Source: Candidatus Dormiibacterota bacterium
GTDB lineage: Bacteria > Chloroflexota > Dormibacteria > CF-121
NCBI GenBank assembly: GCA_035936995.1
Contig: DASYVR010000002.1
Coordinates: 5,311-69,310, forward strand
Direction of reading: 5' to 3'
DNA length: 64,000 nt
Part shown: positions 1 to 64,000 of the stretch, piece after piece
How positions within the stretch are numbered: position 1 is the first letter of the stretch
Layout: each line of letters begins with the position of its first letter
Notes under the pieces: model-generated
What the model saw: only the letters and a program-made list of their open reading frames with translations
What the model was told of the DNA's origin: nothing
Database searches by the model: none
Program-made: the position numbers and the translations under genes

Positions 1-909
1 TTGATGGCCAGCACGCTGGGATGGCGCTGGGCGTTCGTCTCGATCATTCCACTGACCGTGATCGCGATGGCGCTCGCGATGCCGGCGTTGCGCGCCTTAC
101 CGGCCGCGGAAAAACCGTCGCACCTGTCGATCCGATGGCCCTTGGAATTGGCTGCAGGTGTCGCCGCGCTGATCAGTGGGCTTTCGATCCTTTCATGGCT
201 CAGCGTGCCGCTCGTGGCCGTGGGCGCTTGGCTGACCTGGTCGGCGCTTGGCCACATCCTTCCCGTGGGTTCACTTCGCGCGCGACCGGGACCGCCGGCC
301 GCCGTCATGACGATCTTCCTGCTCATCCTCGCCTTCATCGGCGCCGACTACTTCATTCCCCTGATGCTGACCGGTGTGCGCGGCCGGTCACTCGCCGAAG
401 CCGGCGCGGTCATCACGTTGGGCACGGTGAGCTGGTCGGTTGGCAACTGGTGGCAGTCCCGTGCGATCCTCCGGACCTCATCGGTCACGCTCGTGCGCCT
501 GGGCGGCGCGATCCTGACCATGGCGATCATCGGAATCATGGCGACGTTGGCTGGCGCGCCGCTCGCGATCTCGTACGTCGGCTGGTTCGCTGCCGGCTTC
601 GGCATGGGTATCGCCTATCCGACCGCATACCTCGTCATCATGAAGGGAGCCGATGCGGCCGACGCGGGGTCGGCGGTGAGTTCCGAACAGGTGGCCGAGC
701 GGCTCGCGCTCGCGCTTGGTGGCGGCCTTGGCGGCGTCTGCGTTGCGCTCGCGGCGGGGCTGCACGCGTCGCTTGCCGCGGGACTCGCGGGTGCCTTCGC
801 GCTGGCGTTGCTCGCCGCGCTTGCCAGTATCGCGCTCGCCCCACGCCTTACGCCGGCGCGCTCAGCAGCCTTCGCCGCGCATCCAGGTAGAGGACCGTTA
901 ACACCGTGA
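1..909 (+). CDS. Membrane transporter, C-terminal portion (MFS-like); 5' partial at the window edge
   Basis: ORF runs from the window start; multiple hydrophobic helices, G/A-rich C-terminus. Confidence 0.45.
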   Translation: MMASTLGWRWAFVSIIPLTVIAMALAMPALRALPAAEKPSHLSIRWPLELAAGVAALISGLSILSWLSVPLVAVGAWLTWSALGHILPVGSLRARPGPPAAVMTIFLLILAFIGADYFIPLMLTGVRGRSLAEAGAVITLGTVSWSVGNWWQSRAILRTSSVTLVRLGGAILTMAIIGIMATLAGAPLAISYVGWFAAGFGMGIAYPTAYLVIMKGADAADAGSAVSSEQVAERLALALGGGLGGVCVALAAGLHASLAAGLAGAFALALLAALASIALAPRLTPARSAAFAAHPGRGPLTP

Positions 910-1056
910 GCGTGACCACGAGCCAGACGAACATCAAGAGGAAACCACGCCGCGGGCCGCGGACAATCTGGAGCAGCCACGAGCTGCCCGTGCCCGCAAC
1001 GCCAAAGGCGAAACAAAAAGAGGCCGCCGAAGCGGCCTCTTTCTCACGTTCGCGCG

Positions 1057-1425
1057 CTAGTCTTCGTGGTTGCCGTTCGCGGCACTCTGGTCGTTCGTCT
1101 CGGTCGTCGACTCGTTAACGCCCGACTGGTTCTGCTGGCCATTGCAGCCGGCGTCCTGGTGCTCGCCCTCGAACTCGCCCGCTTGCTCGGCTTGCGCGGT
1201 GCAGATGGTCGGGCTCGCCGCCGTCGCCGGCTTGGTGGCCGGCTTCATTGTCGGCTGCGTGGTCGACGTGGCCGCCGGCGCGACAGCCGGCTTGCGATCC
1301 TGCTGCGTCTGCTGCTGGCCCTTTTGGCCTTGCTCTGCATTCGCCGAATCGGGCTTGGCGCTGGCGGCGATACCACTCACCAGCAGCAAGCCGCCGGCGA
1401 TCATTGCGATAACGATCCTGCGCAT
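1057..1425 (-). CDS. Small secreted low-complexity protein (signal peptide, Q/T/A-rich)
   Basis: N-terminal MRRIVIAMIAGGLLLVSGIAASA signal-like segment; no recognisable domain. Confidence 0.35.
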   Translation of the reverse strand: MRRIVIAMIAGGLLLVSGIAASAKPDSANAEQGQKGQQQTQQDRKPAVAPAATSTTQPTMKPATKPATAASPTICTAQAEQAGEFEGEHQDAGCNGQQNQSGVNESTTETNDQSAANGNHED

Positions 1426-1599
1426 ATGAATTCGTTGGCTCCTTGGGGCAAGGCTGGACAGCCTGGTCCACTTCTATCAACGCGGCCATGGTGTGCCGTA
1501 TTCGCGACCAACTAATACGGTCCGCCATCGCGGACGTGATGAGGGCGTGCCCTTTGAATGTCCGATTTCCGCTAGCGCGATCGAGCCCAACCCGCCAGA

Positions 1600-3069
1600 A
1601 TGGACCGTGTAATCGCCTCACAGCTCGACTTCGAACGCTGCTACCGGGCCGTCGAAAGCCGCGACGCTCGCTTCGACGGCTGGTTCATCACCGCCGTCAA
1701 AACGACCGGCATCTACTGCCGGCCGAGCTGCCCGACGCCGGTGCGCCCAAAACGCGAGAACGTCCGCTTCTACCCGACCGCCGCGGCGGCGCAGCTCGCC
1801 GGCTTCCGCGCCTGCAAGCGCTGCCGCCCGGACGCCTCTGCTGGCTCGCCGGAATTGAACGTGCGCGGTGACCTCGTTGGTCGCGCGATGCGCTTGATCG
1901 CGGACGGCACGGTCGATCGGGTCGGCGTCGCGGGGCTCGCTCGCCGCCTCGCGGTCAGCGAACGCCATCTCGACCGTCTGCTGCTCGGCGAGCTCGGGGC
2001 AGGACCGCTCGCGATCGCCCGCGCCCAGCGCGCCCAAACCGCGCGAACCCTGATCGAGACGACAGACCTGCCGTTTACGGACGTCGCGTTCGCGGCCGGT
2101 TTCGAGAGTGTCCGGCAGTTCAACGACACGGTTCGCGAGGTGTTCGCCCTCACCCCCACAGCGCTGCGCACGGCCGGCCGGCGTCGCGGCGACGTCGTCG
2201 AAGGCGCGCTCACGCTCCGTCTTCCCTATCGACCGCCGCTCGACTGGCCAGCGCTGTCCGGCTGGCTTCGGACCCGAGCCGTGCCTGGCGTCGCGGAGGC
2301 GAACGGCCGCGCCTATCGTCGAACGCTTCGCCTCGCGCGCGGAGCGGCGATCGTCGCCCTCGAGCCCGTCAACGGCCACATCCAGTGCACGCTGAAGCTC
2401 GAGTCGATGGCCGACCTGACGAGCGCGGTACGACAGTGCCGCCGTTTGCTCGACCTCGACGCCGACCCGCTGAGCGTGGTCGAAGTGTTGTCGCAGGACC
2501 GGCGTCTCTCGCCGATCGTCAAGAAGCGCCCGGGTTTGCGCGCACCGGGCGCGGTCGACGGAACGGAGCTCGCGATCCAGGCGATCCTCGGCCAGCAGGT
2601 CTCCCTCGCGGCGGCGCGCACGCTGACGTCGCGCCTCGTGACCGCGCACGGCGATCTGATCAAGATCGCCGATCCCACCTTGACGCACCTCTTTCCGTGC
2701 CCCGATGCGATCGCCGCGGCCGATCTCTCGAAGCTGGGCGTGCCACAGACTCGCCGAGCAACGCTTCATGCGCTTGCCGGCGCGGTCGCCGGCGGCACAC
2801 TCGTACTCGACCCCGGGGCCGACCGGGCGGAAACCTACCAGCGGCTGCTGGCGGTGCCGGGGATCGGAGAGTGGACGGCGGGGTACATCCTGATGCGCGC
2901 GCTCGGCGATCCAGATACGTTTCTGCCGAGCGACCTCGGCATCAAGAAGGCAAGCGCGCGGCTGGGCCTGGGTGACAAGGCGCGCACAGTTTCCGAACGC
3001 GCCGCCGCCTGGCGCCCCTGGCGGACCTATGCAACACACCACTTGTGGGCAACACTCACCGACATCTAG
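1600..3069 (+). CDS. alkA: Ada N-terminal Zn-binding/AraC domain fused to DNA-3-methyladenine glycosylase II (AlkA)
   Basis: N-terminal CxxC...CKRC Ada metal-binding motif, HTH region, C-terminal HhH-GPD glycosylase region; architecture as in the mycobacterial ada-alkA fusion. Confidence 0.8.
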   Translation: MDRVIASQLDFERCYRAVESRDARFDGWFITAVKTTGIYCRPSCPTPVRPKRENVRFYPTAAAAQLAGFRACKRCRPDASAGSPELNVRGDLVGRAMRLIADGTVDRVGVAGLARRLAVSERHLDRLLLGELGAGPLAIARAQRAQTARTLIETTDLPFTDVAFAAGFESVRQFNDTVREVFALTPTALRTAGRRRGDVVEGALTLRLPYRPPLDWPALSGWLRTRAVPGVAEANGRAYRRTLRLARGAAIVALEPVNGHIQCTLKLESMADLTSAVRQCRRLLDLDADPLSVVEVLSQDRRLSPIVKKRPGLRAPGAVDGTELAIQAILGQQVSLAAARTLTSRLVTAHGDLIKIADPTLTHLFPCPDAIAAADLSKLGVPQTRRATLHALAGAVAGGTLVLDPGADRAETYQRLLAVPGIGEWTAGYILMRALGDPDTFLPSDLGIKKASARLGLGDKARTVSERAAAWRPWRTYATHHLWATLTDI

Positions 3070-3081
3070 AAGGAGTCACCG

Positions 3082-3669
3082 ATGACACCCAAGCCCGTCC
3101 TCTACAGCACGACCCATCCGACGCCAATCGGCGAGCTCACCCTGATCGCCTCAGACCGCGGCTTGCGCGCGATCCTCTGGCCGAGGCTCTTGCCTCAGCG
3201 CGCCGGCATCAGCCCGCGCCCGCATCGCAACCCCGATCATTCGATTCTGCGAAAGACCGTCCAACAGCTGGATGAATACTTCGCCGGCCGGCGCACGAGC
3301 TTCGACCTGCCGCTCGACCTCGACGGCACCCGCTTCCAGCTCGCGGCCTGGCGGTCACTGGCCGATATCCCGTTCGGAACCACCACCACGTACGGCCGGC
3401 AGGCGGCGGCCCTCGGCATTCCGAAGGCCGCTCGGGCACTCGGCGCCGCGAACGGGGCGAACCCCGTCTGCATCGTCCTTCCCTGCCACCGCGTGATCGG
3501 CGCGGATGGTTCCCTCACCGGCTTCGGCGGCGGGTTACCGACCAAGCAATGGCTGCTCGACCATGAAGCACAGGTGGCTCGCACGATTTTCGATGAGCCC
3601 CAATGGCGCAAACACCAACCCGTCCAGACGCGCTTATCCATGCCCCTTGAACGCCTGCTGCTGAAGTAA
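3082..3669 (+). CDS. ogt: Methylated-DNA-protein-cysteine methyltransferase
   Basis: PCHRVIGADGSLTGFGGG active-site motif; sits 12 nt after alkA, consistent with an operon. Confidence 0.85.
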   Translation: MTPKPVLYSTTHPTPIGELTLIASDRGLRAILWPRLLPQRAGISPRPHRNPDHSILRKTVQQLDEYFAGRRTSFDLPLDLDGTRFQLAAWRSLADIPFGTTTTYGRQAAALGIPKAARALGAANGANPVCIVLPCHRVIGADGSLTGFGGGLPTKQWLLDHEAQVARTIFDEPQWRKHQPVQTRLSMPLERLLLK

Positions 3670-3710
3670 CCACTTCCGGCTTCAGCGTTGACCCGCTACA
3701 TTACTAGGGG

Positions 3711-6266
3711 ATGCACCCGGGGAACAATCTGACGCGGGATGAAGCCCGCCAGCGGGCCGACTTGATTCACACCCCGCTGTACGACATTTCGCTCGATCTC
3801 ACGAGGGATACTGACACCTTCAGCTGCGAAGCCACCATTCACTTCCTTTGCCAAGAGCCTGGCGCCAACACCTTTATCGATTTCCTGGCGCCCTCGGTCG
3901 ACAGCTGCGAGCTCAACGGCGAGGAAGTCCCCAAAGAGGCCTTCAACGGTGCCCGCATCACGCTCGAGAACCTGCGTGAGGCGAACGAGCTCCATGTCCT
4001 CGGCACCTGCTACTACCAAAACGTCGGCGCGGGACTCTGCAAGTTCAAAGACCCGGTCGACCACAAGACCTACCTGCACAGCCAGTTCGAGACCTTCGAC
4101 GCCCACCGGATGTATCCCTGCTTCGACCAGCCCGACCTGAAGGCGAGCTTCACCTTCACGGTGCTGGCCCCCAACGACTGGGTGGTCGTCTCCAACAACC
4201 CCGGCCAGGCCCAGCCGGTCGCGGGCAAGGAGAACATCAAGCGCTGGACCTTTGGGGCCACCCCCAAGATGTCGTCGTACCTGACCGCGATCGTCGCCGG
4301 TCCCTACCATGGCGTCCGCGACCGGCACGGCGACGTCGACCTTGGCATCTTTTGCCGCCAGTCGCTGGCCCAATACCTCGACCCCGAGGAGATCTTCACC
4401 GTCACCAAGCAGGGCCTCGACTTTTACGGCCAGGCCTACAAGTACCCCTATCCCTTCCAGAAGTACGACCAGCTCTTCGTCCCCGAGTTCAGCGCCGGCG
4501 CGATGGAAAACATCGGATGCGTCACGTTCAACGAATTCATGCTCTTTCGCTCGAAGGTGACGGAGGCCGTCCGCGAGGATCGCGCGAATGCCATCCTGCA
4601 CGAGATGGCGCATATGTGGTTCGGCGACCTGGTGACGATGCGCTGGTGGGACGACCTCTGGCTGAACGAGAGCTTCGCGACCTTCATGTCGGTGCTCTGT
4701 CAGGTGGAGGCGACGCGCTTCAAAAATGGTTGGGTGACGTTCGCCAACCAGTACAAGGCGGGCGCCCGCCGCCAGGACCAGCTACCGACGACCCACCCCA
4801 TCGCCGCGGACGTGCCGGACATCCAGTCCGTCTACTTGAATTTCGACGCGATCACCTACAACAAGGGCGCGTGCGTCCTCCGGCAGCTGGTTGCCTACGT
4901 CGGACAGGACACGTTCCTCCGCGGCGTCCAGCGCTACGTCAAGCAGCGGCAGTACGCGAACGCCACGCTCGCGGATTTCCTGTCGGATGTCGAAGCGGGC
5001 TCTGGTCGCGATTTGCAGGCCTGGTCCAAGCTCTGGTTGGAGACCGCCGGCCTTAACACGCTGCGGCCGGACGCCACCGCGCAGAGCGACGTCATCGGCT
5101 CCCTCACCATCAAGCAGGAGGCGCCTCCCGAACACCCGACGATCCGTCCACACCGGCTCGCGGTTGGGCTCTACGACCGCCAGTCCGACTCGCTCCAGCT
5201 GCGCCGGCGAGTGGAGCTGGACGTCGCCGACGCGAACACCCCGGTCACCGATCTCATCGGCGAACGCCTGCCTGACCTGCTGCTCGTCAATGATCTCGAC
5301 CTGACCTACGCAAAGATCCGCCTGGACGAGCGCTCGCTGGCTACGGCCACCCAGCATCTCGCGGAGCTCTCCGACCCATTGGCGCGGGCGATCACCTGGG
5401 CCGCGCTCTGGGACATGTTGCGCGATGCCGAGATTCCGGCGCGGCGCTACCTGCCGCTGATCCTCAAGAACATCCGGGGCGAAACCGACATCGGCGTCGT
5501 CCAGGACCTCCTCGCGCAAGCCTCCTCGGCCGTGTGGGTCTACGGCGATCCGATGAATGTCGATTCGGCGGTGAAGATCCTGGCCGATCACGCGCTTCGG
5601 GCGCTCGACGCCGCCCCGGCCGGTAGCGACCTGCAGCTCGCCTGGGCTCACGCCTTCATCAACGCGGCCCGTTCTTCGGAGCACCTGTCGATCCTTCGCG
5701 GCTTGCTGGACGGCATCAAGGTCTTCACCGGTCTCAAGGTCGACACCGACCTGCGCTGGGCGATCGTCAATGCACTGGCCGGCCTCGGCGCCGATGATGG
5801 CCTGATCGATGCCGAGTTGAAACGCGACCCCACCGACGAGGGCCAGCGTTACGCCGCCGCAGCCCGCGCCGCGCGCCCGACGCCCGACGCCAAGGAACAG
5901 GTTTGGGCGTCGCTGATGGAGGACCTCACCATGCCGCTGGCCACGATGCGGTCGATGATGCGGGGGTTTCACCGCTTCGATCAACGACGCGTGCTCGAGG
6001 CCTACAGCGCTCGATACTTCCAGGCGCTGGCGAACGTCTGGAAAGAGCGTGAAATCGAGGTCGCCCTCGCCTTCATCCGCATGATGTACCCCTCGGTCGT
6101 GGTCGGCGACGAGACGGTGAAAGCCACCGACCAGTATCTCGCCGCGGACAGCGTGCCAGGGCCGGTACGACGAATTCTGCTCGAAGGCAAGGACAACATG
6201 CTTCGGACCATGCGCGGGCGAGCCGCCGACGCCGCGGCCGCCGAAAAGGTCTCTGCCGAACGCTAG
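3711..6266 (+). CDS. pepN: Aminopeptidase N (M1 family)
   Basis: HEMAHMWFGDLVTMRWW...LNESFA (HEXXH...E) zinc motif, GAMEN-like AGAMEN motif, 851 aa. Confidence 0.9.
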   Translation: MHPGNNLTRDEARQRADLIHTPLYDISLDLTRDTDTFSCEATIHFLCQEPGANTFIDFLAPSVDSCELNGEEVPKEAFNGARITLENLREANELHVLGTCYYQNVGAGLCKFKDPVDHKTYLHSQFETFDAHRMYPCFDQPDLKASFTFTVLAPNDWVVVSNNPGQAQPVAGKENIKRWTFGATPKMSSYLTAIVAGPYHGVRDRHGDVDLGIFCRQSLAQYLDPEEIFTVTKQGLDFYGQAYKYPYPFQKYDQLFVPEFSAGAMENIGCVTFNEFMLFRSKVTEAVREDRANAILHEMAHMWFGDLVTMRWWDDLWLNESFATFMSVLCQVEATRFKNGWVTFANQYKAGARRQDQLPTTHPIAADVPDIQSVYLNFDAITYNKGACVLRQLVAYVGQDTFLRGVQRYVKQRQYANATLADFLSDVEAGSGRDLQAWSKLWLETAGLNTLRPDATAQSDVIGSLTIKQEAPPEHPTIRPHRLAVGLYDRQSDSLQLRRRVELDVADANTPVTDLIGERLPDLLLVNDLDLTYAKIRLDERSLATATQHLAELSDPLARAITWAALWDMLRDAEIPARRYLPLILKNIRGETDIGVVQDLLAQASSAVWVYGDPMNVDSAVKILADHALRALDAAPAGSDLQLAWAHAFINAARSSEHLSILRGLLDGIKVFTGLKVDTDLRWAIVNALAGLGADDGLIDAELKRDPTDEGQRYAAAARAARPTPDAKEQVWASLMEDLTMPLATMRSMMRGFHRFDQRRVLEAYSARYFQALANVWKEREIEVALAFIRMMYPSVVVGDETVKATDQYLAADSVPGPVRRILLEGKDNMLRTMRGRAADAAAAEKVSAER

Positions 6267-6356
6267 AACGCCCGCCGCGGCGACCGAAGATTCCTGGGCC
6301 CAGTGGATCAGCATGCGCCGCCAGGGTAGCGCGACGATTCCGCCCAGTTCCGAGTG

Positions 6357-7556
6357 TCACGCATCGCGGTTGATAGCGCGCTCGGGAGAAATGGAGATGC
6401 GGCCAGCGAGCACAGCCCCAACGATGGCTAGGATGGCAGCCCCGGCAAATGCAATCGCGGGCGCAGCCAGCGTCCAAACCAGGGCAACCCAAACCGACGA
6501 GACGAAGTCGCCAGCACCGTTGACGGCTGCCAGAACCCCGAATCCTGCGCCTCGTTCTATGGGCGCGAGTTGGTGCGCCGCTAACGCAGTTTCGGCAACC
6601 TCAACCGATCCCGCAGCAAAACCGCCCGCGACGAAGGCAGGGATCACCATCCAGACTGCGGACGATGCGAGCGCAAGCAAGGCAGCCGCTACGGCGAACG
6701 AAAGAAAGCCGGCAATGAGTGCTGTCTGTCGCCTGCCGGTGCGATCGGCAAAGGCACCGACCGGATAAGAGACGGCAGTTGCGCTCAGGTTGTACAAGAA
6801 GTACAGAAAGATGGCGAGCGTAACGGCGGCTGCGCGACCATGCAACGGAACTAGTAGCTGGATCGCCCGTAGAGTGAAGAGACTTCCCGCAAATTGGGCG
6901 CTGCCAAACACCGCGACAGCAACCAGCAGCCGATTGAAACCAGTCGGATAGCCAGCGAGTCGAACCCGGAAGTTCCCGCGCTCCGCCCTGACTCGCCGCA
7001 CCAGGAGGTAGCAGCCGGCTGCTAAGAAACCGGGAATGGCAGCAACCAGAAACGTCGTTCGGTAGGAAAACACGCCGAGTAGAACCACCGCCAGCAAGGG
7101 CGCGAAGACCGCCCCGGCATTGTCGCCTGCCCGCTCAAAACCAAAGGCTCTCCCAAACTGTTCCTTGGAAACGGAAAGGGTGAGCAGCAAGTTGCGCACT
7201 GGCCCTCGCCAACCCCGCCCAGCCCAACCAATCGGACGGATTAGCACCAGCCACGGCCATGACGAAACTAAGCCAAGCAGTGCCGTTGCCAGGCCGGTCG
7301 TCGCATAACCCCCTGCTGCCCAGCCGCGCAAGCCGATGGCGTCAGCCGCCAGCTTGCCTCCATACAACTTCGCTCCAGCGGCCACAAGGTTGGAGAACCC
7401 TTCGACCAGGCCGAGCGCGATAGGCGGAGCCGCAAGAACGACAGTAAGAAAGCCCGGAAGCACGGCGGTAGCTGTCTCGTGTCCGAGGTCGGAGAAGAGG
7501 GAGGCAAGCGCAATTGCGATTACCGATTTGCCGAGTAACCGGTTGCCCCTCTGCAT
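6357..7556 (-). CDS. MFS transporter
   Basis: About 12 predicted TM helices, 399 aa. Confidence 0.65.
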   Translation of the reverse strand: MQRGNRLLGKSVIAIALASLFSDLGHETATAVLPGFLTVVLAAPPIALGLVEGFSNLVAAGAKLYGGKLAADAIGLRGWAAGGYATTGLATALLGLVSSWPWLVLIRPIGWAGRGWRGPVRNLLLTLSVSKEQFGRAFGFERAGDNAGAVFAPLLAVVLLGVFSYRTTFLVAAIPGFLAAGCYLLVRRVRAERGNFRVRLAGYPTGFNRLLVAVAVFGSAQFAGSLFTLRAIQLLVPLHGRAAAVTLAIFLYFLYNLSATAVSYPVGAFADRTGRRQTALIAGFLSFAVAAALLALASSAVWMVIPAFVAGGFAAGSVEVAETALAAHQLAPIERGAGFGVLAAVNGAGDFVSSVWVALVWTLAAPAIAFAGAAILAIVGAVLAGRISISPERAINRDA

Positions 7557-7574
7557 CGGGACAGGATAAGCGGG

Positions 7575-8750
7575 CTACACCAGTTCGGCGGTCTGGCGGG
7601 CAATCACGGCGTCTTCGCGCGCCTCGACCCGTAGGAGCGCAACCGCGCTGCCAGCTCGGCTGATCACGGCGTCGTTTCTGATGTCCGTGGCGGCGACCGC
7701 CCCGAGCCCGAGCGGCGCGAGCCGCCGGACGATCGCCGACCGCACCGACGCCGAGTGTTCCCCGATTCCGCCGGTGACGACCAGGCCGTCGAGGCGGGGC
7801 AGCGCCGTGGCCGCCGCCGCGATGCCGGCCGCGGCTCGGCTGACGAACATGTCGATGGCGAGCTGGGCGCGCTTGTTGCCCTCCCCGGCGGCCTTCTCGA
7901 GCTCCCGCATCCCGCCAGCCCGGCCGAATACGCCGACCAGCCCGGACTTGTGATCGAGCGCCTCCTCGAGCTCCCGCCAGCCAGTCCGCCGCGTCCGCAA
8001 CATATATAGAAGGATGCCGGGGTCGATCGAGCCCGAGCGGGTCCCCATCATCAGGCCTTCCATCGGCGTCAACCCCATCGAGGTGGCGACGGACCGTCCG
8101 TTGAGCACGGCCGTCACCGAGCAGCCGCTGCCGAGGTGGGCCACCACCAGCGCGAGCTGGTCGGCCGGCCGGGCCAGCAGTTCCGCCGCCCGATGCGTCG
8201 ACCACTCGACTGACAGCCCGTGGAAGCCGAAGCGCCGAACGCCGTACTCGCGATGCCAGCGCCGTGGCACTGGATAGAGGAACTGCTCCTCGCTGAGCGT
8301 CGCGTGGAAGGCGGTATCGAACGCCGCCACATGCGGAATCGCGGGCAGAGCCGAGCGGGCGGCCCGAATGGTGGCGGCGGCCACCCGGTTATGCAGCGGC
8401 GCGAACTCGGCCAATGCCTCGATGCCCTTCAAGACCCGGTCGTCGACCCGCACCGCCGACCGGAAGCGGGTGCCGCCATGCACGACCCGATGTCCGACCG
8501 CCTCAACCCCGAGCATTCGTCCCTCTCCCGCTGGGCGCCCTTGTACTTCCCTCCTCTGGGGGAGGGTCAGGGAGGGGGCGGTTATCCCCAATTTCGACAG
8601 CAGCGACCGGACGGTTCGATCCAGTCCTCTCCGCCGACTCGCATCCGCCCCAAGCGAGACCTCGTCTTTCGCGATTGCGGCGAGATCGGCGGTGTCGACG
8701 ATGCTGCCCTTCAGCGAGCTCGAGCCGACATTCAGGACGAGGACGCGCAC
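7575..8750 (-). CDS. ackA: Acetate kinase
   Basis: LVLNVGSSSLK N-terminal motif, AVGHRVVHGG, HLGSGCSV, TSMGLTPMEGLMMGTRSG, GGIGEH motifs; immediately downstream of phosphoketolase. Confidence 0.85.
   Translation of the reverse strand: MRVLVLNVGSSSLKGSIVDTADLAAIAKDEVSLGADASRRRGLDRTVRSLLSKLGITAPSLTLPQRREVQGRPAGEGRMLGVEAVGHRVVHGGTRFRSAVRVDDRVLKGIEALAEFAPLHNRVAAATIRAARSALPAIPHVAAFDTAFHATLSEEQFLYPVPRRWHREYGVRRFGFHGLSVEWSTHRAAELLARPADQLALVVAHLGSGCSVTAVLNGRSVATSMGLTPMEGLMMGTRSGSIDPGILLYMLRTRRTGWRELEEALDHKSGLVGVFGRAGGMRELEKAAGEGNKRAQLAIDMFVSRAAAGIAAAATALPRLDGLVVTGGIGEHSASVRSAIVRRLAPLGLGAVAATDIRNDAVISRAGSAVALLRVEAREDAVIARQTAELV
8547..8580 (+). repeat. G/C-rich hairpin repeat copy inside the ackA CDS (in-frame)
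   Basis: ttccctcctctgggggagggtcagggagggggcg; encodes ...PSLTLPQRREV... in a variable loop of AckA, between the N-terminal SSSLK motif and AVGHRVVHGG. Confidence 0.7.
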
Positions 8751-8756
8751 GCGACC

Positions 8757-8827
8757 CCTTTCCCTCCCCCTCTAGACGAGGGCACGACTCGTTTCCCTCC
8801 CCCTCTGGGGGAGGGCAGGGTGGGGGC
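8757..8827 (+). repeat. Two adjacent G/C-rich hairpin repeat copies (first degenerate) downstream of ackA
   Basis: tttccctccccctctagacgagggca... then tttccctccccctctgggggagggcagggtgggggcg. Confidence 0.9.
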
Positions 8828-8829
8828 GC

Positions 8830-11211
8830 TCAGTACGGCCAGGTCCAGTCGCGCACGTCCGGCACGTCCTCGCCGTGGTCCCGGGTGTACTGCCGGTGCC
8901 GCAGCCGCTCGTCCATCATGTGCTGGCGCACGTGCCCGGCGCGCGAGCCCAGCCCGGGAACCCGGTCGATGACGTCCATCACCAGGTGGAAGCGATCCAG
9001 GTCATTCAGCATCACCATGTCGAACGGCGTCGTCGTCGTGCCCTCCTCTTTGTATCCCCGGACGTGCAGATTGTTGTGGTTCTTCCGCCGGTAGGTCAGG
9101 CGATGGATCAGCCAGGGATAGCCGTGATAGGCGAAGATCACCGGCCGGTTGGTGGTGAAGAGCGCGTCGAACTCCGCGTCGGAGAGGCCGTGCGGATGCT
9201 CCGCCTCGGGTTGGAGCTTCATCAGGTCGACCACATTGACGACGCGCACCTTGAGATCGGGCAGGTGCTGACGGATCAGGTCGGCCGCGGCCAGCGTTTC
9301 CAGCGTCGGGATGTCGCCGGCGCACGCCATTACCACGTCCGGCTCGCCGGTGTCGTTGCTGGCCCAGTCCCAGATCCCGATCCCTCGGGTGCAATGGACG
9401 ATCGCGTCGTCCATCGGCAGGTAGTTGAGTGAGCGCTGCTTGCCGGCCACGATCACGTTCACGTACTGCTTGCTCTTCAGGCAATGGTCTGCAATGGAGA
9501 GCAGGCAGTTCGTATCGGGAGCCAGGTAGACGCGCACGACCTCGGGTTTCTTGTTCAGGACGACGTCGATGAAGCCCGGATCCTGGTGGGTGAAGCCGTT
9601 ATGGTCCTGGCGCCAGACATGCGAGCTCAGCAGGTAATTGAACGACGGGATCGGCCGGCGCCACGGAATCCGGTTCGTCACCTCGAGCCATTTCGCGTGC
9701 TGGTTGAACATCGCGTCGACGATATGGATGAACGCCTCGTAGCAGTTGAACAGGCCGTGCCGGCCGGTCAACACATAGCCCTCGAGCCAGCCCTGGCAGA
9801 GGTGCTCGCTCAGCACCTCCATCACCCGGCCGCCGGGCGCGAGGTGATCATCGATCGGCAGGGTTTCCGCCACCCAGGTCCGGTTGGTCACCTCGAACAC
9901 GGCGCTGAGGCGGTTCGATGCCGTTTCATCCGGCCCCATCAAACGGAAGTTCCGCGGATTGTGGGCGATGACGTCCCGCAGGAACTGTCCCAGGACCTTG
10001 GTTGCCTCGTCAAAGGTGGTCCCGGGCTTGTCGACCTTGACCGCGTACTCGCGGAAGTCCGGCAGCCGCAGGGCCTGGGTCAACTCGCCGCCATTCGCGT
10101 GCGGATTCGCGCTCATCCGCCGCGGGCCTCTTGGTGGCAGCTCCGCCAGCTCGGCAAGCAGCGTACCGTTGTCGTCGAACAGCTGCTCGGCATGGTAGCT
10201 GCGCAACCAGTCATCCAGGATCCGCAGGTGCTCCGGGTTCGTCATGTCGTCGACCGGCACCTGGTGCGACCGCCAGGTTCCCTCGACCGGCAAACCGTCA
10301 ACGACCTTCGGGCCGGTCCAGCCCTTCGGGGTGCGCATCACGATCATCGGCCACAGGGGACGGGTCGCCCGCTTCTTCCTGCGCGCCGCCCCCTGGATTT
10401 CCTCGATCTCGTCGAGCACGAGCTCGAGCAGCGCCGCCATTCGCTGGTGCATGTCCATCGGGTCATCACCGGCGATGATGTACGGGGTGTAGCCGTAGCC
10501 CTCGAGCAACTGGCGTAGCTCGCTCTCAGGGATTCGCGCCAACACCGTGGGGTTCGCGATCTTCCACCCATTCAAGTGAAGGATGGGAAGCACTACGCCG
10601 TCGGTAATCGGGTCGAGGAACTTGTTCGAGTGCCAGCTGGCTGCAAGCGGGCCGGTCTCGGCCTCGCCGTCCCCCACCACGCAGAAGACCTTGAGGTCCG
10701 GGTTGTCGAAGGCGGCGCCGTAGGCGTGGGTCAGCGCGTACCCCAGCTCGCCTCCCTCGTGGATCGATCCGGGCGTCTCCGGCGCATCGTGGCTCGGAAT
10801 CCCGCCTGGGAATGAGAATTGCCGGAAGAGCTTTTGCAAGCCGATAACATCTCGGCTGACCGCGGGATAGACCTCGCTGTAGGTTCCCTCGAGATAGGCG
10901 TTCGCGACCATCGCCGGCCCGCCGTGGCCCGGGCCGCAGATGAAGATGGCGTCGAGATCCCGCGCCTTGATCACCCGGTTCAGATGCGCGTACAAGAAGT
11001 TGAGACCAGGGGTCGTCCCCCAGTGACCAAGCAGGCGCGGCTTGATGTGCTTTACCTGGAGTGGCTCGCGTAACAGCGGGTTGTCCAGCAGGTAGATCTG
11101 GCCGACAGAAAGGTAGTTGGCCGAGCGCCAGTACGCGTGCAGCTTCTTGAGTTCGTCCGCGTTCAGCGGCCCTTCAGCGAGCGCGGCAGCCGGTCGCGGC
11201 TCAGTTTGCAT
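8830..11211 (-). CDS. xfp: Xylulose-5-phosphate/fructose-6-phosphate phosphoketolase
   Basis: EGGELGY and GDGEAETGP signatures; start trimmed to MQTEP... (ATG at 11211, GAGGGG RBS upstream) because phosphoketolases begin at the ...[22 protein letters not shown] region. Confidence 0.88.
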
Positions 11212-11279
11212 ACCCCTCACGATAACGTGACAAGCCCCTGTAGGGTTTTGCGCCGAGCAGCCAATAGACTGGCCTCGGG

Positions 11280-12344
11280 ATGAGGAAAACTCTATCGAAA
11301 CGCAAGTCGACCACGGCGGCGAAGCGTAATCCGGCTGCAAAGAAGCGCAAGCCGACGCCATCGCCGGCACCATCACCGAACCCGAGCCCGAAGGGTCCAA
11401 TTCAACACGTGGTGATCATCGTCAAGGAGAACCACGCCTTCGATAACTACTTCGGCCGTTTTCCCGGCGCCGACGGTGACCCGAATCTGGCGCTCGCCTC
11501 CGATCCGCCGTCAGCCGATCATCCGCACGATCATGCGGCCTGGCTCAAGCGTGCCACCGGTGCCGCGAAAGAACAGTACGCGCAGCCGAACATCCCGAAC
11601 TACTGGCGCTACGCGCAGCAGTACACGCTTTGCGACAAATACTTCACCGCGGTCGCCGGTCCATCAACGCCCAACCACTTGATGCTGATCGCGGCGGATT
11701 CGCCAATCATCAACAACCCTCACTACCGCGACCCGATCAACCAGCAGCCACCATTCAACCTTCCGTCGCTCCCGGCCAACCTCGAGAAAGCTGGCCTCAC
11801 CTGGCGGAACTACGGTGGATACGCGCAGGGCTACATCACGGCGTTGAAGGGGAGCAAGAACAATGTCAAGGCGCCGCACTTCGCAACTGATGCCGCCGCT
11901 GGAAAACTTCCGAACGTCTCATGGCTCTACGGACCAACCGGGATGAGCGAGCACCCCGTCGAATCGGTCAAGGCCGGCCAGCACTGGACGGCGCAACAAG
12001 TCGATGCGATCGTCAAGGGTGGCCTGTGGCCGAACACCGTCATCTTCATCACCTGGGACGACTGGGGCGGTTGGTACGACCACATCACCCCGCCGCTGGT
12101 CGAGAAATGGACGGACGGCACCCAGTTCACCTATGGGACGCGCGTCGGCTGCCTGGTGCTGAGCCCATTCGCGAAGGCCGGATACATCTCGCATACCCAG
12201 CACTCGCACGTGAGCCTGGTCAAGTTCTGTGAGAAGACCTTCGGCCTGCCGCCGATCAACGCGCGCGACAAGGCCGCCGATGACATGTCCGATTGCTTCG
12301 ACTTCACGCAGAAGCCGCTCGCCGCACCAGGACCGGCTGTCTAA
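11280..12344 (+). CDS. Phosphoesterase family protein (phospholipase C / acid phosphatase-like) with K/P-rich N-terminal tail
   Basis: [23 protein letters not shown] motif typical of the phosphoesterase (PLC/AcpA) family. Confidence 0.65.
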
Positions 12345-12370
12345 TTCACTCCCCATGCGGGGAATGCAAC

Positions 12371-12435
12371 TCCTTCCGCCCTTGCGGGGACTGAAGCTCC
12401 CTCCGCCCTTGCGGGGGAGGGTCGGGGTGGGGGGT
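12371..12435 (+). repeat. G/C-rich hairpin repeat, two tandem copies (one degenerate)
   Basis: ctccttccgcccttgcgggga... then ctccctccgcccttgcgggggagggtcggggtggggggt. Confidence 0.8.
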
Positions 12436-12463
12436 TTGGACTTGCGCACATGGCGCGTTTATA

Positions 12464-12877
12464 TTGGTCTCAGCCGTGATCCCTCTCGCGATTCACTGCG
12501 GACCAATCGGTGGCGGCTTCGGTTGTGACATGGGCTCCCTGCCGGCGCCGCCTATTGCCCTCACATGGATTCTCTATGGCATCGCGCTTGCTGGCCTGGG
12601 ACTGGGGCTTCATGCGCTTTTCACCGGGCGGCTCGCCGTCAGGTTTGGAAGGCTAAGGGAGATTTCGAACGCCCGAGCCGCTCGCCTTGTAGGGCTGAGC
12701 TTGCTACTGGATTCACTCGTCTCGATCGAGATCGCCCGTGAGTTTGAGGTCTTGAGCAACCACGTCGAGCCGCCTCATTGGACCGGGCTCTTGCTGTTTG
12801 CTTCGTTCATCGTCGCCACGCTTCTACAGTGGCTCGCCTTCCGAATCGATCGGCGTTCCGAGCCTGCTCCCCAATAG
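12464..12877 (+). CDS. Hypothetical membrane protein
   Basis: 137 aa ORF with 3-4 hydrophobic helices. Confidence 0.4.
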   Translation: MVSAVIPLAIHCGPIGGGFGCDMGSLPAPPIALTWILYGIALAGLGLGLHALFTGRLAVRFGRLREISNARAARLVGLSLLLDSLVSIEIAREFEVLSNHVEPPHWTGLLLFASFIVATLLQWLAFRIDRRSEPAPQ

Positions 12878-12895
12878 CTTCGGCGACAAGCTCAT

Positions 12896-12964
12896 ATGAC
12901 CGCCGCCGACCGGGCGCTCTACCAGGCCAAAGCCGGCGGCCATAACCGCGTCGCCGCCGCCTGA
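12896..12964 (+). pseudogene. Relic of a GGDEF (diguanylate cyclase) C-terminus
   Basis: 22-codon ORF MTAADRALYQAKAGGHNRVAAA matches the conserved GGDEF C-terminal A-D-x-A-L-Y-x-A-K-x-x-G-R/H-N-R-V block; no upstream domain present. Confidence 0.4.
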
Positions 12965-13059
12965 ACGCCGCCTCACCCGCGCCAACCTCTGGCGGCGTCT
13001 GAAGGAGTGGACGGCAAGAAAGCCGCCAGATCCAACGGACTCATAGGAGGCAAACCGTT

Positions 13060-13782
13060 ATGTCCTCGATTACCCTACCGTACGCCCGATTGACACTCGG
13101 CCTGGCGCTGGCCGCGGGGGCCATCACCCTGACGGGCGCCCTGCAGGCGTCTGCCGATACCCTGGGCGCGTTCACCTGCACCGATAAGTCCGGAGGCGTC
13201 GCCGGCGCGGCCGGGACGGTGTACGACGTCAGGGTCGCGCACCACGATGGCTATGACCGGCTTGTTATCGGGTTTCCCACCGCCAACACCATGCCGCAAT
13301 ACCAGCTGACGCAGCAGGCGACGGCACACTTCGTCCGCGACGCGAGCGGCCAGCCCGTCACCCTCAACGGCTCGGCCGGTCTCCGGGTTGTACTTCGGAA
13401 CACCGATATCGTCAACGGTGCTCCGAGCGACCTCAAGCCCAGCCTGCCTGCGATCCGTGAAGTGACACGGATCGGCGACTTCGAGCGGGTCGTCAGCTAC
13501 GGCGTCGGTCTCGCGACGCCCGCCTGCTTCCGCGTTCTCGAGCTCAGCGGGCCAACTCGCCTGGTAATCGACGTCCAAACTCCGGCGGCCGCTCCGGCCG
13601 CGACCGCTGCGCCGTCAACGGCCGCTAGCCAGCCCGCGACCCCATCCGATCTCGCCGCGACCGGCCACCCGGCCCAGCCTGCGCAACCCGTGAACTTCCC
13701 GGTCACTGCCCTGATCCTGGGGCTGCTCGCCGTGACGGCGGGGCTTACCATCGCCGGCCTCCGGCGATTCGCGAGGAAATGA
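13060..13782 (+). CDS. Cell-wall-anchored surface protein (LAATG sorting signal) carrying one copy of an uncharacterised ~130 aa domain
   Basis: Signal peptide; C-terminus has P/A-rich linker, LAATG, hydrophobic helix, RRFARK tail (class-E sortase LAXTG-type signal); domain shares TCTDKSGG, HDGYDRLV, GDFERVVSYG, RVLELSGPTRLVIDVQTP blocks with the anti-sigma factor. Confidence 0.6.
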   Translation: MSSITLPYARLTLGLALAAGAITLTGALQASADTLGAFTCTDKSGGVAGAAGTVYDVRVAHHDGYDRLVIGFPTANTMPQYQLTQQATAHFVRDASGQPVTLNGSAGLRVVLRNTDIVNGAPSDLKPSLPAIREVTRIGDFERVVSYGVGLATPACFRVLELSGPTRLVIDVQTPAAAPAATAAPSTAASQPATPSDLAATGHPAQPAQPVNFPVTALILGLLAVTAGLTIAGLRRFARK

Positions 13783-13796
13783 CCCTCTTTCGGCCA

Positions 13797-13848
13797 ATCC
13801 CCTCCCCACGATTTCCCTCCCCCTCACGAGGAGGGCAGGGTGGGGGCC
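13797..13848 (+). repeat. G/C-rich hairpin repeat copy
   Basis: cccctccccacgatttccctccccctcacgaggagggcagggtgggggcc. Confidence 0.85.
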
Positions 13849-13891
13849 TTCGTCACCCGTCCACGGCACCCGGAGCGTCGATAGGATTGGC

Positions 13892-14428
13892 ATGCTTATG
13901 GACCCGACGTTCGGGCGCGTCATCGAGCGGTGGCGCGCCGGCGATCGCGACGCCTTCGAAGAGGTCATGGATCGCTACGGCCTGCAGCTGCTCCGAACCG
14001 CCCGCTTGATTCTTCGCGACGAGGCGTTGGCCGAGGACGCCATCCAGGAAACGTTTCTCAAGGCCTGGCAGCGGATCGGCAGTTTGCACGACGAAGATCC
14101 CGGACCCTGGCTCACCAGAATCGCAATGAATGAAAGCATCTCGGCGTACCGGCGACGGCACCGCTTCCAGGCGCTGACCGAGCGGTTTGGCCGCTTGGGT
14201 GGCGCCAAGCGCGAGGTCTCCAGCGAGGCGCGCCTGGACCTGGCACACGCGCTCGACCAGCTGACCGCCGAGCAGCGCGCTGCGGTCGCCCTTCACTACT
14301 ACCAGGACTTGAGCGTTGACGAGACAGCGCGGGCACTGAGGGTCCCGGTGGACACCATCAAGTCGCGGTTGAAGACCGCGCTCCGCCGGCTTCGCGAGCT
14401 GACCGGAAGCGAGGAGGCGTTCGCATGA
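13892..14428 (+). CDS. ECF (sigma-70 family) RNA polymerase sigma factor
   Basis: Sigma-70 region 2 (FEEVMDRYGLQLLRTA...) and region 4 (LTAEQRAAVALHYYQDLSVDETA) signatures, 178 aa. Confidence 0.85.
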   Translation: MLMDPTFGRVIERWRAGDRDAFEEVMDRYGLQLLRTARLILRDEALAEDAIQETFLKAWQRIGSLHDEDPGPWLTRIAMNESISAYRRRHRFQALTERFGRLGGAKREVSSEARLDLAHALDQLTAEQRAAVALHYYQDLSVDETARALRVPVDTIKSRLKTALRRLRELTGSEEAFA

Positions 14429-15609
14429 GCGACGACTTCGAGAAGAACCTGCGCGACCACCTCCACAGCGAAGCGGAGGAAACGCGGGAGTTTCCGCGCC
14501 GGCTCCGCGGCCGCATCCGGGATGGCATCGCGCCTCGGTCGCGCGCCCGCATGGCGCCGCAGCTGGCGCTGGCCGGCGCGCTGGTGCTGGTCGCGGTCGC
14601 CGTGCTGGCGTTTCGCAACCCAACGATCATCAACGTGGTCACCACCAACATCAACAAAATCTTCCCGAGCCCGTCGCCGACACCGCAACCATTCACCTGT
14701 ACCGACCGGTCGGGAGGATCCGCAGGCCTTTCCGCCCAGTTGACCTCGATTCGAACGGCTCCCCACGACGGATACGATCGCGTCGTTTTCGAATTCGGCG
14801 GCGCCGGGATTCCGTCCTACGATCTCACCCGGCAAGATTCGGCAACGTTCACCCGTGATGCCAGCGGGCAAAACGTTACGCTCGACGGCGCTGCGGGTCT
14901 CAAGCTGGTCTTTCGCGATGCGGACGTTGCCTCCGGCGTCAGCACTGATCTGAAGCTACCGCTAATGGGTCTCCGGGAGATCGCCCAAATCGGTAGTCTC
15001 GAGCGGGTGCTGAGCTACGGCATTGGCATCTCGTCGTCCCAGTGCGTTCGGGTTCTTGAGCTCAGTGGACCATCCCGCCTCGTTGTCGACGTCGCGACCA
15101 CCGCCTCCGCATCAACGACGGCCGCCCCAACGCCACTGCCGACCACCCCCGCGGCCACGGACCTCGGGTCGTTTACCTGCCAGGACCGAAGCGGCGGAAC
15201 GAGCGGCAGCCCGGCCATGCAGTTGACTGACGTACGAGTCGCCCATCAACCCGGCTATGACCGGATCGTCTTCGAGTTCGCGCCGCTGGCTGGCGCATCA
15301 CCGCGGGTTCCTGCCTACACCCTGTCGCGCCAGGCGTCGGCCCATTTCGTCAAGGATCCAAGCGGGCAACCGATCACGATGCGCGGCAGCTACGGCCTAC
15401 GCGTCGTCTTCCAGCAAGCAACCGGCGCGAGCACCTACAACAAGAGCCGCGATCTCACCCCGAACCTTCCCGTCGTGCAAGAGGTCGAACAACTCGGCGA
15501 CTTCGAAGCCGTATTGAGCTGGGGCGCTGGCCTCTCGCGGCAGTCCTGCATACGCACGCTGGAGTTGAGTAACCCGACCCGCCTTGTCATCGACGTCCAG
15601 ACCCCCTGA
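14425..15609 (+). CDS. Anti-sigma factor: cytoplasmic N-terminus, one TM helix, two tandem copies of the same extracytoplasmic domain as the 13060 protein
   Basis: ATGA start/stop overlap with the sigma factor; TM at ~aa 45-65; duplicated FTCTDRSGG...DGYDRVVFEF...RVLELSGPSRLVVDV and FTCQDRSGG...GYDRIVFEF...RTLELSNPTRLVIDVQTP. Confidence 0.65.
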   Translation: MSDDFEKNLRDHLHSEAEETREFPRRLRGRIRDGIAPRSRARMAPQLALAGALVLVAVAVLAFRNPTIINVVTTNINKIFPSPSPTPQPFTCTDRSGGSAGLSAQLTSIRTAPHDGYDRVVFEFGGAGIPSYDLTRQDSATFTRDASGQNVTLDGAAGLKLVFRDADVASGVSTDLKLPLMGLREIAQIGSLERVLSYGIGISSSQCVRVLELSGPSRLVVDVATTASASTTAAPTPLPTTPAATDLGSFTCQDRSGGTSGSPAMQLTDVRVAHQPGYDRIVFEFAPLAGASPRVPAYTLSRQASAHFVKDPSGQPITMRGSYGLRVVFQQATGASTYNKSRDLTPNLPVVQEVEQLGDFEAVLSWGAGLSRQSCIRTLELSNPTRLVIDVQTP

Positions 15610-15613
15610 CGCC

Positions 15614-16174
15614 TTAGCGCGGCGTTTCCGCCGCCGGCTTGAACGGGGCGCCGTGACCGGGAACGATGAGCGCGGCGGCCTCCAGCACCCGCGCCCGGCT
15701 GCGGTGGAGCGCTGATGGATCGGACGCGAATGGGTCCTCGGCTGGCCCTTGCGCTGACCACCAGAGATGTGTGAACGCCACGGTGCCGGCACTCGTCGAG
15801 ACCAGCGTCGTGATGTCCTGCGGCGTGTGCCCGGGCGTCTCGATCAGACGGATCGATGGGCTGAGCGCAAAGCCTTCCGCCGCACGACTCTGCCACACGT
15901 CGCTCCGGTAGATAGCCCAGAAGTCATGAAAGCGGGCTCTGGGAAAGAGGGCCGCATTGAGCGTGTGGTCCGGGTGATGGTGCGAGAAGATCACGTCGGT
16001 GATCTCGTCCGGCGAATGGACCAGCTCCCTGAGCGGATCCAGGATGGCACCGGGTTCCGGCACCATCCCGGGGTCGATGATCGTCCGGACATTGCCATCG
16101 CGGACGAAGCTCACGGTGCCGGCGACCCGGTCCCCGACGTAGCCGGTAAACAGGATGCGGAATTCGGCACTCAA
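15614..16174 (-). CDS. MBL-fold metallo-hydrolase
   Basis: HHHPDH-type metal-binding motif, 186 aa. Confidence 0.7.
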   Translation of the reverse strand: MSAEFRILFTGYVGDRVAGTVSFVRDGNVRTIIDPGMVPEPGAILDPLRELVHSPDEITDVIFSHHHPDHTLNAALFPRARFHDFWAIYRSDVWQSRAAEGFALSPSIRLIETPGHTPQDITTLVSTSAGTVAFTHLWWSAQGPAEDPFASDPSALHRSRARVLEAAALIVPGHGAPFKPAAETPR

Positions 16175-16227
16175 CGCCCGTTGATTGTAAGATCGCTAGA
16201 ACCCTGACCCGGGAAGGAAGATTCGCT

Positions 16228-16746
16228 ATGAGTGTTACCGATGAGGTCTTGAAGAACAACGAGGCGTACGCCCGATCGTTCAACGCGGGCAACTTGCCCA
16301 TGCCGCCCGCCAAGAAGCTGTTCGTGCTGGCCTGCATGGACGCCCGTCTCCATGTGAGCAAAATCCTCGGCTTGAAGGAAGGCGACGCCCATGTCTTCCG
16401 TAACGCCGGCGGCGTCGCCACCATGGACGCGATTCGTTCGCTGGCGATCTCGCAGCGGCTACTCGGCACCGACGAAGTCGTCCTCATCCACCACACCGAC
16501 TGCGGCATGCTGACGTTCAAGGACGACGAGGTCAGCGCCCAGATCGAGGAGGAAACCGGCATCCGGCCCCCATTCAGACTCGAAGCGTTCTCCAACCTGG
16601 AAAAGGACGTGCGCCAATCGATCGCCCGGATCAGGGCCAGCCCCTTCATCCCGCACAAGGACAAGATCCGGGGGTTCATTTACGACGTGAAGGCCGGACG
16701 GCTGAACGAAGTCGCGGTGGAGGCCGCCACCGCCGGCCAGCGGTAG
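16228..16746 (+). CDS. Beta-class carbonic anhydrase
   Basis: CMDARL and HTDCGM zinc-ligand motifs. Confidence 0.85.
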   Translation: MSVTDEVLKNNEAYARSFNAGNLPMPPAKKLFVLACMDARLHVSKILGLKEGDAHVFRNAGGVATMDAIRSLAISQRLLGTDEVVLIHHTDCGMLTFKDDEVSAQIEEETGIRPPFRLEAFSNLEKDVRQSIARIRASPFIPHKDKIRGFIYDVKAGRLNEVAVEAATAGQR

Positions 16747-16767
16747 CCGGCGCCAGAAGCCACACCC

Positions 16768-17748
16768 ATGGCAACGTCGACCAAGCTGACCAACCCGACC
16801 TACCTCGATTACTCCGGCCGGGCCGATGCGCTCAGTGGCGGGGTCACGATGATCCCGATTGAGACGGCGAAGGGCTCCTTCCGCGTGTGGACGAAGCGCG
16901 TTGGCAACAACCCGACGACGCGGTTGCTTCTTCTGCACGGGGGCCCGGGCGCGACGCACGAGTACTTCGAAGCCTGCGACTCCTACCTGCCAGGGGCGGG
17001 CATCGAGTATTACTACTACGACCAGCTCGGATCCGCATACAGCGATCAGCCCGAGGACGAAGAGTTGTGGACGATCCCCCGCTTCGTCGACGAGGTGGAG
17101 CAGGTCCGCCGGGCGCTTGGCCTGGACCGGGACAACTTCTATCTCCTGGGTCACTCCTGGGGCGGGGTCCTTGCGATCGAATACGCGCTACGGTATCAGG
17201 GTCATCTCAAAGGTCTCGTGATTTCCAACATGATGGCCAGCATTCCCGCGTACAACGCCTACGCGCAGACGGTGCTCATGCCGGCAATGGACCAGACCGC
17301 GCTCGCCGAGATCAAGCGCTTCGAAGCCGACAAAGATTACGAGAACCCGCGCTACATGGAGCTCCTCGTCGAGCACCATTACGTCCATCACGTGCTCCGG
17401 ATGCCGGCCGACCAATGGCCCGATCCGGTAAACCGCGCCTTCAACCGACTCAACAAAGCGATCTACATTCCGCTGCAGGGTCCGAGCGAGCTCGGCGCGA
17501 GCGGCAAGCTTGAGCACTGGGACCGCACCGCGGACCTGGGGAAGATCACGGTCCCGACCCTGACCATTGGCGCCCAGTACGACACCATGGACCCGGAGCA
17601 TATGAGGTGGATGGCGGGGCAGCTGCAGCACGGACGCTACCTGGCGTGCCCTGGTGGCAGCCACATGGCCATGTACGACAGCCAGGCAGCCTACTTTGAC
17701 GGGCTGATCAGCTTCATTCGCGACCGAGAAGAAGGCGTCTTTCCCTAG
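16768..17748 (+). CDS. pip: Proline iminopeptidase (alpha/beta hydrolase, S33)
   Basis: GHSWGG nucleophile elbow, HGGPG oxyanion region, 326 aa. Confidence 0.8.
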   Translation: MATSTKLTNPTYLDYSGRADALSGGVTMIPIETAKGSFRVWTKRVGNNPTTRLLLLHGGPGATHEYFEACDSYLPGAGIEYYYYDQLGSAYSDQPEDEELWTIPRFVDEVEQVRRALGLDRDNFYLLGHSWGGVLAIEYALRYQGHLKGLVISNMMASIPAYNAYAQTVLMPAMDQTALAEIKRFEADKDYENPRYMELLVEHHYVHHVLRMPADQWPDPVNRAFNRLNKAIYIPLQGPSELGASGKLEHWDRTADLGKITVPTLTIGAQYDTMDPEHMRWMAGQLQHGRYLACPGGSHMAMYDSQAAYFDGLISFIRDREEGVFP

Positions 17749-17831
17749 GCAAACCCTCCCCCACCGGTCGCTCAACCGCCGTCCCTATTTGGAAAGCAAG
17801 CCTCACTAGAACCCCGCCGTTACATCTGCCG

Positions 17832-18686
17832 TTGAATCGGCCCCGACGCCCTCCAGTGCCCTCGGCGGTGGTTTTCACGATTAATGCGATCGCGATCTCC
17901 TGGCTATGCTGGCTCCCGCTGGTCGCGACCAACCACGGCATCGGGAATGTCCCGCCCTCGCTGGTCCCGCTGCTGGTCCTGCTGGGCACCTTCGGCCCCT
18001 TCCTCAGCGCGGTGACCATCGTCGCTCGTCGGTCGGGGTTCCGCGGCCTGGGGCAGTTTATCGGCCAGGCTTTTCGCTGGCGGGTTGGCATCCAGTGGTA
18101 TGCCGCCGCACTCGTCGCGCCCGCCGCGATCCGGATTGCGGTTCTCTACGTGCACGTTTTGAAAGGCGGCACATTCCCCGACCTGTCGGATACGACGCGC
18201 TGGCTCGCCATCCCCTCGACCTTCCTCCTGGTGCTGCTCATCGGCGGACCGACGGGTGAGGAATTTGGCTGGCGCGGATTTCTCCTCCAGCGCATGCAGC
18301 CGGTCACGGGGGTGCTGGGGGCGTCGATCCTGATCGGGGTGATCACGGCTTTCTGGCATCTGCCGCTGTTTTGGATCCCGAGCACGGCCCAGAGCCATCT
18401 GCCCTTCGCCATCTTCGCGGTGCGCACGGTGGCGCTCTCGATCATTTCGACCTGGCTGTACAACGGCACCCGGAGGAGCCTGCTGTTCGTCCTCCTCTTC
18501 CACGCCTCGCTGAACACCTGGCCGAATACCATGTACATCCTCGAAGCGGAGGGAACGATCGGCCCTTACCTCAGCACCACCATCATCTACTCAGGGTGGG
18601 CTCTCCAGCTGTTCATCCTGGGTCTCCTCCGTGGCCGAGGCGACCGCCGCCAACCGGCGGACGCGACCCCGGCCGTCGCCGCCTGA
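17832..18686 (+). CDS. CPBP family intramembrane glutamic endopeptidase (CAAX protease-like)
   Basis: EEFGWRGFL (EExxxR) and FWH/HASLN motifs, multi-TM. Confidence 0.75.
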   Translation: MNRPRRPPVPSAVVFTINAIAISWLCWLPLVATNHGIGNVPPSLVPLLVLLGTFGPFLSAVTIVARRSGFRGLGQFIGQAFRWRVGIQWYAAALVAPAAIRIAVLYVHVLKGGTFPDLSDTTRWLAIPSTFLLVLLIGGPTGEEFGWRGFLLQRMQPVTGVLGASILIGVITAFWHLPLFWIPSTAQSHLPFAIFAVRTVALSIISTWLYNGTRRSLLFVLLFHASLNTWPNTMYILEAEGTIGPYLSTTIIYSGWALQLFILGLLRGRGDRRQPADATPAVAA

Positions 18687-18701
18687 CCCTCAACCGCGCG
18701 A

Positions 18702-20018
18702 GTGATGGCCTCACTCGAGCGATGGATTCGCCGCCGGAGGAAGGTGGTTACCCTTGTAGCCATGGAAACGCGCCCACGCGCGTGGGGCTGGATCGGGCGG
18801 CTGCAGCCGCGCACGTTCGATCGGCTGCTGGTTGGCGTTCTCCTTTTGCTCGGGCTGATCAACACACTCCTCGATCTGCGATTCGCGGATCGAGGGCTGC
18901 GTCTCCCCTCCGGTGCTCCAGCCGGCACCGCCATCCTTATCTTTGTCGGCCTTGCCCTATTGCTGCTGCAAGTCGTTCCGCTGCTCTGGCGACGCAGCCA
19001 TCCGAGCTTCGTCCTCCTGCTGGTCGCCGGCGCCTTCGGCGCCAGGGTCTTGTTGGGTTTCAATCCGGGGATCGCCGGGTTCGGGCTCCTGGTCGCGATG
19101 TACAGCGTCGCCGCCTACGAGGTGGGGGTTCGACGGGTGTTTTTTCTGGTCGTCGCCGGCCTGGGTTTCGTGGCGGGCTTTGTCGCCTTCGTCATCACTG
19201 GCAACCCCCGGTCGTTCGCCATCACTGTCCCAAGTGTGTTCTTCGTTGCCGCCTGGCTGATTGGTGATTACCTTCGGACCCGGCGCGCCTACGTCGCCCA
19301 GCTGGAGGAACGGGCAGCCCGGCTCGAGCGTGAGCGGGACCAGGACCGACAGCTCGCGGCCGACGAGGAGCGGTCACGGATTGCGCGCGAGCTGCACGAC
19401 GTGGTCGCCCACGATGTCAGCGTGATCGCGATCCAGGCCGGCGCGGCGCGAGCGGTGCAGGCCACCAGGCCCGAGGCAGCGGCGCAGGCCCTCGGCCTGA
19501 TCGAAACGACAGCGCGGGAGACCCTCATCGAGTTGAATCGGCTGCTCGGGGTGCTGCGCGGAAGCAATGGCGCCTCTCCCGATCGCAGCCCGCAGCCCGG
19601 GATCGGGCAACTGGCCGGTCTCGTCGAGGAACTGCGCGCCGCCGGGCTCGAGGTCGACGCGCGGGTTGACGGCGAACCGCGGTCACTTCCGCCGGCGCTC
19701 GACCTGTCCGCCTACCGGATCGTGCAGGAGGCGACGACCAACGTCCTCAAACACGCCGGCGCCCGACGCGTTGACATCCGGGTGCACTACACGGAGACGA
19801 TGCTCGCACTCGATGTCCGCGATGACGGCGCCGGCGACGGTAGCGACTCGGCCTCGTCGTCGGGACATGGGCTGATCGGGATGCGTGAGCGGGTCGCCGT
19901 CTTCGGCGGCGAGCTACGGGCGGGGCGCGATCCCGCCGGCGGATTCTCGGTGCACGCGCGTCTCCCCATCGACAGCACTCACTCCCCCCTTCGGGGGGAG
20001 GGTCGGGGTGGGGGGTGA
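18702..20018 (+). CDS. Sensor histidine kinase, HisKA_3 (DesK/LiaS) type, multi-TM N-terminus
   Basis: RIARELHDVVAHDVSVIAIQAGAA H-box, HATPase_c G-boxes; the last ~12 codons are derived from a G-rich repeat copy. Confidence 0.8.
   Translation: MMASLERWIRRRRKVVTLVAMETRPRAWGWIGRLQPRTFDRLLVGVLLLLGLINTLLDLRFADRGLRLPSGAPAGTAILIFVGLALLLLQVVPLLWRRSHPSFVLLLVAGAFGARVLLGFNPGIAGFGLLVAMYSVAAYEVGVRRVFFLVVAGLGFVAGFVAFVITGNPRSFAITVPSVFFVAAWLIGDYLRTRRAYVAQLEERAARLERERDQDRQLAADEERSRIARELHDVVAHDVSVIAIQAGAARAVQATRPEAAAQALGLIETTARETLIELNRLLGVLRGSNGASPDRSPQPGIGQLAGLVEELRAAGLEVDARVDGEPRSLPPALDLSAYRIVQEATTNVLKHAGARRVDIRVHYTETMLALDVRDDGAGDGSDSASSSGHGLIGMRERVAVFGGELRAGRDPAGGFSVHARLPIDSTHSPLRGEGRGGG
19982..20016 (+). 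repeat. G/C-rich hairpin repeat copy overlapping the 3' end of the kinase gene
   Basis: actccccccttcggggggagggtcggggtggggggtga. Confidence 0.85.
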
Positions 20019-20674
20019 TCCGAGTCCTGATCGTGGATGACCAGGCGCTGGTGCGGGCCGGCTTTCGCATGATCCTTGAGGCCCAGCCCGATCTCGAGGT
20101 CGTCGGGGAGGCCGGGGATGGATCAGCGGCGATCGATGCCGTCCGCACCCTTCGGCCCGATGTCGTGCTGATGGACGTTCGGATGCCCGGTGTCGATGGC
20201 ATCGAGGCGACTCGCCGGCTGACCGAAGCCGGCGTGCCGAGCAAGATCGTGATCCTGACGACCTACGACCTGGACGAATACGTCTTCGACGCGCTGGCCG
20301 CTGGCGCGAGCGGCTTCCTGCTCAAGCACGTCCCGCCGGAGGAGCTGGTCCATGGCGTGCGGGTAGCGGCCGCTGGCGATGCCTTGGTGGCGCCGTCGAT
20401 CACGAAGCGCCTGATCGAGGAGTTTGCGAAGCAGCGGGCGCCCGTCCGCGCTTCCGGCACCGACCTCAACACCCTGACCGACCGCGAGCAAGAGGTAATG
20501 CGGCTGCTGGGCCGCGGCCTCTCGAACCCCGAGATCGCGCGCGAGCTGAAGGTCGGGGAAGCCACGGTCAAGACCCACGTCGCCCACGTGCTCGACAAGC
20601 TGGGGCTCCGCGACCGCGTCCAGGCGGTGATCTTCGCCTACGAGGTCGGTCTGATCAAGCCCGGCGCTGCCTAG
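20015..20674 (+). CDS. Response regulator, NarL/LuxR family
   Basis: REC domain with D-D-K residues plus C-terminal LuxR HTH (TDREQEVMRLLGRGLSNPEIARELKVGEATVKTH). Confidence 0.9.
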   Translation: MIRVLIVDDQALVRAGFRMILEAQPDLEVVGEAGDGSAAIDAVRTLRPDVVLMDVRMPGVDGIEATRRLTEAGVPSKIVILTTYDLDEYVFDALAAGASGFLLKHVPPEELVHGVRVAAAGDALVAPSITKRLIEEFAKQRAPVRASGTDLNTLTDREQEVMRLLGRGLSNPEIARELKVGEATVKTHVAHVLDKLGLRDRVQAVIFAYEVGLIKPGAA

Positions 20675-20680
20675 AAGAAC

Positions 20681-20709
20681 TCGCTCCCCCTTGCGAGGGA
20701 GAAGGGGCC
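20681..20709 (+). repeat. Degenerate G/C-rich hairpin repeat
   Basis: ctcgctcccccttgcgagggagaaggggcc. Confidence 0.5.
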
Positions 20710-20819
20710 TGCCGCCTCCTCCATTAAGGGGAGCCAAAGATCGTGCGCGCAGATGACGACATCTCGACGCCATGGCCCTACTGTCAATGGCAGACATCGT
20801 TTCCTAAAGGAGATAGTTA

Positions 20820-21725
20820 ATGGCATCAAGCGAAAACGTCATCACGACCCACAAGCTGACCAAGCGATACGGCGCGTCGATCATGGCGGTCGACAGCCTC
20901 GACCTCGAGGTGCGGCGCGGCGAGGTCTTCGGATTCCTGGGCCCGAACGGAGCCGGGAAGACAACCACCCTGCGCATGTTGCTGGGCCTCATTCGGCCGA
21001 CATCCGGATCCGCCACCGTAGCCGAGCATCGACCGGGCGACCCCGAGGGTCTGCGCCAGATCGGCTCGCTCGTCGAGTCCCCGGCGTTTTATCCCTATCT
21101 TTCGGGTCGCGAGAATCTCAAGATCATGTCGGACTACGCCGGGGTTCCGCACACGCGCGTTGATGCGGCGCTCGAGGAAGTCGACCTGGCGGACCGCGCG
21201 AAGGATCGCTTCGGCACCTACTCGATGGGGATGAAGCAGCGCCTTGCCGTGGCGGCGGCGTTGATCAAGGACCCGGAGCTCATGATCCTCGATGAGCCGA
21301 CCAACGGCCTCGACCCGCAGGGGGTCGTCGAGATGCGCTCCCTGATCCGCCGGTTGGGCACCGGCAATCGGACCGTCATGCTCTCGAGCCACCTGCTCAA
21401 CGAGGTCCAGCAGATCAGCGACCGCGTCGCAATCATCCGCAAGGGCAAGCTCGTCGCGCAGGGCACCGTCCACGAGTTGCGCGGCGAGTCGGCGATCGTG
21501 GTTCGGGTGAAACCGGTCGATGCGGCTCGGCGGCAGCTGGATCGCATGCTCGGCGCGGCGGCCGTGACCGCCGTCGACGGCACGCTGCGGCTCTCGGTGG
21601 ACCCCGACCGGGCCGCCGACATCAATGACGCGCTGGTTGGCGCCGGGATCAAGGTCAGCGAGTTGCGCGCGGTCGAACGAACCCTCGAGGAAGTCTTCCT
21701 CACCCTGACAGGAGAAGCAGCATGA
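20820..21725 (+). CDS. ABC transporter ATP-binding protein
   Basis: Walker A GPNGAGKTT, signature LSGGMKQRL-like YSMGMKQRL, Walker B ILDEPT. Confidence 0.9.
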   Translation: MASSENVITTHKLTKRYGASIMAVDSLDLEVRRGEVFGFLGPNGAGKTTTLRMLLGLIRPTSGSATVAEHRPGDPEGLRQIGSLVESPAFYPYLSGRENLKIMSDYAGVPHTRVDAALEEVDLADRAKDRFGTYSMGMKQRLAVAAALIKDPELMILDEPTNGLDPQGVVEMRSLIRRLGTGNRTVMLSSHLLNEVQQISDRVAIIRKGKLVAQGTVHELRGESAIVVRVKPVDAARRQLDRMLGAAAVTAVDGTLRLSVDPDRAADINDALVGAGIKVSELRAVERTLEEVFLTLTGEAA

Positions 21726-22567
21726 TCAACAGTTTCAAAGCGGAATGGCGCAAATTGCGGCAACGACCGGCGGTCTGGGTGCTCGGCGGCATCATGCTCG
21801 CCGCACTCTTCCTCTTCGGATACGCGTTCAACTGGATACAGCTATCGTTTCCGTCGAAGACCTTTCACAGCGATGCGGGACTCACGATCGCCCAGCTGAA
21901 GACGGCGCTCTACCCCATCAACTTCGTCAAGAATTCTCTGGAGGGCGTCGGCATTGTCGGCAGCATCCTCACCCTGATTCTGGGCGCGCTCGCTGTCGGT
22001 AGCGAGTTTGGCTGGGGCACCGTCAAGACGGTCTACACGCAGCGGCCCGGGCGGCTGCAGGCGCTGGCCGGGCAGGTGGGCGTCGTCAGCGTGATCGCCG
22101 CCATCTTTACGGTCGCGTTCTATGCGGTGGCGGCGCTGGCCAGCCTGGGCATTGCCCTTGGGGACGGTGCGACCATCACCTGGCCGGCCGCGATCGACAT
22201 CATCAAGGCGCTGGGCGCGACCTGGCTCATCTTCGAGTCCTGGAGCCTCTTCGGCATGGCGTTGGCCTACCTCTTTCGGCAGTCCGCAATGGCAATCGGC
22301 ATCGGGCTGGCGTATGTGCTCGCGATCGAGGGCATCCTGTTCCGGCTGCTCGGTGGCTTCGACGCCGGCTGGGTGACGACCATCGAGAAGTTCTTCCTCG
22401 GTCAGAACGCGGGGGCGCTGATCAAGTCGTTCGGCCAACCCTTCGCGAGCCCTGGAGCCGCGGCACCGATTGTGACGGCTGGCGTCGCGGTGCTGGTGCT
22501 TGTCGTCTACTCCCTCGTCTTCGCCGGCGTGACATCGCTTGTCGTGCGGACTCGCGACGTCACCTAG
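21722..22567 (+). CDS. ABC-2 type transporter permease
   Basis: 6 TM helices, start overlaps the ATPase stop. Confidence 0.7.
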   Translation: MINSFKAEWRKLRQRPAVWVLGGIMLAALFLFGYAFNWIQLSFPSKTFHSDAGLTIAQLKTALYPINFVKNSLEGVGIVGSILTLILGALAVGSEFGWGTVKTVYTQRPGRLQALAGQVGVVSVIAAIFTVAFYAVAALASLGIALGDGATITWPAAIDIIKALGATWLIFESWSLFGMALAYLFRQSAMAIGIGLAYVLAIEGILFRLLGGFDAGWVTTIEKFFLGQNAGALIKSFGQPFASPGAAAPIVTAGVAVLVLVVYSLVFAGVTSLVVRTRDVT

Positions 22568-22593
22568 CCTTCCCCTTCTCCCCGATCGATGCT

Positions 22594-22646
22594 TCCCTCC
22601 CCTATTGCGGGGGAGGGTTCATTTTTCTGGGGAGAGTCGGGGTGGC
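22594..22646 (+). repeat. G/C-rich hairpin repeat copy
   Basis: cttccctcccctattgcgggggagggttcatttttctggggagagtcggggtgg. Confidence 0.75.
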
Positions 22647-22648
22647 CA

Positions 22649-23473
22649 CTATTGACAGTTCGACTCGCCACCGGAGATCTGCCAGCCGCCCAGGAACCCA
22701 CGCCAGTCGAGCGTGATCCGTCCCGTGCAGTGCTTCCCCGAACGCGCCAGCGTGTAGGTGACCGGATACGATACGGATCCGCCCGCCCATTCAGCGGGGC
22801 CGTTGTAGAAAGTCCCTACGGGCCCGCCCGGCAACTCTCCCCGGCGGGCGGCATCGCCGAGCGCGATCGATGACCGGCCCCAGTAGGCAAACGCACCGCT
22901 GCCCGCCACAAAGAGAACCATCACCCCAAGCAGGACGGCGAGCCGCCGGCGGCGCTGCTCGGCGCTCAATCCCGGCCCGACGGCCGCCCTGTTGGGCACA
23001 ACGAGCGTGCCCGCCAAATGGTCGCCGATTCGCTGGCGGCGTGGCGAGAACCGCGCCACGAGGGCTCCGACCAGGTAGAAACCCGGGAGAGAATCGATCA
23101 GGCGCAGGACATTGCGTATAACCACGGCCCGCCAGCCCGCCGCGCGCCCACTCAGGTCGGTGACTCGGATACGGACCGCGGCTTTGCCTACCGTATTTCC
23201 GAACAGTCCCTCGAGCAACGCGAAGTAGCTGATCGCGGCAACCCAAAGCCAGACGCCATCAACCGTCGCGCTGTTGCTCGTAAAGGAGGAGTATCCCCCG
23301 CTCGTCGACGGATCCAGGACCGCATTCGTGATGTGTTCGCTTCCGAACACGCCGTTGACCACGGACTGGATGACGGATACGACGAGCAGGTCGACCACGA
23401 TGGCGAGCGTCCGCGCCCACAGGCTGGCAGTCTCGATTCCCGCGGCGGGCGCGTTCCGGGTCACGGGGTCCAT
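22649..23473 (-). CDS. RDD family membrane protein with a C-terminal extracytoplasmic Cys-containing domain
   Basis: RQRIGDHLAGTLVV RDD-family motif, 3 TM helices. Confidence 0.55.
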   Translation of the reverse strand: MDPVTRNAPAAGIETASLWARTLAIVVDLLVVSVIQSVVNGVFGSEHITNAVLDPSTSGGYSSFTSNSATVDGVWLWVAAISYFALLEGLFGNTVGKAAVRIRVTDLSGRAAGWRAVVIRNVLRLIDSLPGFYLVGALVARFSPRRQRIGDHLAGTLVVPNRAAVGPGLSAEQRRRRLAVLLGVMVLFVAGSGAFAYWGRSSIALGDAARRGELPGGPVGTFYNGPAEWAGGSVSYPVTYTLARSGKHCTGRITLDWRGFLGGWQISGGESNCQ

Positions 23474-23500
23474 CCGTCGAGAGCTTAGCGCTGACTGCGG

Positions 23501-24664
23501 CTAACTGCGGTAGGTAAGGAGTGGCACCAGTTGCTCTCCCGGCGTCAACGAGCCATGGTGCCCATTCAAGCGCGCCTGCGCCGGGTCGACGTCGCGCTGG
23601 ACGATGCCCACCCGCCCGTAGGCGGCTGCGACGAGATCACCGATCCGCTCCCTCGCCTGGTCGCTGACCCGCGGTCCGAAGATCCCGGTCGCGACCGCCT
23701 CCTCGCGGGTCCACACCCACATGCGGTCGCCCAAGATCGAGCGCCAGGCGCTGACCACGTCCGCGGCCGCCCCGGGGGCCGTCCGGACGTACCGGGCGCG
23801 GGCCTCGCCCGCCAGTAGCGTGACGCCGGCCGCCAGCTCGCGATGGTCGGCGAGATCGATCCGCTCGTTGGGCCGAAGGTCCACCATGCCGTGATCGCCC
23901 GTGACCACCAGCACCGTGCCGGCGGGCAGCGCCTCGGCCAGCGTTCGGACGGCGCGGTCGACGGCGACCAGCTCGTCCCGCCAGGCCTGCGAGGCGACCC
24001 CCTCGACGTGGCCGGCCGTGTCCAGGCGCGGATGATACCCATGGACAAACGCGCGCGTGGCTTGGAGCCGCGTCAGCGCCGCCTCTCGAATCGCCTCTAG
24101 CGAGTCCGCGGGGTGGAACCTTTGCCCTCGGCTGACGGCCCGGCTGAGCCCGGAGCCCTGGTGAAAGGCCGGGCCGAGGTAATGGATCGGGACGCCCGCC
24201 GCCGCGGCGCGCTCCGGCAGCGTCGGCAGCGGCTGGAACACCTCCGGCATCACCTCTTCGAGCAGACCAACCCGGGGACCCAGCCCATAGAGCGACCAGG
24301 TCAGGGTATTGAACGCCCGGTCGTAGCCGGGCAGCGCCATCGTATAGCCGACCAGGCCATGCTCGCCCGGCGGCAGCCCGGTCGCCAGCGAGCTGATGCT
24401 GGCGGCCGTCGTCGCCGGGAAGCCCGCCGTCAGCGGCTCGCCGGCCAGCGAGTTCAGGAACGGCGCGGCATCCTGGTGGGCGCGCAGCAGCTCCCAGCCG
24501 AGGCCGTCCACCAGCAGCAGGCAGGCGCGGGCCGCCGGCTCGAGCTGGAGCGGATTCGCAAAACCAGCCATCCCCAGCGAGCTGAGCAGAGAGGGCACCA
24601 CCTCGGCGAGCGTGCGGGAGCCATAGCGCGGAAGCGGCAGCGGAGGCGGCTTCGGGCCGGTCAT
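23501..24664 (-). CDS. Alkaline phosphatase superfamily protein (nucleotide pyrophosphatase/phosphodiesterase-like)
   Basis: LLLVDGLGWELL and VLVVTGDHGMVD AP-superfamily metal-site motifs; the longer ORF to 25816 is rejected as antisense to the 24776 kinase gene. Confidence 0.7.
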   Translation of the reverse strand: MTGPKPPPLPLPRYGSRTLAEVVPSLLSSLGMAGFANPLQLEPAARACLLLVDGLGWELLRAHQDAAPFLNSLAGEPLTAGFPATTAASISSLATGLPPGEHGLVGYTMALPGYDRAFNTLTWSLYGLGPRVGLLEEVMPEVFQPLPTLPERAAAAGVPIHYLGPAFHQGSGLSRAVSRGQRFHPADSLEAIREAALTRLQATRAFVHGYHPRLDTAGHVEGVASQAWRDELVAVDRAVRTLAEALPAGTVLVVTGDHGMVDLRPNERIDLADHRELAAGVTLLAGEARARYVRTAPGAAADVVSAWRSILGDRMWVWTREEAVATGIFGPRVSDQARERIGDLVAAAYGRVGIVQRDVDPAQARLNGHHGSLTPGEQLVPLLTYRS

Positions 24665-24775
24665 CCAGTTACCGTCTACCGACCGGCAGATGACTGGTAA
24701 GCTGGGCCGATCTTGACCAACGCGGGTAACACGAATTGTTTGACTTTCACACGCCTCTTTTGTATACAGTAGGTA

Positions 24776-25870
24776 GTGCCCAAGAGTAGACAGCCGCGAC
24801 GCCCGCAGGTCGGTACGCGGGGGCACCAGCTCTCCACCGAGGGCACCAACGGATCCAACGGGTCCCGGACCGGCGGACTCTCCGCCGCCGACGCCGAACT
24901 GATCCTCGCCGTCCTTCGGGAACTCAAAAAAGGCGACTTCTCCGTTCGGATGCCGCTGTCGGCGAACGGCCTCATGGCCAGGATCGGCGCCGAATTGAAC
25001 GGAATCATCGAGCTCAATGAGCGCAACGCCAAGAACCTGTCCGGCGTGGCCACCATCGAAGCCAACATTCGCACCGAAGAGCTGCTGAAGCAGTCGCAGA
25101 TCCTCTTCGCCGAGGCGCAGGAGGCGAGCAAGAGTAAGAGCGCCTTCCTCAGCATGGCGGCGCACGAGCTCCGGACTCCCCTCTCCGTTATCACCGGCTA
25201 CCTCTCGATGTTGCAGGATGGCAGCATTCCGCCGGATAAAGCCGAGCGACCGTTGCGGGTGCTGATGGGCAAGGCGACCGAGCTGAACAGCATCGTCGAC
25301 GACCTGCTGACGGCCGCCCGCATCGAGGGCGGCACAGTGCCGACCGATACCAAGACGCTCGACCTCCGTCAGATGGCTCGCCAGGCAATCGGGCGCGCCG
25401 AGGCCCGTGCCGGGTTGCTCCGGGCGGAGATGGACCATAGCGAGCCGGACGATCCGGTTGCGGTCGACGCCGACCGTGAGCAGCTGGCCCGCATCATCGA
25501 CAATCTCCTCAACAACGCCCTGACCTACAGCACCGGCCGGCCTTGGGTCATGCTGACGGTTACTACTGAGGACGGCCCGGCACTGATCATCGAGGACCAC
25601 GGCGTCGGCGTTCCGCGCGAGAAGCAGGACAAGATCTTCGAGCGTTTCTTCCGGATCGACGATCCAGGACTCGGGCCTCAGCCCGGCACCGGTCTCGGCC
25701 TCTTCATCAGCCGCGAGCTGGCGGAGCGCCACGGTGGTTCCCTGACGCTCGAGCGAAGCGAGCTCGGCCATGGCAGCACCTTCATCCTTCGTCTCCCGCC
25801 CGCCAGCGGCGTGCACGCCGCCACGCTGCTGTCCGTCGCGCCGGCCCTGGATAGCGTCCCCGCGTCGTAG
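24776..25870 (+). CDS. Histidine kinase (cytoplasmic, HisKA + HATPase_c)
   Basis: AHELRTPLSVITGYLSML H-box; GLGLFISRELAERHGG G2 box. Confidence 0.75.
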   Translation: MPKSRQPRRPQVGTRGHQLSTEGTNGSNGSRTGGLSAADAELILAVLRELKKGDFSVRMPLSANGLMARIGAELNGIIELNERNAKNLSGVATIEANIRTEELLKQSQILFAEAQEASKSKSAFLSMAAHELRTPLSVITGYLSMLQDGSIPPDKAERPLRVLMGKATELNSIVDDLLTAARIEGGTVPTDTKTLDLRQMARQAIGRAEARAGLLRAEMDHSEPDDPVAVDADREQLARIIDNLLNNALTYSTGRPWVMLTVTTEDGPALIIEDHGVGVPREKQDKIFERFFRIDDPGLGPQPGTGLGLFISRELAERHGGSLTLERSELGHGSTFILRLPPASGVHAATLLSVAPALDSVPAS

Positions 25871-25872
25871 GC

Positions 25873-26907
25873 CTAGTGGGCGGTCACCCTAAAGTTGGCC
25901 GTTACAGCACGATTGTTCGAGTCGCCCACATCCATGCCCCAGGCGAGCGAATAGTCTCCAACCGGCGCGGACGCCGGGATCTGCACCACCATGGCGAAGG
26001 TGAAGGATGTTCCGGGAGCAACGACCGCCCCCATCGGCTGGCAGTTGAAGACGTACCAGGTCTTGCCCAGGCTCCAGCCGCCCGGTCCCCCCAAGTCTTG
26101 CGCGTAGGCGGGGCAGCCGTTCGGAAATGTGAGCGGTCTGCTGTAGACGCTCTTCAGCGTCACCTGGTAGTTGAGCGCGTGACCAACCACGGCGGTGGGC
26201 GGCACGTTGAGCGTGGCTTCGAAATACTGTGCGCCCGGTTCCGGCGACGCTGACGCGGTAGGTGGCGTCGACGGCTGGAAGGCGCCGACCCCGATCCGCG
26301 GCGGACAGAACGTCAACGGGCCGTCGCCCCGCGGGCTAACGGCAGACGTGGCGACAGTGCCACCGCCCGGGACGGTTATCCCGATCGCGGCCGCCTGGGC
26401 CAGGCCCCCTGTGCACGTTCCCGCTCCTGCATCGTCGTAGATGCTCCAATCGATCTCGACTAAGGCATGACCGGACGAGACGCTTTCGGACGATAACCCG
26501 GCAACCGGGTGAAGGACGACTGCGGTAGCTGTGAACCGCGTATTCGTGTAGACGGAGGTTGACAGGGTCGCCCCTTTGGCGCCGAAGAGGTCAACTGTCG
26601 CTATTCCCTCGAGGAGACACGGCGTGGAGGAAGTGTTGGCCAGGTCGACCGTGCCTGTCAGCTGGCCGTTGGTCAGACCCATCGCCCCGCCATAGGTCGC
26701 CGTCAAGTCGCTACCTGTGCAAGCTCCGGGCAACGCCTCGCCGACCGGGACGGCAAGCCCCTGGTGGTACGCCGGCGGCTTCGTGTCGATCCAGGGAATC
26801 GCCGCGTCGCCGGTGGCCGCCGGGGCCGGCGAAACCGTCGCCGCAGGTCCTCCGCAGCCGGTCACCAGGAGCGCCATCGGGAGTGCCACGAGCAACCGTC
26901 GGCCCAT
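25873..26907 (-). CDS. Lipoprotein of unknown function
   Basis: LLVTGCGG lipobox, 344 aa, no recognisable domain. Confidence 0.5.
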   Translation of the reverse strand: MGRRLLVALPMALLVTGCGGPAATVSPAPAATGDAAIPWIDTKPPAYHQGLAVPVGEALPGACTGSDLTATYGGAMGLTNGQLTGTVDLANTSSTPCLLEGIATVDLFGAKGATLSTSVYTNTRFTATAVVLHPVAGLSSESVSSGHALVEIDWSIYDDAGAGTCTGGLAQAAAIGITVPGGGTVATSAVSPRGDGPLTFCPPRIGVGAFQPSTPPTASASPEPGAQYFEATLNVPPTAVVGHALNYQVTLKSVYSRPLTFPNGCPAYAQDLGGPGGWSLGKTWYVFNCQPMGAVVAPGTSFTFAMVVQIPASAPVGDYSLAWGMDVGDSNNRAVTANFRVTAH

Positions 26908-27084
26908 TCGTCCGAATAACGGGCGCCCGCCCGTGAAGTTACTACGGAACCGTGCGCAGGGCAGCGGGGCGGTTTCGATTTACCCGATGCGTGCTGTACG
27001 GCAGAGCCGGGTCAGACGGCTTGCCCAGCCCTATGAGCTCCCGCGGCTGGCAGGTCATGCGCACCGAGAAGTAGCTAAGGCTAA

Positions 27085-27123
27085 TTCCCTCCCGCCTTGC
27101 AGGGGAGGGTCGCGGTGGGGGGT
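27085..27123 (+). repeat. G/C-rich hairpin repeat copy
   Basis: attccctcccgccttgcaggggagggtcgcggtggggggtg. Confidence 0.85.
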
Positions 27124-27156
27124 GAAGGAGCCCTCAAAGACAGCCGTTGATCCGAT

Positions 27157-28209
27157 GTGACGCGCGCTGCTCGCCCACACGCGACTGGGCAATCCGGGAG
27201 CTGGCGCCCAGGCGACGCCCAACTCGGATGGATCATCGAGAATCGGGTCGATGAGGCCTACATCCTCTCCTGGCCCGGCCAGCTCGAGACCTATGTGCCG
27301 CTGCACGACACCGGCGGCTACGATCGGGCCCGGGCCCCGCTCGGGAGCTATGACTTCCGGCTGGATCAGATCAAGGGCACGGCGAGCATTCATCCCGGAA
27401 ACCTCGTCGAGATCTCGTTCAACACGCCGGCCCTGCACCCGCGTCGGCATCTGGATTTCACGGTCGTTCGCTTCGACCTGAAGATCCGCGATTTGGTCGA
27501 CCCGGCGTGGCTCTTTCCCAGTACCAGGCTCGCCGAAGTGTGCACTCAGGACGCTTCCGTTGGACGCCCCGACCACTGGGTGTTTGCCGCGAATCCCTCG
27601 GGCCTCGCCCGGGACCGTGCGGCGAAGTACCAGGTGGCGCTTCGGGAGCTGGCCGCGGCTCGAGGCTGGTCGATCCTGCCTCCGAGGCTTCCTCAGCTAT
27701 CGGCCAACCCCATCGAGACGGGAACCTTCTTCGAGCGGCATTTCGACGCCGCCTTCCTGCAGGCGACCTCGGGCGATGAGGTCTTGATGGCGACCACTCC
27801 GGACAACTTCAGCCGCCACCGGCTCGCTTTTTCGAAGATGAGCGGACACTGGGCGTCTATCGCCATCCACGGATCGGCGGTAAGCAACGGCACCCAATTG
27901 ATCCAGGCCAACATCCACGCCGCGACCTTCTTTCCGCACCCTCGTCATTACATCCTGGTCCAGCACTACGACCGTCTGCGTGCCGAGTGGTACCCATGGA
28001 GCTGGTTCATCAATTCCACCGACTTCGCGAAACTGGCCACGGGCAAGGGCGCCTACCTGCTCTTTACCACTACGCTGAATCCCCAGCGGGTAAATCGCTG
28101 GACGCCATACCGAATCCCCACCAGTGACGCGGCCAAGGCCTACCAGTCCGCGCTCCACGGGCGCACTTCCCTGCCCCGGAGGGGGAGGGTCAGGGAGGGG
28201 GCCGCCTAA
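27157..28209 (+). CDS. Hypothetical protein (start uncertain); C-terminal ~12 codons derived from a repeat copy
   Basis: 350 aa ORF with good GC3 bias, no recognisable motifs. Confidence 0.4.
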   Translation: MTRAARPHATGQSGSWRPGDAQLGWIIENRVDEAYILSWPGQLETYVPLHDTGGYDRARAPLGSYDFRLDQIKGTASIHPGNLVEISFNTPALHPRRHLDFTVVRFDLKIRDLVDPAWLFPSTRLAEVCTQDASVGRPDHWVFAANPSGLARDRAAKYQVALRELAAARGWSILPPRLPQLSANPIETGTFFERHFDAAFLQATSGDEVLMATTPDNFSRHRLAFSKMSGHWASIAIHGSAVSNGTQLIQANIHAATFFPHPRHYILVQHYDRLRAEWYPWSWFINSTDFAKLATGKGAYLLFTTTLNPQRVNRWTPYRIPTSDAAKAYQSALHGRTSLPRRGRVREGAA

Positions 28210-28225
28210 CGGTCAGGGTGGGGGC
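28167..28225 (+). repeat. G/C-rich hairpin repeat copy with duplicated G-rich tail
   Basis: cttccctgccccggagggggagggtcagggagggggccgcctaacggtcagggtgggggc. Confidence 0.85.
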
Positions 28226-28601
28226 GATCCTGGCTCGCGAACGCGAGGATTAGCGCGAGGATCCCAAGAATACCCCCGACGAGTGGTCGCGATCCGCCGA
28301 CGCCGGCCTTTAGGTGGATCGCGGCTAGACCGACGTTGCCGACGGCGACCAACCCCGCCAGCCCGAGCGTCGCCGAGCGCGCCCCGGGTCGCTCGCCTCG
28401 TGTATAGCGCGCTGTTGCAACCGCGAGGAGTGCCGCCCAAAGGGCCAGCCCGACGACCGTACCGGCCGCACGGCCTGGCGCGTCATTGAACATCGCGGTC
28501 CGGGTTGCAAGGAATTCTCCGACGTCGGCCGTCCCCGCGAGGCAGACGGCGATCAGGCCCACGAGTGCGCCTTTCGTCGACCGACGGACGATCGAAGTCA
28601 C
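28206..28601 (-). CDS. Hypothetical membrane protein (start trimmed to avoid the FmdB gene)
   Basis: Hydrophobic helices; ORF table gives 28206..28679. Confidence 0.35.
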   Translation of the reverse strand: MTSIVRRSTKGALVGLIAVCLAGTADVGEFLATRTAMFNDAPGRAAGTVVGLALWAALLAVATARYTRGERPGARSATLGLAGLVAVGNVGLAAIHLKAGVGGSRPLVGGILGILALILAFASQDRPHPDR

Positions 28602-28612
28602 GCTTCGGGACT

Positions 28613-28774
28613 TTAGTAGGAACGGGGCGGAGCCGCGGAGAAGAGCGAGATAGCCTGCTTCACCTCTGTACTGCCGCACTTCGGACAGGCGTGCTCTTTT
28701 TCACGCTCCGCGTAACTTCCCATCACTTCGAATAGATCGCCGCACTTCGAGCACTTGAACTCATAGACTGGCAC
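28613..28774 (-). CDS. FmdB family zinc-ribbon protein (53 aa)
   Basis: GTG start; VPVYEFKCSKCGDLFEV...HACPKCGS matches the MPIYEY-CxxC...CPxCG FmdB pattern; AGGAGG RBS 8 nt upstream; below the 60-aa cutoff of the ORF track. Confidence 0.6.
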   Translation of the reverse strand: MPVYEFKCSKCGDLFEVMGSYAEREKEHACPKCGSTEVKQAISLFSAAPPRSY

Positions 28775-28885
28775 GGGTTCGTCCTCCTGAATCCGACGGT
28801 TCCGGCGGCTGAATCAGACGTTAGACCGCGAACCTGCCGGCGTCAACCCCGGCCACGGGCCCGGGCTCCGCACCGCCCGGACTTG

Positions 28886-29152
28886 ATGACCGCGCACCCC
28901 TTCTCGTTGTAACGCCGCCCGGGCACGCAACGCCGACCACTCAGGCCCGGTGGGCTGCGGCGCCCCCGGCACCCCGCTTACTGCTGCTTCCTTCCGGACC
29001 TGACAGGGTTCACGGAACCAGGTCGCGCAGGACCAGGCCATCAACGCAGTCGCACGAAACACGACTCCAGACAGCGCACCCCTCAAAGGGGAATTCGACC
29101 CCGCTAAAGCGGATTGCGGGTACAGGGCACCGCTAGCTCCCCGTCTAGCGCG
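28886..29152 (-). ncRNA. ffs: Signal recognition particle RNA, long (Bacillus-type, Alu-domain-containing) form
   Basis: Minus strand has the domain IV core CCTGTCAGGTCCGGAAGGAAGCAGCAG. The 5' region GACGGGGAGCTAGCGGTGCCCTGTACCCGCAATCCGCTTTAGCGGGGTCGAATTCCCC closely matches the B. subtilis scRNA Alu domain. Ends approximate. Confidence 0.85.
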
Positions 29153-29161
29153 ATCGCGTCT

Positions 29162-29167
29162 ATTCTA
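29162..29167 (-). promoter_or_regulatory. Candidate -10 box (TAGAAT) for the SRP RNA
   Basis: attcta on the + strand, ~8 nt upstream of the predicted SRP RNA 5' end. Confidence 0.3.
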
Positions 29168-29270
29168 CCCGTGCAGCCGTCGACCACTTCGGCGCCAGAG
29201 GTCGTGAAGGTAGCCCGTCACGGCGTCCAGCACGGTCTCGATCAGTCCGATTAAGAAGTCCACCATCTCT

Positions 29271-29747
29271 TCAGGCTTGCGGCTCACGCGGCGGTCGGAA
29301 TCGTAACAGGGACCAGGCGCCCAGCCATCCGATCATCGCCCCAAACGCCATCGCCAGCGCCAGGTCCAGCCCGAGGCTGATCACCAGCGTGCCGACATCC
29401 GACGCCTGCCGCTGCTCGATCGGACTCAGGCGATTGAAGGCGGCCTGACCGGCGGGCAGATAGGAAAGGATGACCGCCGCCAGCACGGTGCGAAACACCT
29501 CACTGATCCCGCCCGCGATGGCGCCCATCACCGCCCCTGGGCTGGTGGCCCGGGTCGACGCGGCCAGCTTGCGACCGGCGCCGCCGACGATCAGCAGACC
29601 CAGGGCGGACGTCACGAAATCCGAGAACACCGTCGGCGTCACGTCGTTGGTGGCAAAGACCGCCACCAGGCGGACCAGCAGCGCGAACACACCGGCGATC
29701 ACGCCGAACACCAGCCCTTCTCGAAGCACGAGCCCGACGCGCAACAC
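29271..29747 (-). CDS. Hypothetical membrane protein, translationally coupled to the upstream gene
   Basis: GTG start whose last base overlaps the stop of the 29747..30574 gene (TAGTG); 4 hydrophobic helices. Confidence 0.4.
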   Translation of the reverse strand: MLRVGLVLREGLVFGVIAGVFALLVRLVAVFATNDVTPTVFSDFVTSALGLLIVGGAGRKLAASTRATSPGAVMGAIAGGISEVFRTVLAAVILSYLPAGQAAFNRLSPIEQRQASDVGTLVISLGLDLALAMAFGAMIGWLGAWSLLRFRPPREPQA

Positions 29748-30574
29748 TAATTGACCCGGCCGATCAGCTGGCCTCGCAGCTGTTTCACACGCGCCGCATC
29801 CTCGGGCTCCGGGCGGACGGCGAGGTACCGGGTGAAATCCCTCAACGCATCGGCGTCGTGATGCATCTGAAAATGGATCAGGCCGCGGTCCCGCCACTCC
29901 GAGGTCAGGTGCGGGTCGGTCAGCATGATGCGGTCGCTGGCGCTGAGCGCACGGGCCAGGTCGCCACGCGACAGGTACAGGCCCTTCAGGTTATTGAGGA
30001 CGCGGGCGAGGATCTGGCGTTTCGTCGACGGCTCGAGCAGCGCCGGCCGCATCTTGACCGTGCCACCGTACATAGCCTCCAGCATCTTCGCGCATTCCTC
30101 GCGCGTCAGTGTCCGGCCGTTGAAGGCGTCGACGAAAATCTCGCCGGACGACGCGGGCGCGTACTTGACCAGAAAATGGCCGGGCATGCCGACCCCGCGC
30201 ACCGGCAGGCCGGCCCTCTCCCCCACCACCACGTACAGCACCGCCAGCGTGATCGGGATTCCGACCCGCCGATCGAGGACCTCATTGAGGAAGCTGTTCC
30301 GCGGATCGTAGTACTCCTCGCGGTTCCCCTTGAAGTGCAATTCCTCGAAGAGGTAGGCATTCGCCCGCTCGACCACGCGACCGGGTTCGACTTCGGCGCG
30401 GATCCGTTGCTTCAGCTCGGTGCCCATGCGGGCGAGTTGATTGAGGTACGCCGACGGGCGAAGCTCGGGGTACTCCTCGGCCGCGATCAGGAGGGCGGCC
30501 TCAGCCAGATCCAGGTCTTTCTCCGGCGTCTGCAGCAGGCGCGTCAACGCGTCGCGTGCTTCAGCCGGCGTCAT
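29747..30574 (-). CDS. Transglutaminase-like/TPR protein of the UPF0162 (SirB1/YchA-like) family
   Basis: ELHFKGNREEYYDPRNSFLNEVLDRRVGIPITLAVLY...GMPGHFLVKY region typical of this family; TPR-like C-terminus. Confidence 0.6.
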   Translation of the reverse strand: MTPAEARDALTRLLQTPEKDLDLAEAALLIAAEEYPELRPSAYLNQLARMGTELKQRIRAEVEPGRVVERANAYLFEELHFKGNREEYYDPRNSFLNEVLDRRVGIPITLAVLYVVVGERAGLPVRGVGMPGHFLVKYAPASSGEIFVDAFNGRTLTREECAKMLEAMYGGTVKMRPALLEPSTKRQILARVLNNLKGLYLSRGDLARALSASDRIMLTDPHLTSEWRDRGLIHFQMHHDADALRDFTRYLAVRPEPEDAARVKQLRGQLIGRVN

Positions 30575-30610
30575 GCTTACATAGTCTAGGGGGGAACTTT
30601 CCGCTGGTCC

Positions 30611-31204
30611 GTGCGTCGTCAGATTGTGCGGCCCGGACTGTCACTGATCGTCGCTGCCCTCCTGCTCGCCGGATGCGGCGGCGCGGCCGCGAGTCCGCCG
30701 ACTCCGTCCGCGACGGCGACCGCCACCCCGCTCAGTCAACCCTTCCGGTTGTTCACGCACTGCGGCATCGTCACGACCTACTTTGCCGGTCGTACCTTCT
30801 ACCTCGAGGAACTCGATCCGGCGCGTGTTCCGTACCTTGGAAACCCCGAAGCACCGGGCGTCATGATGCTCGTCTCACCGCACGTCGCCGAGTTCGCGGA
30901 CCCGGCCGGCCACCGCATCCGGTTCGTCGACGAATTGCCTGGCGCTCTGAATACGCCGTACCCGTTCGCCGTCCATGTCCTGAGTGGCGGCAATCGGATC
31001 ATCGACGAGCCGTTCGCCGGCCGCCACTGGCATACCGCTGAAACCCTGCCCGGCATCGTCGGTCCGCCCTACGGCAATGGCCTCGATCGCTTTACAGTCG
31101 TCCCGGGCACCTTCACCATCCTGGACGCGGAGGACGCCGTCTTCCGCAGCGACGCTGGAGCCGTCGTACACTTCACGGCCCTGCCCCTCGCAGGCTGCGA
31201 CTGA
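30611..31204 (+). CDS. Lipoprotein of unknown function
   Basis: LLLAGCGG lipobox. Confidence 0.5.
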   Translation: MRRQIVRPGLSLIVAALLLAGCGGAAASPPTPSATATATPLSQPFRLFTHCGIVTTYFAGRTFYLEELDPARVPYLGNPEAPGVMMLVSPHVAEFADPAGHRIRFVDELPGALNTPYPFAVHVLSGGNRIIDEPFAGRHWHTAETLPGIVGPPYGNGLDRFTVVPGTFTILDAEDAVFRSDAGAVVHFTALPLAGCD

Positions 31205-31241
31205 CCCCTGACCCGTTAAGCTCGCCGGAGGGAGAGGTGAC

Positions 31242-31616
31242 GTGATCGACGAAAAGCGGCGAGGCAGGCGATTCCGTCCGTGGCGTGGAGGGACAAGTGG
31301 CTGCGGTTGTGCCAGCGTTCTGGTGGTGTTGACCGTGGGACTCCTCTTGAGCCTTTTCAATGCGGCGATTGGCGTGGGAGCCTCGGTGCGCATCCCATTT
31401 ACCGCCAGTAACCTGACCATTGCCGGCTCGGTCGGCACCAAACAGAAGTCGCCGCAGGCGCTCCCCCGATACACCATAGGACGGCTTGGCGGAAACCAGA
31501 ACTTCATCAACCACTCGACAACGATGACCATTGGGCCGGCCGAAGGGGCGGTCCTGATCGTGCTGGGCAAACAGGATGGCGCTCCCATCATCGATGTCTT
31601 CCTCGAAGCGCGGTAG
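31242..31616 (+). CDS. Hypothetical small membrane-anchored protein
   Basis: N-terminal hydrophobic helix; weak. Confidence 0.3.
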   Translation: MIDEKRRGRRFRPWRGGTSGCGCASVLVVLTVGLLLSLFNAAIGVGASVRIPFTASNLTIAGSVGTKQKSPQALPRYTIGRLGGNQNFINHSTTMTIGPAEGAVLIVLGKQDGAPIIDVFLEAR

Positions 31617-31636
31617 CACCTCCGGGTGACTCAGGC

Positions 31637-33343
31637 CTAAGCCGCCTGTAGTCGAGCGGACGTCCTTGACCATTTCGACAGCCAGCCTTCGACCTCGCCC
31701 GCGGGCATCGGGCGGCTGAGGAAATAGCCCTGCGCCGTGGAGCAGCCCAGGCGCCTCAGACTCTGCCAGGTGGGCTCGTCCTCAACGCCCTCCGCCACGA
31801 CGTTCAGGCGGAGGCTGCTGGCCAGCTCGATGGTCGCCCGAACGATCGCTTCGCTTCCAGCATTCGTCGACAGCTCCCCGACGAACGAGCGGTCGATCTT
31901 GATCTCCTCGACCGGCAGCCGCTGCAGGTACGCCAGCGAGGAATATCCGGTGCCGAAGTCGTCGATCGAGAAGCCAAAACCTTGCGCACGCAACTGATTC
32001 ATGGTCTCCAGCACCCGAGCTGGCTCCGTCATCAGGGCGCTCTCCGTGATTTCCAGCTTCATCTTTCGTGCCTCGGCGCCCGTGGCGCCGACGACCTCCT
32101 TGAGGCTGTTCGGAAATCGCGGATCCAGCAGGTTACGCATCGAAACGTTGACTGCAACCGGAATGGAGATGCCAGACGCCTGCCAGTCGACCATCTGGCG
32201 AGCGGCCACCTCGATCAGGCAGGCGGTCAGCGGCTTGATCAAACCCATCCGCTCGGCCACCGGGATGAACTCGGCCGGCGGGATCCAGCCCCGCTGGCCA
32301 TGACGCCAGCGAGCAAGTGCTTCCAACCCGGTCACCGCACCCGTGGCCATGGCGACTTGTGGCTGGTAGTAGAGGATGATCTCTCGCATCAAGATCGCCC
32401 GACGCAGGTCGGCTTGGAGCACCAGGCGGCTTGGGTCGTACGGGTCGTCCTCGGGACGGTATAGCGCGTAGCTATTGCCGGAACGTTTCGCCACGTACAT
32501 GGCCACGTCCGCGCGCTGAAGCAGCGTCTCGGCGTTTGCGCCGTGTTGCGGAAAAACAGCGATGCCGATACTGGCCATCACCTCGAGCGGGTGGCCATCG
32601 ACCACGAACGGCTGCTCGACGCGTAGCACGGCATCGGCGACCTTGATTGCACGGTCGGCGTCGGCATCCCGAAGCAGGATGCAAAACTCATCGCCGCCGA
32701 GTCGGGCAATGAGGTCGTCGGCGTCAAGCTGGTTCCGCAAACGCGGACCAACCTGGCCCAAAAGGCCATCGCCGATCTGGTGTCCGAAGGTGTCGTTGAT
32801 CTCCTTGAAGTTGTCGATATCGAGCAGGAGAAGGGCGACGCTGGGCCGTTCGACGAGGGCCTGCTCGACCTGCTGATGGAACATCAGCCGGTTGGGAAGA
32901 TTGGTCAAGCCATCGTGCAGTGCCTGGTGTTCCAGCGCCCGCTGCCCCTCCCTCTGCCGGCGCCGCAACTTGGACTGCTCGAGCGCGTTTTGAACCGCCG
33001 TGCCGAGCCGCGCCAGCCGGTCCTTGAGGACGTAGTCCACTGCCCCCAGGCGCACGGCAGCGACGGCAAGGTCCTCGCCGATAGCGCCGGAGACAATGAT
33101 GAACGGGATCTCCAGCCCGGCCTCCTGCATGAGCTTGAGCGCCCGAAGCGCGTCGAACTGCGGCTGGTGGTAGTCGGCGATGATCAGGTCGAGCTCAGGG
33201 TTGATGTTGGCTTTGAAGCCTGCTTCGTCCTCGACCCTCTTCCAGGTGGGATCGAAGCCGGCCCGGCGGAGTTGGCGCAGCGCTAGGTCCGCGTCCTCGG
33301 GCTGGTCCTCCAGGACCAGCAGATGTAGGGGGCGTCCGCTCAT
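31637..33343 (-). CDS. Response-regulator receiver + GGDEF + EAL protein (c-di-GMP turnover)
   Basis: REC (LLVLEDQPEDADL...IADYHQP), GGDEF (RLGGDEFCIL), EAL (EITES...DDFGTGYSSL) motifs; start trimmed to MSGRP (ATG at 33343). Confidence 0.85.
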   Translation of the reverse strand: MSGRPLHLLVLEDQPEDADLALRQLRRAGFDPTWKRVEDEAGFKANINPELDLIIADYHQPQFDALRALKLMQEAGLEIPFIIVSGAIGEDLAVAAVRLGAVDYVLKDRLARLGTAVQNALEQSKLRRRQREGQRALEHQALHDGLTNLPNRLMFHQQVEQALVERPSVALLLLDIDNFKEINDTFGHQIGDGLLGQVGPRLRNQLDADDLIARLGGDEFCILLRDADADRAIKVADAVLRVEQPFVVDGHPLEVMASIGIAVFPQHGANAETLLQRADVAMYVAKRSGNSYALYRPEDDPYDPSRLVLQADLRRAILMREIILYYQPQVAMATGAVTGLEALARWRHGQRGWIPPAEFIPVAERMGLIKPLTACLIEVAARQMVDWQASGISIPVAVNVSMRNLLDPRFPNSLKEVVGATGAEARKMKLEITESALMTEPARVLETMNQLRAQGFGFSIDDFGTGYSSLAYLQRLPVEEIKIDRSFVGELSTNAGSEAIVRATIELASSLRLNVVAEGVEDEPTWQSLRRLGCSTAQGYFLSRPMPAGEVEGWLSKWSRTSARLQAA

Positions 33344-35249
33344 GGGGGTCAACCCAATGCAACGCAGGGACGGGCAATTAGTTGTAGGCGGTTGCAGTTC
33401 TACCAGCGTGACTGCCAACGCCGTCGTCGCCCTGCTGGGCGTCGCAGCCACGCTTGCGTTTATCGTGATCGCCGCGCTGACGATCCGCGACTGGCTCGCG
33501 ACGAGAGACACCAGCCGGATGTACCTGGCGCTGGCAATCGGCTGCCTGGCCGCCGTTTCCGTCCTCGGGCAGGCAGCCAAGTTCCTCGGCGCCTGGTTTG
33601 TCAGCCTGAATTCGGTTCTCACGACCGTGATCTTCCTCGGCTCCGGCCTCGCCCTGCTGCTCTTCCGGGACAACGTCATCCCGCTGGCTCGGTATACCCG
33701 ACGGCTGGTCATCGGCGCTGTCGCCGCGACGGCTGTGCTGGACATCACGATCCAGTTGGCCGGCGGCAAGGCCGCGCCGGGGCCAATCCAACTTCTCGCC
33801 CTGGTTGCATTAGTGGCCGTTTGGAGCGGCTGCGTGGGCGAGCCGAGTGTCCGCCTCTGGCTGGCAGCCCGCCAACGAACAGCGGTCCAGCGAGCGAGGA
33901 TGCGGGCGCTCAGTCTCGGCTACATCGGGATCATCGCCATCCTGTTGGCCGCGGTCTTTGCCGGATCGTTCGGGTCCACGCCCGGCGTGCGCATCGCGAT
34001 CGCGCTCGCCAGCCTTGCGATCGTCCCATTCCTGTATGCGGGTTTCGTGCCGCCCACCTGGCTCCGCCGCGTCTGGCGCGAGGGCGAAGAGAGCAAGTTT
34101 CGCCAGGCCACCCATGACATCCTGCTGTTCGCTTCCGACCGCGCAACCCTCGCGACCCGCGCGCTCGACTGGGCGGTGCGCCTCAGCGGTGCCGACTCGG
34201 GATTCTTTCGCTCAACGGGCACGATCATTTCAACGCGTGGGATGACGGCGGACGAGGCGAGGGCGCTCGAGTCGATCATCAGCGCGGCCGCCGGCCGCCA
34301 TATCGTGGCCCTCGGCGGGAGGCCGCCGAAGAGCGCGATCATCGCCCGACTCCCTGGAGCCGATGCGGCGATCGTTCTTGTAGGCGGTCCCTTCACGCCG
34401 GTCTTCGGTACGGACGAAGAGGCGTGGATGCAGCACTACGCGGCGCTCGTGAGCACCGGGCTCGACCGCGTACGGCTCGTGGGCGAACTGGAGACGAAGG
34501 TCGCCGAGGTCACCGAGCGGACTCGTCAGCTCGAGGCGGCCAACCAGGAGCTCGAGGCCTTCTCCTACTCGGTGTCGCATGACCTCCGAGCGCCGCTGCG
34601 GGCCATCAGTGGCTACACCGCCATCCTGCTGGAGGACTACAGCAGCGCGCTTCCTGAGGAAGGCCTGGGGTACTTGGATCGGGTCAAGCAGAACGGTGAC
34701 CGCATGGGCCACCTGATCGATGACCTTCTCAACTTCTCCCGCCTCGGCCGGCAGGCCCTCCGCGTCCAACGGGTGCGCACGCGGGCGGTACTCGACCGCG
34801 CCCTCGCCCAGCTGGAGCCCGCCATTGCCCGCCACCAGGTCGACCTCGTCGTGGGTGACCTCCCCGACTGCGATTCGGATCCGGATCTCCTGGAGCAGGT
34901 GTTCATCAACCTGCTCAGTAACGCGTTCAAATATTCGGGGAAACGCGAGGGCGCGCGCGTCGAGGTTGGCGCACGGGCAGACGACGCCAGCTCGAGCCCG
35001 GTCTTCTTCGTCAGGGACAATGGCGCGGGATTCGACATGCGCTACGTCGACAAGCTCTTCGGTGTTTTCCAACGGCTGCATCGCCGCGAGGACTATGAGG
35101 GCACCGGCGTGGGACTTGCCATCGTCCAGCGGATTGTGGCGCGCCACGGAGGCCGCGTCTGGGCCGAAGCAAAGGTTGACCAGGGCGCGACGTTCTACTT
35201 CACATTGAGCAAAGGAGGCGCGGAATGGCAGCAATCGAAGGCGGCGTAG
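33342..35249 (+). CDS. Membrane sensor histidine kinase
   Basis: About 7 TM helices, HisKA ([22 protein letters not shown]), HATPase_c ([13 protein letters not shown]); start uncertain (ATG 33342, or 33357). Confidence 0.75.
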
Positions 35250-35677
35250 ACATCCTCATGGTCGAGGACAATCCTGACGACGAAAAGCTCACGCTTCGCG
35301 CACTCCGCAAATATCAGCTCACCAACCGGATCCATGTGGTTCGAGACGGCCAGGAGGCGCTCGACTATGTCTTCTGCACCGGCGCCTACGCGGACCGCGA
35401 CATCATCGACCGTCCGCATGTGATCCTGCTCGACATCAAGCTGCCGCTGATCGACGGCCTCGAGGTCCTCCGCCGGATCAAGGAGGACTACCGCACCAGG
35501 ACGATCCCGGTCGTCATGCTCACCTCCTCCCGCGAGGAGCGCGACCTGGTCGAGAGCTATCGCCTTGGCGTGAACAGCTACATCGTCAAGCCAGTGGACT
35601 TCGATCAGTTCACGGAATCCGCCCGGACGCTGGGGATGTATTGGCTGCTGATGAACCGTCCGCCAAAAGCAGCCTAG
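35225..35677 (+). CDS. Single-domain response regulator (CheY-like)
   Basis: [11 protein letters not shown]...ILLDIKLP...K REC signature, 150 aa. Confidence 0.85.
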
Positions 35678-36289
35678 CTACTCGGCTGGGGCTGACCCCG
35701 GGTCAGCCCTGGACCCCGGACCAGGTCAGGCCAACACCGCTAGCCCCCTTGAGACTCACATCGGGGTGCAAGAGCGTGATGCCCAGTTCCCGTCGACCAG
35801 GGCTAGATAGTTTTCGACCTGCACCATGAAGGAGGAGCTACCCGGCTGCGCGACGGCCGACGCGCCCACGATGGCGGGAATGACAACCCGGCGGATGATG
35901 CGCCCGTTGCTGGCATCGATCAGCTCGAGGTCGGTCTTGCTGCCGGCCAGGTTAACAACCCGGCGGAGAATCCGCGTCCCATCGGCGCTCAGTCCGGGAG
36001 TATCGGGGCTGGGCTCGGAGTCGAGCACCGGCACCGGGTGACCCGAGGGCATCTGGAGGACGACGCCAGGATGCACGACATCACAAAAGCCGCCTGACCG
36101 GTCAGCCTATCCTGAGCGGTGGGAAGGTTGACAATGGACGCCCCGGAAACGCGGTACGCGAAAAGTGGCAGCTACCGCATCGCCTATCAGGTCTTCGGAG
36201 AAGGCACCTTCGACCTGGTCATCATCCCGGCCTTCGTGTCCCATGTCGAGATGTGGTGGGAGCAGCGGTTCGAGGCGACAATTGCTTTC

Positions 36290-36445
36290 CTAGCGCCGTG
36301 TCAAGAATCGCCGTCGTGCTAGCTCAAACGCAACGATCAGGACAACAGCCAGCAGCGTAGGTTTGATTGGGTCTACTCCCGGCAGAATCGTAGCTGCGAG
36401 GACGATGAGCAGCGCCCACACGAGAATCCTCTGCCAGGTCTTCAT
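36290..36445 (-). CDS. Putative 51-aa two-helix membrane peptide, coupled to ridA
   Basis: ATG overlaps the ridA stop as ATGA; MKTWQRILVWALLIVLAATILPG...; below the ORF-track cutoff. Confidence 0.3.
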   Translation of the reverse strand: MKTWQRILVWALLIVLAATILPGVDPIKPTLLAVVLIVAFELARRRFLTRR

Positions 36446-36846
36446 ATGACCGCGATCGCCTCGACCTCGACCAGGTAGCCGGGCTCGGCCAGCGCCTGGA
36501 CGCCGACGAGCGTGGACGCCGGCAGATCGACCGAACCGAAGACCGCCGTGCGCGCCTCTCCGATGACGGCTCGCAGCTCCGGCCGGTAGCCAACGACGTA
36601 CGTCGTCAGCTTGGTGACATCGGATGGACTCGCGCCGGCGCCGGCAAGCGCCTTTTGGAGGTTGGCGAACACCTGCCGCACCTGGCCGCCGAAATCGCCC
36701 GGAGCAACCAGGTGGCCGCTGGCGTCCATCGACACCTGCCCCGAGATGAACACCATGCGGCGGCCGCTCGCCACCACGACCTGACTGTAAAGCGCCGGCT
36801 TGAATAATCCGTCAGGCGCCAGGCGCGTATGTGCCACTCGGGACAT
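36442..36846 (-). CDS. ridA: RidA/YjgF family reactive-intermediate deaminase
   Basis: VFISGQVSMDASGHLVAPGDFGGQVRQVFANLQKAL and C-terminal PxxEVEAIA-like motif. Confidence 0.85.
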   Translation of the reverse strand: MSRVAHTRLAPDGLFKPALYSQVVVASGRRMVFISGQVSMDASGHLVAPGDFGGQVRQVFANLQKALAGAGASPSDVTKLTTYVVGYRPELRAVIGEARTAVFGSVDLPASTLVGVQALAEPGYLVEVEAIAVI

Positions 36847-37295
36847 GCTATATGGAGACGGTGAGGCTGACCGGGCACCGCCCGCTCGCCGTCGGGGGGC
36901 TGACTACACTCGTCTTGTTAGTTGCTATCGGTGGACTCCTGGTTTTCCAGGCGGTGAGGCCGCGGGTCTCGCAAGCCGACGCGACAGCGGCCGCGATGCG
37001 GCAGCTACGACAGATGGATCCAAGCGTCAGTGGTTTTGTCCTGGTATCGGCCCGCTATAATCCGGCGCCCGACAGGGTTTACGACGACCTCGGGAATTTG
37101 ATCTACTCCGAGTCGCGTTCCGCCTGCCTGGTTTGGCGTATTCAGCTTCCCGCTTGGGTGTGCCACGCTGATGCAGCCTGGGTGCTGCATCTCCGTGCTC
37201 CAGCCCAGGGGGGTTTTAGAAACCACGACGCCTACGTAATCGTGAACGCCCAAAGCGGGACGGTTTCCAGCTCCTCAAGCGCTTCAACCAACTAA
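36831..37295 (+). CDS. Hypothetical membrane-anchored protein
   Basis: TM helix LTTLVLLVAIGGLLVF then soluble domain. Confidence 0.4.
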   Translation: MPLGTCYMETVRLTGHRPLAVGGLTTLVLLVAIGGLLVFQAVRPRVSQADATAAAMRQLRQMDPSVSGFVLVSARYNPAPDRVYDDLGNLIYSESRSACLVWRIQLPAWVCHADAAWVLHLRAPAQGGFRNHDAYVIVNAQSGTVSSSSSASTN

Positions 37296-37299
37296 GTTC

Positions 37300-37596
37300 G
37301 TGACCCTGCCAGAACGCGTCTTTGTGATCGTGGTCGAGTCCGAGGCTGGCCGCGATCCCGAGCGGATGCCCTTGCTCAGTCAGATGGACACGGGCGGCAC
37401 TCGTCGCGCGCCGGCGTTCAGCAGCATGCTACTGGCGACCACCTTCCTCAGCCAGGCCCAGGCGTTGGGGTACTTCGTCAAGCTCGATTACGTCTTCCCG
37501 GCGGATGGGAGGCGCCTCAGCCAGGACTTTCCGGAGTACCAGGTCCAGCTGGACCCCAGTCCCCAGGCGTTTTTCGGCAGCGACCCGGCCGTTTAG
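37300..37596 (+). CDS. Hypothetical protein
   Basis: 98 aa ORF; weak. Confidence 0.3.
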   Translation: MTLPERVFVIVVESEAGRDPERMPLLSQMDTGGTRRAPAFSSMLLATTFLSQAQALGYFVKLDYVFPADGRRLSQDFPEYQVQLDPSPQAFFGSDPAV

Positions 37597-37630
37597 GCTG
37601 GCACAAGCTCGCCGCCCTCTGGGACGTTAC

Positions 37631-39397
37631 ATGCCCGTCATCATGCCACGCTTCAGCCATCGGCTGGCCTTGAAGATCGTCCTGCCGTTCGCCGCCCTGA
37701 CGCTGGCGATCGGGGCCGTCGGCACCCTGACCGCTACCGGAGAACTGAGCGCCCGCAGCCAGGGAGCCTTCGACACCCAGCTGATCCACGATGGCTTCGT
37801 CGCCCAATCGATGGTCCAGGCCGGCGACGCCAGGCGACAGGCGATCCTCCGCCTGCTGGCCGGCGGGTCCGGGCTCAGCCAGAGCTGGGACCAAACCCCG
37901 GCGTTGCAGGCCTGGTTGGAGCGGGCGCTGACGATTCATCCCAACGTCATCGTCGAGGCGGTCGACACCTCGGGCCGGGAGATCGTCGGGGTCGTCGGCC
38001 ATGGTGCGCTTGCCGACACGGTGACGCAGAATCATGACCTGAGCGCCTGGCCGGGCCTCAGCTACATGCTGAGCGGCGGCGCATCGTCCCTCGACGTGGT
38101 CGCCTCCGCCCCCGGGCGCGCGGTATTCACCGGGCAGCCGGTGCACAGTGGCACCGGCAAATTGCTCGGCGCCATCCTGGTCGGCGATTATCTCGACGAT
38201 CGGGCGGCGGCGATCAAGACCTCGCTGCACGACGACATCACCTACTACGACGTCAACGGCCAGGTGCTGAGCACCTCGTTGGGCATCCCGCCCGCGCAAT
38301 GGTCCACGCTGGCGCTCGACTCGGGTACGCGTAATCGCGTGAGTCCGACCAGCGTCGTCGAGCTGTCTCGGATGGCGGGGGGCCCCGGGATGGAGCTCAT
38401 CTTCCCCTGGACCCTGCGCACGGCGAATCTCGGTTACGTCGGGACCACGGCCTCCAGCGCCGGCCTGCTGGCGGATACCAACCAGCTGCGCCTCATCCTG
38501 GTCACGCTGTTCCTCGCCGGCGTGCTGTTCACGCTCTTGATCGGCATCTGGTTGGCGCGCCGCATCACACGCCCGGTGCATCGCCTGGTCGAGGCGACCC
38601 GGCTGGTCAGCGCCGGCGACCTCGAGCACCAGGCGCCGGTGACGACGCGCGACGAGATCGGTGAGCTTACGGAGTCCTTCAACCAGATGACCCGCAGCCT
38701 GAAGGAGAAGAGCGCCTCATTGAAGGGCACCATGACGCAGCTGCAGGACACCTACCTGATGACGATCGAGGCACTGGCGGCCGCGGTCGAGGCGCGGGAT
38801 CCGTATACGCACGGCCACACTCGGCGCGTGGAGGAGTACGCCGTCATCATGGCGACGGCGCTCGGTTGCGACGAGGCGGAGGTCAGCGCCATCCGCAGGG
38901 CCAGCGTGCTTCACGACATCGGCAAGATCGGCATCGAAGACCTGATCCTTCGCAAGCAGGGCCGGCTCGAGCCCGAGGAGGAGCTCCGGATGCAGAAGCA
39001 CCCGGTGATCGGGGTCGACATGCTAAAGGGCATCGACTTTCTCGATCCGGTGCTGCCGCTGGTGCGCAATCATCACGAGCGCTGGGACGGCAACGGCTAC
39101 CCCGATCAATTGCGGGCCGACGAGATCCCGATGGGTGCTCGCATCCTCGCGGTCGCCGACGCGCTTGATGCCATGACCTCCGACCGGCCCTACCGCGCGG
39201 CACGCACCTTCGAATACGCAAAGGCCGAGATTCTGAAGGGCTCGGCGACCCACTTCGACCCCGAGGTCGTCACCGCGTTCATCATGAGCCAGCGGGCGGT
39301 CGAGGAGCTGCTCCGCGAGGCCGCCGAGGAAGAGCTGGAGCACCACCCGGAACCGGACGACCTCGGCGGCTGGCGCAGGCACGTCGTCGGCCGCTAA
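37631..39397 (+). CDS. Membrane HAMP-HD-GYP phosphodiesterase with periplasmic sensor domain
   Basis: TM1, ~280 aa periplasmic region, TM2, HAMP, HD-GYP (HGHTRRVEEY...LHDIGKIG...HHERWDGNGYP); start trimmed to MPVIMP. Confidence 0.85.
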   Translation: MPVIMPRFSHRLALKIVLPFAALTLAIGAVGTLTATGELSARSQGAFDTQLIHDGFVAQSMVQAGDARRQAILRLLAGGSGLSQSWDQTPALQAWLERALTIHPNVIVEAVDTSGREIVGVVGHGALADTVTQNHDLSAWPGLSYMLSGGASSLDVVASAPGRAVFTGQPVHSGTGKLLGAILVGDYLDDRAAAIKTSLHDDITYYDVNGQVLSTSLGIPPAQWSTLALDSGTRNRVSPTSVVELSRMAGGPGMELIFPWTLRTANLGYVGTTASSAGLLADTNQLRLILVTLFLAGVLFTLLIGIWLARRITRPVHRLVEATRLVSAGDLEHQAPVTTRDEIGELTESFNQMTRSLKEKSASLKGTMTQLQDTYLMTIEALAAAVEARDPYTHGHTRRVEEYAVIMATALGCDEAEVSAIRRASVLHDIGKIGIEDLILRKQGRLEPEEELRMQKHPVIGVDMLKGIDFLDPVLPLVRNHHERWDGNGYPDQLRADEIPMGARILAVADALDAMTSDRPYRAARTFEYAKAEILKGSATHFDPEVVTAFIMSQRAVEELLREAAEEELEHHPEPDDLGGWRRHVVGR

Positions 39398-39417
39398 ACG
39401 AGCCTCAAGTCTTCAAG

Positions 39418-39453
39418 TTCCCTCCCGCTGTGGGGGAGGGCAGGGTGGGGGCT
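39418..39453 (+). repeat. G/C-rich hairpin repeat copy
   Basis: gttccctcccgctgtgggggagggcagggtgggggc. Confidence 0.9.
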
Positions 39454-40005
39454 CTATTTCACCAGGCCTGGCAGCAGCGAGGGCAAGATCGGAACCGGCA
39501 GAATGCTGGTCAGCGGCAGCGGTAGCAGGCTGGGGGCCGCCGGCGGCATGGCCACTGGGGGCAGTATCGGCGGGCTGGGGGTCGGCGTTGGCGTCGGCAA
39601 CGGTAACGGCGGCGGCCTCGGCAATGGTAACGGCGTCGGCGTCGGCAACGGTAACCGCTTCGGCGTCGGCAACGATAGCGGCGTTGGCGTCGGCAGTGGA
39701 ACCGCCGTTGGCGTCGGCAGCACCGGATCAGCCGCGACAGGGTTCGGCATTCCCGAAAGCAACGATGCACCGGGTCCGCCACCGGCATCCTGCTGGGCGT
39801 CCTGGAACACCCGGAGCGAAAGTGGCGCGGGTCGCTGGGCCGAGTCGCCCGCGTAGCTCGCCAGGCTGAGCCCGTGGACGTTGACCCCGATCGCGAGTAG
39901 GCCGGGGAGATTCGACACGAGGAGCGCCGTCAGCCAGAACAGCAATGCGAACGCCGGGAGCGAGGCGAGGATGGCGAGGTAACGCAGCGGACGGATGCGG
40001 TTCAT
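39454..40005 (-). CDS. Pro/Thr-rich membrane-anchored protein
   Basis: N-terminal TM helices followed by PTPTPLPLP repeats encoded by a tandem DNA repeat. Confidence 0.5.
   Translation of the reverse strand: MNRIRPLRYLAILASLPAFALLFWLTALLVSNLPGLLAIGVNVHGLSLASYAGDSAQRPAPLSLRVFQDAQQDAGGGPGASLLSGMPNPVAADPVLPTPTAVPLPTPTPLSLPTPKRLPLPTPTPLPLPRPPPLPLPTPTPTPSPPILPPVAMPPAAPSLLPLPLTSILPVPILPSLLPGLVK
39585..39725. repeat. Imperfect tandem repeat (18-24 nt units, ggcgtcggcaacggtaacggc...)
   Basis: Direct reading of the sequence; encodes the P/T/L-rich segment of the 39454 gene. Confidence 0.65.
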
Positions 40006-41702
40006 GCCGCCTCAGGCTGCGCGCTCGTCGCGCCAACCTTGCCCATCCGTCGCACCAGCGCCTCGACCGCCCCTTGCCGCGCCAGGAACGCGGTCACGAC
40101 GTCAGGATCGAACTGCAGGCCGGCCTCGATCCGGATGGCCGCGGTCGCTGCCTCGTAGCTCAGCCCCTCGCGATAGGGCCGGTCCGAGGTCATAGCATCG
40201 AAGACGTCGGCCACCGCCAGGATCCGTACCGGCAGCGGGATCGCGGTCCCGGCCAACCCGGTCGGATAGCCGGCGCCGTCCCAGCGCTCGTGGTGATAAA
40301 GTACGCCGGGCAAGCTGGGTTGCAAGAAGCGAAGGCCCTTGAGCATGTCGTAGCCGATCCGCGGATGCTCGCGCATCTCGCCCGCCTCGGCCGCGGTCAG
40401 TGGACTCGGTTTGCGCAGCACCTTGTCCTCGACGCCGATCTTCCCGATGTCGTGCAGCAGCGCCGCCCGGCGCAGCGCCTCGCGATCCTTTGCCGTCAGC
40501 TGCATCGCGTCGGCGATTTCGACGCTGATCGCCGCCACCCGGGCCGAGTGGCCGAACGTGGATGCGTCGCGGGCGTCGATCGCCCGAGCAAGCGCCTCCA
40601 TGCTGGCGAACGTCGTCTCCTCCAGGGCGCCGGTCTTCTCCTCGAGGCTGGCGGTCACGTCGTTGAAGGTCCGGGCGAGGTAGCCGATTTCGTCCCGTGA
40701 GACGACTGCGGCCCGATGCCGCAGGTCGCCCGCGGAAACGGCCCGCATCGACCGCACCAGCAGGTCGATCGGCCGGGTCAGCCGCGAGGCGGTGACCGTT
40801 CCCACCAGCAGCGTGAGTAAGGCGGCGGCGGTGAAGACCAGGGTGAGGACCAGCCGGAGCTGTGCCACCAGGCTCAACAATGGGTCGGCGTTGGCCTGGA
40901 CGGCGAGGTAGCCAAGCTGGCTCCCGCGCATGATCCAGGTGCTAAACAGGGCGCCGTAGGCGTGGTCGCCGCGAGTGTCGTCCATCCGAACCGCCTTAAG
41001 CGTCGTGACCTGCCGCCGGATCGCGTCGGTCGCCAGCGGCGCACTCGGGAGGCCGCTGGCGAGCGGCGTGCCCGAAATGTCGTAAAGGGCAGATCCCGGG
41101 ACGGCCGCGGCGATCTCGGCGAGGGACTCGCCGACCAGGACCGCTCCGACGATTCGTCCCCCTGCGACGTGGACCGGTCCAGCCCAATAGAGAGCGGGCT
41201 GGGCTCCCGTGGGAGAGAGGAAAATTCGTCGCTCGCCCTGCGCGTCCGTTTCACCCGCAAGGACCTTGACCACGGCTGGCTCGGCGGTGAACGCGCCGGC
41301 GTCGGTGACGCTGGCCGAGCCCAGCCCGTCGCGTGTGCTCTCGACGCGAAGCACGTCCTCGCCACGAATATCGAGAACGACCAGCTGGATGCTGGAGACG
41401 GTCGGCTTGAGATTGGCGGCGATCGGCGTCAGCAGCCGGGTCAGGCCGCCGATGTCGCCGGAGGCGAGCGCCTCCGGCACGCCCACCGTGTCGGTCGCCT
41501 GCCGCAGGTCGGCCATCCGGGCGGCTTCGAGTTGCGCCATCGACTGGTTGGCGACCAGGCTGCTCCTGAGCAGGTTGGCGTCGAACACCGCGTCCGCGGC
41601 GTCGGTCAGCCGCGCCGTCGCCACGCCGGTGCCGATCACGCCCACGAAGATGAGCAGCACGGCAAACGGCAGAATGATCTTGTAACGGATGGAAAGCCGC
41701 AT
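40002..41702 (-). CDS. Membrane HAMP-HD-GYP phosphodiesterase, paralog of 37631..39397
   Basis: Same architecture and motifs (HSARVAAISVEI...LHDIGKIG...HHERWDGAGYP); start trimmed to MRLSIRYK (ATG at 41702). Confidence 0.85.
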   Translation of the reverse strand: MRLSIRYKIILPFAVLLIFVGVIGTGVATARLTDAADAVFDANLLRSSLVANQSMAQLEAARMADLRQATDTVGVPEALASGDIGGLTRLLTPIAANLKPTVSSIQLVVLDIRGEDVLRVESTRDGLGSASVTDAGAFTAEPAVVKVLAGETDAQGERRIFLSPTGAQPALYWAGPVHVAGGRIVGAVLVGESLAEIAAAVPGSALYDISGTPLASGLPSAPLATDAIRRQVTTLKAVRMDDTRGDHAYGALFSTWIMRGSQLGYLAVQANADPLLSLVAQLRLVLTLVFTAAALLTLLVGTVTASRLTRPIDLLVRSMRAVSAGDLRHRAAVVSRDEIGYLARTFNDVTASLEEKTGALEETTFASMEALARAIDARDASTFGHSARVAAISVEIADAMQLTAKDREALRRAALLHDIGKIGVEDKVLRKPSPLTAAEAGEMREHPRIGYDMLKGLRFLQPSLPGVLYHHERWDGAGYPTGLAGTAIPLPVRILAVADVFDAMTSDRPYREGLSYEAATAAIRIEAGLQFDPDVVTAFLARQGAVEALVRRMGKVGATSAQPEAA

Positions 41703-41832
41703 GGGGCTGACCCGATGATCTTGCGACTGGGTTGCGACGATCGTTGCATTCGCGTGATGGGCGCCTTCTTGGGCCATTCGGATTCGGGGGAATGCCGACC
41801 GGCCGATGCCTGCTGGGCCGTTTAGCTGATTC

Positions 41833-41899
41833 ATCCCTCCCCCTTGGTGGGAAGGTCGACATTCTTCCCTCCCCCTCTGGGGGCGGGTCAGGGTGGGGG
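41833..41899 (+). repeat. Two adjacent G/C-rich hairpin repeat copies (first degenerate)
   Basis: atccctcccccttggtgggaagg ... ttccctccccctctgggggcgggtcagggtggggg. Confidence 0.85.
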
Positions 41900-42226
41900 T
41901 TAGTCGCCCTTGGCTCGGCGCGACTCCCAGAACGCCAGCCCGCGCCGAAGTCGCTGCATCTCTGCCTCGAGGAACGGGATGTCGTTCCCACCCAGCTCCC
42001 TGTTGGTTTCTGGAACCTTCTCGATGTGCTCGCGTGTCTCGCTCAGCAGACGCTCCTTGAACGCGACCATGTCTCGATAGACGGCGCGCCAGTGCGCGAT
42101 GTCATCGGCGTCGGCGGTGTCGCGATTTTCGCCTTCCATCAGCCGGTCGAAGTCGATAATTCGCTTGAGGAAGTCAGGCGGCTCCATGGCTGCCAATGAT
42201 AGGGACTTGTTTAAGCCCGATTCCAA
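41900..42226 (-). CDS. Hypothetical protein
   Basis: 108 aa, charged/helical; start may be MEPPDF at 42187. Confidence 0.35.
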   Translation of the reverse strand: MESGLNKSLSLAAMEPPDFLKRIIDFDRLMEGENRDTADADDIAHWRAVYRDMVAFKERLLSETREHIEKVPETNRELGGNDIPFLEAEMQRLRRGLAFWESRRAKGD

Positions 42227-43155
42227 TGGGTACGACCGACCAAATGGTCTCCGATGTCGAGCTCCTCGACGCCTATTCCCGCTCCGTGATCGCGGTCGTC
42301 GAGCTGGTGGGACCGGCCGTGGTGGGCGTCAGCGGCGTTGGGACCGGACTGCTGATCACGCCGGATGGCTATGCGCTCACCAACAGTCACGTCGCCAGCG
42401 CGGTCAAAGCGTACGAGCTGACGCTGCGCGACGGCACCGTACTCAAGGCTGACCTGGTCGGGCGGGATCCTCATACCGACCTCGCCGTGTTGCGGGCATC
42501 GGGCACCGGGCTTCCGCATGCTCGACTGGGCGATTCCGGCCAGCTCCAAGTTGGCCAGCTGGTAGTGGCCATCGGGCATCCTTTTGGCTTTCAATCGACC
42601 GTGACGACGGGCGTTGTCAGCGCGCTCGGCCGGACGATGCGGTCGCAGACCGGCCGCACCATCGAGAACATCATTCAGACGGATGCCGCCCTGAACCCGG
42701 GAAACTCCGGTGGCCCCCTGGTCGACACCCGCGGCCAGGTGGTCGGCATCAACACGGCGATCATCGCCACGGCGCAGGGGATCTGCTTCGCGGTGCCGAG
42801 CAACACCGCCCAGCGCGTGGTATCGCTGCTGATTCGGGACGGCCGGGTCGTCCGCTCCTACGTCGGCATCACCGGCGAGACCTGGCCCATCCACCGCCGC
42901 GTCAACCGCTATTACCACCTCGACCAGGACGGCGGCGTCCGGGTTGCCCATCTCGATCCGAATGGGCCGGCGCAGCGCGCCGGACTGAAGAAGGAGGACG
43001 TCCTCGTCAGCCTCGCGGATCACCCGATCAAAGGCGTCGACGACCTCCAGCATTTCCTCACCGACTGGCCGGTCGGCATCCCCGCCGAAGCGCAGGTGCT
43101 GCGCGGAACCGACCTGCTCCGGCGCAGCATCATCCCGGGCGAGCTCAAGAGCTAG
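42196..43155 (+). CDS. Trypsin-like serine protease with PDZ domain (HtrA/DegP family, S1C)
   Basis: GNSGGPLVDTRGQVVGINTAI catalytic-Ser region; TNSHV His region; C-terminal PDZ. Confidence 0.8.
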   Translation: MIGTCLSPIPMGTTDQMVSDVELLDAYSRSVIAVVELVGPAVVGVSGVGTGLLITPDGYALTNSHVASAVKAYELTLRDGTVLKADLVGRDPHTDLAVLRASGTGLPHARLGDSGQLQVGQLVVAIGHPFGFQSTVTTGVVSALGRTMRSQTGRTIENIIQTDAALNPGNSGGPLVDTRGQVVGINTAIIATAQGICFAVPSNTAQRVVSLLIRDGRVVRSYVGITGETWPIHRRVNRYYHLDQDGGVRVAHLDPNGPAQRAGLKKEDVLVSLADHPIKGVDDLQHFLTDWPVGIPAEAQVLRGTDLLRRSIIPGELKS

Positions 43156-43657
43156 CCGGCGGCGCGTTCGCCTCGACCAGCAGGCTCCATGAGTCTCGGA
43201 CACCGATCACGAACAAGAGAATGAACATGCCGGTGGCGACCTGGTCGACCGCCGTGGGGTCGGACGAACGCAGTTGCGCGATGCCGCCGATGGCCAGGTA
43301 TACGTAGACCAGCACCGGCGCGACCATCAACCACGCCGTCTGCCACAGCCGGAATTCGATGCGCCCCTGTAGCTTGTCGCGCCAGACCGGGATCCAGGTG
43401 CGGACGTCCGAAAGATCCCAGTTGCTGAGGCCGCGATCACGACCAGTGCCCGGGTACGCGTGGGCTGATTCGGAAGGAGCAGGAAGAGCGAAAGGGCAAA
43501 CAGGGTCGCGAAGACGGCGAAGGTCGATCGGGCCCATGGCGTGCCGGCGGCCGATGGCGACGCCGCCGGCGAGGGGCGGCCCGATCTGCACCGCCACGAG
43601 CAGCAGGCCCACCAGCGTGGCCGCCGCGCCGGCGCTTACCACGTAGAAGGTAGTCAA
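43145..43657 (-). CDS. Hypothetical membrane protein
   Basis: 4 hydrophobic helices. Confidence 0.4.
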   Translation of the reverse strand: MTTFYVVSAGAAATLVGLLLVAVQIGPPLAGGVAIGRRHAMGPIDLRRLRDPVCPFALPAPSESAHAYPGTGRDRGLSNWDLSDVRTWIPVWRDKLQGRIEFRLWQTAWLMVAPVLVYVYLAIGGIAQLRSSDPTAVDQVATGMFILLFVIGVRDSWSLLVEANAPPASS

Positions 43658-43679
43658 CCTGGCCCACAGCCTAGCGATC

Positions 43680-44300
43680 TCAGCCGGTCAGCGCCGCGCC
43701 GACGGTGACCACGCCGAACCCCAGGAGCGCGACTCCCGAGACGATGCCGATGCCCCGGATAACGGCTGGCGTCAGCCGCTCGCGCAGTCGGCTCGCGACG
43801 CCGGTCAGAACAACCCACCAGCTCAGCGACCCGAGCAAGACGCCAATAACCAGCGCGAGCGCCGTTATCCAACCCGCCGCGACATGGGTGCCCAACCCGG
43901 CGAATACAGCGGTGAACGACAGGATCGTCGGCGGGTTACCGAGGGTCAACGCCACCATTGACCCGGAGGCGCCGGCCAGCCCGCTTTTGTTTCCCTCCCG
44001 CTTTGGGGGAGGATCAGGGTGGGGGACTTTGAGCGTTCGAAGCCCAATAAGGGCGATCGCGATGCCACCCACCAGGCCGATCCAACGGCGCTCCGCGATC
44101 AGAACGCCGGTGACCGCCGCAACGCCGAAGGCCGCCAGCGCCGCATAGGTGGCGTCGCCGGTGGCGACGCCGAGACCGGAGCTCAGACCGCTAGGCCAGC
44201 CGCGGGCGAGCGTGCGGCGGAGGACCAGGAAGAAGATCGGGCCCGGTGAGGCCGCGATCGGGAACCCGACGAGGAATCCGAGGACAACCGCCCTGGCCAT
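43680..44300 (-). CDS. LysE/RhtB family amino-acid exporter with an in-frame repeat insertion
   Basis: N-terminal FLVGFPIAASPGPIFF LysE signature; codons KVPHPDPPPKREGN are encoded by repeat copy 43990..44025. Confidence 0.7.
   Translation of the reverse strand: MARAVVLGFLVGFPIAASPGPIFFLVLRRTLARGWPSGLSSGLGVATGDATYAALAAFGVAAVTGVLIAERRWIGLVGGIAIALIGLRTLKVPHPDPPPKREGNKSGLAGASGSMVALTLGNPPTILSFTAVFAGLGTHVAAGWITALALVIGVLLGSLSWWVVLTGVASRLRERLTPAVIRGIGIVSGVALLGFGVVTVGAALTG
43990..44025 (+). repeat. G/C-rich hairpin repeat copy inside the LysE CDS
   Basis: tttccctcccgctttgggggaggatcagggtggggg. Confidence 0.85.
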
Positions 44301-44387
44301 CCGCCTTCACGGCACCAATGGTATGACACGAGCACAGGTCTGCCGGTCTCGGGAAGGCAAAGCCGGCAGAACCTGTAGAAAGTGAAG

Positions 44388-44650
44388 CGACCCATCGTTA
44401 CGGTTGATAACCCGCCAGTGTGACCCAACGAGCCCTTACCGCCGCCCAGTCCAACCGTTTCCAGAAGGACCTTCACTCCGTACTAATCGAGTCCTTGCGG
44501 GCCCGGGGTTCGGGAGCCCACCGATGTCGTTTCCGTCATCGGCTGGCTTTCTGACAGGTCGCGGGCGTAAGCGTAAAGGCCGTCCAGATCTCCCGCAACT
44601 CCAAACTGCGGTTCGCAAACGCGCGTGCGCTCGGGCGCTGGATCTCTGTT
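44388..44650. ncRNA. Candidate structured noncoding element, copy A (paralog of 50450..50930)
   Basis: No ORF. Shares ordered conserved boxes with copy B (gttacggtt, cccagtcca, ccttgcgg, ctggctttctgacaggtcgc, cccgcaac, cgctcg). Its hairpin ccgatg-tcgtttccgt-catcgg becomes tagag-tcgtttcctt-ctcta in copy B, a compensatory change. Confidence 0.35.
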
Positions 44651-44688
44651 TCCCTCCCCCCTTGCTGGGGAGGGTCAGCGTGGGGGGT
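44649..44688 (+). repeat. G/C-rich hairpin repeat copy overlapping the aminotransferase 3' end
   Basis: gtttccctccccccttgctggggagggtcagcgtggggggt. Confidence 0.85.
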
Positions 44689-45859
44689 AGTGCCGTTTGA
44701 CGAATGCCGCGATTCGGTTTGCAGCCTCCGCCAGCCTCTCCTCCGGCTCGTTGGTGAAGATGAATCGCACGTGATGGTCGCCGAAGTCGTCGGCGCCCCA
44801 GGCGTTCATCGGCGTGATGGCGACGTTCTCCTCCTCGAGGAGCTTGCGACAGAAGTCCCGCGCCGAGACCGCAAGCGCCCTGATGTTGGCAATGAAAAAA
44901 TAGCCGCCGTCCGGGGCGACAACCCGCAACCCGGGAATCCTCGCCAGGCCGGCAATGAGGACATCGCGTCGGCGCTGATACGCCGCCGCCGACTCGGTCA
45001 GGTATTGCTGCGGTCCGGCTAACGCAGCCGCGGCTCCGGCTTCCGAGTGGCCGCTCGCCATGATCCCATTGAAAATGTGGACGTCGTGGACGGGCCGCAT
45101 CAATTCGCGGGGACCGACCGCCCACCCGATCCGCCAGCCAATCATGTTGTAGTTCTTCGTTACGCCGCCGACGATGATGGTTCGCTCCTTCATCGCGGGC
45201 AGCGTGGCCGGGTTGACAACCTCCATCCCGTCGAAGACCACTTTGTCGACGGCGCCGTTAAAGATGAGCAGGGCGTCGCTCTCCCGGGCAGCGGTCGCAA
45301 TCAGCTCCGTCTCGTCTCGGCGGAACACGACCCCGGTCGGCATTGACGGAGAGCCGTAAAAGATTGCCGTGCAACCGCGCGCGGCCCGCCGGAGGTCCGC
45401 GGCGTTGAGATGCCAGCCATCGGCCTCCACCTGGTCGGTGAAGACTTGCACGCCGCCGGCGAGGCGGACGCGCTGCGCCATCCCGTTATAGGTCGGGTTG
45501 GTCATCAGGACTCTGTCGCCATCGTTGACGTAGCTCAAAAGGACGTCCAGCATGGCTTCCCCGACACCGGAGGTGACGACGATCTCGCCGTCGGGATCGT
45601 ATTGGAGTCCGAGGTCTGACCGGTACCGGTCAGCGATCGCCTGGCGCAGCTCAGGCAGGCCGTGCAGCGGGAGATAGCTGTTGTAGCGGTCCTCGCCAAT
45701 GGCATCCCTCGTCGCCTGGACGGCGTGGGCTGGCGGCGGGTAATTGGAGTCCGCGTTCTCCAGCCGGATGCACCCCGGCCGCTGATCCGCGAGCTCGGCC
45801 ATGTCGGCCATCGTCATTCGAACCATGGATCGCACCCGGGCAGACGTTGGCGGTGGCAT
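44675..45859 (-). CDS. PLP-dependent aminotransferase, class I/II
   Basis: Fold-type I aminotransferase length and motifs (GVTKNYNMIGWRIGW Lys region). Confidence 0.8.
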   Translation of the reverse strand: MPPPTSARVRSMVRMTMADMAELADQRPGCIRLENADSNYPPPAHAVQATRDAIGEDRYNSYLPLHGLPELRQAIADRYRSDLGLQYDPDGEIVVTSGVGEAMLDVLLSYVNDGDRVLMTNPTYNGMAQRVRLAGGVQVFTDQVEADGWHLNAADLRRAARGCTAIFYGSPSMPTGVVFRRDETELIATAARESDALLIFNGAVDKVVFDGMEVVNPATLPAMKERTIIVGGVTKNYNMIGWRIGWAVGPRELMRPVHDVHIFNGIMASGHSEAGAAAALAGPQQYLTESAAAYQRRRDVLIAGLARIPGLRVVAPDGGYFFIANIRALAVSARDFCRKLLEEENVAITPMNAWGADDFGDHHVRFIFTNEPEERLAEAANRIAAFVKRHYPPR

Positions 45860-45881
45860 CAGGCCTTCCCTCCTCTCGCTC

Positions 45882-46000
45882 TCAGTATTTGCTGGCTTCG
45901 AAGAAGCTGCCGCAGACGTGGCACTTGCATTGCATCGTCATCACCTGCGATCCGAACAACGAGATGACCTCGGTCTCCGTCGATCTGCAGAATGGGCATC
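45882..46000 (-). pseudogene. Orphan PaaD-type zinc-ribbon tail (CPFCRSTETEVISLFGS...CKCHVCGSFFEASKY) with no in-frame start
   Basis: Matches the C-terminal CxxC...CxxC..F..FK ribbon of PaaD/DUF59 proteins; upstream in-frame region is occupied by repeat copy 46029..46068; no ATG/GTG before the ribbon. Confidence 0.3.
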
Positions 46001-46028
46001 GCGTCGACGGTAGCGAGGGCTCGGTAAA

Positions 46029-46068
46029 TTTCCCTCCCCCTTTACCCAGATCCACCGAAGGGGGAGGC
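46029..46068 (+). repeat. G/C-rich hairpin repeat variant with a large loop and no G-tail
   Basis: tttccctccccctttacccagatccaccgaagggggagg. Confidence 0.6.
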
Positions 46069-46099
46069 CTTAGCCGGCTAAAGAGAATGCGAAAGGTGC

Positions 46100-47600
46100 C
46101 CCGCTGAACTGAGACAATGGCGGCGTTCAACCAAGCCAACGTCTTAGCAGAGGAGCACCTAACGGGTGACATCATCGCATACGTCCCAGCACCCTCGCAT
46201 CGTCTTTGATGACCGCCGAGTGATCGCCAACGCCGGCCTTCTCCTGCCCGCTCGACTGGCGCAGCGCCTGGGACTCCACGAGTTGCTGGACCGGCACATC
46301 GACCTCGGCCCGGCGGTGGGCCACGCCCGTGTCGGGGAGAAGGCGCTGACGCTGGTTGCGTCGCTTCTGGCGGGCGGTGATTGCATTGATGACGCGGCCG
46401 CGCTGCGCGCGCCGGGCCGTGAAGCCGTGCTCGGTCATCGAGTGGCAGCGCCCTCCACCCTGGGTACGTTTCTGCGCTCGTTCAGCTGGGGTCACCTCAA
46501 GCAGTTCGACCACGTGAGTGAACTGGCGCTCGCCCGCGCGTGGCAAGCGGGAGCGGGCCCCGGTCGGCAGGGCCTCACGGTCGATTTCGACTCGACCATC
46601 TGTGAGACCTATGGGGTCAAGAAACAGGGGGCGCAATTCACCTACGCGAAGGTGTGGGGCTATCAACCGTTCCTGGCCATTACCGCGGAGAGCGGCGAGG
46701 TGGTGCACAGTCGGCTGCGCGGAGGGCGCGCGGCCCCGGCGCGAGGCGCGGGACATTTCGTCGGAGAAGCGCTGGCGCGCGTGCGCCGCGCCGCTTCGCG
46801 GGCGCACTGGTGATTCGTGCTGACTCCGGCTTCTTCACGGAGGACGTGGTGCGGGCCAGCCTGCGGTACGACGCCGGCTTTTCCGTTACCGCCCGCATGT
46901 ATCCGCGGTTGAACCGGTGCATCGCCGAGATTCATCCTGAGGCCTGGCAGCCGATCAGGAATTGGGTGGGCGGCACGGCGGAGGTCGCGGAAATCGCCTA
47001 CACCGCCTTTGCCAACACGCATCACGGCAAGCGCGCGCGCCCGCTGGTGGTGCGCTTGATCGTCCGCCGCGTGCTGCCGGATTTCGCGCAGCTCAGCCTG
47101 CCGGGTCTCGGCTATCGCTATCACGCATTCATCACCAACCGCCCGGGCACGGCCTTGGCGCTCGAAGTCGACCATCGTCAGCACGCGATTGTCGAAAACC
47201 GCATCCGAGACCTCAAGCACGGACTTGGGCTCAACCATCTGCCCTCGGGCCGGTTTGCGGCCAACGCGGTCTGGCTGGCACTCAACGTGCTGGCCCACAA
47301 TTTGCTGCGCTGGCTCGATCGACTGGCACTGGCCACCTCGGGTTGGACCGCCAAGACCTTCCGCTATCGCTTTTTCGCCGTCCCTGGCCGGCTGGTCCGA
47401 TCCGGCCGCCAACTCTGGTTGCGCCTTCCGGCTCAATGGCCCTGGCGATCGCAATTCGAAGGCGTGCTCGAGCGCTTGGGCCACTCGCCACCTCAGCCAG
47501 CCTGACGGCGCTTCGCGCTCCACGTCCCTGATCGCGGTCCGAGCATCCCCTCGACGGGCGGTCATCCCGTTCAAGACGACTCGGCAACCCACTTGCTGCC
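46100..47600 (+). mobile_element. IS1380-family insertion sequence (ends approximate)
   Basis: Transposase with N-terminal FDDRRVIANAGLLLP, ADSGFF, and ENRIRDLKHGLGLNHLPSGRFAANAVWLALNVLAHNLL DDE-region motifs; terminal inverted repeats not resolved by eye. Confidence 0.65.
46166..47505 (+). pseudogene. IS1380-family transposase, split by a -1/+1 frameshift near 46790
   Basis: ORFs 46166..46813 and 46654..47505 are consecutive parts of one transposase in different frames; the join is ...ARVRRAAS | GALVIRADSGFF. Confidence 0.65.
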
Positions 47601-47668
47601 CGCCTGGCCCCCTGAAGGCTGACTCCTATCGAGCCACGCCGCTCAAGCGGTCGACTCATACCCACTCA

Positions 47669-47738
47669 GCCCTCCCTCCGCCCCCTTCTTGCCGCGCCAT
47701 CGGTGGATTTGGGCTTTAGGGGAGGGCAGGGAGGGGAT
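47669..47738 (+). repeat. G/C-rich hairpin repeat variant with a ~40 nt loop
   Basis: agccctccctccgccccc...ggggagggcagggaggggatc. Confidence 0.6.
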
Positions 47739-47739
47739 C

Positions 47740-48507
47740 TTATTCACTGACCGGCATATACCGCTTTTCGGCGAGCCCCTGCAGCATGTCGAGCGTCCGC
47801 TGGTCGATGCCGCCCTGCGCGGTTCGCCGGCGCACCGGATCCCACTGCTTCCAGTCGATCGCCGTGCTCGGCCGGCTGCCCCCCACTCGCTCCTCGAGCT
47901 GGCGGTGGAGATCAGCGACGCCGAGTGCCAGTTTCCCTTCGCCGTGAAGTACATCCACATCGTTACCTCGAGGGCCAATCCAAGCGATGGCGTCCAGCCA
48001 TGCCCGCTCAGCTGCCACCGCAGAATTCACTTCGTGCATCCAGCTCCGACCATGCAGATAGTGGTAGCGCTCCTCCTGCAACATCTTCTTGAGCCGGCTG
48101 CGCAGGACCTCGACGTTGCCGTTCACGAGCGACTCAATCATCAGCGAGAAGGCGCTGTCGAGCACCGCGTTGGCGGCGACGAACTGGGTCCAGTCGCTCC
48201 ACGGCTGGTCCAGGTAGGGCACGTTGGCAAGCACGGTCTCATCGCTACCTGCCTCGGGCGCCCCAAGCTCCCGCAGCGATCCGTAGAGCACGCGGCTGTG
48301 CCCGATGTCGTCGAGCCCCATCGCAGCGGCGGCGATGTCGGCCTCCAGGCTCGGCGCGGCGGTGCACCATTCCGCGTACCGCATCCCCAGCAGCTGCTTG
48401 TTGTCGGCGAGGCTCTTAACGAGCGAGTAGAGACTCAGCCCTCGGCCTCTCCCGGGCCCCAGAGGCGGATGACGGCGTCCCGAGGCACGATCATCATCTC
48501 GACCCAC
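47740..48507 (-). CDS. PaaC-like ferritin-fold oxygenase subunit
   Basis: LLGMRYAEWCTAAPSLEADIA aligns with the PaaC N-terminal region; the true start is unclear (no ATG/GTG/TTG near the expected position ~48440), and the ORF's 5' end overlaps paaB out of frame. Confidence 0.6.
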   Translation of the reverse strand: MGRDDDRASGRRHPPLGPGRGRGLSLYSLVKSLADNKQLLGMRYAEWCTAAPSLEADIAAAAMGLDDIGHSRVLYGSLRELGAPEAGSDETVLANVPYLDQPWSDWTQFVAANAVLDSAFSLMIESLVNGNVEVLRSRLKKMLQEERYHYLHGRSWMHEVNSAVAAERAWLDAIAWIGPRGNDVDVLHGEGKLALGVADLHRQLEERVGGSRPSTAIDWKQWDPVRRRTAQGGIDQRTLDMLQGLAEKRYMPVSE

Positions 48508-48659
48508 CGTTCCTCGTCGTAGGTGGCTCGGGCATACGCCATCGCCAGGTCGTCGTCGGGCGCCACCACACTGCCGACCTGCCGCAGCGGTTCGACCCTG
48601 GCCTTGCGCGCGAAGACCTCGTACTCCCGAACCTGCGCGTGAACGCGGCTGTAGGACAT
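48435..48659 (-). CDS. PaaB-like oxygenase small subunit
   Basis: YEVFARKARVEPLRQVGSVVAPDDDLAMAYARATYDEE resembles PaaB; ATG overlaps the upstream stop as TGATG. Confidence 0.65.
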   Translation of the reverse strand: MSYSRVHAQVREYEVFARKARVEPLRQVGSVVAPDDDLAMAYARATYDEERWVEMMIVPRDAVIRLWGPGEAEG

Positions 48660-48982
48660 CAGACCGCGAGTCCCCAGGCCCGCAGGGTGTCCCGGCCCTC
48701 GGGCGTCAGGCGCGCCGACGACCAGGGCGGATCCCACACGATCTCGAACCGGACGTCGCTCACACCCGCTTCCGCGAGCAGCCGCTCGCGGATGTCCGAG
48801 ACGATCATCTCGGTGGCGGGGCAGCCCATCGCCGTAAACGTCAGTCGCAGGCGCACCGTCCCCTCCCCCACTTCGACGCCGTAGATGAGGCCGAGGTCCA
48901 CCAGGTTGACCGGCATCTCCGGATCATCGATCTCGGCCAGCGCCGACCAGACGCGCGCCTCCAGGGACGCGGGCGGCGTCAT
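48659..48982 (-). CDS. DUF59 (PaaD/MIP18-like) protein lacking the C-terminal zinc ribbon
   Basis: PVNLVDLGLIYGVEV...RLRLTFTAMGCPA...VRFEIVWDPPWS DUF59 pattern; ATGA overlap with paaA. Confidence 0.7.
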   Translation of the reverse strand: MTPPASLEARVWSALAEIDDPEMPVNLVDLGLIYGVEVGEGTVRLRLTFTAMGCPATEMIVSDIRERLLAEAGVSDVRFEIVWDPPWSSARLTPEGRDTLRAWGLAV

Positions 48983-49905
48983 ATTCGGACCTTGAACTGG
49001 TTGAAGCTCTCCTGGAAGAGCGCGACCATCTCGGCATTGCGCGGACCTCGAGCCCGCCAGCGCAACATCACGGCATCCCAGGAACACGGATCGTTGTAAT
49101 CCCAGCGCTTCTGCTCCGGGTCGAAGGTGCAGGGGAACGGATAGTCGAGCAGGTAGTGGCTGTTCTCCTGATGCGCCGGCACCCGAATGCCGATCGATTC
49201 CATGAAGGGGACGACGGTGGAGAGCCACTGCTGCCGGAGCTGGTCGTTGGTCAAACCCTTAAGCCGGTACTCGAGCTGGGTGCTGTGCTGCTTGAGCTCG
49301 TCCGGTAAGCCAAACCATTCAACCGTCAGTGGAAACATCCAGTCGACCGCCCGCTGCAGCTCCTCTTTGGCGGCGCCACTCGCCTGGCTGATCCGCTTCG
49401 ACCAGTTACGGCCGTTGCGCAGATGGAAGTTCTCCTCGGCCATGACTTTGACGAGACCGCGCTTCCAGGGTCCGTAAGAGCATTGCTCGTGGATGTCGCC
49501 AAGCAGGCAGAAGCCGGCCTGGTCATACATGGCGTTCGCCACCACCAGCTCGGTCCAGCTTTCGAGCGGCACGTCGAACGCGTAGGGATATCGAAACGCC
49601 TTGGGATCGCGCCGGAAGATCAGCGCCTCCTGGCTTTCGCCCAGCTCCTCGAGAATGTGGTACGCGATATGGGCGTGGGCCAGCTCGTCCTGGATGATCG
49701 CGATGCCCGTCATGAAGGCGTTGACGCTGGGCGCCTTGCGGGCCGCCAGGTAGTACGCGGGAGCCGAGATCAGCTCCGTATCGCCGGAGACGATCAGGGT
49801 GTGCTTGAGCTCACGCAGGTAATCCGGCGTCATCTCCGAGACGGACTCGATCAGCTCGCCGCGTTTGAGTAGACCGTCGAAGGCCGCTGAGTTCTCTGGC
49901 TCCAT
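48979..49905 (-). CDS. PaaA-like di-iron oxygenase catalytic subunit
   Basis: Ferritin-like di-iron ligand pattern (DELAHAHIAYHILEELG; EENFHLRNG); start trimmed to MEPENSAAF (ATG 49905). Confidence 0.7.
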   Translation of the reverse strand: MEPENSAAFDGLLKRGELIESVSEMTPDYLRELKHTLIVSGDTELISAPAYYLAARKAPSVNAFMTGIAIIQDELAHAHIAYHILEELGESQEALIFRRDPKAFRYPYAFDVPLESWTELVVANAMYDQAGFCLLGDIHEQCSYGPWKRGLVKVMAEENFHLRNGRNWSKRISQASGAAKEELQRAVDWMFPLTVEWFGLPDELKQHSTQLEYRLKGLTNDQLRQQWLSTVVPFMESIGIRVPAHQENSHYLLDYPFPCTFDPEQKRWDYNDPCSWDAVMLRWRARGPRNAEMVALFQESFNQFKVRI

Positions 49906-50425
49906 CCGCGTTGATTCTAAGATGACGTCCTTGACGGGCACCCGGCGCTGGCTGGTCATTGGCATCGGCGCAGGCGCGTGCCTGGTGATCGGCATGCTGG
50001 CCGCGGGGTCGCTTCGCCAGCTCGGCCAGGCGGTCACGACCCCACCGGAACCCTGCTCGCCACACCCCTGCGCCGCCCCCCACGCGTTCGAGGTCGTGAT
50101 CTCCGACATCACCGCCACGAACGGCATCGTCATGCTCCATGTGACCTTCCACAACAGAAGCAAAGCCGACCCCTTCGAGGCTGTGTCGTACGACCACACG
50201 AGCCCGGCGGATTTCCAACTGCGCTCGGCAGCCGGCCAGCAGCGGCCGCCGGCCTTCTCTGGTCAATGCCCCGACTGGGGCGAGCTGCGCATCGAACACA
50301 GCGCCAGCGCCGGTCCCAAGCCGCTCTGCTTCGCGGCAGCGCACGACGGCCTCAAGGGCGCGCTACTGGTCTGGTCACCTGACCTCGGCTTGCTCTTCGA
50401 CGACGTCCGGATCCCGCTGAACTAG
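49865..50425 (+). CDS. Hypothetical membrane-anchored protein
   Basis: TM helix WLVIGIGAGACLVIGMLAAG followed by a Cys-containing soluble domain; start probably MTSL at ~49922. Confidence 0.4.
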   Translation: MSRPSKAAEFSGSIRVDSKMTSLTGTRRWLVIGIGAGACLVIGMLAAGSLRQLGQAVTTPPEPCSPHPCAAPHAFEVVISDITATNGIVMLHVTFHNRSKADPFEAVSYDHTSPADFQLRSAAGQQRPPAFSGQCPDWGELRIEHSASAGPKPLCFAAAHDGLKGALLVWSPDLGLLFDDVRIPLN

Positions 50426-50449
50426 CGCCGAGCATCCGATGCATGGGGC

Positions 50450-50930
50450 TGGAAATAAGAATACGACCCGCCGTTACGGTTTACAACTCACCGGTGTTAC
50501 CCAGCGAGCCTTCATCCCGCTGCCCAGTCCAGCCCTTGCGGGTCAGACCTTCGTCACCGACAGAACCGGTCGCCTTGCGGCAACCGACTCCCCAGCCCTT
50601 TCGGGCCGGGCCCCCAGGCCTCACGGTCTGAGAGTGGGGGCCTTGCGGCTCCCTCGCCGGTAACCCGCTAGAGTCGTTTCCTTCTCTAACTGGCTTTCTG
50701 ACAGGTCGCAAGGGGTACGATAGCCCTCGGCCGGCCAACCCGCAACCCGGAACGTTTGTTTCCGAACACCCGCTCGTTTTCCTTCATCCCGTCGCGACGC
50801 TTGGGGTGTCAAGTCGTAACGGGACCTGTAACGAGCCGTGTCTCGATTTGAAGCTGAGGACCATTACCGTTTGCGTTATCTGCAGTAGGGAGTAGGCCTT
50901 TCGGCCGGCTAACCCCGAGGTAACAAACGG
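50450..50930. ncRNA. Candidate structured noncoding element, copy B (longer paralog of 44388..44650)
   Basis: 480 nt with no plausible ORF; conserved boxes and the compensated hairpin shared with copy A; contains a ~70 nt insertion that duplicates the ccttgcgg box. Confidence 0.35.
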
Positions 50931-51521
50931 ATGACACCCACCGTGGCAGATCAACGCGCCCATCGCGGGCCACATCGGCCGGATCGCCGCTGGGCCAGGC
51001 GTGGTCAGGGGATTACCGAATTCGCCCTCTGCGCCCCACTCGCGCTGATGATGCTGCTCGGCATCGTCGAGGGCGGCTTTTTGATGTTCGGTGTCGGCAC
51101 CGCTGCCTATGCCACCGGCGAGGGCGCGCGCGTCGGCTCCGAGGCGGGTAACTCGGCGAACGCGGATTCGCAGGTGATCGATGTGATCGTCGGCACGGGT
51201 CTCGGACAGAACGGCATCGTCCAGGTGACCGAGGTCGACATCTACCGCCTGATCGAGGATCCCAACACCGGAAACCTGACTGTCGATACCAGCGGCTGTG
51301 GCGGCCAGGGCTGCATCAACAAGTACGACCTATTCGGCACCCCGCTGGTGACCCCCGAACCATGGGTCGCCACCACGCGTGATGTGACCAACGGATCGAG
51401 CGACTTCATCGGCGTGACCATCAAATATCAGTACCGGTGGAAGTCCGGGACGCTGATCGCGACCGGCCCGCTGAACCTGTCGGCGAAGTACTACGTGCGG
51501 CTGGAGCCGCAGACCTACTGA
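50931..51521 (+). CDS. TadE-like pilus assembly/pseudopilin protein
   Basis: N-terminal GQGITEFALCAPLALMMLLGIVEGG Tad/Flp-type hydrophobic segment. Confidence 0.6.
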   Translation: MTPTVADQRAHRGPHRPDRRWARRGQGITEFALCAPLALMMLLGIVEGGFLMFGVGTAAYATGEGARVGSEAGNSANADSQVIDVIVGTGLGQNGIVQVTEVDIYRLIEDPNTGNLTVDTSGCGGQGCINKYDLFGTPLVTPEPWVATTRDVTNGSSDFIGVTIKYQYRWKSGTLIATGPLNLSAKYYVRLEPQTY

Positions 51522-51522
51522 G

Positions 51523-52071
51523 ATGCCAAGCACGCTCGTCACCACGCCGGCGGCGCCGCGCAAGAAGCGGGGCCAGTCGCTCGTGGAGCTGGCGATCACC
51601 ATTCCGATCATGGCGGTGCTCTTGCTCGGCGGGTTCGACTGCACGATGCTGGTCTGGGACAAATTGGTCGCCGGCTACGCCGTCCGCCAGGGGACGCGGC
51701 TCGCGTCTGAACTCGGGGGACGGCAGACGAACCCGACCGCGACCCAGGCCGACATCGATAAGAAAATCGTCCGCAACGTCCTGGCGGTGACCAAGACCTG
51801 GGGCTACGGCACCCTGCTGGAGCTCGACATCTACGGAGCCACCCGCACTGACGGCGTGATGCAGGGCACCGACTACCAGGACCAGTTCGACGGCAGCGGA
51901 AACCCGCTGGCTGTGCAGACGTTGACGCTCGAGCGCCGCTACCAGACCCCACCGGACGAGACCGCGATCGGCGTCCGCCTGCTCTGGCGATTCACGGTGC
52001 CAGCGGGGAGCTTCGGCAATATGAATTTCACGGAGTACGCGGTCATGAAGGTGGCGCCGGTCCTGAACTGA
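51523..52071 (+). CDS. TadE-like pilus assembly/pseudopilin protein
   Basis: KKRGQSLVELAITIPIMAVLLLGGFD N-terminal segment. Confidence 0.6.
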   Translation: MPSTLVTTPAAPRKKRGQSLVELAITIPIMAVLLLGGFDCTMLVWDKLVAGYAVRQGTRLASELGGRQTNPTATQADIDKKIVRNVLAVTKTWGYGTLLELDIYGATRTDGVMQGTDYQDQFDGSGNPLAVQTLTLERRYQTPPDETAIGVRLLWRFTVPAGSFGNMNFTEYAVMKVAPVLN

Positions 52072-53924
52072 TGGGCATCATGATCCGGCGGCCAAAAGCG
52101 CAGCGCGGGCAGGCCATCGTCCTGATGGCGCTGATGCTCATGTTCGTGCTCGCAGGCGGTGTCGGGCTGGGCGTGGACGCGCTGATCGGCTACGTCAACA
52201 GCCTGGGGGCCGAGCGCGCCGCGGCGGCGGCCGCCCTGGCGGGCGTCGTCTACATGCCGAACCAGTTCAATTCTCCGCCCGCGCAGAACGCCAGGGATAA
52301 GGCGATCGCCATTGCCAAGCAGAACGGCTTCGATCCCGCCGACCTCGCGAATGGGGTAATCGTCGATCCAGAACCCGTCCCGATCGTCGGTAGCAATCCG
52401 CCCGCCAACTACCAGAACAAGCTGCAGGTGACGGTCTCGAAGCGAGTGCAGGTGTATTTCATGCAGCTGCTCGGCTTCAACACCTACCAGGTCTCGCGGA
52501 CCGCGATCGCCACCTACCTGCCGCCGATCACGCTCGGCCAGCCCGGCGGGCAGATCGGGTCGACCACCTCCCAGCTTGGGACCGCCAACAACTTTTACTT
52601 CATGCGAACCGAGGGCTGGAACGTCGACCGCCAGCAGGGAGACGCGTTCACGCCTAACCCGGCCTACGAGTTCAACGGCCCGCTCAACCCGCCGTCGACC
52701 GACGTCCACCAGATCAGTACGTCCACCGGCAACGAGCCCGCCGACGCCACCCTCCCGACGCGCGGTGGCTACAACTACCTGATCACGATCCCGCCGTCGG
52801 GTGGGTACATCCAGGTCTACAACGCCGCTTTTGCCCCCGATGGGGGTCCAAACGGGTCGTCCGGTCCGCACAACAACTGCGACAACTTCAAAGCCCCGAT
52901 GCCGTGCTCGAGTGGCGGCAGCTACTACCTGCACGAGCAGGACAGCATCACCGACTTCACCAACAAGCAGCTCTTCTCGGCCAACCGCTACACGCTGTTC
53001 CAGGTCGTGAACCACTTCATCCGGGCGAATGACGTCAAGCTGACCCAGACCACGGTCTATCCGATCGACGCGACGAACTGGAACGCCAACCCGCCGACCT
53101 ACAAGAACGTGAACACCGGCGCCACCATCACGCAGACGTATGACGTGTCGGGCAACCCAACAAACATGTCGATCTACCACAACTGGATCGACGTCCCGAC
53201 CTACTTAGGGACCAATGACAGTGGCCTGCTCACCCTCAATCAGTACGGCAACCCCGGCTCCTATCTGACCGGTGGCATGCTGGTGGGCGGCACCTACCGG
53301 CTCCGGGTCGACAACCTCGAGCACGACGGCGACATCAGTGGCTCCGGCAGCCAGAACGCCTCCCACAAGGCCTACGCCGTCCGCGTGCTTGACTCGACGA
53401 AGAACCTATGCACCACCACCTGCTCGATCGGGTCCTGGAACGATATGGCCTGGTACACCCCCATCGCAACCGCGACCTTCAAGATGCCGCTGTTCCAGCT
53501 CCCGCCTTATTACGCGGGCAAGACCGTGACCGTCGACATCTGGGACCCGGGCGACATCTCGGGAGCCGGCAACGTCTACATCGATATCATCGATCCGGTC
53601 ACGAACGCGATCGCAACCTCACCGACCGGGGTCAAGATCTACGACCTCGGGGTGCAGCGAAGCAATGCGGGGACGCTGGTCAGCGCGCCCGGAAACATGC
53701 AGGCGACCTTCCTTGCTACCAGCAACAACACCGTCTACTTCAACGGCCACTGGGTCCACGTCGAGCTCCCCGTGCCCTCGAATTGGAACCCGGGCCTCAA
53801 CCCGGCGAACTGGTGGTGGTCGCTGCAATACCGGACTAACCTCACCCCTCCCTCGGTGGCGATCGACACGGTGACCGTGGCCGTCGGCTTGAAGGGCAAC
53901 CCGGCGCACCTGCTCCAGGGCTGA
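52071..53924 (+). CDS. TadG-like large Flp-pilus assembly protein
   Basis: QRGQAIVLMALMLMFVLAGGVGLGVDA Tad-domain N-terminus, 617 aa T/N/G-rich extracellular region. Confidence 0.55.
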   Translation: MGIMIRRPKAQRGQAIVLMALMLMFVLAGGVGLGVDALIGYVNSLGAERAAAAAALAGVVYMPNQFNSPPAQNARDKAIAIAKQNGFDPADLANGVIVDPEPVPIVGSNPPANYQNKLQVTVSKRVQVYFMQLLGFNTYQVSRTAIATYLPPITLGQPGGQIGSTTSQLGTANNFYFMRTEGWNVDRQQGDAFTPNPAYEFNGPLNPPSTDVHQISTSTGNEPADATLPTRGGYNYLITIPPSGGYIQVYNAAFAPDGGPNGSSGPHNNCDNFKAPMPCSSGGSYYLHEQDSITDFTNKQLFSANRYTLFQVVNHFIRANDVKLTQTTVYPIDATNWNANPPTYKNVNTGATITQTYDVSGNPTNMSIYHNWIDVPTYLGTNDSGLLTLNQYGNPGSYLTGGMLVGGTYRLRVDNLEHDGDISGSGSQNASHKAYAVRVLDSTKNLCTTTCSIGSWNDMAWYTPIATATFKMPLFQLPPYYAGKTVTVDIWDPGDISGAGNVYIDIIDPVTNAIATSPTGVKIYDLGVQRSNAGTLVSAPGNMQATFLATSNNTVYFNGHWVHVELPVPSNWNPGLNPANWWWSLQYRTNLTPPSVAIDTVTVAVGLKGNPAHLLQG

Positions 53925-53939
53925 TGAAGCACCAGTTCG

Positions 53940-54506
53940 TCAGTGGCCGGCGAGCAAGCGCTCCGCCAGCAGGACGACGCCCAACGCGGCCAGCACGACG
54001 CCCGCCAGTTGCTCCGCCCGCTCGCGGGCGACGTCGCCGATCCTGGATCCCAGCCGGAGCCCCGCCTGCGTGATGACCAACGTCTGGACGCCAATTAAGA
54101 CGATCACCAGCACGACCGGAAACCGCAGTAGTCCCAGCGTGAACCCGATCGCCAGCTCGTCCAGGCTGATGCTGATCCCGAGCCCGATGGCGGCGACCCC
54201 GCGGGTCCGAGCCAGCAACCCCCCGCGCTCTGCTTCGTCGCCATCAGGGCGCCGCGGCCAGAGCATGTACAAGCCGAGGCCGATCAGGATGATGATCGCA
54301 AGGTAGTCGGCGGCGGTTCCCGCAACGTTCCCGGCGACGGCCCCCAGCAGGAAGCCGACGACCGGCATCCCCATTTCGAAGGCCGTGAACAGCACCGTAA
54401 CCCGGATCCGGTCCCGCCGGGTCAACCCGGTGATGCCGAGCGCCGCTGCGACGGCAAACGTGTCGAGCCCGAGCGGCACGATCAAGGCGATCAGCTTGAG
54501 CCACAT
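53940..54506 (-). CDS. mntP: Manganese efflux pump MntP
   Basis: MntP/DUF204 two-repeat membrane topology with conserved D/E positions (SLDELAIGF). Confidence 0.75.
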   Translation of the reverse strand: MWLKLIALIVPLGLDTFAVAAALGITGLTRRDRIRVTVLFTAFEMGMPVVGFLLGAVAGNVAGTAADYLAIIILIGLGLYMLWPRRPDGDEAERGGLLARTRGVAAIGLGISISLDELAIGFTLGLLRFPVVLVIVLIGVQTLVITQAGLRLGSRIGDVARERAEQLAGVVLAALGVVLLAERLLAGH

Positions 54507-54530
54507 CGCGCATCATTAGACGCCAGAGCC

Positions 54531-55841
54531 ATGAAGGCGATCGACGTGATCCGAGAGAAACGCGATGGCCAGGCGCATTCCGACGAGGCGATCCGGTTCC
54601 TGGTCCATGGCGCAACGGACGGATCCGTGCCGGACTATCAGCTCGCCGCCTGGCTGATGGCGGTTCGGCTGAACGGCATGACGGATCACGAAACGAAGAC
54701 ACTCACCCTGGCCATGGCGGCCAGCGGACGCCAGCTCGATCTCTCGTCGATCCCGGGCCGGAAAGTCGATAAGCACTCCACTGGCGGCGTCGGCGATAAA
54801 GCCACTCTCGTGGTGGCCCCGTTGGTCGCATCCGCGGGCATTCCGGTGGCCAAGCTGTCGGGACGTTCCCTGGGCCACAGTGGCGGCACGCTCGACAAGC
54901 TGGAGTCGATCGCGGGCTTTAACGTGAATCTTTCGATCGACCGGTTCATCGATCAAGTCCGGCGCATCGGCATCGCCATCGCTGGCCAGACGTCCGACAT
55001 GGTGCCGGCAGACAAAGTCTTTTACGCGTTGCGCGACGCGACGGCAACCGTCGATTCGGTGCCGCTGATCGCCAGCAGTGTGATGAGCAAGAAGCTCGCC
55101 GCCGGCGCCGACGCCATCCTGCTCGACGTCAAGTGCGGCCGGGGTGCCTTCGTGGCGACGCTCGCCGGAGCCGAGGCGCTGGCTCGAGCCCTGGTGGCGA
55201 TCGGGCAAAACGCGGGACGCGAGACGGTGGCCTACATCACCGACATGGAGCAGCCGCTCGGCCGCGCCGTCGGCAACGCACTCGAAGTCCGCGAAGCCAT
55301 CGACACCCTCGCCGGCCATGGCCCGGCTGATCTGACGGAACTAAGCCTGCGATTCGGCGACGAGATGCTACGGCTGGCCGGGGCCAGGCCGGTCGACCTC
55401 CGGGCAAAGCTTCACGACGGCAGCGCTTTACGCAAGTTCGCGCAACTGGTCGAGGCGCAATCCGGCGATCCCCGGGTGGTCGACGACCCATCGCGGCTGC
55501 CGGCTGCTCCCGTTCAATTGCCTGTCCATGCTGGGGCCAGTGGCTCCGTCGCCGCCATCGATGCCCTCGAGATCGCCCTGGTAGGCAAATCGCTGGGGGC
55601 CGGCCGCGACCGGAAGGACGCAGCGATTGATCTCGCCGTGGGCATCGTGCTGCATAAGAAAGTCGGTGATGCGGTCCAGCAGGGCGAGCCAATAGCGACC
55701 GTGCATGCCCGAGCCGACCACGCGGCCCTGCAGGTTGCGCCCCGCGTTGCGGCGGCGTTCCGCGTCACCGGGTCCGCCAGGCCTCGACCGCTTCTGTTGC
55801 GACGCGTTACCAGTTCGGGCATCGAGCGGCTGGCCACGTAA
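54531..55841 (+). CDS. pdp: Pyrimidine-nucleoside (thymidine) phosphorylase
   Basis: KHSTGGVGDK and glycosyltransferase family 3 motifs, 436 aa. Confidence 0.9.
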   Translation: MKAIDVIREKRDGQAHSDEAIRFLVHGATDGSVPDYQLAAWLMAVRLNGMTDHETKTLTLAMAASGRQLDLSSIPGRKVDKHSTGGVGDKATLVVAPLVASAGIPVAKLSGRSLGHSGGTLDKLESIAGFNVNLSIDRFIDQVRRIGIAIAGQTSDMVPADKVFYALRDATATVDSVPLIASSVMSKKLAAGADAILLDVKCGRGAFVATLAGAEALARALVAIGQNAGRETVAYITDMEQPLGRAVGNALEVREAIDTLAGHGPADLTELSLRFGDEMLRLAGARPVDLRAKLHDGSALRKFAQLVEAQSGDPRVVDDPSRLPAAPVQLPVHAGASGSVAAIDALEIALVGKSLGAGRDRKDAAIDLAVGIVLHKKVGDAVQQGEPIATVHARADHAALQVAPRVAAAFRVTGSARPRPLLLRRVTSSGIERLAT

Positions 55842-55876
55842 CGCTTCGCGCAATCCGAGCAGTCGATGCTGGTCTC

Positions 55877-56332
55877 ATGCGAAGCACGAAATCAGGCCAG
55901 TCGACGCTGCTGGTGGCTGCGGCCATCTCGCTCGTGTTCGCCATCGGCGTGGCGGGGCTGCAGGCGGTTGGCTTCGGTCTTCGCTCGTTGCAGCTGCACG
56001 AGGCCGCCGTGGCAGGAGCTCGCACCATGGCGCACGGGCTGCCCGTTGGGGATCCGGGTGCCGTCCCCTGCTGGGAGGCGAGCGACGGCCTGCTGCGCCC
56101 CGCCGCCTACTCTGAAACCGAGGTCTGCCGCGCCGTCGTCTCCAACATGGGCGGTCTTGATCCCCGCCAGGCATCGGTCCGGGTCAGGCAGGCCGGCATG
56201 GATCTGGCTGGTAACCCAACACGATTCACGGTGACCATCAGCTACCACGAGCCCGTCGGCTCACCGCTGCTGCGCGTGTTCGTTGGCGAGAGCTTCGTAT
56301 CGACCAGCGACGCCACGTATTCGATCTACTAA
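55877..56332 (+). CDS. TadE-like protein
   Basis: QSTLLVAAAISLVFAIGVAG N-terminal segment. Confidence 0.45.
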   Translation: MRSTKSGQSTLLVAAAISLVFAIGVAGLQAVGFGLRSLQLHEAAVAGARTMAHGLPVGDPGAVPCWEASDGLLRPAAYSETEVCRAVVSNMGGLDPRQASVRVRQAGMDLAGNPTRFTVTISYHEPVGSPLLRVFVGESFVSTSDATYSIY

Positions 56333-56344
56333 ACTCACCTCGCC

Positions 56345-57100
56345 ATGGGGGAGTTGCAGTACCACATCCGCTGCAAGCCGGGCGACGTCGGCGACGTCGT
56401 CCTTCTCCCTGGCGATCCCGGTCGGGTGGAATCGATCGCAAAACTGCTCGAAAGACCTCGGCTGATTGCCCGCAACCGCGAGTACACCACCTACACCGGC
56501 GAGCTCGATGGCCGCGCGGTCTCGGTCTGCTCAACCGGGATTGGCTCACCGTCGACGGCGATCGCCGTCGAGGAGCTGGCCGCCATCGGTGCGACGACGT
56601 TTATTCGTGTGGGCACCACCGGCTCGATCCAAAGCGAGGTTCGTTTCTCAGACCTGGTGATCGCGACGGGGGCCGTGCGCGACGAGGGTACGACCCCCGG
56701 CTACGTGCCAATCAGCTATCCCGCCGTGGCCGACTTTGAACTCGTCTCCGCCATGGTCGCCGCCGCGCGTGGGGCGAACCTCCGCGCCCATGTCGGGATC
56801 GTGCGCAGCCACGATTCGCTCTACACGGATCTGCACGCCGCGATGCAACCCCGGCGCGAGGAGCTGGAGCAGGCGCTGCGAGTCTGGCAACGGTCGCAGG
56901 TGCTCTGCAACGACATGGAGACCTCGGCGATCTTCGTGATCGCTGCGGTGCGGCGCCTGCGCGGGGGATCGGTCCTGACTGTCGTCAACGATCCTGGCGA
57001 AGACGCGATCGACCCGGCGCGGGTCGCGGCGCTCGACCTGACGCCGATGTTCAGGGTGGCCCTGGGCGCCGTCCACCAGCTACCGCCGCTCAAGGCCTGA
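56345..57100 (+). CDS. Nucleoside phosphorylase, PNP/UDP family 1 (Udp/DeoD-like)
   Basis: VLLPGDPGRV and VCSTGIGSPS...FIRVGTTG motifs. Confidence 0.8.
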   Translation: MGELQYHIRCKPGDVGDVVLLPGDPGRVESIAKLLERPRLIARNREYTTYTGELDGRAVSVCSTGIGSPSTAIAVEELAAIGATTFIRVGTTGSIQSEVRFSDLVIATGAVRDEGTTPGYVPISYPAVADFELVSAMVAAARGANLRAHVGIVRSHDSLYTDLHAAMQPRREELEQALRVWQRSQVLCNDMETSAIFVIAAVRRLRGGSVLTVVNDPGEDAIDPARVAALDLTPMFRVALGAVHQLPPLKA

Positions 57101-57102
57101 CC

Positions 57103-57534
57103 ATGGACGTTGGCGAGACCGTCAGCGTCCGGTCCGCAGATGCATGGCGACGCTGGCTGGCCAGGCATCATCAAGACAAGAAAGAAATCTGGCTGATTTA
57201 TTACAAGAAGACATCGCGCAAGTCGGGCATCAGCTACGAAGACTCTGTCCAGGAGGCCCTGGCCTACGGCTGGATCGACGGCCAGACGAAGTCGATCGAC
57301 GACGCGACCTACGCGGGCCGGTTCACGCCACGCAAGCCAAACAGCAACTGGTCGGCCTCGAACATCGCGCGCATCAAGAAGCTCCTCGCCGAGGGCCGCA
57401 TGGCTGAGCCCGGCCTGGCCCTGCTCCCGCAAAGCCTGCGGCCTACCGGGAAGAATTCCCTCCCCCTGCGAGGGAGGGCCAGGACTGGCGATCCCCTCCC
57501 CGTCCGGGGGAGGGCCAGGGAGGGAGCTTCATGA
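57103..57534 (+). CDS. YdeI/OmpD-associated family protein; C-terminal tail read through repeat copies
   Basis: WRRWLARHH...IWLIYYKK...AYGWIDGQ pattern; the last ~25 codons are encoded by the repeat pair 57466..57527. Confidence 0.55.
   Translation: MDVGETVSVRSADAWRRWLARHHQDKKEIWLIYYKKTSRKSGISYEDSVQEALAYGWIDGQTKSIDDATYAGRFTPRKPNSNWSASNIARIKKLLAEGRMAEPGLALLPQSLRPTGKNSLPLRGRARTGDPLPVRGRAREGAS
57466..57527 (+). repeat. Two adjacent G/C-rich hairpin repeat copies
   Basis: ttccctccccctgcgagggagggccagg and cccctccccgtccgggggagggccagggaggg. Confidence 0.8.
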
Positions 57535-58151
57535 CCCTGCATCTTGTCGAGCATCCCCTCGTGGCGCACTACCTGACTCGTTTGCGCGACCGGGAGACGA
57601 CCCCCGATGAGTTTCGCGAAGCCTCGGACAAGATCATCACGTTGTTGCTCTACGAGGCGACTCGCGACCTGCGCACCCGGACGTTTCGGATGCACACACC
57701 CCTCGAAGAGACCGACGGCTATGCTATCGGCGACCGGGTGGTCGCGGTCCCCATCCTGCGGGCCGGCCTTGGGCTGCTCGGGCCGGTGCTCGAGCTGCTG
57801 CCCCACGTGACGGTCGGCTACATCGGCTTGGAGCGCGATGAGCGGACGGCGATTGCCTCCCGCTACTATGTCAAGCTGCCGCCGGATATCGCCGGTAAAG
57901 CCGTCATGATCCTGGACCCGATGCTGGCGACCGGTGGCACGGCGACCAAAGCGGTCGAGATCATGAAGGAATACCAGCCGGCAAGCGTTCGCCTAGTGTG
58001 CGTCGTGGCGGCTCCCGAGGGGATCGAGGCGCTGGAGGCAGCGCACCCGGACGTGCAGATTTTCGCGGCGGCGCGGGATCGCCAGCTGAACGTCCAGAAA
58101 TACATTCTGCCCGGGCTGGGCGACTACGGCGATCGCCTCTTCGGTACCTGA
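57531..58151 (+). CDS. upp: Uracil phosphoribosyltransferase
   Basis: HPLVAHYLTRLRD, PILRAGLG, MILDPMLATGGT PRPP-binding motif. Confidence 0.9.
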   Translation: MTLHLVEHPLVAHYLTRLRDRETTPDEFREASDKIITLLLYEATRDLRTRTFRMHTPLEETDGYAIGDRVVAVPILRAGLGLLGPVLELLPHVTVGYIGLERDERTAIASRYYVKLPPDIAGKAVMILDPMLATGGTATKAVEIMKEYQPASVRLVCVVAAPEGIEALEAAHPDVQIFAAARDRQLNVQKYILPGLGDYGDRLFGT

Positions 58152-59167
58152 CGGCCGCTGTCCTGATTCTTGTCGTCTGCCTGTTGCTGTTGGTGCAGGC
58201 CGGCGCCAGTGGGACCCGTCCGAAGCCAGCCACCGCCGCCACAACGGCCACGACCGCCACGTCCAGCTGCGTCAAGAAATTTTCCATCGGCTTCGTGGCC
58301 GATGTCGCCGGCCTCAATTCCCGCGCTGACGCCGCCGCCTGGCAGGGCGTTGGCGAGGCGCTGCGCCACCGTCCTTGCGCCCACGCGTACCTGGCGATCC
58401 CGACCCGCCCATCTCAGTACGGTCAGGTCCTTCAGGCCTACGCCGGATATGACATCGTGATCGCCGGCAGCTTCTTACTGACCAGCGCCGTCGTCGACGC
58501 GGCGCGAGCCAATCCAGACACGCACTTCCTGCTCGTCGACCCGATCGTCGCTCCCGCGGGTCCGGCCAATCTGGCCGTGCTGACGTTTCGGGACGACCAG
58601 GCAGCCTATCTCGCTGGCGCGCTGGCCGGCATGGTGACAAAGACCGGGGTCATCGCCGGCGTCTACGGACCCGGCGGCGCGCCTGATCAGCGCGATCGCA
58701 CCGGCTTCGAGCACGGCGCCCTGTACGTCAGACCCGGCGTCCGGGTGCTCGGCGCTTACCAGCCGGCGGCAGACGGCCGGCCGTATGACAATCCGGCTTG
58801 GGGCGCGGCGCAAGCCCGGGCATTTGTCCAACTGGGCGCGGACGTGATCTTTGGGACCGGCGGCACGACCGGGCAGGGGGCATTGCTGGGCGCGGCCCAA
58901 GCGGGGAGCCTCTGCATCGGCGCCGAGGTCGACTCGTCGCTGGACCCAGCCGCCAGATCTTGCCTGCTGGCCAGCAGCATGAAATTCATCGATCGCGGCG
59001 TCGCCTTGACGGTCGCCGATGCGGCCGCCGGCCACTGGGCTGGCGGCGTCCATGCGGTCGGCCTGGCGGAAGGCGCCGTCGAGCTCGGTTCGCTCCGGCG
59101 CGAGTTGTTGCCCGGGCAACTGGAACGGTTACAAACGATCGCCGGCCTGCTGGCCGCCGGGTCTTAA
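58148..59167 (+). CDS. BMP family (PnrA-like) nucleoside-binding lipoprotein; start codon unresolved
   Basis: Signal-peptide-like TAAVLILVVCLLLLVQAGAS begins right at the upp stop with no in-frame ATG/GTG; only a CTG at 58148 or TTG at 58184; BMP-family body (FSIGFVADVAGLNSRAD...). Confidence 0.5.
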   Translation: MTAAVLILVVCLLLLVQAGASGTRPKPATAATTATTATSSCVKKFSIGFVADVAGLNSRADAAAWQGVGEALRHRPCAHAYLAIPTRPSQYGQVLQAYAGYDIVIAGSFLLTSAVVDAARANPDTHFLLVDPIVAPAGPANLAVLTFRDDQAAYLAGALAGMVTKTGVIAGVYGPGGAPDQRDRTGFEHGALYVRPGVRVLGAYQPAADGRPYDNPAWGAAQARAFVQLGADVIFGTGGTTGQGALLGAAQAGSLCIGAEVDSSLDPAARSCLLASSMKFIDRGVALTVADAAAGHWAGGVHAVGLAEGAVELGSLRRELLPGQLERLQTIAGLLAAGS

Positions 59168-59269
59168 CGACCGGTGCCTGACCGGCCCCTGACCCGAAGA
59201 TTTACCAAGAATTAGGTGCTACAATCGCCCGGAATCGCGGGGTCTCACTACCTGTGAAGGGGAGGACGT

Positions 59270-60442
59270 ATGACGAAGCAACCCGTTCGTTTCCTTAGCC
59301 TTGGAGTCGGTCTGACGCTGTCCACTTTCCTGGCCGCCTGCGGTGGGGGCGGGGGCGGAGGCACAACCGCAAACACGTCTGCGTGCGCCTCGAGTCTCGC
59401 GGCGCAGAACCAATCGACCGGCTCCCAAACAGCCTCTCTGAGGTCCGTGCCGGCCATGCCGAACAGCGTTTCGACGCGCACGCCGGCCGCGCCAAAGGCC
59501 GCGGGAAAGATCAAGGTGGGCCTGGTCACCGACACGGGCGGCCTGAATGACAAGAGCTTCAACCATCTGGCCTATGTCGGCCTGCAAAAGGCGATCAGCG
59601 ACCTCGGCATTCAGGGCGATGTCGTCGAGTCGAAGAGCGGCGACGACTATGTGCCGAACCTGACCAACTTCGCCTCCAAGGGTTACGACCTGGTGATTGG
59701 CAACGGGTTCCTGATGCAGCCCCCCATCGGCGCGGTGTCCGGCCAGTTCCCGAACGTTCATTTCGCGATCGTGGATGGCCATGGCACGGATAAGAACTTC
59801 GCCGATCTCAAGCATTCGAACGTCCAGGCCTTGCTCTTCAAGGAGCAGGAGTCGGGTGCGCTCGTCGGCCTGATCGCTGGCATGCTGGAGAAGCAAGGCA
59901 AGACGGCGACTAAGCAGCACGTGATTGGTGCGGTCGGCGGCATCAGCATCCCGCCGGTCAACCACTACATTGCCGGCTACAAGTGGGCGGCCTGCCGAGC
60001 CGACAACTCGATCAACGTCCTCGTCGGCTATTCCAACGACTTCAACAACACCGCCGCGTGCCGCGGCGTCGCCAACAGCCAGATCGGGCGGGGGGCCGAC
60101 GTGGTCTTCCAGGTTGCCGGTGGCTGTGGGCTTGGGGCGCTGCAGGCAGCCGGCCAGTCGAAGGTCTACAGCATCGGCGTGGACGCCGACCAGAAAGATG
60201 CCGATCCGTCGGTGATCGTCAGCGCACTCAAGAAAGTCGATAGCGCGGTCTTCAATTCGATCAAGAGCGTCAGCACCGGTACGTTCCAGGGTGGCGAGAC
60301 CATTTTCAGCCTGAAGAACGACTCGACCGGTTACCAGGTCGATAATTTGACACTGCCTTCAGATATCGCGGCGGCCGCCGATGACCTGGCCGCCAAGATG
60401 AAGGCCGGGACCATCACACCGCCAGCCGATATTCCGAAGTAG
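59270..60442 (+). CDS. BMP family ABC transporter substrate-binding lipoprotein
   Basis: LAACGGGG lipobox; KIKVGLVTDTGGLNDKSFN BMP signature; GGAGGA-type RBS upstream. Confidence 0.8.
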   Translation: MTKQPVRFLSLGVGLTLSTFLAACGGGGGGGTTANTSACASSLAAQNQSTGSQTASLRSVPAMPNSVSTRTPAAPKAAGKIKVGLVTDTGGLNDKSFNHLAYVGLQKAISDLGIQGDVVESKSGDDYVPNLTNFASKGYDLVIGNGFLMQPPIGAVSGQFPNVHFAIVDGHGTDKNFADLKHSNVQALLFKEQESGALVGLIAGMLEKQGKTATKQHVIGAVGGISIPPVNHYIAGYKWAACRADNSINVLVGYSNDFNNTAACRGVANSQIGRGADVVFQVAGGCGLGALQAAGQSKVYSIGVDADQKDADPSVIVSALKKVDSAVFNSIKSVSTGTFQGGETIFSLKNDSTGYQVDNLTLPSDIAAAADDLAAKMKAGTITPPADIPK

Positions 60443-60505
60443 GCTGAAGCATGATATAAGGAGCGGGTCGCCCGTGCGATCCGCTCCTAATTCGCTGGAG
60501 ATGAC

Positions 60506-61693
60506 GTGGTGCGCCTAGCCCGGACGCTTGCCCTCCCGGTCGGCTCCCTGATCTTCGCGTTCCTCGTCGGAGGGATCATCGTGGCCCTGACGGGTGGTGA
60601 CCCCTTCCGGGCCTACCGCAGCTTGGCGTGCGGCGGCTTCGGCATCCTCTGCTTTCGTGGGGAAAACACTGCCCTGCAGATCTCCAACACGATCATCTTC
60701 CTCACGCCGCTGATCATGACCGGGGTGGCCGTCGCCCTCGCCTTCCGAGGCGGCTTGTTCAATATCGGTGCTGAAGGTCAGCTGATTGCGGGCGCGATTG
60801 CCTGCACCTTCGTCGGCATCCAGCTGTCGAGCTGGCCGGCGCCGATTCTCCTGCCGCTGGTCTTGATCGTCGGCGCGCTGGCCGGGGCGGCGTGGGGTGG
60901 AATCGTGGGTGTGCTCAAAGCGGTCACCGGCGCCCACGAAGTCGTGACGACCATCATGCTCAACTACGTCGCCCAGTGGTCGCTGCGTTTTCTCATCATT
61001 GGCGGTCCCCTGCAGGCGCCGAACGGCTTCTCCGCCTCTTCACCAATCGGTACGGGCGCACAGCTCGCGACCTTGCTGCCGCAGGAAGGCGGGAGGATCT
61101 TCGGCCTGCCCTCCAGCGTCTACGGTGCCCATGTCGGTGTCTTCATCGCGCTGCTGGCGGCGGCCGCGTATGCGTTTCTGCTTTGGCGGACGTCGCTTGG
61201 CTACGAGATTCGGGCGGTCGGCCAGAGCCAGCGCGCCGCGCGTTATGCCGGCGTCAGCGTCCGCCGCACCATCATCGTGACCATGCTCATCTCGGGCGCC
61301 TTTGCCGGCCTGGCCGGCGCGGTCCAGGTCGCCGGCGTCGACCACAACCTGACGGATAAGTACTTCGTCGACACCACTGGTTTCGACGCGATTGCCGTGG
61401 CGCTCCTGGGGCTGACCACCGCCGTGGGCATCGTCCTCGCCGCCATCCTCTTCGGGGCCCTGCACGCCGGCAGCGCGGTCATGCAGAGTGACGCTGGCAT
61501 TTCGTCCAGCCTGGTGCTCGTGCTGCAGGCGCTGATCCTATTCAGCATCGCGGCCAATTTCCTCGGCGCGATCAAGCTTCGCCTTCCGGCCATCGGGCGG
61601 ACGCCGGCCACACCGGACGCTGGGGCCTCCGCCATCGCCCCAGCCACTGAGGCCGACACGACGCTCGCCGCCGATACGGAGAGCACGGCGTGA
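60506..61693 (+). CDS. ABC transporter permease (nucleoside/sugar-type)
   Basis: About 9-10 TM helices; GTG start. Confidence 0.75.
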   Translation: MVRLARTLALPVGSLIFAFLVGGIIVALTGGDPFRAYRSLACGGFGILCFRGENTALQISNTIIFLTPLIMTGVAVALAFRGGLFNIGAEGQLIAGAIACTFVGIQLSSWPAPILLPLVLIVGALAGAAWGGIVGVLKAVTGAHEVVTTIMLNYVAQWSLRFLIIGGPLQAPNGFSASSPIGTGAQLATLLPQEGGRIFGLPSSVYGAHVGVFIALLAAAAYAFLLWRTSLGYEIRAVGQSQRAARYAGVSVRRTIIVTMLISGAFAGLAGAVQVAGVDHNLTDKYFVDTTGFDAIAVALLGLTTAVGIVLAAILFGALHAGSAVMQSDAGISSSLVLVLQALILFSIAANFLGAIKLRLPAIGRTPATPDAGASAIAPATEADTTLAADTESTA

Positions 61694-62640
61694 GCTTCCT
61701 CGGAGACATCGGCGGGCTGCTTCTCACGGCCGACCTCTGGCACGCCACGCTGGAGGCCGCCGTCCTACTGCTGCTGCCGGCCCTGGGCGGGGTGATCTCC
61801 GAGCGCAGCGGCGTCGTCAACATTGCCATGGAGGGGATGATGCTCACGGGAGCATTTTTTGCCGTTGTCGCGACGCTCGCCTGGCATAACCCCTGGCTGG
61901 GCACCCTGGTGGCCGTGCTCGCAGGCGGCCTGATCGCCTTAATTCACGCCATCGTCTCGATCCGTTTCCGCGCCGACCAGATCGTGAGTGGCGTCGCGAT
62001 CAACATCTTCGCCGCGGGGTTGACCGTCTTCCTGGTGAACCGGATCTATGGCCTCCAGGACGTCGGCCATGTCGCTCCCTCCGCGCTGCTGCCGAACCTG
62101 ACCATTCCGATTTTGAACAGTATTCCGTTCCTGGGACGCGTGCTCTTCCAGCAAAACGTGATGGTCTACGTCGCTCTCGTCCTCCTGCTTGTGACTCATG
62201 TCGTGCTATTTCGGACGCGGCTGGGACTGCGGGTCCGGGCGGTCGGCGAGCGTCCGCAGGCCGCCGACACGGCGGGGATCAACGTTTTCCGAGTCCGCTA
62301 CGCCGCGGTCGTCACCAGCGGTATGCTCTCCGGGCTCTCGGGCGCCTTCCTGGCGATCGGCATCTCGAACACGTTCGTGCCGAACATGACCAGCGGCCGT
62401 GGCTACATCGCGCTGGCCGCCATGATCTTCGGCAAGTGGACGCCCTTCGGCGCCTTCGTGGCCTGCCTGATTTTCGGCCTGGGCCAGGCGATCTATGACA
62501 ACAATTCCATCATCAGCGTGTCGCCGTACCTGCTCAGCATGCTGCCCTATATCTTGGTTCTGGTCGTGCTGGCCACCATCGTGCGTCGCAGCAGCCCGCC
62601 GGCGGCGGACGGCATTCCGTATGTACCCGGTGCTGAATGA
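61690..62640 (+). CDS. ABC transporter permease
   Basis: Overlapping start, ~9 TM helices. Confidence 0.75.
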   Translation: MSFLGDIGGLLLTADLWHATLEAAVLLLLPALGGVISERSGVVNIAMEGMMLTGAFFAVVATLAWHNPWLGTLVAVLAGGLIALIHAIVSIRFRADQIVSGVAINIFAAGLTVFLVNRIYGLQDVGHVAPSALLPNLTIPILNSIPFLGRVLFQQNVMVYVALVLLLVTHVVLFRTRLGLRVRAVGERPQAADTAGINVFRVRYAAVVTSGMLSGLSGAFLAIGISNTFVPNMTSGRGYIALAAMIFGKWTPFGAFVACLIFGLGQAIYDNNSIISVSPYLLSMLPYILVLVVLATIVRRSSPPAADGIPYVPGAE

Positions 62641-62672
62641 TGCCCACGCCACCTGCGGCCGCGGGACAGTCC

Positions 62673-64000
62673 ATGAGTGAGCCGCTGTTGGCCGTCGAGA
62701 TGCGCAGCGTCACGAAGATCTTTCCGGGCGTCGTCGCGAACGATCACGTCGACTTCCAGGTCCGCCAGGGCGAGATCCACGCGATCGTCGGTGAGAATGG
62801 CGCCGGCAAGACTACGCTGATGAATGTTCTCTACGGGCTGATCCACGCCGACACGGGCGAGATCCTGATCGAGGGCAAGCCGGCCCATATCCAGGGCCCG
62901 CGCGACGCCATCAAGCACGGGATCGGCATGGTGCATCAACACTTCATGCTGATCCCGGTCTTCACCGTCGGCGAGAATGTTGTTCTCGGCCACGAGCCGG
63001 TGACGCCCGGCGGCTTCTACGACCACGCGCAAGCGCGGACCGCGATCACGGACCTGACGCGCCGCTACGGCCTTGCGCTCGACCCCGACGCCCGGGTCGG
63101 TGACCTGCCGGTCGGCCTGCAGCAACGCGTCGAGATCGTCAAGGTCCTGTACCGGGGGGCGAGGATCTTGATCCTTGATGAGCCTACCGGCGTCCTGACG
63201 CCGCAGGAGTCGATGGAGCTATTCCGCGTCCTCCGCGACCTGGTCGGCGGCGGCAAGACGATTATTTTTATCTCGCACAAGCTAAAAGAAGTGCTCGAGA
63301 TCTCGGATCGCATTACCGTCATGCGCCGCGGCAGGGTCGTGGGCCACCTGGTCACCAAAGACACCGACGAGGCCGCGATCGCCCGTCTGATGGTCGGCCG
63401 CGAGGTGCTGCTCCGTGTCGAAAAGGCGCCCGCCAAGCCCGGGCCATCGGCTTTGCGGGTCGAGAATCTGACGGCGAATTCGGACCGGGGCGTGGCCGCG
63501 CTGCGCGGCGTGTCCTTCGACGTTCATCAGGGCGAGATCCTCGGCATCGCCGGGGTGGAGGGCAACGGGCAGAGCGAGCTGGTCGAAACCCTCGCCGGCA
63601 CCCGCCACGCGGCCGGTGGCAAGATCTTTTTGGGCGAGCGTGAAGTCAGTGCCCTGAACGCCGCCGCCATCCGGCTGGCGGGAGTGAGCCATATCCCGGA
63701 AGACCGTCGCGGCGCGGGACTGGTGCTGAATTATTCCGTCTCCGACAACTTGATCCTGGGCCGGGAGCGCACGCCATTGTTCTCCTGGCACGGGTTGATC
63801 CTGCGTCTCAAGGCGATCTTCAAGTGGGCGCAAAGATTGATCAAAGAATTTGACATCAGGACACCGAGCGCGGCGACCGCGGCCCGAACGCTCTCGGGCG
63901 GCAACCAGCAGAAGATCATCATCGCGCGGGAGATGGCGACCCAGCCGCGCGTGCTGCTGGCTGCCCAGCCGACCCGCGGCGTCGACATCGGCGCCATCGA
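62673..64000 (+). CDS. ABC transporter ATP-binding protein with duplicated ATPase domains; 3' partial at the window end
   Basis: Walker A GENGAGKTT in domain 1; second domain begins ~63500; ORF continues past the window. Confidence 0.85.
   Translation, partial: MSEPLLAVEMRSVTKIFPGVVANDHVDFQVRQGEIHAIVGENGAGKTTLMNVLYGLIHADTGEILIEGKPAHIQGPRDAIKHGIGMVHQHFMLIPVFTVGENVVLGHEPVTPGGFYDHAQARTAITDLTRRYGLALDPDARVGDLPVGLQQRVEIVKVLYRGARILILDEPTGVLTPQESMELFRVLRDLVGGGKTIIFISHKLKEVLEISDRITVMRRGRVVGHLVTKDTDEAAIARLMVGREVLLRVEKAPAKPGPSALRVENLTANSDRGVAALRGVSFDVHQGEILGIAGVEGNGQSELVETLAGTRHAAGGKIFLGEREVSALNAAAIRLAGVSHIPEDRRGAGLVLNYSVSDNLILGRERTPLFSWHGLILRLKAIFKWAQRLIKEFDIRTPSAATAARTLSGGNQQKIIIAREMATQPRVLLAAQPTRGVDIGAI

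What the first reader, a model, noticed from the sequence alone, without database searches (positions are those of the whole stretch)
8547..57527. Abundant G/C-rich hairpin-plus-G-tract element family with complete strand bias
At least 16 loci, about 20 copies, share TTCCCTCCCCC-(4-6 nt loop)-GGGGGAGGG-(T)CAGGGTGGGGG. The first part is a perfect 9-bp G/C hairpin. The second part, together with the GGGGGAGGG arm, gives four G-runs and could form a G-quadruplex. Every copy I found has the G-rich strand on the + strand, although flanking genes run in both directions. Chance would give 16 same-orientation loci with probability about 2^-15. Copies sit mainly at 3' ends of genes, between convergent genes, or in doublets. 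None has a U-tract, so they are not classical intrinsic terminators. The element is free of stop codons in essentially all six frames. This looks like a REP/MITE-like family whose orientation is coupled to something strand-specific, such as replication direction, a leading-strand G4, or a protein binding site.
Basis: seen in the sequence. Interest (0 to 1): 0.75.

Follow-up and report, generated by a model that had tools for sequence, protein, structure and literature searches.

The report
Strand-polarised triplex-forming DNA repeat family
The window carries about 15 copies of a short G/C-rich repeat, a high-GC relative of the known E. coli BoxC/PIT "intrastrand triplex" elements. Unlike the E. 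coli elements, in this soil-bacterium lineage (Dormibacteraeota) almost all copies point the same way along the chromosome, whatever the direction of the neighbouring genes.

Summary
I find 15 sites, about 20 repeat units, with the consensus TTT-CCCTCCCCC-(loop 3-7)-GGGGGAGGG-(T)CA-GGG(T/A)GGGGG. All are on the + strand. The purine half matches 14:0 (+:-) against about 0 expected by chance.

It is not a new kind of element. It is a high-GC variant of the BoxC/PIT/TM_ECO class-II purine-motif intrastrand-triplex repeats (Holder 2015). Kaplan (2016) read the same E. coli family as a G4-hairpin switch. Block 3 is the antiparallel mirror of block 2. The position opposite the single A:T pair is always T or A, as triplex rules require.

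The motif occurs in many phyla and in viral contigs. The window's lineage is Dormibacteraeota. There the family is very dense, about one copy per 4 kb. It is present or absent at matching sites in relatives, and it forms head-to-tail arrays.

What is new is the polarity:
- In about 130 related contigs, neighbouring sites share orientation 68:5.
- 45 of 50 multi-site contigs are uniform, against 21 expected.
- Other phyla show 4:4 with many inverted pairs, and E. coli K-12 shows 8:5 by replichore.
- The G-rich strand is co-oriented with about 60% of genes, and this does not decay with distance.

This points to a replication-linked polarity. It is unproven, because GC/AT skew, KOPS-like octamers and tRNA genes gave no support and no complete genome was available.

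The parts
8547..8578 (+). Copy with a truncated left arm (TTCCCTCC-TCT-GGGGGAGGG-TCA-GGGAGGGGG). It lies inside the acetate kinase coding sequence (7575-8750, -) and is translated as ...PSLTLPQRREV...
8759..8790 (+). Degenerate hairpin-only unit (block 1 at 8762-8770). It is the upstream partner of a head-to-tail doublet.
8792..8827 (+). Canonical perfect copy TTTCCCTCCCCC-TCT-GGGGGAGGG-CA-GGGTGGGGGC (9/9 pairs, 9/9 triads). It lies between the acetate kinase and phosphoketolase genes, both on the - strand.
12370..12434 (+). Doublet: a degenerate unit (12370-12390) plus a full copy (block 1 12399-12407, block 2 12413-12421, block 3 ending at 12433). It lies downstream of a + strand phosphoesterase gene.
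13798..13846 (+). Copy (block 1 13815-13823, block 3 13838-13846) preceded by an extra C-block (13800-13808). It lies between two + strand genes.
19980..20014 (+). Copy at the junction of the histidine kinase ORF end and the response regulator start (GTG at 20015).
22593..22645 (+). Copy whose third block is displaced by an 11-nt T-rich insert. It lies between convergent genes.
27085..27122 (+). Copy (3 mismatches) in a divergent intergenic region.
28167..28224 (+). Copy (block 1 CCCTGCCCC; third block GGGAGGGGG) plus a second spare third block, GGTCAGGGTGGGGG, at 28211-28224. It overlaps the 3' end of ORF 27157-28209.
39418..39452 (+). Copy between convergent genes. The matching site in relative L126 is empty.
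41835..41899 (+). Doublet: a degenerate hairpin unit (41835-41860) plus a full copy (41867-41899). It lies between two - strand genes. The site is also filled in L126 and empty in L130.
43990..44025 (+). Copy inside the LysE-family ORF (43680-44300, -). A copy sits at the same place inside the LysE ORF of L126 and L127.
44649..44687 (+). Copy at the 3' end of the aminotransferase gene (-). Here relatives L126, L127 and L130 carry a methyltransferase gene (about 845 bp in L126) that the window lacks. The copy is also present in L371.
46029..46044 (+). Left half (TTT + block 1 + loop TTTA) of a copy split by an IS insertion.
46045..47713 (+). IS1380-family insertion sequence. The DDE_Tnp_1_4 transposase is split into ORFs 46166-46813 and 46810-47505. 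The 14-bp inverted ends are CCCAGATCCACCGA and CCCAAATCCACCGA, and the target duplication is (C)TTTA. It is inserted in the loop of the element. It is not part of the family, but it interrupts one copy.
47714..47737 (+). Right half (loop CTTTA + blocks 2 and 3, GGGGAGGG-CA-GGGAGGGGA) of the split copy.
57456..57526 (+). Head-to-tail doublet: a decayed unit (57458-57490) plus a copy (block 1 57494-57502, block 2 57506-57514, block 3 57518-57526). It lies at the 3' end of ORF 57103-57534. The site is empty in L130 and filled in L127.

Best explanation
The copies are non-coding, non-autonomous repeats of the BoxC/PIT/TM class.

How they fold (shown as sequence capacity, not as structure in the cell):
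- On single-stranded DNA the C-rich block (CCCTCCCCC) pairs with the purine block (GGGGGAGGG) to give a 9-bp hairpin.
- The third block (GGG[T/A]GGGGG) then folds back antiparallel onto the purine block. This gives 8 G*G:C triads and 1 T/A*A:T triad, a class-II purine-motif intrastrand triplex.
- The same purine half can alternatively form a three-tetrad G-quadruplex.

How they behave (shown): they are REP-like genomic repeats. They are very dense in Dormibacteraeota, are gained and lost at matching sites in relatives, form head-to-tail arrays, and tolerate or attract other events (an IS in the loop, a gene-sized deletion next to a copy).

The polarity (shown): in this lineage neighbouring copies share orientation irrespective of local transcription.

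The cause (inferred): I infer that orientation is set by replication direction. The foldable C-G-G strand is kept on the strand that carries most genes. That is the leading-strand sequence, and therefore the lagging-strand template. [quoted passage not shown] Which replication strand carries the G-rich strand, and whether the filter is selection or biased insertion, is not established.
For: Identity with the known family:
- Blocks 1 and 2 fit Holder's pattern CCCTCNCCC N3-6 GGGNGAGGG. Block 3 differs from the E. coli form at exactly the position that compensates for the T->C / A->G change in blocks 1 and 2.
- The position in block 3 opposite the A:T pair is T or A in 13 of 13 window copies. 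It differs, T versus A, between the matching copies in the window and in L371.
- The E. coli relative folds as a triplex by NMR, and purine-motif triplexes do not form in RNA.

Polarity:
- Window: 14:0.
- Relatives L126, L127 and L128: 3, 4 and 5 copies, all on one strand.
- Neighbouring sites agree 68:5, and 45 of 50 multi-site contigs are uniform against 21.3 expected.
- Only 9 of 205 sites are inverted or mixed, against 52 of 118 in other phyla.

Independence from transcription:
- Site pairs lying in opposite gene contexts keep the same orientation in 5 of 5 cases.

Long-range link with gene strand:
- 61% of coding bases are co-oriented with the G-rich strand, in 59 versus 29 contigs (p = 0.002).
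- The fraction stays at 0.59-0.66 out to more than 6 kb from the nearest copy.

Gain and loss:
- Filled versus empty matching sites are seen among relatives.

Precedent:
- The orientation of foldable attC sites relative to replication is constrained in chromosomal integrons.
Against: - No replichore map was available.
- Third-position GC and AT skews do not follow element orientation. Pooled R is -0.007 to -0.014 and per-contig signs are 23:19 and 40:26. The weak trend points the opposite way to the gene-strand inference.
- No 8-mer is polar relative to the element.
- tRNA genes split 4:4.
- No dnaA or dif-like site was found at the few orientation switches.
- E. coli TM_ECO shows no replichore bias, 8:5. 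The same family in other phyla shows no local agreement in orientation, 4:4. The polarity is therefore not intrinsic to the element.
- In vivo triplex formation was not detected in E. coli.
- The related contigs were all chosen because they carry one copy, and the genes were called with my own simple caller.
Confidence: 0.5

Rival explanations
1. The copies are miniature mobile elements moved in trans by a single-strand-DNA (HUH/Y1) transposase of the RAYT or IS200/IS605 type. This enzyme would recognise the hairpin plus the 3' G-block. Insertion into the lagging-strand template would fix the orientation mechanically.
For: - The layout is a hairpin plus a conserved single-stranded flank.
- Copies are present or absent as discrete units of about 35-45 nt at matching sites.
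- A strong orientation bias is what lagging-strand-template targeting predicts (abstract; the orientation bias of IS608/ISDra2 is from my own knowledge).
- The G-rich strand is co-oriented with most genes.
Against: - There is no GTAG/GTGG tetranucleotide and inverted REPIN-type doublets are rare, 9 of 205 sites.
- The unit has one hairpin, not two ends.
The power of this test is low.
- The E. coli relatives were not found associated with mobile elements.
- Nearly identical blocks occur across many phyla where orientation is unbiased.
Confidence: 0.2
2. The copies act as a G-quadruplex/hairpin conformational switch that regulates neighbouring genes, as Kaplan et al. proposed for the E. coli motifs.
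For: - Nine + strand copies meet the G3+N1-7 rule with short loops.
- With ViennaRNA's G4 energy terms the G4 is predicted more stable than the hairpin.
- CD evidence exists for a hairpin/G4 transition in E. coli HPG2.
Against: - Orientation ignores gene direction.
- Copies sit upstream of, downstream of, between and inside genes.
- For the E. coli relative, NMR showed 18 imino signals, interpreted as a triplex and not a G4.
- PIT elements showed no promoter or terminator activity.
- The mirror register and the T/A-only rule are not needed for a G4.
Confidence: 0.1
3. The copies are a host-used polar signal in the style of KOPS or Chi. A translocase (FtsK) or a recombination nuclease would read the G-rich strand, so selection keeps it on the leading strand.
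For: - The purine half contains GGGGAGGG and, in the 'CA' variants, GGGCAGGG. Both fit the E. coli KOPS consensus GGGNAGGG (the KOPS consensus is from my own knowledge).
- Orientation is polar and co-oriented with most genes.
Against: - Isolated GGGNAGGG octamers outside the elements show no skew relative to element orientation, 73:76.
- Block 1 carries the reverse-complement octamer, so every copy also presents the motif in the opposite direction.
- No other polar 8-mer was found.
- A 35-nt three-block structure is not needed for an 8-mer signal.
Confidence: 0.08
4. The local agreement in orientation has nothing to do with replication. It would reflect regional spread (slippage, segmental duplication, gene conversion) or another domain-scale property of the chromosome.
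For: - Head-to-tail arrays and doublets show that local duplication occurs.
- No compositional skew accompanies the polarity.
- Five contigs show orientation switches with no recognisable ori or ter feature.
Against: - Sites several kb apart with different loops and flanks share orientation, across 49 kb in the window and in unrelated regions such as L128.
- The link with gene strand is long-range and of the size typical for leading-strand gene bias.
Confidence: 0.12

Closest known systems
BoxC / PIT elements / TM_ECO intrastrand triplex motif (Bachellier 1990s; Hoyne & Maher 2000, 2002; Holder et al. 2015, PMC4666352)
   Same: - Same three-block layout on one strand: CCCTCNCCC, loop, GGGNGAGGG, short loop, G-rich mirror block.
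- 9-nt stems, with loops more variable than stems.
- Mostly intergenic and multi-copy.
- Associated with indels and rearrangements.
- No terminator-type T-tract.
   Different: - High-GC sequence variant, with only one A:T pair (GGGGGAGGG / GGGTGGGGG).
- Loop 2 is often 2 nt (CA).
- Found outside Proteobacteria, here in Dormibacteraeota, at about 1 copy per 4 kb. E. coli K-12 has 23 copies per genome.
- Head-to-tail doublets and arrays instead of inverted pairs.
- Strongly polar orientation: 68:5 for neighbouring sites, against no bias in E. coli (13+/10-, or 8:5 by replichore).
- Some copies lie inside coding sequences.
E. coli HPG1/HPG2 'G-quadruplex-hairpin-duplex switch' (Kaplan et al. 2016, PMC5100583)
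   Same: From its description this appears to be the same E. coli motif family: hairpin-plus-G4-prone motifs that flank ORFs, often as opposite-strand pairs. It has four G-tracts and a competing hairpin, as here.
   Different: That reading stresses a G4 and gene regulation. Here orientation is independent of genes and opposite-strand pairs are rare.
REP/BIME elements and REPINs with RAYT (TnpA_REP) transposases
   Same: Short, G/C-rich, hairpin-forming, mostly intergenic repeats present in hundreds of copies. They are targets for IS insertion.
   Different: No GTAG/GTGG guide tetranucleotide, no inverted-pair (REPIN) organisation, and no RAYT found. The extra third block and the strand polarity are not REP features.
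IS200/IS605 single-strand transposons, which target the lagging-strand template
   Same: A hairpin on one active strand. An orientation bias tied to fork direction is the mechanism that most directly predicts what is seen here.
   Different: Those elements have two different hairpin ends, carry tnpA and/or tnpB, and insert 3' of a fixed tetra- or pentanucleotide. The unit here is a single element of about 35 nt with no gene.
Integron attC sites in sedentary chromosomal integrons (PMC5371416)
   Same: Single-strand folding sites whose orientation relative to replication is constrained because folding differs between the leading- and lagging-strand templates.
   Different: attC sites are clustered in one array, are recombined by IntI, and have no G-rich third block. 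There the foldable strand is kept on the leading-strand template.
KOPS (FtsK-orienting polar sequences) and Chi
   Same: G-rich and polar along the chromosome. The element contains GGGNAGGG-type octamers.
   Different: Those are bare 8-mers whose skew holds for all copies. Here isolated octamers are unskewed (73:76) and each element also contains the reverse octamer.

Membership tests
BoxC/PIT/TM_ECO class-II purine-motif intrastrand triplex elements | Three consecutive blocks on one strand in the order pyrimidine block, purine block, reverse-Hoogsteen G-rich block, each about 9 nt. | tested here: met
   14 window sites show blocks 2 and 3, and 13 of them also have block 1.
BoxC/PIT/TM_ECO class-II purine-motif intrastrand triplex elements | Blocks 1 and 2 are Watson-Crick complementary, with one mismatch allowed. 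| tested here: met
   8 copies have at least 8/9 pairs; predicted DNA hairpin energy is -10.7 to -13.1 kcal/mol.
BoxC/PIT/TM_ECO class-II purine-motif intrastrand triplex elements | Block 3 is the antiparallel mirror of block 2 and gives G*G:C and T*A:T or A*A:T triads. | tested here: met
   5 copies have 9/9 triads, 2 have 8/9 and 1 has 7/9. The position opposite the A:T pair is T or A in 13 of 13 window copies.
BoxC/PIT/TM_ECO class-II purine-motif intrastrand triplex elements | Literal consensus CCCTCNCCC N3-6 GGGNGAGGG N3 GGGNGAGGG. | tested here: not met
   Blocks 1 and 2 fit the consensus. Block 3 is GGGTGGGGG, with G instead of A at position 6, which is the compensating change. Loop 2 is 2 nt in the 'CA' variants and loop 1 reaches 7 nt. 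It is therefore a sequence variant, within the one mismatch that the authors allow.
BoxC/PIT/TM_ECO class-II purine-motif intrastrand triplex elements | Always intergenic, with no strand bias and frequent inverted pairs (as described for E. coli). | tested here: not met
   Two copies lie inside coding sequences. All window copies are on one strand. Only 9 of 205 sites are mixed or inverted.
BoxC/PIT/TM_ECO class-II purine-motif intrastrand triplex elements | The isolated strand folds into a triplex in vitro (CD, NMR). | not testable with these tools
   Shown only for the E. coli sequences.
REP / REPIN with RAYT | A conserved 5' GTAG/GTGG tetranucleotide next to an imperfect palindrome. | tested here: not met
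   The 5' flank is TT(T), and no GTAG is present. The feature itself is from my own knowledge and from the paper.
REP / REPIN with RAYT | Inverted doublets, and a RAYT gene flanked by REPs. | tested here: inconclusive
   Inverted pairs are rare. No RAYT hit was found in about 2 Mb, but a single-copy gene could easily be missed.
IS200/IS605-derived miniature elements | Two different subterminal hairpins (left and right ends), and insertion 3' of a fixed short target without duplication. | tested here: not met
   There is one hairpin per unit. Flanks in the filled/empty comparisons are too diverged to define a target.
KOPS-type polar octamers | The octamer itself is strongly skewed to one replication strand throughout the chromosome. 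| tested here: not met
   GGGNAGGG outside the elements splits 73:76 relative to element orientation.
Canonical G-quadruplex motif (G3+ N1-7, four tracts) | Four runs of at least 3 G separated by loops of 1-7 nt. | tested here: met
   9 + strand copies qualify. Folding into a G4 was not tested.
Intrinsic (Rho-independent) terminator | A G/C hairpin followed by a U-tract. | tested here: not met
   Block 3 (G-rich) follows the hairpin on the + strand, and AAA follows it on the - strand.
Any Rfam RNA family | A match at the family's gathering score. | tested here: not met
   the only hit in the window is the large SRP RNA.

The most novel reading that the evidence does not exclude
In Dormibacteraeota the triplex/G4-forming repeats are a true chromosome-architecture element. 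Hundreds to about a thousand copies would all point from origin to terminus. [quoted passage not shown] That would be the first structure-based, rather than sequence-read, polar signal in a bacterial chromosome, and a functional explanation for the long-unexplained BoxC/PIT family.
Probability: 0.15. Interest if true: 0.85.

Novelty: new variant of a known kind. Interest (0 to 1): 0.5.

Why it matters
BoxC/PIT/TM elements have been known since the 1990s. They fold into very stable triplexes in vitro, yet no function and no rule for their placement has been found in E. coli.

This lineage differs in two ways. The same element is about 40 times denser by copy spacing (about 1 per 4 kb, against 23 copies per genome in E. 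coli K-12). Its orientation is also almost uniform over tens of kb. That gives a concrete handle: orientation can be tested against replication direction in a closed genome.

If the link holds, a non-B-DNA repeat would be shown to be filtered or used by the replication fork in bacteria.

There is also a practical point. Such repeats may break short-read assemblies of this uncultured phylum, and they run through ORF calls because they lack stop codons.

Tried and rejected
- **Chance or low complexity:** rejected by shuffles.
- **Known RNA family:** none.
- **Terminator:** no T-tract.
- **Orientation set by transcription:** rejected. Co-orientation with adjacent genes is only about 60-67%, whereas neighbouring sites agree 93% of the time. 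Opposite gene contexts keep the same element orientation.
- **Replication link via GC skew:**
  - The window looked C-rich on the + strand (R = -0.055).
  - This is within gene-to-gene noise. Pooled and per-contig values in 120 related contigs are about 0.
  - 94 cross-phylum loci show no link either.
- **Polar 8-mers:** none found.
- **KOPS octamers:** unskewed.
- **tRNA orientation:** 4:4, uninformative.
- **dnaA (tblastn) and dif-like sites in all fetched loci:** none.
- **Y1 transposases by tblastn:** none.
- **E. coli K-12 Table 1 re-read by replichore:** 8 leading, 5 lagging, so no bias.
- **Finding the source genome:** only 2-5 kb Logan contigs of SRR12277191/199/200 carry identical proteins. 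A genome-wide tabulation was therefore impossible.
- **Triple covariation across taxa:** could not be tested without bias, because my collection patterns fixed blocks 2 and 3.


Full report
**1. Observation**

The window has 65% G+C. GGGGGAGGG occurs 18 times against 1.5 expected.

The longer purine half of the motif was searched with up to 3 mismatches. GGGGGAGGG-TCA-GGGTGGGGG gives 9 matches and GGGGGAGGG-CA-GGGTGGGGG gives 5, with one overlap. Every match is on the + strand. Shuffles give 0.00 and 0.02.

An alignment of the copies and a block-by-block listing give this consensus: TT(T)-CCCTCCCCC-loop(3-7)-GGGGGAGGG-(T)CA/TCG-GGG(T/A)GGGGG-C.

I count 15 independent sites between 8547 and 57526. 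Five of them are head-to-tail doublets whose upstream unit has decayed to a partial hairpin.

- Only one copy is a perfect 9-bp hairpin.
- The 'copies' at 46032 and 47718 are the two halves of one copy (section 5).
- The lone CCCTCCCCC hits at 17754 and 48861 are probably chance.
- Site 13800-13846 has a weak extra block on the other side.

No T-tract follows the hairpins. Rfam finds only the SRP RNA in the window.

**2. What the element is**

The third block is not just 'more G'. GGGTGGGGG is the antiparallel mirror of GGGGGAGGG, with T (or A) opposite the single A:T pair.

That is the layout of a class-II purine-motif intrastrand triplex: pyrimidine block, purine block, reverse-Hoogsteen block. 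A scan for this structure (at least 8/9 pairs, at least 7/9 triads) finds 8 copies on + and none on -.

This family is already in the literature:
- Holder et al. 2015 (PMC4666352) describe 'TM_ECO', 5'-CCCTCNCCC N3-6 GGGNGAGGG N3 GGGNGAGGG. It was formerly called BoxC and then PIT elements (Hoyne & Maher).
- They found 3610 copies in 262 proteobacterial genomes.
- In vitro the motif forms a very stable triplex by CD and NMR. No in vivo triplex footprint was seen.
- It has no promoter or terminator activity.
- It is associated with local genome variability.
- Kaplan et al. 2016 read what appear to be the same E. coli motifs as a G4-hairpin-duplex switch.

The window's element is the high-GC variant of this family. 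Relative to E. coli (CCCTCTCCC / GGGAGAGGG / GGGTGAGGG), one triad column has changed on all three blocks at once: T->C, A->G, A->G.

The position opposite the remaining A:T pair is T or A in all 13 window copies. It differs, A versus T, between the matching copies in the window and in a 92%-identical relative. Both bases are allowed by the triplex rule.

A G4 remains possible. Nine copies meet the G4 rule, and with ViennaRNA's G4 terms the G4 is predicted to compete with the hairpin. The predicted DNA hairpin energy is -10.7 to -13.1 kcal/mol.

**3. Distribution**

Nearly all carry the left arm as well. By record title the hits include:
- Alpha-, Beta-, Gamma- and Deltaproteobacteria
- Chloroflexota
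- Planctomycetota
- Acidobacteriota
- Nitrospirota
- Gemmatimonadota
- Armatimonadota
- Bacteroidota
- a CPR genome

The motif is also present in IMG/VR viral contigs. The family therefore reaches well beyond the Proteobacteria reported earlier.

The window itself belongs to Candidatus Dormibacteraeota:
- Its aminotransferase is 79-94% identical to metagenomic proteins. The named ones are 'Candidatus Dormibacter'.
- Contigs in the same gene order were recovered.
- Proteins identical to the window's are on record only in 2-5 kb Logan contigs.

**4. The strand bias is real and typical of the lineage**

Relatives:
- L126, L127 and L128 carry 3, 4 and 5 copies, all on one strand. L128 is a different genomic region.
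- L130 carries none.

A metagenome scan with the window's exact variant returned 120 soil contigs totalling 794 kb. About ten of them overlap the window's region at 64-86% nucleotide identity (seven of them at 77-86%), which confirms the lineage.

In this set plus the window and the relatives:
- Neighbouring sites share orientation 68:5.
- 45 of 50 contigs with at least 2 sites are uniform, against 21.3 expected.
- Only 9 of 205 sites are mixed.

Controls:
- Loci from other phyla give 4:4, with 52 of 118 sites mixed or inverted.
- Viral contigs give 36:13.
- E. coli K-12 singletons, re-read by replichore from Holder's Table 1, give 8 leading and 5 lagging.

**5. What the orientation follows**

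It does not follow local transcription. Copies occur in every gene context. Pairs of sites lying in opposite gene contexts keep the same orientation in 5 of 5 cases.

There is a long-range link with gene strand:
- 61% of coding bases are co-oriented with the G-rich strand.
- This holds in 59 contigs against 29 (p = 0.002).
- The fraction does not fall with distance from the nearest copy. It is 0.59-0.66 out to more than 6 kb.

That is the size and behaviour expected of leading-strand gene bias. It suggests that the G-rich strand has the leading-strand sequence, and so lies on the lagging-strand template.

Composition gives no support:
- The window's apparent strand effect is within noise.
- Pooled GC3 and AT3 effects are about -0.01, and per-contig signs are mixed.
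- No polar 8-mer was found.
- Isolated GGGNAGGG octamers split 73:76.
- tRNA genes split 4:4.
- No dnaA or dif was found in the fetched DNA.

**6. Dynamics**

Matching sites are filled in some relatives and empty in others.

One copy sits where relatives L126, L127 and L130 carry a methyltransferase gene, about 845 bp in L126.

Loops differ between matching copies while the three blocks are kept.

Head-to-tail arrays of up to 8 units occur.

An IS1380-family element (46045-47713) sits in the loop of one copy, with a (C)TTTA duplication. The 92%-identical relative has that copy intact.

Two copies lie inside coding sequences:
- In the acetate kinase gene, with no net length change against solved homologues.
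- In the LysE-family gene, at the same place in two relatives.

No Y1 transposase was detected, but the power of that test is low.

**7. Interpretation**

Shown:
- The element's identity as a BoxC/PIT/TM-type repeat variant.
- Its density.
- Its gain and loss among relatives.
- Its lineage-specific polarity, which is independent of transcription.

Inferred:
- The polarity reflects replication direction.
- My preferred mechanism is an orientation filter. Copies that put the triplex/G4-prone strand on the leading-strand template are lost, and those on the lagging-strand template are tolerated. The idea that blocks on the leading-strand template are more harmful is from my own knowledge of G4 instability studies in yeast.

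Rivals:
- Insertion by a single-strand transposase into the lagging-strand template.
- A G4 regulatory switch.
- A KOPS- or Chi-like host signal.
- Regional spread unrelated to replication.

**8. Verdict**

This is a known kind of element in a new, polar, very dense variant. It is moderately interesting. The decisive test is a whole-genome orientation map.

Noticed in passing
window 46045-47713: An IS1380-family insertion sequence. The DDE_Tnp_1_4 transposase is split into two ORFs (46166-46813 and 46810-47505), which is a frameshift or a pseudogene. It has 14-bp inverted ends and a 4-5 bp (C)TTTA target duplication. It is inserted exactly in the loop of a repeat copy. It is absent from the 92%-identical relative L371, which has the copy intact.
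   Followed up: yes
window 8547-8578 (in CDS 7575-8750, -) and 43990-44025 (in CDS 43680-44300, -): Repeat copies lie inside coding sequences and are read through in frame. In acetate kinase they encode residues about 58-68, with no net length change against solved homologues. In a LysE-family transporter the copy is at the same place in relatives L126 and L127. Because the repeat lacks stop codons it also extends several ORF calls at 3' ends (19980, 28169, 57494).
   Followed up: partly
window 44620-44673 versus L126 11187-12032: Relatives L126, L127 and L130 have a UbiE-type methyltransferase gene directly after the aminotransferase. The window has only about 50 nt there, containing a repeat copy. 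This is a gene-sized deletion or replacement next to an element.
   Followed up: partly
window 28890-29153 (-): A bacterial large (Alu-domain-containing) SRP RNA, 172 bits. It lies in an element-free stretch of the window (28.2-39.4 kb).
   Followed up: no
window 7575-11220 (-): Phosphoketolase (XFP) and acetate kinase genes lie in tandem, separated by a repeat doublet.
   Followed up: no
window 37631-39397 (+) and 40002-41834 (-): Two paralogous HAMP + HD-GYP (HD_5) signalling proteins face each other, with a small ORF and a repeat copy between them. The arrangement is conserved in L126.
   Followed up: no
L221 2953-3330; L234 9174-9437; L128 5717-5845: Head-to-tail arrays of 3-8 repeat units with 7-15 nt spacers. 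In L221, units with two different loops (GTTTAC and TCT) alternate, so the array grew by duplication of a two-unit block.
   Followed up: partly
L150 4348-11044; L165, L191, L200 (pairs 200-320 nt apart); L226: These are the only contigs where orientation switches. L150 is tail-to-tail (+ + | - -) and the genes also converge there. Three contigs have close head-to-head pairs in divergent promoter regions. No dnaA or dif-like site was found at any of them.
   Followed up: partly
L251-L370 (IMG/VR viral contigs): The same motif, mostly with its left arm, is common in viral contigs with 50-73% G+C. Neighbouring sites agree in orientation 36:13 and many sites are inverted pairs. Whether these are true phage genomes or host flanks of prophages was not examined.
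   Followed up: partly
L001-L005 (Logan contigs of SRR12277191/199/200): The only public contigs encoding proteins identical to the window's are 2-5 kb long. This may reflect short-read assemblies breaking at these dense repeats. I did not check it.
   Followed up: no

What the first reader, a model, noticed from the sequence alone, without database searches (positions are those of the whole stretch)
13060..15609. ECF sigma / anti-sigma pair whose duplicated sensor domain is shared with an adjacent LAXTG-anchored surface protein
The anti-sigma factor (14425-15609) carries two tandem copies of a ~130-aa extracytoplasmic domain with blocks TCTDRSGG, DGYDR(V/I)VFEF, GDFE(R/A)V(L/V)S(Y/W)G and R(V/T)LELS(G/N)P(S/T)RLV(V/I)DV. 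The gene immediately upstream of the sigma factor (13060-13782) is a secreted protein consisting of one copy of the same domain plus a LAATG + hydrophobic + RRFARK sortase-type anchor. That gives three paralogous copies of a domain I cannot place in a known family, wrapped around an ECF sigma. It suggests a cell-surface signalling module in which the wall-anchored paralog interacts with, mimics, or competes for the ligand of the anti-sigma sensor.
Basis: partly seen in the sequence, partly recalled or inferred. Interest (0 to 1): 0.55.

Follow-up and report, generated by a model that had tools for sequence, protein, structure and literature searches.

The report
ECF sigma module with AMIN-like sensors
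An uncultured soil bacterium (Candidatus Dormibacterota) carries a conserved three-gene envelope-signalling cassette in which a sigma factor, its membrane partner and a surface-tethered protein all share one probable cell-wall-binding domain, and the surface protein appears to be switched on by that same sigma factor.

Summary
Window 13060-15609 encodes three genes:
- a 240-aa secreted protein with one domain copy and a C-terminal LAATG + hydrophobic + RRFARK signal;
- a 178-aa ECF sigma factor;
- a translationally coupled 394-aa single-pass membrane protein with two more copies of the domain.

The copies are 53-56% identical to each other. The domain is not unplaceable. It is Pfam PF24837 "AMIN-like", which has no literature. 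Its AF2 model (pLDDT 94.5) matches the peptidoglycan-binding AMIN domain of E. coli AmiC best.

The cassette is conserved in at least 14 Dormibacterota genomes or contigs.

- A promoter-like motif, TCACCC-N17-CGTC, sits upstream of both the surface-protein gene and the sigma gene in nearly all of these loci. This points to autoregulation and to the paralogue being a regulon member.
- Membrane proteins with the same short N-terminal motif + TM + AMIN-like architecture follow an ECF sigma gene in 32 of 32 testable metagenomic cases. Lipoprotein versions do so in 0 of 31.
- In sister clades the extra paralogue recurs upstream of sigma with a lipobox or an N-terminal TM anchor instead of LAxTG.

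Three things are not shown: anti-sigma binding, sortase anchoring (no sortase was found in the sequence available) and the ligand.

Verdict: a real, new variant of ECF signalling, of moderate interest.

The parts
12973..12999 (+). ECF-type promoter-like motif TCACCC-N17-CGTC upstream of the surface-protein gene
   Evidence: Exact match. TCACCC and GCGTCT are invariant in 14/14 aligned orthologous upstream regions while the spacer and flanks vary, even where the upstream gene differs. It is present at the equivalent place in L001-L015, L025 and L107.
13000..13059 (+). Predicted 5' UTR of the surface-protein gene: small hairpin (GACGGC 13010-13015 / GCCGCC 13022-13027) and conserved GGACTCATAGGAGG with Shine-Dalgarno GGAGG at 13046-13050
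   Evidence: Alignment of 14 loci; sequence. The function of the hairpin is unknown.
13060..13782 (+). Gene S: secreted single-domain AMIN-like protein (240 aa) with a C-terminal LAATG sorting-type signal
   Evidence: ORF. PF24837 E 3.8e-26, residues 53-173. 100% identical to NCBI MAG protein VGR77_00130, Candidatus Dormibacteraeota.
13060..13155 (+). Sec-type signal peptide of S (aa 1-32, ...ALQASA|DT)
   Evidence: Read from the sequence: basic n-region (R10), hydrophobic core, A-S-A cleavage motif. Hydropathy of the homologues.
13165..13584 (+). AMIN-like domain of S (aa 36-175)
   Evidence: hmmsearch with the family profile. AF2 model pLDDT 94.5, all-beta. Best PDB fold match is the AmiC AMIN domain, 4bin.
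13651..13665 (+). LAATG pentapeptide (aa 198-202)
   Evidence: At this fixed position, 120 orthologues show LAATG 85, LASTG 12, LAVTG 6, LATTG 4, LPATG 4, LALTG 2 and LAGTG 1; the exceptions are LAATS 5 and LAAPG 1. LAxTG is also kept in divergent (<50% identical) clusters P0249, P0250, P0252, P0253, P0265 and P0270.
13696..13779 (+). Hydrophobic segment (FPVTALILGLLAVTAGLTIAGL) plus basic tail RRFARK
   Evidence: The tail is RRFARK in 85 and RRFAKK in 15 of 120 orthologues.
13820..13850 (+). Degenerate copy of a GC-rich palindromic (REP-like) element between gene S and the sigma promoter; possibly a terminator or insulator
   Evidence: Present or absent as an indel among orthologous loci. Full copies occur elsewhere in the window.
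13853..13879 (+). Second copy of the TCACCC-N17-CGTC promoter-like motif, directly upstream of the sigma gene; CGTC ends 12 nt before the ATG and there is no Shine-Dalgarno, so the mRNA would be almost leaderless
   Evidence: Three loci have TGACCC overlapping the stop codon of gene S.
13892..14428 (+). ECF (group 4) sigma-70 factor, 178 aa
   Evidence: Sigma70_r2 + Sigma70_r4_2. TIGR02937 sigma70-ECF 82.3 bits, above its 42.9 cut-off; best subfamily is SigE-fam_strep, below cut-off. Nearest solved relatives are M. tuberculosis SigL, SigE/SigH and B. subtilis SigW.
14425..15609 (+). Gene A: putative transmembrane anti-sigma factor with two AMIN-like ectodomains (394 aa)
   Evidence: 4-nt ATGA overlap with sigma. 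PF24837 E 3.3e-48, two stretches. This architecture is always found next to ECF sigma genes.
14425..14559 (+). Cytoplasmic N-terminal segment of A (aa 1-45) with the conserved pattern LRxxLxxEAxxxxxFPxxLRxRIRxxI followed by basic residues; candidate sigma-binding region
   Evidence: Alignment of 33 diverse homologues. No Pfam or PDB anti-sigma match. AF2 gives helix 4-16 at low confidence.
14560..14616 (+). Single transmembrane helix of A (about aa 46-64)
   Evidence: Hydropathy in homologues. AF2 helix 47-64.
14686..15099 (+). AMIN-like domain D1 of A (aa 88-225)
15166..15606 (+). AMIN-like domain D2 of A (aa 248-394)

Best explanation
This is an autoregulated ECF sigma/anti-sigma envelope-signalling cassette, typical of Candidatus Dormibacterota. 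The proposed working has five steps.

1. The 394-aa protein A sits in the membrane, N-terminus in. Its conserved ~40-aa cytoplasmic segment holds the ECF sigma inactive. This is inferred from context, not shown.

2. Outside the membrane, A carries two AMIN-like beta-sandwich domains, each with a conserved Cys pair, on Pro/Thr/Ala-rich linkers. By analogy with the AMIN domain of AmiC and PilQ they bind peptidoglycan or another wall polymer and report its state. The fold similarity is shown; the ligand is inferred.

3. A change at the wall releases sigma, probably by regulated proteolysis of A. This step is inferred.

4. Free sigma transcribes from TCACCC-N17-CGTC promoters. One lies in front of its own near-leaderless sigma-A operon, giving a positive loop. 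The other lies in front of gene S. The motifs and their conservation are shown; recognition by this sigma is inferred.

5. S is exported by a Sec signal peptide. It is then tethered at the surface, most likely joined covalently to peptidoglycan by a class-E-type sortase acting on LAATG. The motif is shown; the enzyme was not found. As a free-standing copy of the sensor domain, S either occupies the same wall sites or binds the ectodomain of A, and so feeds back on signalling. This last point is speculative.
For: Anatomy:
- ECF sigma domains are present.
- The sigma stop overlaps the A start.
- A has one TM helix with basic residues on the N-terminal side.
- There are three PF24837 copies.
- The domain AF2 model has pLDDT 94.5. 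Its best PDB match is AmiC 4bin (probability 1.00, TM 0.51), followed by PilQ AMIN domains.
- The family profile weakly hits PilQ (E 0.0012). Relatives P0355 and P0256 pass the classical AMIN Pfam threshold.

Conservation:
- The S-sigma-A block is found in L001-L014, L025 and L107.
- Each of S, D1 and D2 forms its own orthologue class: 72-80% identity within a class against 49-56% between classes.

Association:
- Proteins with the N-motif + TM + AMIN-like architecture follow an ECF sigma in 32/32 contigs with room, and in 4/4 sampled loci. Lipoprotein AMIN-like proteins do so in 0/31.

Regulation:
- The N17 motif occurs exactly twice in the 64-kb window, at the two expected places. The looser N16-18 pattern gives 4 hits against 0.78 expected.
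- It is invariant at both places across loci.
- It is also upstream of an unlinked LAQTG paralogue in L026.
- Sister clades with a different sigma carry a different motif, TGCAAC-N16-GCATC. It lies upstream of sigma, or of the tethered accessory gene when one is present.

Sorting signal:
- LAxTG/LPxTG is conserved at a fixed position in 114/120 orthologues and in divergent clusters, while the linker varies.
- LAXTG is the class E sortase signal (PMC5148588).
Against: - The cytoplasmic segment of A has no detectable similarity to class I, II or III anti-sigma domains. It is short, and AF2 models it with pLDDT below 50.
- No sortase signature (TLxTC) was found in the 64-kb window or in the fetched Dormibacterota loci that were scanned, and the Pfam-annotated flanking loci list no sortase.
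- The Gram_pos_anchor and TIGR01167 HMMs do not hit S.
- The spacer between LAATG and the hydrophobic segment is 10-11 residues, longer than in classical signals.
- The window copies score below the Pfam threshold for classical AMIN (12.2 and 19.1 bits against 20.5), and the fold match is modest (TM 0.51). Peptidoglycan binding is therefore an extrapolation.
- No expression or transcription-start data exist for this uncultured lineage.
Confidence: 0.6

Rival explanations
1. Protein A is not an anti-sigma factor. It is only an envelope protein co-transcribed with, and under the control of, the sigma factor, as S is. Sigma activity would then be controlled some other way, for example by transcription alone or by an unlinked regulator.
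For: No anti-sigma domain is detectable in A. The cytoplasmic part is only ~40 aa. The N-terminus of the AF2 model has low confidence.
Against: Adjacency to ECF sigma is strict at 32/32, against 0/31 for lipoprotein forms of the same domain. Start and stop overlap in the window and other loci. The cytoplasmic motif is conserved across clades that are under 30% identical there. Two-helix class II anti-sigma domains are similarly short (PMC6101532).
Confidence: 0.12
2. S is not processed by a sortase. Its C-terminal hydrophobic segment is simply a membrane anchor, so S is a membrane-tethered rather than wall-linked accessory protein.
For: No sortase was found in any sequence available. The LPXTG-anchor HMMs are silent. 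In sister clades the equivalent accessory protein is membrane-tethered by a lipobox or an N-terminal TM helix, so membrane proximity may be what matters. Class E sortases are described for Actinobacteria (PMC5148588), not for this phylum.
Against: LAxTG is held at a fixed position in 114/120 orthologues and in clusters that have otherwise diverged below 50% identity, next to a variable linker. The full tripartite signal (motif, ~22 hydrophobic residues, RRFARK) is present. A plain anchor would not need the pentapeptide.
Confidence: 0.2
3. The AMIN-like domains do not sense peptidoglycan. They act as homotypic protein-protein modules, or bind another polymer such as a secondary wall polysaccharide or an S-layer. 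The cassette would then be a developmental or surface-assembly circuit, like sigma-BldN/RsbN driving LAXTG-anchored chaplins, rather than a wall-damage response.
For: The fold match to AMIN is only moderate, and classical AMIN scores are below threshold. The family combines with GerMN, BNR and CarboxypepD_reg modules. A precedent exists for an ECF sigma controlling sortase-E substrates (PMC6101532, PMC5148588). The sigma/anti-sigma pairs are expanded in tandem, which suggests diversified inputs.
Against: There is nothing direct. The only characterised relatives of the fold are peptidoglycan-binding/localisation domains (PMC2572700; Rocaboy 2013 as cited in PMC10268282).
Confidence: 0.3

Closest known systems
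Classical ECF sigma / single-pass anti-sigma pairs (E. coli sigmaE-RseA-RseB, B. subtilis sigmaW-RsiW, M. tuberculosis SigK-RskA, SigL-RslA)
   Same: A two-domain sigma (sigma2 + sigma4). A co-transcribed N-in single-pass membrane partner with an extracytoplasmic sensor. An autoregulatory promoter with a CGTC-type -10. In RseB, an extra extracytoplasmic accessory protein encoded in the operon.
   Different: The cytoplasmic segment is ~40 aa with no class I/ZAS signature. The sensor is a tandem AMIN-like domain not reported for any anti-sigma. The accessory protein is a paralogue of the sensor domain itself. The -35 is TCACCC rather than the common GGAAC-type.
Clostridium thermocellum sigmaI/RsgI system (and B. 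subtilis RsgI)
   Same: The anti-sigma ectodomain is a binding module of the same kind as modules found in the surface-displayed proteins that the sigma factor controls (PMC10328401, PMC6852018). B. subtilis RsgI reports on peptidoglycan meshwork defects (PMC9732909). Multiple paralogous sigma/anti-sigma pairs occur per genome.
   Different: The sigma family differs (sigmaI, not ECF), as does the anti-sigma N-domain. The modules are CBM/PA14 or an IDR, not AMIN-like. The target paralogue is not encoded immediately upstream of sigma.
Streptomyces sigma-BldN / RsbN controlling chaplins anchored by class E sortases
   Same: An ECF sigma with a single-pass anti-sigma that had no recognisable anti-sigma domain before its structure was solved (class III). 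The regulon includes LAXTG-anchored surface proteins (PMC6101532, PMC5148588).
   Different: RsbN has a 117-aa cytoplasmic region and an unrelated ectodomain. Chaplins are not paralogues of the sensor. The BldN-family HMM is only a weak match to this sigma (E 1e-16, far below cut-off).
AMIN domain (PF11741) of AmiC/AmiB amidases and PilQ secretins
   Same: The beta-sandwich fold is the best PDB match (4bin, 3jc8, 4aqz). Weak sequence signals exist. The location is extracytoplasmic, and tandem copies are common.
   Different: It falls in a separate Pfam family (PF24837). It is ~140 aa with a conserved Cys pair. It is found here in a lineage whose relatives in the Chloroflexota/Terrabacteria grouping are described as monoderm (PMC10608941), attached to an anti-sigma-like protein, lipoproteins and sortase-type substrates rather than to amidases or secretins. 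No binding data exist.

Membership tests
ECF (group 4) sigma-70 factors | Only the sigma2 and sigma4 domains; size about 170-200 aa | tested here: met
   Sigma70_r2 E 3.8e-14 and Sigma70_r4_2 E 5e-13; 178 aa. TIGR02937 scores 82.3 bits against a 42.9 cut-off.
ECF (group 4) sigma-70 factors | Autoregulatory promoter with conserved -35 and CGTC-type -10 at 16-18 nt spacing | tested here: met
   TCACCC-N17-CGTC at 13853-13879, conserved across loci. The motif changes with the sigma clade. This is in-silico evidence only.
ECF (group 4) sigma-70 factors | Assignment to a named ECF subgroup | tested here: not met
   The best NCBIfam subfamily, SigE-fam_strep, scores 117.8 bits against a cut-off of 141.55, and all equivalog models are far below cut-off.
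Transmembrane anti-sigma factors | Encoded next to and co-transcribed with the sigma gene | tested here: met
   ATGA overlap. 32/32 and 4/4 adjacency in relatives.
Transmembrane anti-sigma factors | Single-pass topology, N-terminus in and sensor out | tested here: met
   One hydrophobic helix at about 46-64, preceded by PRSRAR. The ectodomains carry conserved Cys pairs.
Transmembrane anti-sigma factors | Recognisable anti-sigma domain (class I/ZAS, class II, class III) | tested here: not met
   No Pfam hit in residues 1-85. A profile of 33 N-termini finds no anti-sigma chain in the PDB. The size is compatible with a class II two-helix clamp, but this is untested.
Transmembrane anti-sigma factors | Physical binding and inhibition of the cognate sigma | not testable with these tools
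It needs two-hybrid, pull-down or AF-multimer work.
Pfam PF24837 AMIN-like | HMM score above the gathering threshold | tested here: met
   92.1 bits (S) and 163.4 bits (A, two stretches) against 27.
AMIN domain PF11741 (peptidoglycan-binding/localisation) | HMM score above the gathering threshold | tested here: not met
   12.2 and 19.1 bits against 20.5 for the window proteins. Relatives P0355 (43.9) and P0256 (30.5) do pass.
AMIN domain PF11741 (peptidoglycan-binding/localisation) | AMIN fold | tested here: inconclusive
AMIN domain PF11741 (peptidoglycan-binding/localisation) | Binds peptidoglycan | not testable with these tools
   Needs a sacculus pull-down.
Sortase (class E) substrates | N-terminal signal peptide | tested here: met
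   aa 1-32 with an ASA|D site, read from the sequence.
Sortase (class E) substrates | LAXTG pentapeptide followed by a hydrophobic stretch and a basic tail at the C-terminus | tested here: met
   LAATG-10 aa-22 hydrophobic-RRFARK. Conserved in 114/120 orthologues and in divergent clusters.
Sortase (class E) substrates | Match to curated cell-wall-anchor HMMs (PF00746, TIGR01167) | tested here: not met
   No hit at E <= 1.
Sortase (class E) substrates | Cognate sortase encoded in the genome | tested here: inconclusive
   No TLxTC-type ORF in the window or the fetched Dormibacterota loci, and no Sortase Pfam in the annotated flanks. The rest of the genome could not be searched.

The most novel reading that the evidence does not exclude
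S and A form a homotypic "wall-to-membrane ruler". The tethered free copy of the sensor domain (S) docks onto the AMIN-like ectodomains of the anti-sigma protein, so signalling reports whether wall and membrane are still physically coupled. S is linked to the wall through LAxTG here, and is lipid- or TM-anchored in sister clades. Loss of the S-A contact exposes A to proteolysis, and the sigma factor then re-makes S, closing a negative feedback loop. If so, this would be a new sensing principle for ECF systems, a paralogous decoy/co-receptor encoded under the system's own promoter. It would also extend class-E-type sortase anchoring to the phylum Dormibacterota.
Probability: 0.2. Interest if true: 0.7.

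Novelty: new variant of a known kind. Interest (0 to 1): 0.5.

Why it matters
Dormibacterota are abundant, uncultured soil bacteria whose cell envelope and signalling are essentially unknown.

This cassette gives a defined and apparently phylum-typical ECF family, expanded into tandem pairs. It comes with a predicted promoter, a predicted sensor fold and a predicted first regulon member.

It assigns a first functional context, envelope signalling, to Pfam PF24837. That family has about 3,200 clusters at 50% identity and no literature.

A sensor-domain paralogue recurs under the system's own promoter with three different tethers. This is a design feature not described for ECF systems, and it can be tested with recombinant proteins.

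It also suggests that LAxTG/sortase-type anchoring exists outside Actinobacteria.

Tried and rejected
Searches that gave nothing useful:
- The three proteins against NCBIfam gave nothing for S or A.
- A profile of the N-terminal segment against the PDB returned only TM-helix noise and no anti-sigma factor.
- A literature search found no paper for 'AMIN-like domain' or PF24837, and none linking AMIN domains with anti-sigma factors.

I redid it with the three window copies.

Sortase hunt:
- A regex for TLxTC over all six frames of the window and the fetched loci gave no hits.
- I extended the view beyond the window end. One search returned an ABC transporter locus and one search found nothing on record.

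Results with little added value:
- The full-length AF2 model of A gave little beyond domain boundaries, with the N-terminus at pLDDT below 50.

Hits and readings rejected:
- The extra motif hits at 4712-4737 (minus strand, N16, inside a peptidase M1 gene) and 13124-13151 (N18, inside the S signal-peptide coding region) were judged to be chance.
- I considered and dropped the idea that the downstream Rce1-like/CPBP protease and the HisKA_3/LuxR pair (17832-20674) belong to the module. They are syntenic only in close relatives and are separated from it by unrelated genes.


Full report
**1. What is in the sequence**

The window is 65% G+C. It comes from a Candidatus Dormibacteraeota metagenome-assembled genome: the 240-aa protein is 100% identical to NCBI protein VGR77_00130 on an 86-kb contig.

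Three same-strand ORFs occupy 13060-15609.

- Gene S (13060-13782, 240 aa) has five parts: a Sec-type signal peptide (aa 1-32, ...QASA|DT), one ~140-aa domain, an Ala/Pro/Thr/Ser linker, LAATG (aa 198-202), and then 10 residues, a 22-residue hydrophobic stretch and RRFARK.
- The second gene (13892-14428, 178 aa) has Sigma70_r2 and Sigma70_r4_2 only. It passes the ECF superfamily model TIGR02937 but no subgroup model; the best is SigE-fam_strep, at 117.8 bits against 141.55. Its nearest solved relatives are mycobacterial SigL/SigE/SigH and SigW.
- Gene A (14425-15609, 394 aa) overlaps the sigma stop codon (ATGA). It consists of a ~45-aa N-terminal segment, one TM helix and two further copies of the domain.

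The three copies align over their whole length at 53-56% identity, with two conserved cysteines.

**2. The domain**

It is Pfam PF24837 'AMIN-like': 92.1 and 163.4 bits against a cut-off of 27. A profile of the three copies finds 3,175 cluster representatives at 50% identity with E <= 1e-3. No paper in the library mentions the family.

An AF2 model of the S domain, built from a 33-sequence alignment, is very confident (pLDDT 94.5, pTM 0.89, all beta). Its best PDB match is E. coli AmiC (4bin: probability 1.00, TM 0.51, E 3.5e-3), followed by PilQ AMIN domains (3jc8, 4aqz).

Sequence signals point the same way:
- a sub-threshold PF11741 AMIN hit in A (19.1 bits against 20.5);
- PilQ as the top PDB hit of the family profile (E 0.0012);
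- relatives P0355 and P0256, which pass the AMIN threshold.

AMIN domains were proposed to localise periplasmic proteins (PMC2572700). The AmiC AMIN domain is described as a peptidoglycan-binding domain (Rocaboy 2013, cited in PMC10268282). The domain is therefore a divergent AMIN-superfamily module. Wall binding is a reasonable inference, not a result.

**3. Architectures in the family**

Among the 150 best representatives three architectures dominate.

- (a) A ~40-aa cytoplasmic segment with a shared pattern (LRxxLRxxFExxT-P.P-LxxRIRxxL), then a TM helix, then one or two AMIN-like domains.
- (b) Lipoproteins with one domain.
- (c) A signal peptide, one domain and LAxTG + hydrophobic + basic tail.

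Other combinations include GerMN, BNR and CarboxypepD_reg. Every type (a) hit that carries an organism name is Dormibacteraeota, and all are annotated 'hypothetical protein'.

**4. Is A an anti-sigma factor?**

No known anti-sigma domain is detectable, and AF2 is unsure about the N-terminus. The context, however, is strict.

In 80 metagenomic loci retrieved with a type (a) alignment, every type (a) gene with room on its contig has an ECF sigma gene immediately upstream (32/32). None of 31 lipoprotein-type genes has one. Four loci sampled independently give the same answer.

Together with translational coupling, N-in topology and a cytoplasmic motif conserved between clades, I rate the anti-sigma role as likely. 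It may be a short two-helix clamp like class II, whose classes are summarised in PMC6101532. It is still unproven.

**5. Conservation of the three-gene block**

S-sigma-A occurs in the same order in L001-L014 (species-level genome representatives and metagenome contigs), with S-domain identity down to 65%. It also occurs in the more divergent L025 and in L107.

Within-class identities (S 78%, D1 72%, D2 80%) exceed between-class identities (49-56%). The triplication is therefore older than these species, and each copy is kept separately.

**6. Regulation (new)**

Alignment of 14 orthologous upstream regions shows TCACCC and GCGTCT invariant, 17 nt apart, about 60 nt before the S start codon. 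This holds even where the upstream gene differs.

The same TCACCC-N17-CGTC lies directly before the sigma gene. In three loci it is TGACCC, overlapping the S stop codon.

- In the window the N17 form occurs exactly twice, at 12973-12999 and 13853-13879. The looser N16-18 pattern has 4 hits against 0.78 expected.
- Across the loci it is found at exactly these two places.
- The sigma copy ends 12 nt before the ATG with no Shine-Dalgarno, so the transcript would be nearly leaderless. S has a GGAGG.
- An unlinked LAQTG paralogue (L026) also carries the motif.
- Sister clades with a different sigma carry a different motif, TGCAAC-N16-GCATC(A/T)AAC, before sigma.

This co-variation is what is expected of autoregulated ECF promoters. 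It makes S a predicted regulon member.

**7. The accessory paralogue is a recurrent design**

In sister clades an extra single-domain AMIN-like gene again precedes sigma, and it carries the clade's promoter motif. The tether differs, however: a lipobox in L030, and an N-terminal TM anchor in L058 and L090. A tethered free copy of the sensor domain is therefore a repeated feature of these modules.

**8. Sorting signal**

At the fixed position 39-43 residues from the C-terminus, 114 of 120 S orthologues have LA[ASVTLG]TG or LPATG. The exceptions are LAATS (5) and LAAPG (1). The tail is RRFARK or RRFAKK in 100 of the 120.

Divergent clusters keep LAxTG while the rest differs. LAXTG is the class E sortase signal in Actinobacteria (PMC5148588).

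Against this:
- the anchor HMMs do not hit;
- the spacer before the hydrophobic stretch is long;
- no sortase is present in any sequence I could reach.

The rest of the genome could not be searched.

**9. Verdict**

This is a real, conserved ECF signalling cassette with a sensor domain not previously linked to anti-sigma factors, and with a co-regulated, tethered paralogue of that sensor. It is a new variant of a known kind.

- Shown: gene structures, domain family and fold, conservation, sigma adjacency statistics, promoter motifs and sorting-motif conservation.
- Inferred: sigma sequestration by A, the peptidoglycan ligand, sortase anchoring, and feedback by S.

Noticed in passing
window 8796-8826, 27088-27121, 39421-39451, 44653-44686 (+); degenerate copy 13820-13850: A GC-rich palindromic intergenic repeat, CCTCCC(N4-14)GGGAGGG(N)GGTGGGGG. 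It has 4 exact-pattern copies against 0.01 expected. The same element is present or absent as an indel between gene S and the sigma promoter in orthologous loci, sometimes followed by a T-run. It looks like a REP-like or terminator element of Dormibacterota.
   Followed up: partly
window 12896-12964 (+) and 12464-12877 (+): A 22-codon remnant (MTAADRALYQAKAGGHNRVAAA*) of the C-terminus of a GGDEF diguanylate cyclase gene. That gene is intact at this position in L001, L002 and most other loci. In the window, and in L009/L012, its body is replaced by a small membrane-protein ORF. The S promoter motif starts right after the remnant's stop codon.
   Followed up: partly
window 13000-13059 (+): The predicted 5' UTR of gene S contains a small hairpin (GACGGC-N6/7-GCCG(C/T)C, a perfect palindrome in L002, L006 and L010) and an almost invariant GGACTCATAGGAGG box. 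It may be a regulatory RNA element.
   Followed up: no
L044, L045, L046, L049, L050, L053, L055, L073: Two consecutive ECF sigma / AMIN-like anti-sigma-like gene pairs in tandem. This indicates paralogous expansion of the module within Dormibacterota genomes.
   Followed up: partly
L013 3115-4103; L011 3573-4520: In L013 the sigma and anti-sigma-like reading frames are fused into one ORF. In L011 the S orthologue runs on for 315 aa without a sorting signal and overlaps sigma. Both are probably frameshifts or assembly errors, but natural variants are not excluded.
   Followed up: no
window 17832-22567 (+): Downstream cluster: an Rce1-like/CPBP intramembrane protease, a HisKA_3 histidine kinase, a LuxR-type response regulator and an ABC transporter. 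It is syntenic in L001 and partly in L002. No link to the sigma cassette was found.
   Followed up: partly
L036-L043, L047, L052, L058, L090, L101: The clade-2 promoter-like motif TGCAAC-N16-GCATC(A/T)AAC lies only 2-16 nt from the annotated start codons. This implies leaderless or near-leaderless mRNAs for these sigma or accessory genes as well.
   Followed up: partly

What the first reader, a model, noticed from the sequence alone, without database searches (positions are those of the whole stretch)
44388..44650. Two paralogous ORF-free elements with a compensated hairpin: candidate undescribed structured RNA
Regions 44388-44650 and 50450-50930 align in the same orientation over about 260 nt and share an ordered set of boxes: gttacggtt, cccagtcca, ccttgcgg, gtcgtttcc, a 20-nt identical block ctggctttctgacaggtcgc, cccgcaac and cgctcg. 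A hairpin just before the identical block is ccgatg/catcgg in copy A and tagag/ctcta in copy B, with a conserved loop tcgtttccNt. The stem sequence changes while pairing is kept, which is the signature of selection on RNA structure. Neither copy has a credible ORF. Copy B is the only large ORF-free gap besides the SRP RNA locus and sits directly upstream of the Tad-like genes; copy A sits between LysE and an aminotransferase. I could not match it to riboswitch classes I know (TPP, cobalamin, c-di-GMP, SAM, glycine, ydaO, ZTP, fluoride). It is not tmRNA, RNase P or 6S RNA by motif.
Basis: seen in the sequence. Interest (0 to 1): 0.7.

Follow-up and report, generated by a model that had tools for sequence, protein, structure and literature searches.

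The report
Twin structured RNAs, uncatalogued family
The two look-alike gene-free stretches are real: they encode two related, intricately folded non-coding RNAs of about 300 nt on the minus strand, members of an RNA family that matches nothing in Rfam and is conserved as a pair in uncultured soil Dormibacterota; what the RNAs do is unknown.

Summary
All the boxes, the identical 20-mer (0 expected by chance) and the compensated hairpin are present. The reading as an undescribed structured RNA holds, with three corrections.

1. The RNA strand is the window's minus strand. About 97% of pairs are canonical there against 79% on the plus strand. There are 752 G·U cells against 51 A·C. Every hairpin loop reads as a GNRA tetraloop only on minus.
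2. The extents are A 44632→44333 and B 50785→50452. The stretch 50786-50930 is a separate tadE-proximal block.
3. B is divergent from the Tad genes, not their leader.

About 200 copies were recovered from Dormibacterota-type MAGs and soil metagenomes. They occur as one B and one A on the same strand, 2.7-7.1 kb apart, bracketing paaA/C/D-like genes.

A curated structure of 90 pairs and 13 helices has 33 pairs with changes on both sides (0 of 500 shuffles reach this). A 10-bp P1 closes a 3-way junction on top of a 4-way junction, and the junction nucleotides are invariant.

Nothing matched in Rfam 15, the searched literature, phage or plasmid collections.

Convergent real genes or separate promoters follow many copies. 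Stand-alone RNA genes are therefore more likely than riboswitch leaders. Function is unknown.

The parts
44333..44632 (-). Type A RNA, whole conserved unit of about 300 nt: 5' extension, P1-closed core, A/U-rich linker and 3' hairpin.
   Evidence: Conservation boundaries come from 78 type-A copies and from alignments A3 and A4.
44563..44632 (-). A 5' extension: small conserved hairpins (CGAAC/GUUUG, UUGCGG) and one hairpin of variable sequence.
   Evidence: (helices 1 and 2, weaker support).
44387..44562 (-). A core closed by P1 (GCGACCUGUC / GAUGGGUCGC). It encloses P2 (GCC/GGC), P3, P4, P5 and P6.
   Evidence: RNAalifold. Pair counts: helix 3 is 99.8% paired.
44543..44562 (-). Invariant 20-mer, GCGACCUGUCAGAAAGCCAG in RNA sense. 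It covers the P1 5' strand, J1/2 (AGAAA) and the P2 5' strand.
   Evidence: It is identical in 133 of 134 metagenome copies, although the search pattern did not require its first 6 bases.
44521..44542 (-). P3 hairpin CCGAUG-ACGGAAACGA-CAUCGG.
   Evidence: helix 5: 5 of 7 pairs change on both sides.
44475..44518 (-). P4 (GGCUCC/GGAGU) with an internal loop CGAA / UAGUAC that resembles loop E, and a GCAA-capped hairpin.
   Evidence: helices 6 and 8. The loop-E reading rests on sequence alone.
44449..44471 (-). P5 hairpin GGUCC..CUGG-AAA-CGG..GGAC with a GAAA loop.
   Evidence: helix 11: 6 of 9 pairs change on both sides.
44400..44442 (-). P6 (GCGG/CCGU) with a conserved asymmetric internal loop and a hairpin with loop GUCACA.
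   Evidence: helices 12 and 13.
44333..44386 (-). A/U-rich linker (UUCACUUUCUAC), then a 3' hairpin of 13-15 bp whose loop carries the conserved GCCUUCCCGAG, an anti-Shine-Dalgarno-like sequence.
   Evidence: The hairpin is absent in the L002/L013/L046 sublineage.
50452..50785 (-). Type B RNA, whole conserved unit of about 335 nt.
   Evidence: The boundaries come from 68 type-B copies and from the three copies not next to tadE (L003, L051, L053).
50463..50709 (-). B core closed by P1 (GCGACCUGUC / GGCGGGUCGU). It has the same junction architecture as A.
50690..50709 (-). The invariant 20-mer in copy B.
50668..50689 (-). P3 hairpin UUAGAG-AAGGAAACGA-CUCUAG.
50553..50664 (-). B-specific expansion of P4: four extra hairpins capped by GCAA, GUGA, GAAA and GCAA.
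   Evidence: and helices 7, 9 and 10.
50451..50462 (-). U-rich tract directly after the P1 3' strand (AUUCUUAUUUCC here, AUUCUUUUUU in the consensus). Conservation ends at this point.
50786..50930 (.). Conserved non-coding block between RNA B and the tadE start codon. It is probably the divergent promoter and leader region, and it is not part of the shared RNA.
   Evidence: absent where tadE is not the neighbour; 86% canonical pairs on either strand and no strand asymmetry.

Best explanation
Both elements are genes for one previously uncatalogued family of structured non-coding RNA, transcribed from the window's minus strand.

The fold. After a 5' extension of about 70 nt, a 10-bp G+C-rich helix P1 closes a compact domain. 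A three-way junction (P1, P2, P6) carries a four-way junction (P2, P3, P4, P5). Every hairpin is capped by a GNRA tetraloop. Type A has an internal loop resembling loop E in P4. Type B has four further GNRA hairpins inserted there. Helix sequences drift and covary, while the junction strands are essentially invariant: AGAAA, GAAGG, CUGGGCGGCGG and CCGUAACGAC.

What I infer from this. The junctions form a tertiary core or pocket that binds a partner, either a small ligand or a protein. I cannot tell which.

Stand-alone genes. I think the RNAs are stable, stand-alone RNA genes rather than mRNA leaders.
- B starts in the region it shares divergently with tadE and ends at P1 plus a U-rich tract.
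- A follows the last gene of the co-directional paa-like gene string. It has either its own start or derives from that gene's 3' UTR.
- A ends in an extra hairpin whose CCUUCCC loop could pair with Shine-Dalgarno sequences.

Shown: the family exists, the strand, the fold, the paralogy, the synteny, and the lack of any known relative.
Inferred: the transcript ends, the stand-alone status and the binding function.
For: Reality and chance:
- The 20-mer occurs twice where 0 are expected.

Strand:
- RNAalifold gives -75.0 kcal/mol with 64 pairs on minus, against -39.4 kcal/mol with 45 pairs on plus.
- 96.6% of pair cells are canonical on minus against 78.8% on plus, and there are 752 G·U cells against 51 A·C cells.
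- The loops read GCAA, GAAA or GUGA only on minus.

Structure:
- The structure has 90 pairs in 13 helices, 96.6% paired, with 33 pairs changed on both sides.
- 0 of 500 shuffles reach any of the five measures, and the slid controls pair only 30-43%.
- Within types, A has 16 covarying pairs and B has 28.
- A divergent B copy shows a compensatory change in P1, CUGUU/AACAG.

Not a known family:
- Rfam 15 gives nothing at the gathering threshold or at E<=10.
- ARAGORN finds nothing.
- The literature search finds nothing.

Stand-alone status:
- Real convergent genes follow B: an alpha/beta hydrolase, a DUF4388 protein and a weak Kelch-repeat match below Pfam's cut-off.
- A convergent HtrA-like protease follows A.
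- A sigma-70-like TTGTTT-N17-TAWSGT motif lies between A and the BNR genes, at variable distance.
- The downstream gene families are unrelated to one another.
- In B, conservation stops exactly after the U-rich tract.
Against: - There are no transcription data of any kind. The simple scans called neither a promoter nor a terminator at either element.
- Single-sequence folding is not better than shuffles (z -1.4).
- Most copies do have a co-oriented gene downstream, so a cis-regulatory role is not excluded.
- Junction conservation is typical of aptamers, which are usually cis-acting.
- The homologues were fished with patterns containing the invariant block, so the family's breadth and the 'invariance' are partly ascertainment.
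- Many of the both-side changes separate type A from type B, and so represent few independent events.
- No partner, ligand or target was identified.
Confidence: 0.55

Rival explanations
1. Riboswitch-type cis-regulators. The P1-closed domain would be an aptamer. Ligand-stabilised P1 followed by the U-rich tract would act as an intrinsic terminator (OFF switch) for the co-oriented genes downstream: paaA-like or HEAT-repeat genes after B, and BNR-repeat secreted proteins or LysE exporters after A.
For: - The junction nucleotides are invariant while the helices covary.
- A U-rich tract lies directly after the P1 3' strand in both types.
- A co-oriented gene lies within 7-200 nt downstream of A in most loci, and downstream of B in about two thirds.
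- LysE-family exporters are a plausible kind of riboswitch-controlled gene (my own knowledge).
Against: - About 20-30% of copies are followed by real convergent genes.
- A separate promoter-like motif sits between A and the BNR genes, at variable distance.
- The distance from B to the paaA-like gene ranges from about 0 to about 1000 nt.
- P1 has 10 bp and is G+C-rich, so it is unlikely to depend on a ligand.
- There are only two syntenic copies per genome rather than a dispersed regulon.
- No alternative anti-terminator pairing was found.
Confidence: 0.2
2. Boundary elements of one transcription unit. B would be the 5' UTR and A the 3' UTR of the paa-like operon mRNA. They would act as processing sites (self-cleaving or RNase-directed) or as exonuclease-resistant caps that set mRNA stability.
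For: - The order B, then co-directional genes, then A holds on one strand in at least 23 of 30 two-copy loci, with spacing of 2.7-7.1 kb.
- A begins within about 0-40 nt of the stop codon of the last upstream gene in many loci.
- When extra genes are inserted, they lie between B and A.
Against: - Convergent genes lie directly after B in several loci.
- Two loci have the copies in opposite orientation.
- Three B copies sit in other contexts.
- Nothing resembles a known self-cleaving ribozyme.
- Invariant multi-helix junctions are more than a stability element needs.
Confidence: 0.13
3. A DNA-level or plus-strand element: a mobile-element terminus, a REP/MITE, a protein-binding site array, or a plus-strand leader of the tadE operon.
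For: - The window is rich in REP-like hairpin repeats, and one abuts A.
- B lies next to tadE in most genomes.
Against: - There are exactly two copies in the window and none dispersed.
- They are ancient paralogues in conserved synteny, not recent copies.
- The G·U against A·C asymmetry and the GNRA loops point to a minus-strand RNA.
- Plasmid and phage collections give no match, and the viral contig hits are chance 17-mers.
- The plus-strand fold is much poorer.
Confidence: 0.04

Closest known systems
Orphan large structured bacterial ncRNAs found by comparative genomics (raiA, OLE, ROOL, GOLLD)
   Same: It is a stand-alone, lineage-restricted RNA of several hundred nucleotides. It has many covarying helices, multi-helix junctions, GNRA loops and highly conserved junction nucleotides. 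It has no protein-coding potential and its biochemical function is unknown.
   Different: It matches none of their Rfam models. It is smaller, at 260-335 nt. It occurs as two fixed paralogues in one syntenic block rather than near tRNAs or prophages. It has so far been seen only in Dormibacterota-type soil bacteria.
Multi-helix-junction riboswitch aptamers (for example lysine or cobalamin classes)
   Same: Its P1-closed domain of about 180-250 nt has stacked junctions, a loop-E-like internal loop and conserved junction strands. Short strings recall them from memory (CUGUCA..AGAAA, GCGGUAAGG, GACCUG/AGCCAG), and a U-rich tract follows P1.
   Different: No Rfam model matches, even at E<=10 on the isolated elements. 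The order of the look-alike strings differs. There is no consistent downstream gene or expression platform, and convergent genes follow many copies. P1 is long and strong.
Paralogous sRNA pairs (GlmY/GlmZ, 6S-1/6S-2, CsrB/CsrC)
   Same: Each genome has two diverged paralogues that keep a common core. They appear to be independent genes. A conserved hairpin presents a GGA-containing loop (AAGGAAACGA), and type A has a C/U-rich anti-SD-like loop.
   Different: There is no sequence or structure similarity. It lacks the repeated GGA hairpin array and the 6S-like central bubble. Conservation lies in the junctions rather than in single-stranded seeds.
16S rRNA helix 27-type module (loop E plus a GCAA-capped stem)
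   Same: Type A P4 combines AGUA/GAA loop-E-like strands with a CCGCAAGG hairpin, the same building blocks as GAGUACGGCCGCAAGG in 16S rRNA. This comparison is from memory.
   Different: The strand order is reversed and the context is unrelated. It is a recurrent motif, not homology.

Membership tests
Any Rfam 15 family (4227 models) | The covariance-model score reaches the family's gathering threshold. | tested here: not met
   In the whole window only the SRP RNA passes. At E<=10 on 44000-51200, and on each element alone, only chance hits of 12-22 bits appear, all far below the thresholds.
Structured RNA (generic) | Helices are kept through compensatory changes more often than controls allow. 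| tested here: met
   33 of 90 pairs change on both sides and 96.6% of cells are paired. 0 of 500 shuffles reach this, and the slid controls pair 30-43%. Within types there are 16 and 28 covarying pairs.
Structured RNA (generic) | Strand asymmetry: G·U is tolerated and A·C is avoided on the transcribed strand. | tested here: met
   There are 752 G·U cells against 51 A·C cells. 96.6% of cells are canonical on minus against 78.8% on plus. The alifold energy is -75 against -39 kcal/mol.
Riboswitch | The aptamer sits consistently in the 5' UTR of a co-oriented gene. | tested here: not met
   Convergent Pfam-supported genes follow B and A in about 20-30% of loci. A promoter-like motif intervenes before the BNR genes. 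The distances are variable.
Riboswitch | An expression platform with mutually exclusive pairings. | tested here: inconclusive
   A U-rich tract follows P1. No anti-terminator alternative was identified, and the terminator scan called nothing.
Riboswitch | Specific ligand binding. | not testable with these tools
   This needs in-line probing or ITC.
Stand-alone sRNA gene | Its own promoter, and a terminator defining a discrete transcript. | tested here: inconclusive
   In B, conservation ends at P1 plus the U tract, and A ends in a strong hairpin. The consensus scans found no sigma-70 promoter or canonical terminator, and there are no expression data.
Mobile element terminus / REP / MITE | Several dispersed, near-identical copies, or occurrence on mobile replicons. 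| tested here: not met
   The window holds two copies. They share 68% identity and have fixed synteny across genomes. Plasmids and phages give nothing, and the viral hits are chance.
tRNA / tmRNA | Detection by ARAGORN. | tested here: not met
   0 genes in the window.
Protein-coding gene / small ORF | A reading frame conserved between copies. | tested here: not met
   The indels between A and B are 2, 26 and 43 nt. Among B copies the indels at the only candidate ATG are 1, 2 and 4 nt.
Loop E / sarcin-ricin motif (module in type A P4) | AGUA opposite GAA within a helix. | tested here: inconclusive
   The sequence fits (CGAA / UAGUAC) and is nearly invariant in type A. The three-dimensional fold cannot be tested here, and type B replaces this region.

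The most novel reading that the evidence does not exclude
The invariant double-junction core is a new functional RNA fold. It would be either a new ligand- or protein-sensing domain used by stand-alone RNAs, or a new ribozyme class. It has been kept as two specialised paralogues (a plain A form and a B form with a four-hairpin GNRA expansion) throughout a major uncultured soil lineage.
Probability: 0.3. Interest if true: 0.85.

Novelty: categorically new. Interest (0 to 1): 0.7.

Why it matters
Dormibacterota are abundant in soils worldwide but uncultured, and almost nothing is known about their RNA biology.

This is an RNA of about 300 nt with 13 covariation-supported helices, near-invariant junction strands and GNRA-capped hairpins throughout. 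It is fixed as two paralogues. That grade of conservation is usually seen in riboswitch aptamers, ribozymes or RNP scaffolds.

It has no counterpart in Rfam, so it is a candidate new RNA class.

It can be tested directly, because the sequences are short enough to synthesise. Possible tests are in-line probing, self-cleavage assays, cryo-EM, and mapping of existing soil metatranscriptomes.

"New" here refers to the family. Whether the function is new remains open.

Tried and rejected
- Full-length covariance model. I used nhmmer profiles instead. They found only the two types and no third copy in the window.
- Pseudoknot and tertiary contacts. An all-against-all column screen was swamped by phylogenetic correlation and was uninformative.
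- Trans targets. The window holds no site of 10 nt or more complementary to the invariant 20-mer other than its own antisense. The A-loop complement matches only generic Shine-Dalgarno-like strings.
- Promoter and terminator scans found nothing at either element.
- Single-sequence folding was not significant on either strand.
- Known classes I recalled as look-alikes: cobalamin, lysine, SAM-I, NiCo, glmS, RNase P, SRP domain IV and group I intron. I rejected each because Rfam models give no hit and the order of the similar strings differs.
- Small ORF. A 33-codon ORF starts at the conserved GAUGAAGG upstream of B. I rejected it because the indels among the copies break the frame.
- Mobile element. 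I rejected this.
- The tadE-proximal block 50786-50930 as part of the RNA. I rejected this because it is absent where tadE is not the neighbour, and it shows no strand asymmetry.

Full report
**1. The observation**

Both regions were read directly and aligned.

The 20-mer CTGGCTTTCTGACAGGTCGC occurs at 44543 and 50690. No other site in 64 kb has 3 or fewer mismatches, and none is expected in 100 shuffles. It is also the only repeat family that joins the two regions (D15).

The hairpin before it is ccgatg/catcgg in A and ctagag/ctctaa in B, around tcgtttccNt. The two copies share 68% of alignment columns. They differ by indels of 2, 26 and 43 nt, so they share no reading frame.

**2. Relatives**

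An exact scan for the 20-mer in one genome per species returned 55 loci. Almost all come from MAGs labelled Candidatus Dormibacterota or 'Chloroflexi CF_' soil bins. One hit, in a gut Clostridia genome, is a chance match.

The window itself aligns at about 80% nucleotide identity to Dormibacterota MAG loci.

The copies fall into two orthologous types that correspond to the window's A and B.

A profile search then found B-type copies whose 20-mer differs at one base, in the most divergent lineage (L025, L039, L042). So the A/B duplication predates that split.

These gave 139 further profile hits, again only types A and B.

In loci holding two copies, the order is B then A on one strand in at least 23 of 30, spaced 2.7-7.1 kb apart.

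Caveat: the retrieval patterns contain the invariant block, so the breadth of the family is a lower bound and the 'invariance' is partly ascertainment. However, the metagenome pattern left the first six bases free, and 133 of 134 hits still carried the full 20-mer.

**3. Strand**

On the plus strand the hairpin loops read UUGC and UUUC. On the minus strand they read GCAA, GAAA and GUGA, which are GNRA tetraloops.

RNAalifold on 33 type-A copies gives -75.0 kcal/mol and 64 pairs on minus, against -39.4 kcal/mol and 45 pairs on plus.

On the 57-sequence alignment A4, 96.6% of pair cells are canonical on minus. Only 78.8% would be if the other strand were the RNA. There are 752 G·U cells against 51 A·C cells.

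The RNA is therefore on the window's minus strand. B is transcribed away from tadE towards the PaaA-like gene, and A lies after the aminotransferase and before LysE.

**4. Structure**

I curated a structure of 90 pairs in 13 helices on A4.
- It is 96.6% paired.
- 33 pairs have changes on both sides (335 cells).
- The covariation score is 0.242, against 0.150 for shuffles.
- 0 of 500 shuffles reach any of the five measures.
- Sliding the 3' partners by 1-3 columns drops pairing to 30-43%.

Many of the double changes separate A from B and so count few events. Within types there are still 16 covarying pairs (A, 78 sequences, 94.9% canonical) and 28 (B, 68 sequences, 97.5% canonical). P1 also shows a compensatory change in a divergent B copy.

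The architecture in RNA sense is as follows.
- A 5' extension of about 70 nt holds small hairpins and one hairpin of free sequence.
- P1 (GCGACCUGUC/GACGGGUCGC, 10 bp) closes the core.
- J1/2 is AGAAA, and P2 is GCC/GGC.
- P4 has a CGAA/UAGUAC internal loop that fits loop E by sequence, plus a GCAA hairpin. In B this region is replaced by a domain of about 110 nt with four more GNRA hairpins.
- J4/5 is GAAGG.
- P5 carries a GAAA loop (GCAA in type B).
- P6 has a conserved asymmetric internal loop.
- J6/1 is AACGAC.

The helices drift, while the junction strands are invariant or nearly so. Single-sequence folding is not significant, so the support comes from comparison between sequences.

**5. 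Boundaries in the window**

Type A conservation runs from about 44632 to 44333 on the minus strand. It includes an A/U-rich linker and a 3' hairpin of 13-15 bp (44333-44377) whose loop GCCUUCCCGAG is conserved.

Type B runs from about 50785 to 50452 and ends in a U-rich tract directly after P1. Conservation stops there.

It is absent in L003, L051 and L053. It shows no structural support or strand asymmetry. I treat it as the divergent promoter and leader region.

**6. Context and what it says about mechanism**

In RNA sense the conserved block is as follows.
- tadE lies upstream, divergent, about 145 nt away.
- B comes next.
- PaaA/PaaC/PaaD-like genes follow (PF05138, PF23451).
- A comes after them.
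- A variable gene follows A.

In this window an aminotransferase is inserted between the PaaD-like gene, which ends ...EASKY*, and A.

Downstream of A are BNR-repeat secreted proteins (13 loci), LysE (5 loci), larger BNR-like proteins (2 loci) and others. In 5 loci a convergent HtrA-like protease ends 2 nt after the hairpin.

Between A and the BNR genes lies a sigma-70-like TTGTTT-N17-TAWSGT motif at variable distance.

Downstream of B, the paaA-like gene is 0 to about 1000 nt away. In at least 7 loci a real convergent gene follows: an alpha/beta hydrolase, a DUF4388 protein, or a protein with a weak Kelch-repeat match (below Pfam's cut-off).

A leader aptamer should not be followed by convergent genes or by the downstream gene's own promoter, and a 10-bp G+C-rich P1 is not a likely switch. 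I therefore favour stand-alone RNA genes, with confidence 0.55.

The remaining alternatives are:
- a riboswitch that uses P1 plus the U tract as a terminator (0.2);
- operon-boundary processing or stability elements (0.13);
- DNA-level or plus-strand readings (0.04).

The junction-centred conservation suggests a binding pocket or tertiary core rather than an antisense seed. No complementary target exists in the window. The anti-SD-like loop of A's 3' hairpin is the only seed-like feature, and it is lost in one sublineage.

No transcription signals were called by the consensus scans, and there are no expression data. The transcript ends are therefore inferred from where conservation stops.

**7. 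Comparison with what is known**

Rfam 15 reports only the SRP RNA in the window. It reports nothing at either element at E<=10, even when each element is searched alone with lax filters.

ARAGORN finds no tRNA or tmRNA. Plasmid and phage collections hold nothing similar. Four viral contig hits are chance 17-mers in low-GC DNA.

Full-text searches for the lineage plus RNA terms, and for the sequence strings themselves, found nothing relevant.

Some resemblances occurred to me from memory: strings like those of the cobalamin B12 box, lysine and SAM-I; 16S helix 27; RNase P P4; SRP domain IV. These are short, in a different order, and unsupported by the models.

The closest kind is the group of orphan ornate ncRNAs such as raiA, OLE, ROOL and GOLLD. 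This RNA is not a member of any of them.

**8. Verdict**

This is a real and strongly supported structured RNA family, new as a family, with two fixed paralogues per genome in a major uncultured soil lineage.

The function is not established. My committed reading is a stand-alone structured RNA whose invariant junction core binds a partner. The decisive tests are metatranscriptome mapping, a full covariance-model and R-scape analysis, and in-vitro probing.

Noticed in passing
window, at least 14 copies, e.g. 8545-8578, 8793-8830, 12397-12435, 13813-13850, 19978-20016, 27085-27123, 28167-28204, 39418-39455, 41865-41902, 43991-44028, 44650-44688, 57455-57529: An abundant REP-like family. Each copy is a hairpin CCCTCCCC-loop-GGGGAGGG followed by (T)CAGGGTGGGGG. 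That gives four G-runs with short loops, so the sequence could form a G-quadruplex, and a C-rich arm could compete for the first two runs. Most copies are intergenic, and one separates the aminotransferase stop from RNA A.
   Followed up: partly
window 43991-44028 (inside the LysE ORF 43680-44300, minus strand): One REP-like copy lies in frame inside the LysE-family gene and encodes ...PHPDPPPKREGNKSG... between predicted membrane segments. It looks like an element insertion tolerated within a coding sequence.
   Followed up: no
L002 and L046 (RNA sense, just 3' of type A P1): The motif of the P1 3' strand plus the U tract, GGTCGCTTCAATTTYC, is present two to three times, on either side of REP-like hairpin insertions. 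This looks like target-site duplication and suggests the hairpin elements are mobile. This sublineage lacks the usual A 3' hairpin.
   Followed up: no
window 50786-50930: A conserved non-coding block lies between RNA B and the tadE start codon, with motifs CCTACTGCAGATAACGCAAACGGTAAKGG and CACGGCTCNTTACAGGTCCCGTTACGAC in minus-strand sense. It is present only where tadE is adjacent, and it has no clear structure or strand bias. It is probably a divergent promoter or operator.
   Followed up: partly
related loci, 10-150 nt downstream of the type A hairpin (e.g. L017, L027, L040, L048, L054, L055): A conserved sigma-70-like motif CCCTTGTTTTCCRAAMCTTAATNRGCTAWSGTC (TTGTTT-N17-TAWSGT) lies upstream of the BNR-repeat secreted protein genes.
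   Followed up: no
window 39069-40297: A 24-nt tandem repeat (5 or more units, 39561-39719) is flanked by long imperfect inverted repeats (39069-39315 against 40051-40297, 74-88% complementary). This may be two diverged head-to-head gene copies or a repeat-protein locus.
   Followed up: no
window 28890-29153 (-): A large bacterial SRP RNA (172 bits, E 3e-28) is the only Rfam match in the window. ARAGORN finds no tRNA or tmRNA in 64 kb.
   Followed up: yes
window 45863-45870 (-) and 44347-44362: The conserved loop GCCUUCCC of the A 3' hairpin is perfectly complementary to the Shine-Dalgarno region GGGAAGGC, which lies 4 nt upstream of the aminotransferase ATG. It is probably just generic anti-SD complementarity.
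   Followed up: partly
L003, L051, L053: Three type B copies are not next to tadE. In L003 and L051 a pyrimidine-nucleoside phosphorylase-like gene lies upstream instead. In one MAG this copy appears in addition to the usual B, so some genomes may carry three copies.
   Followed up: partly
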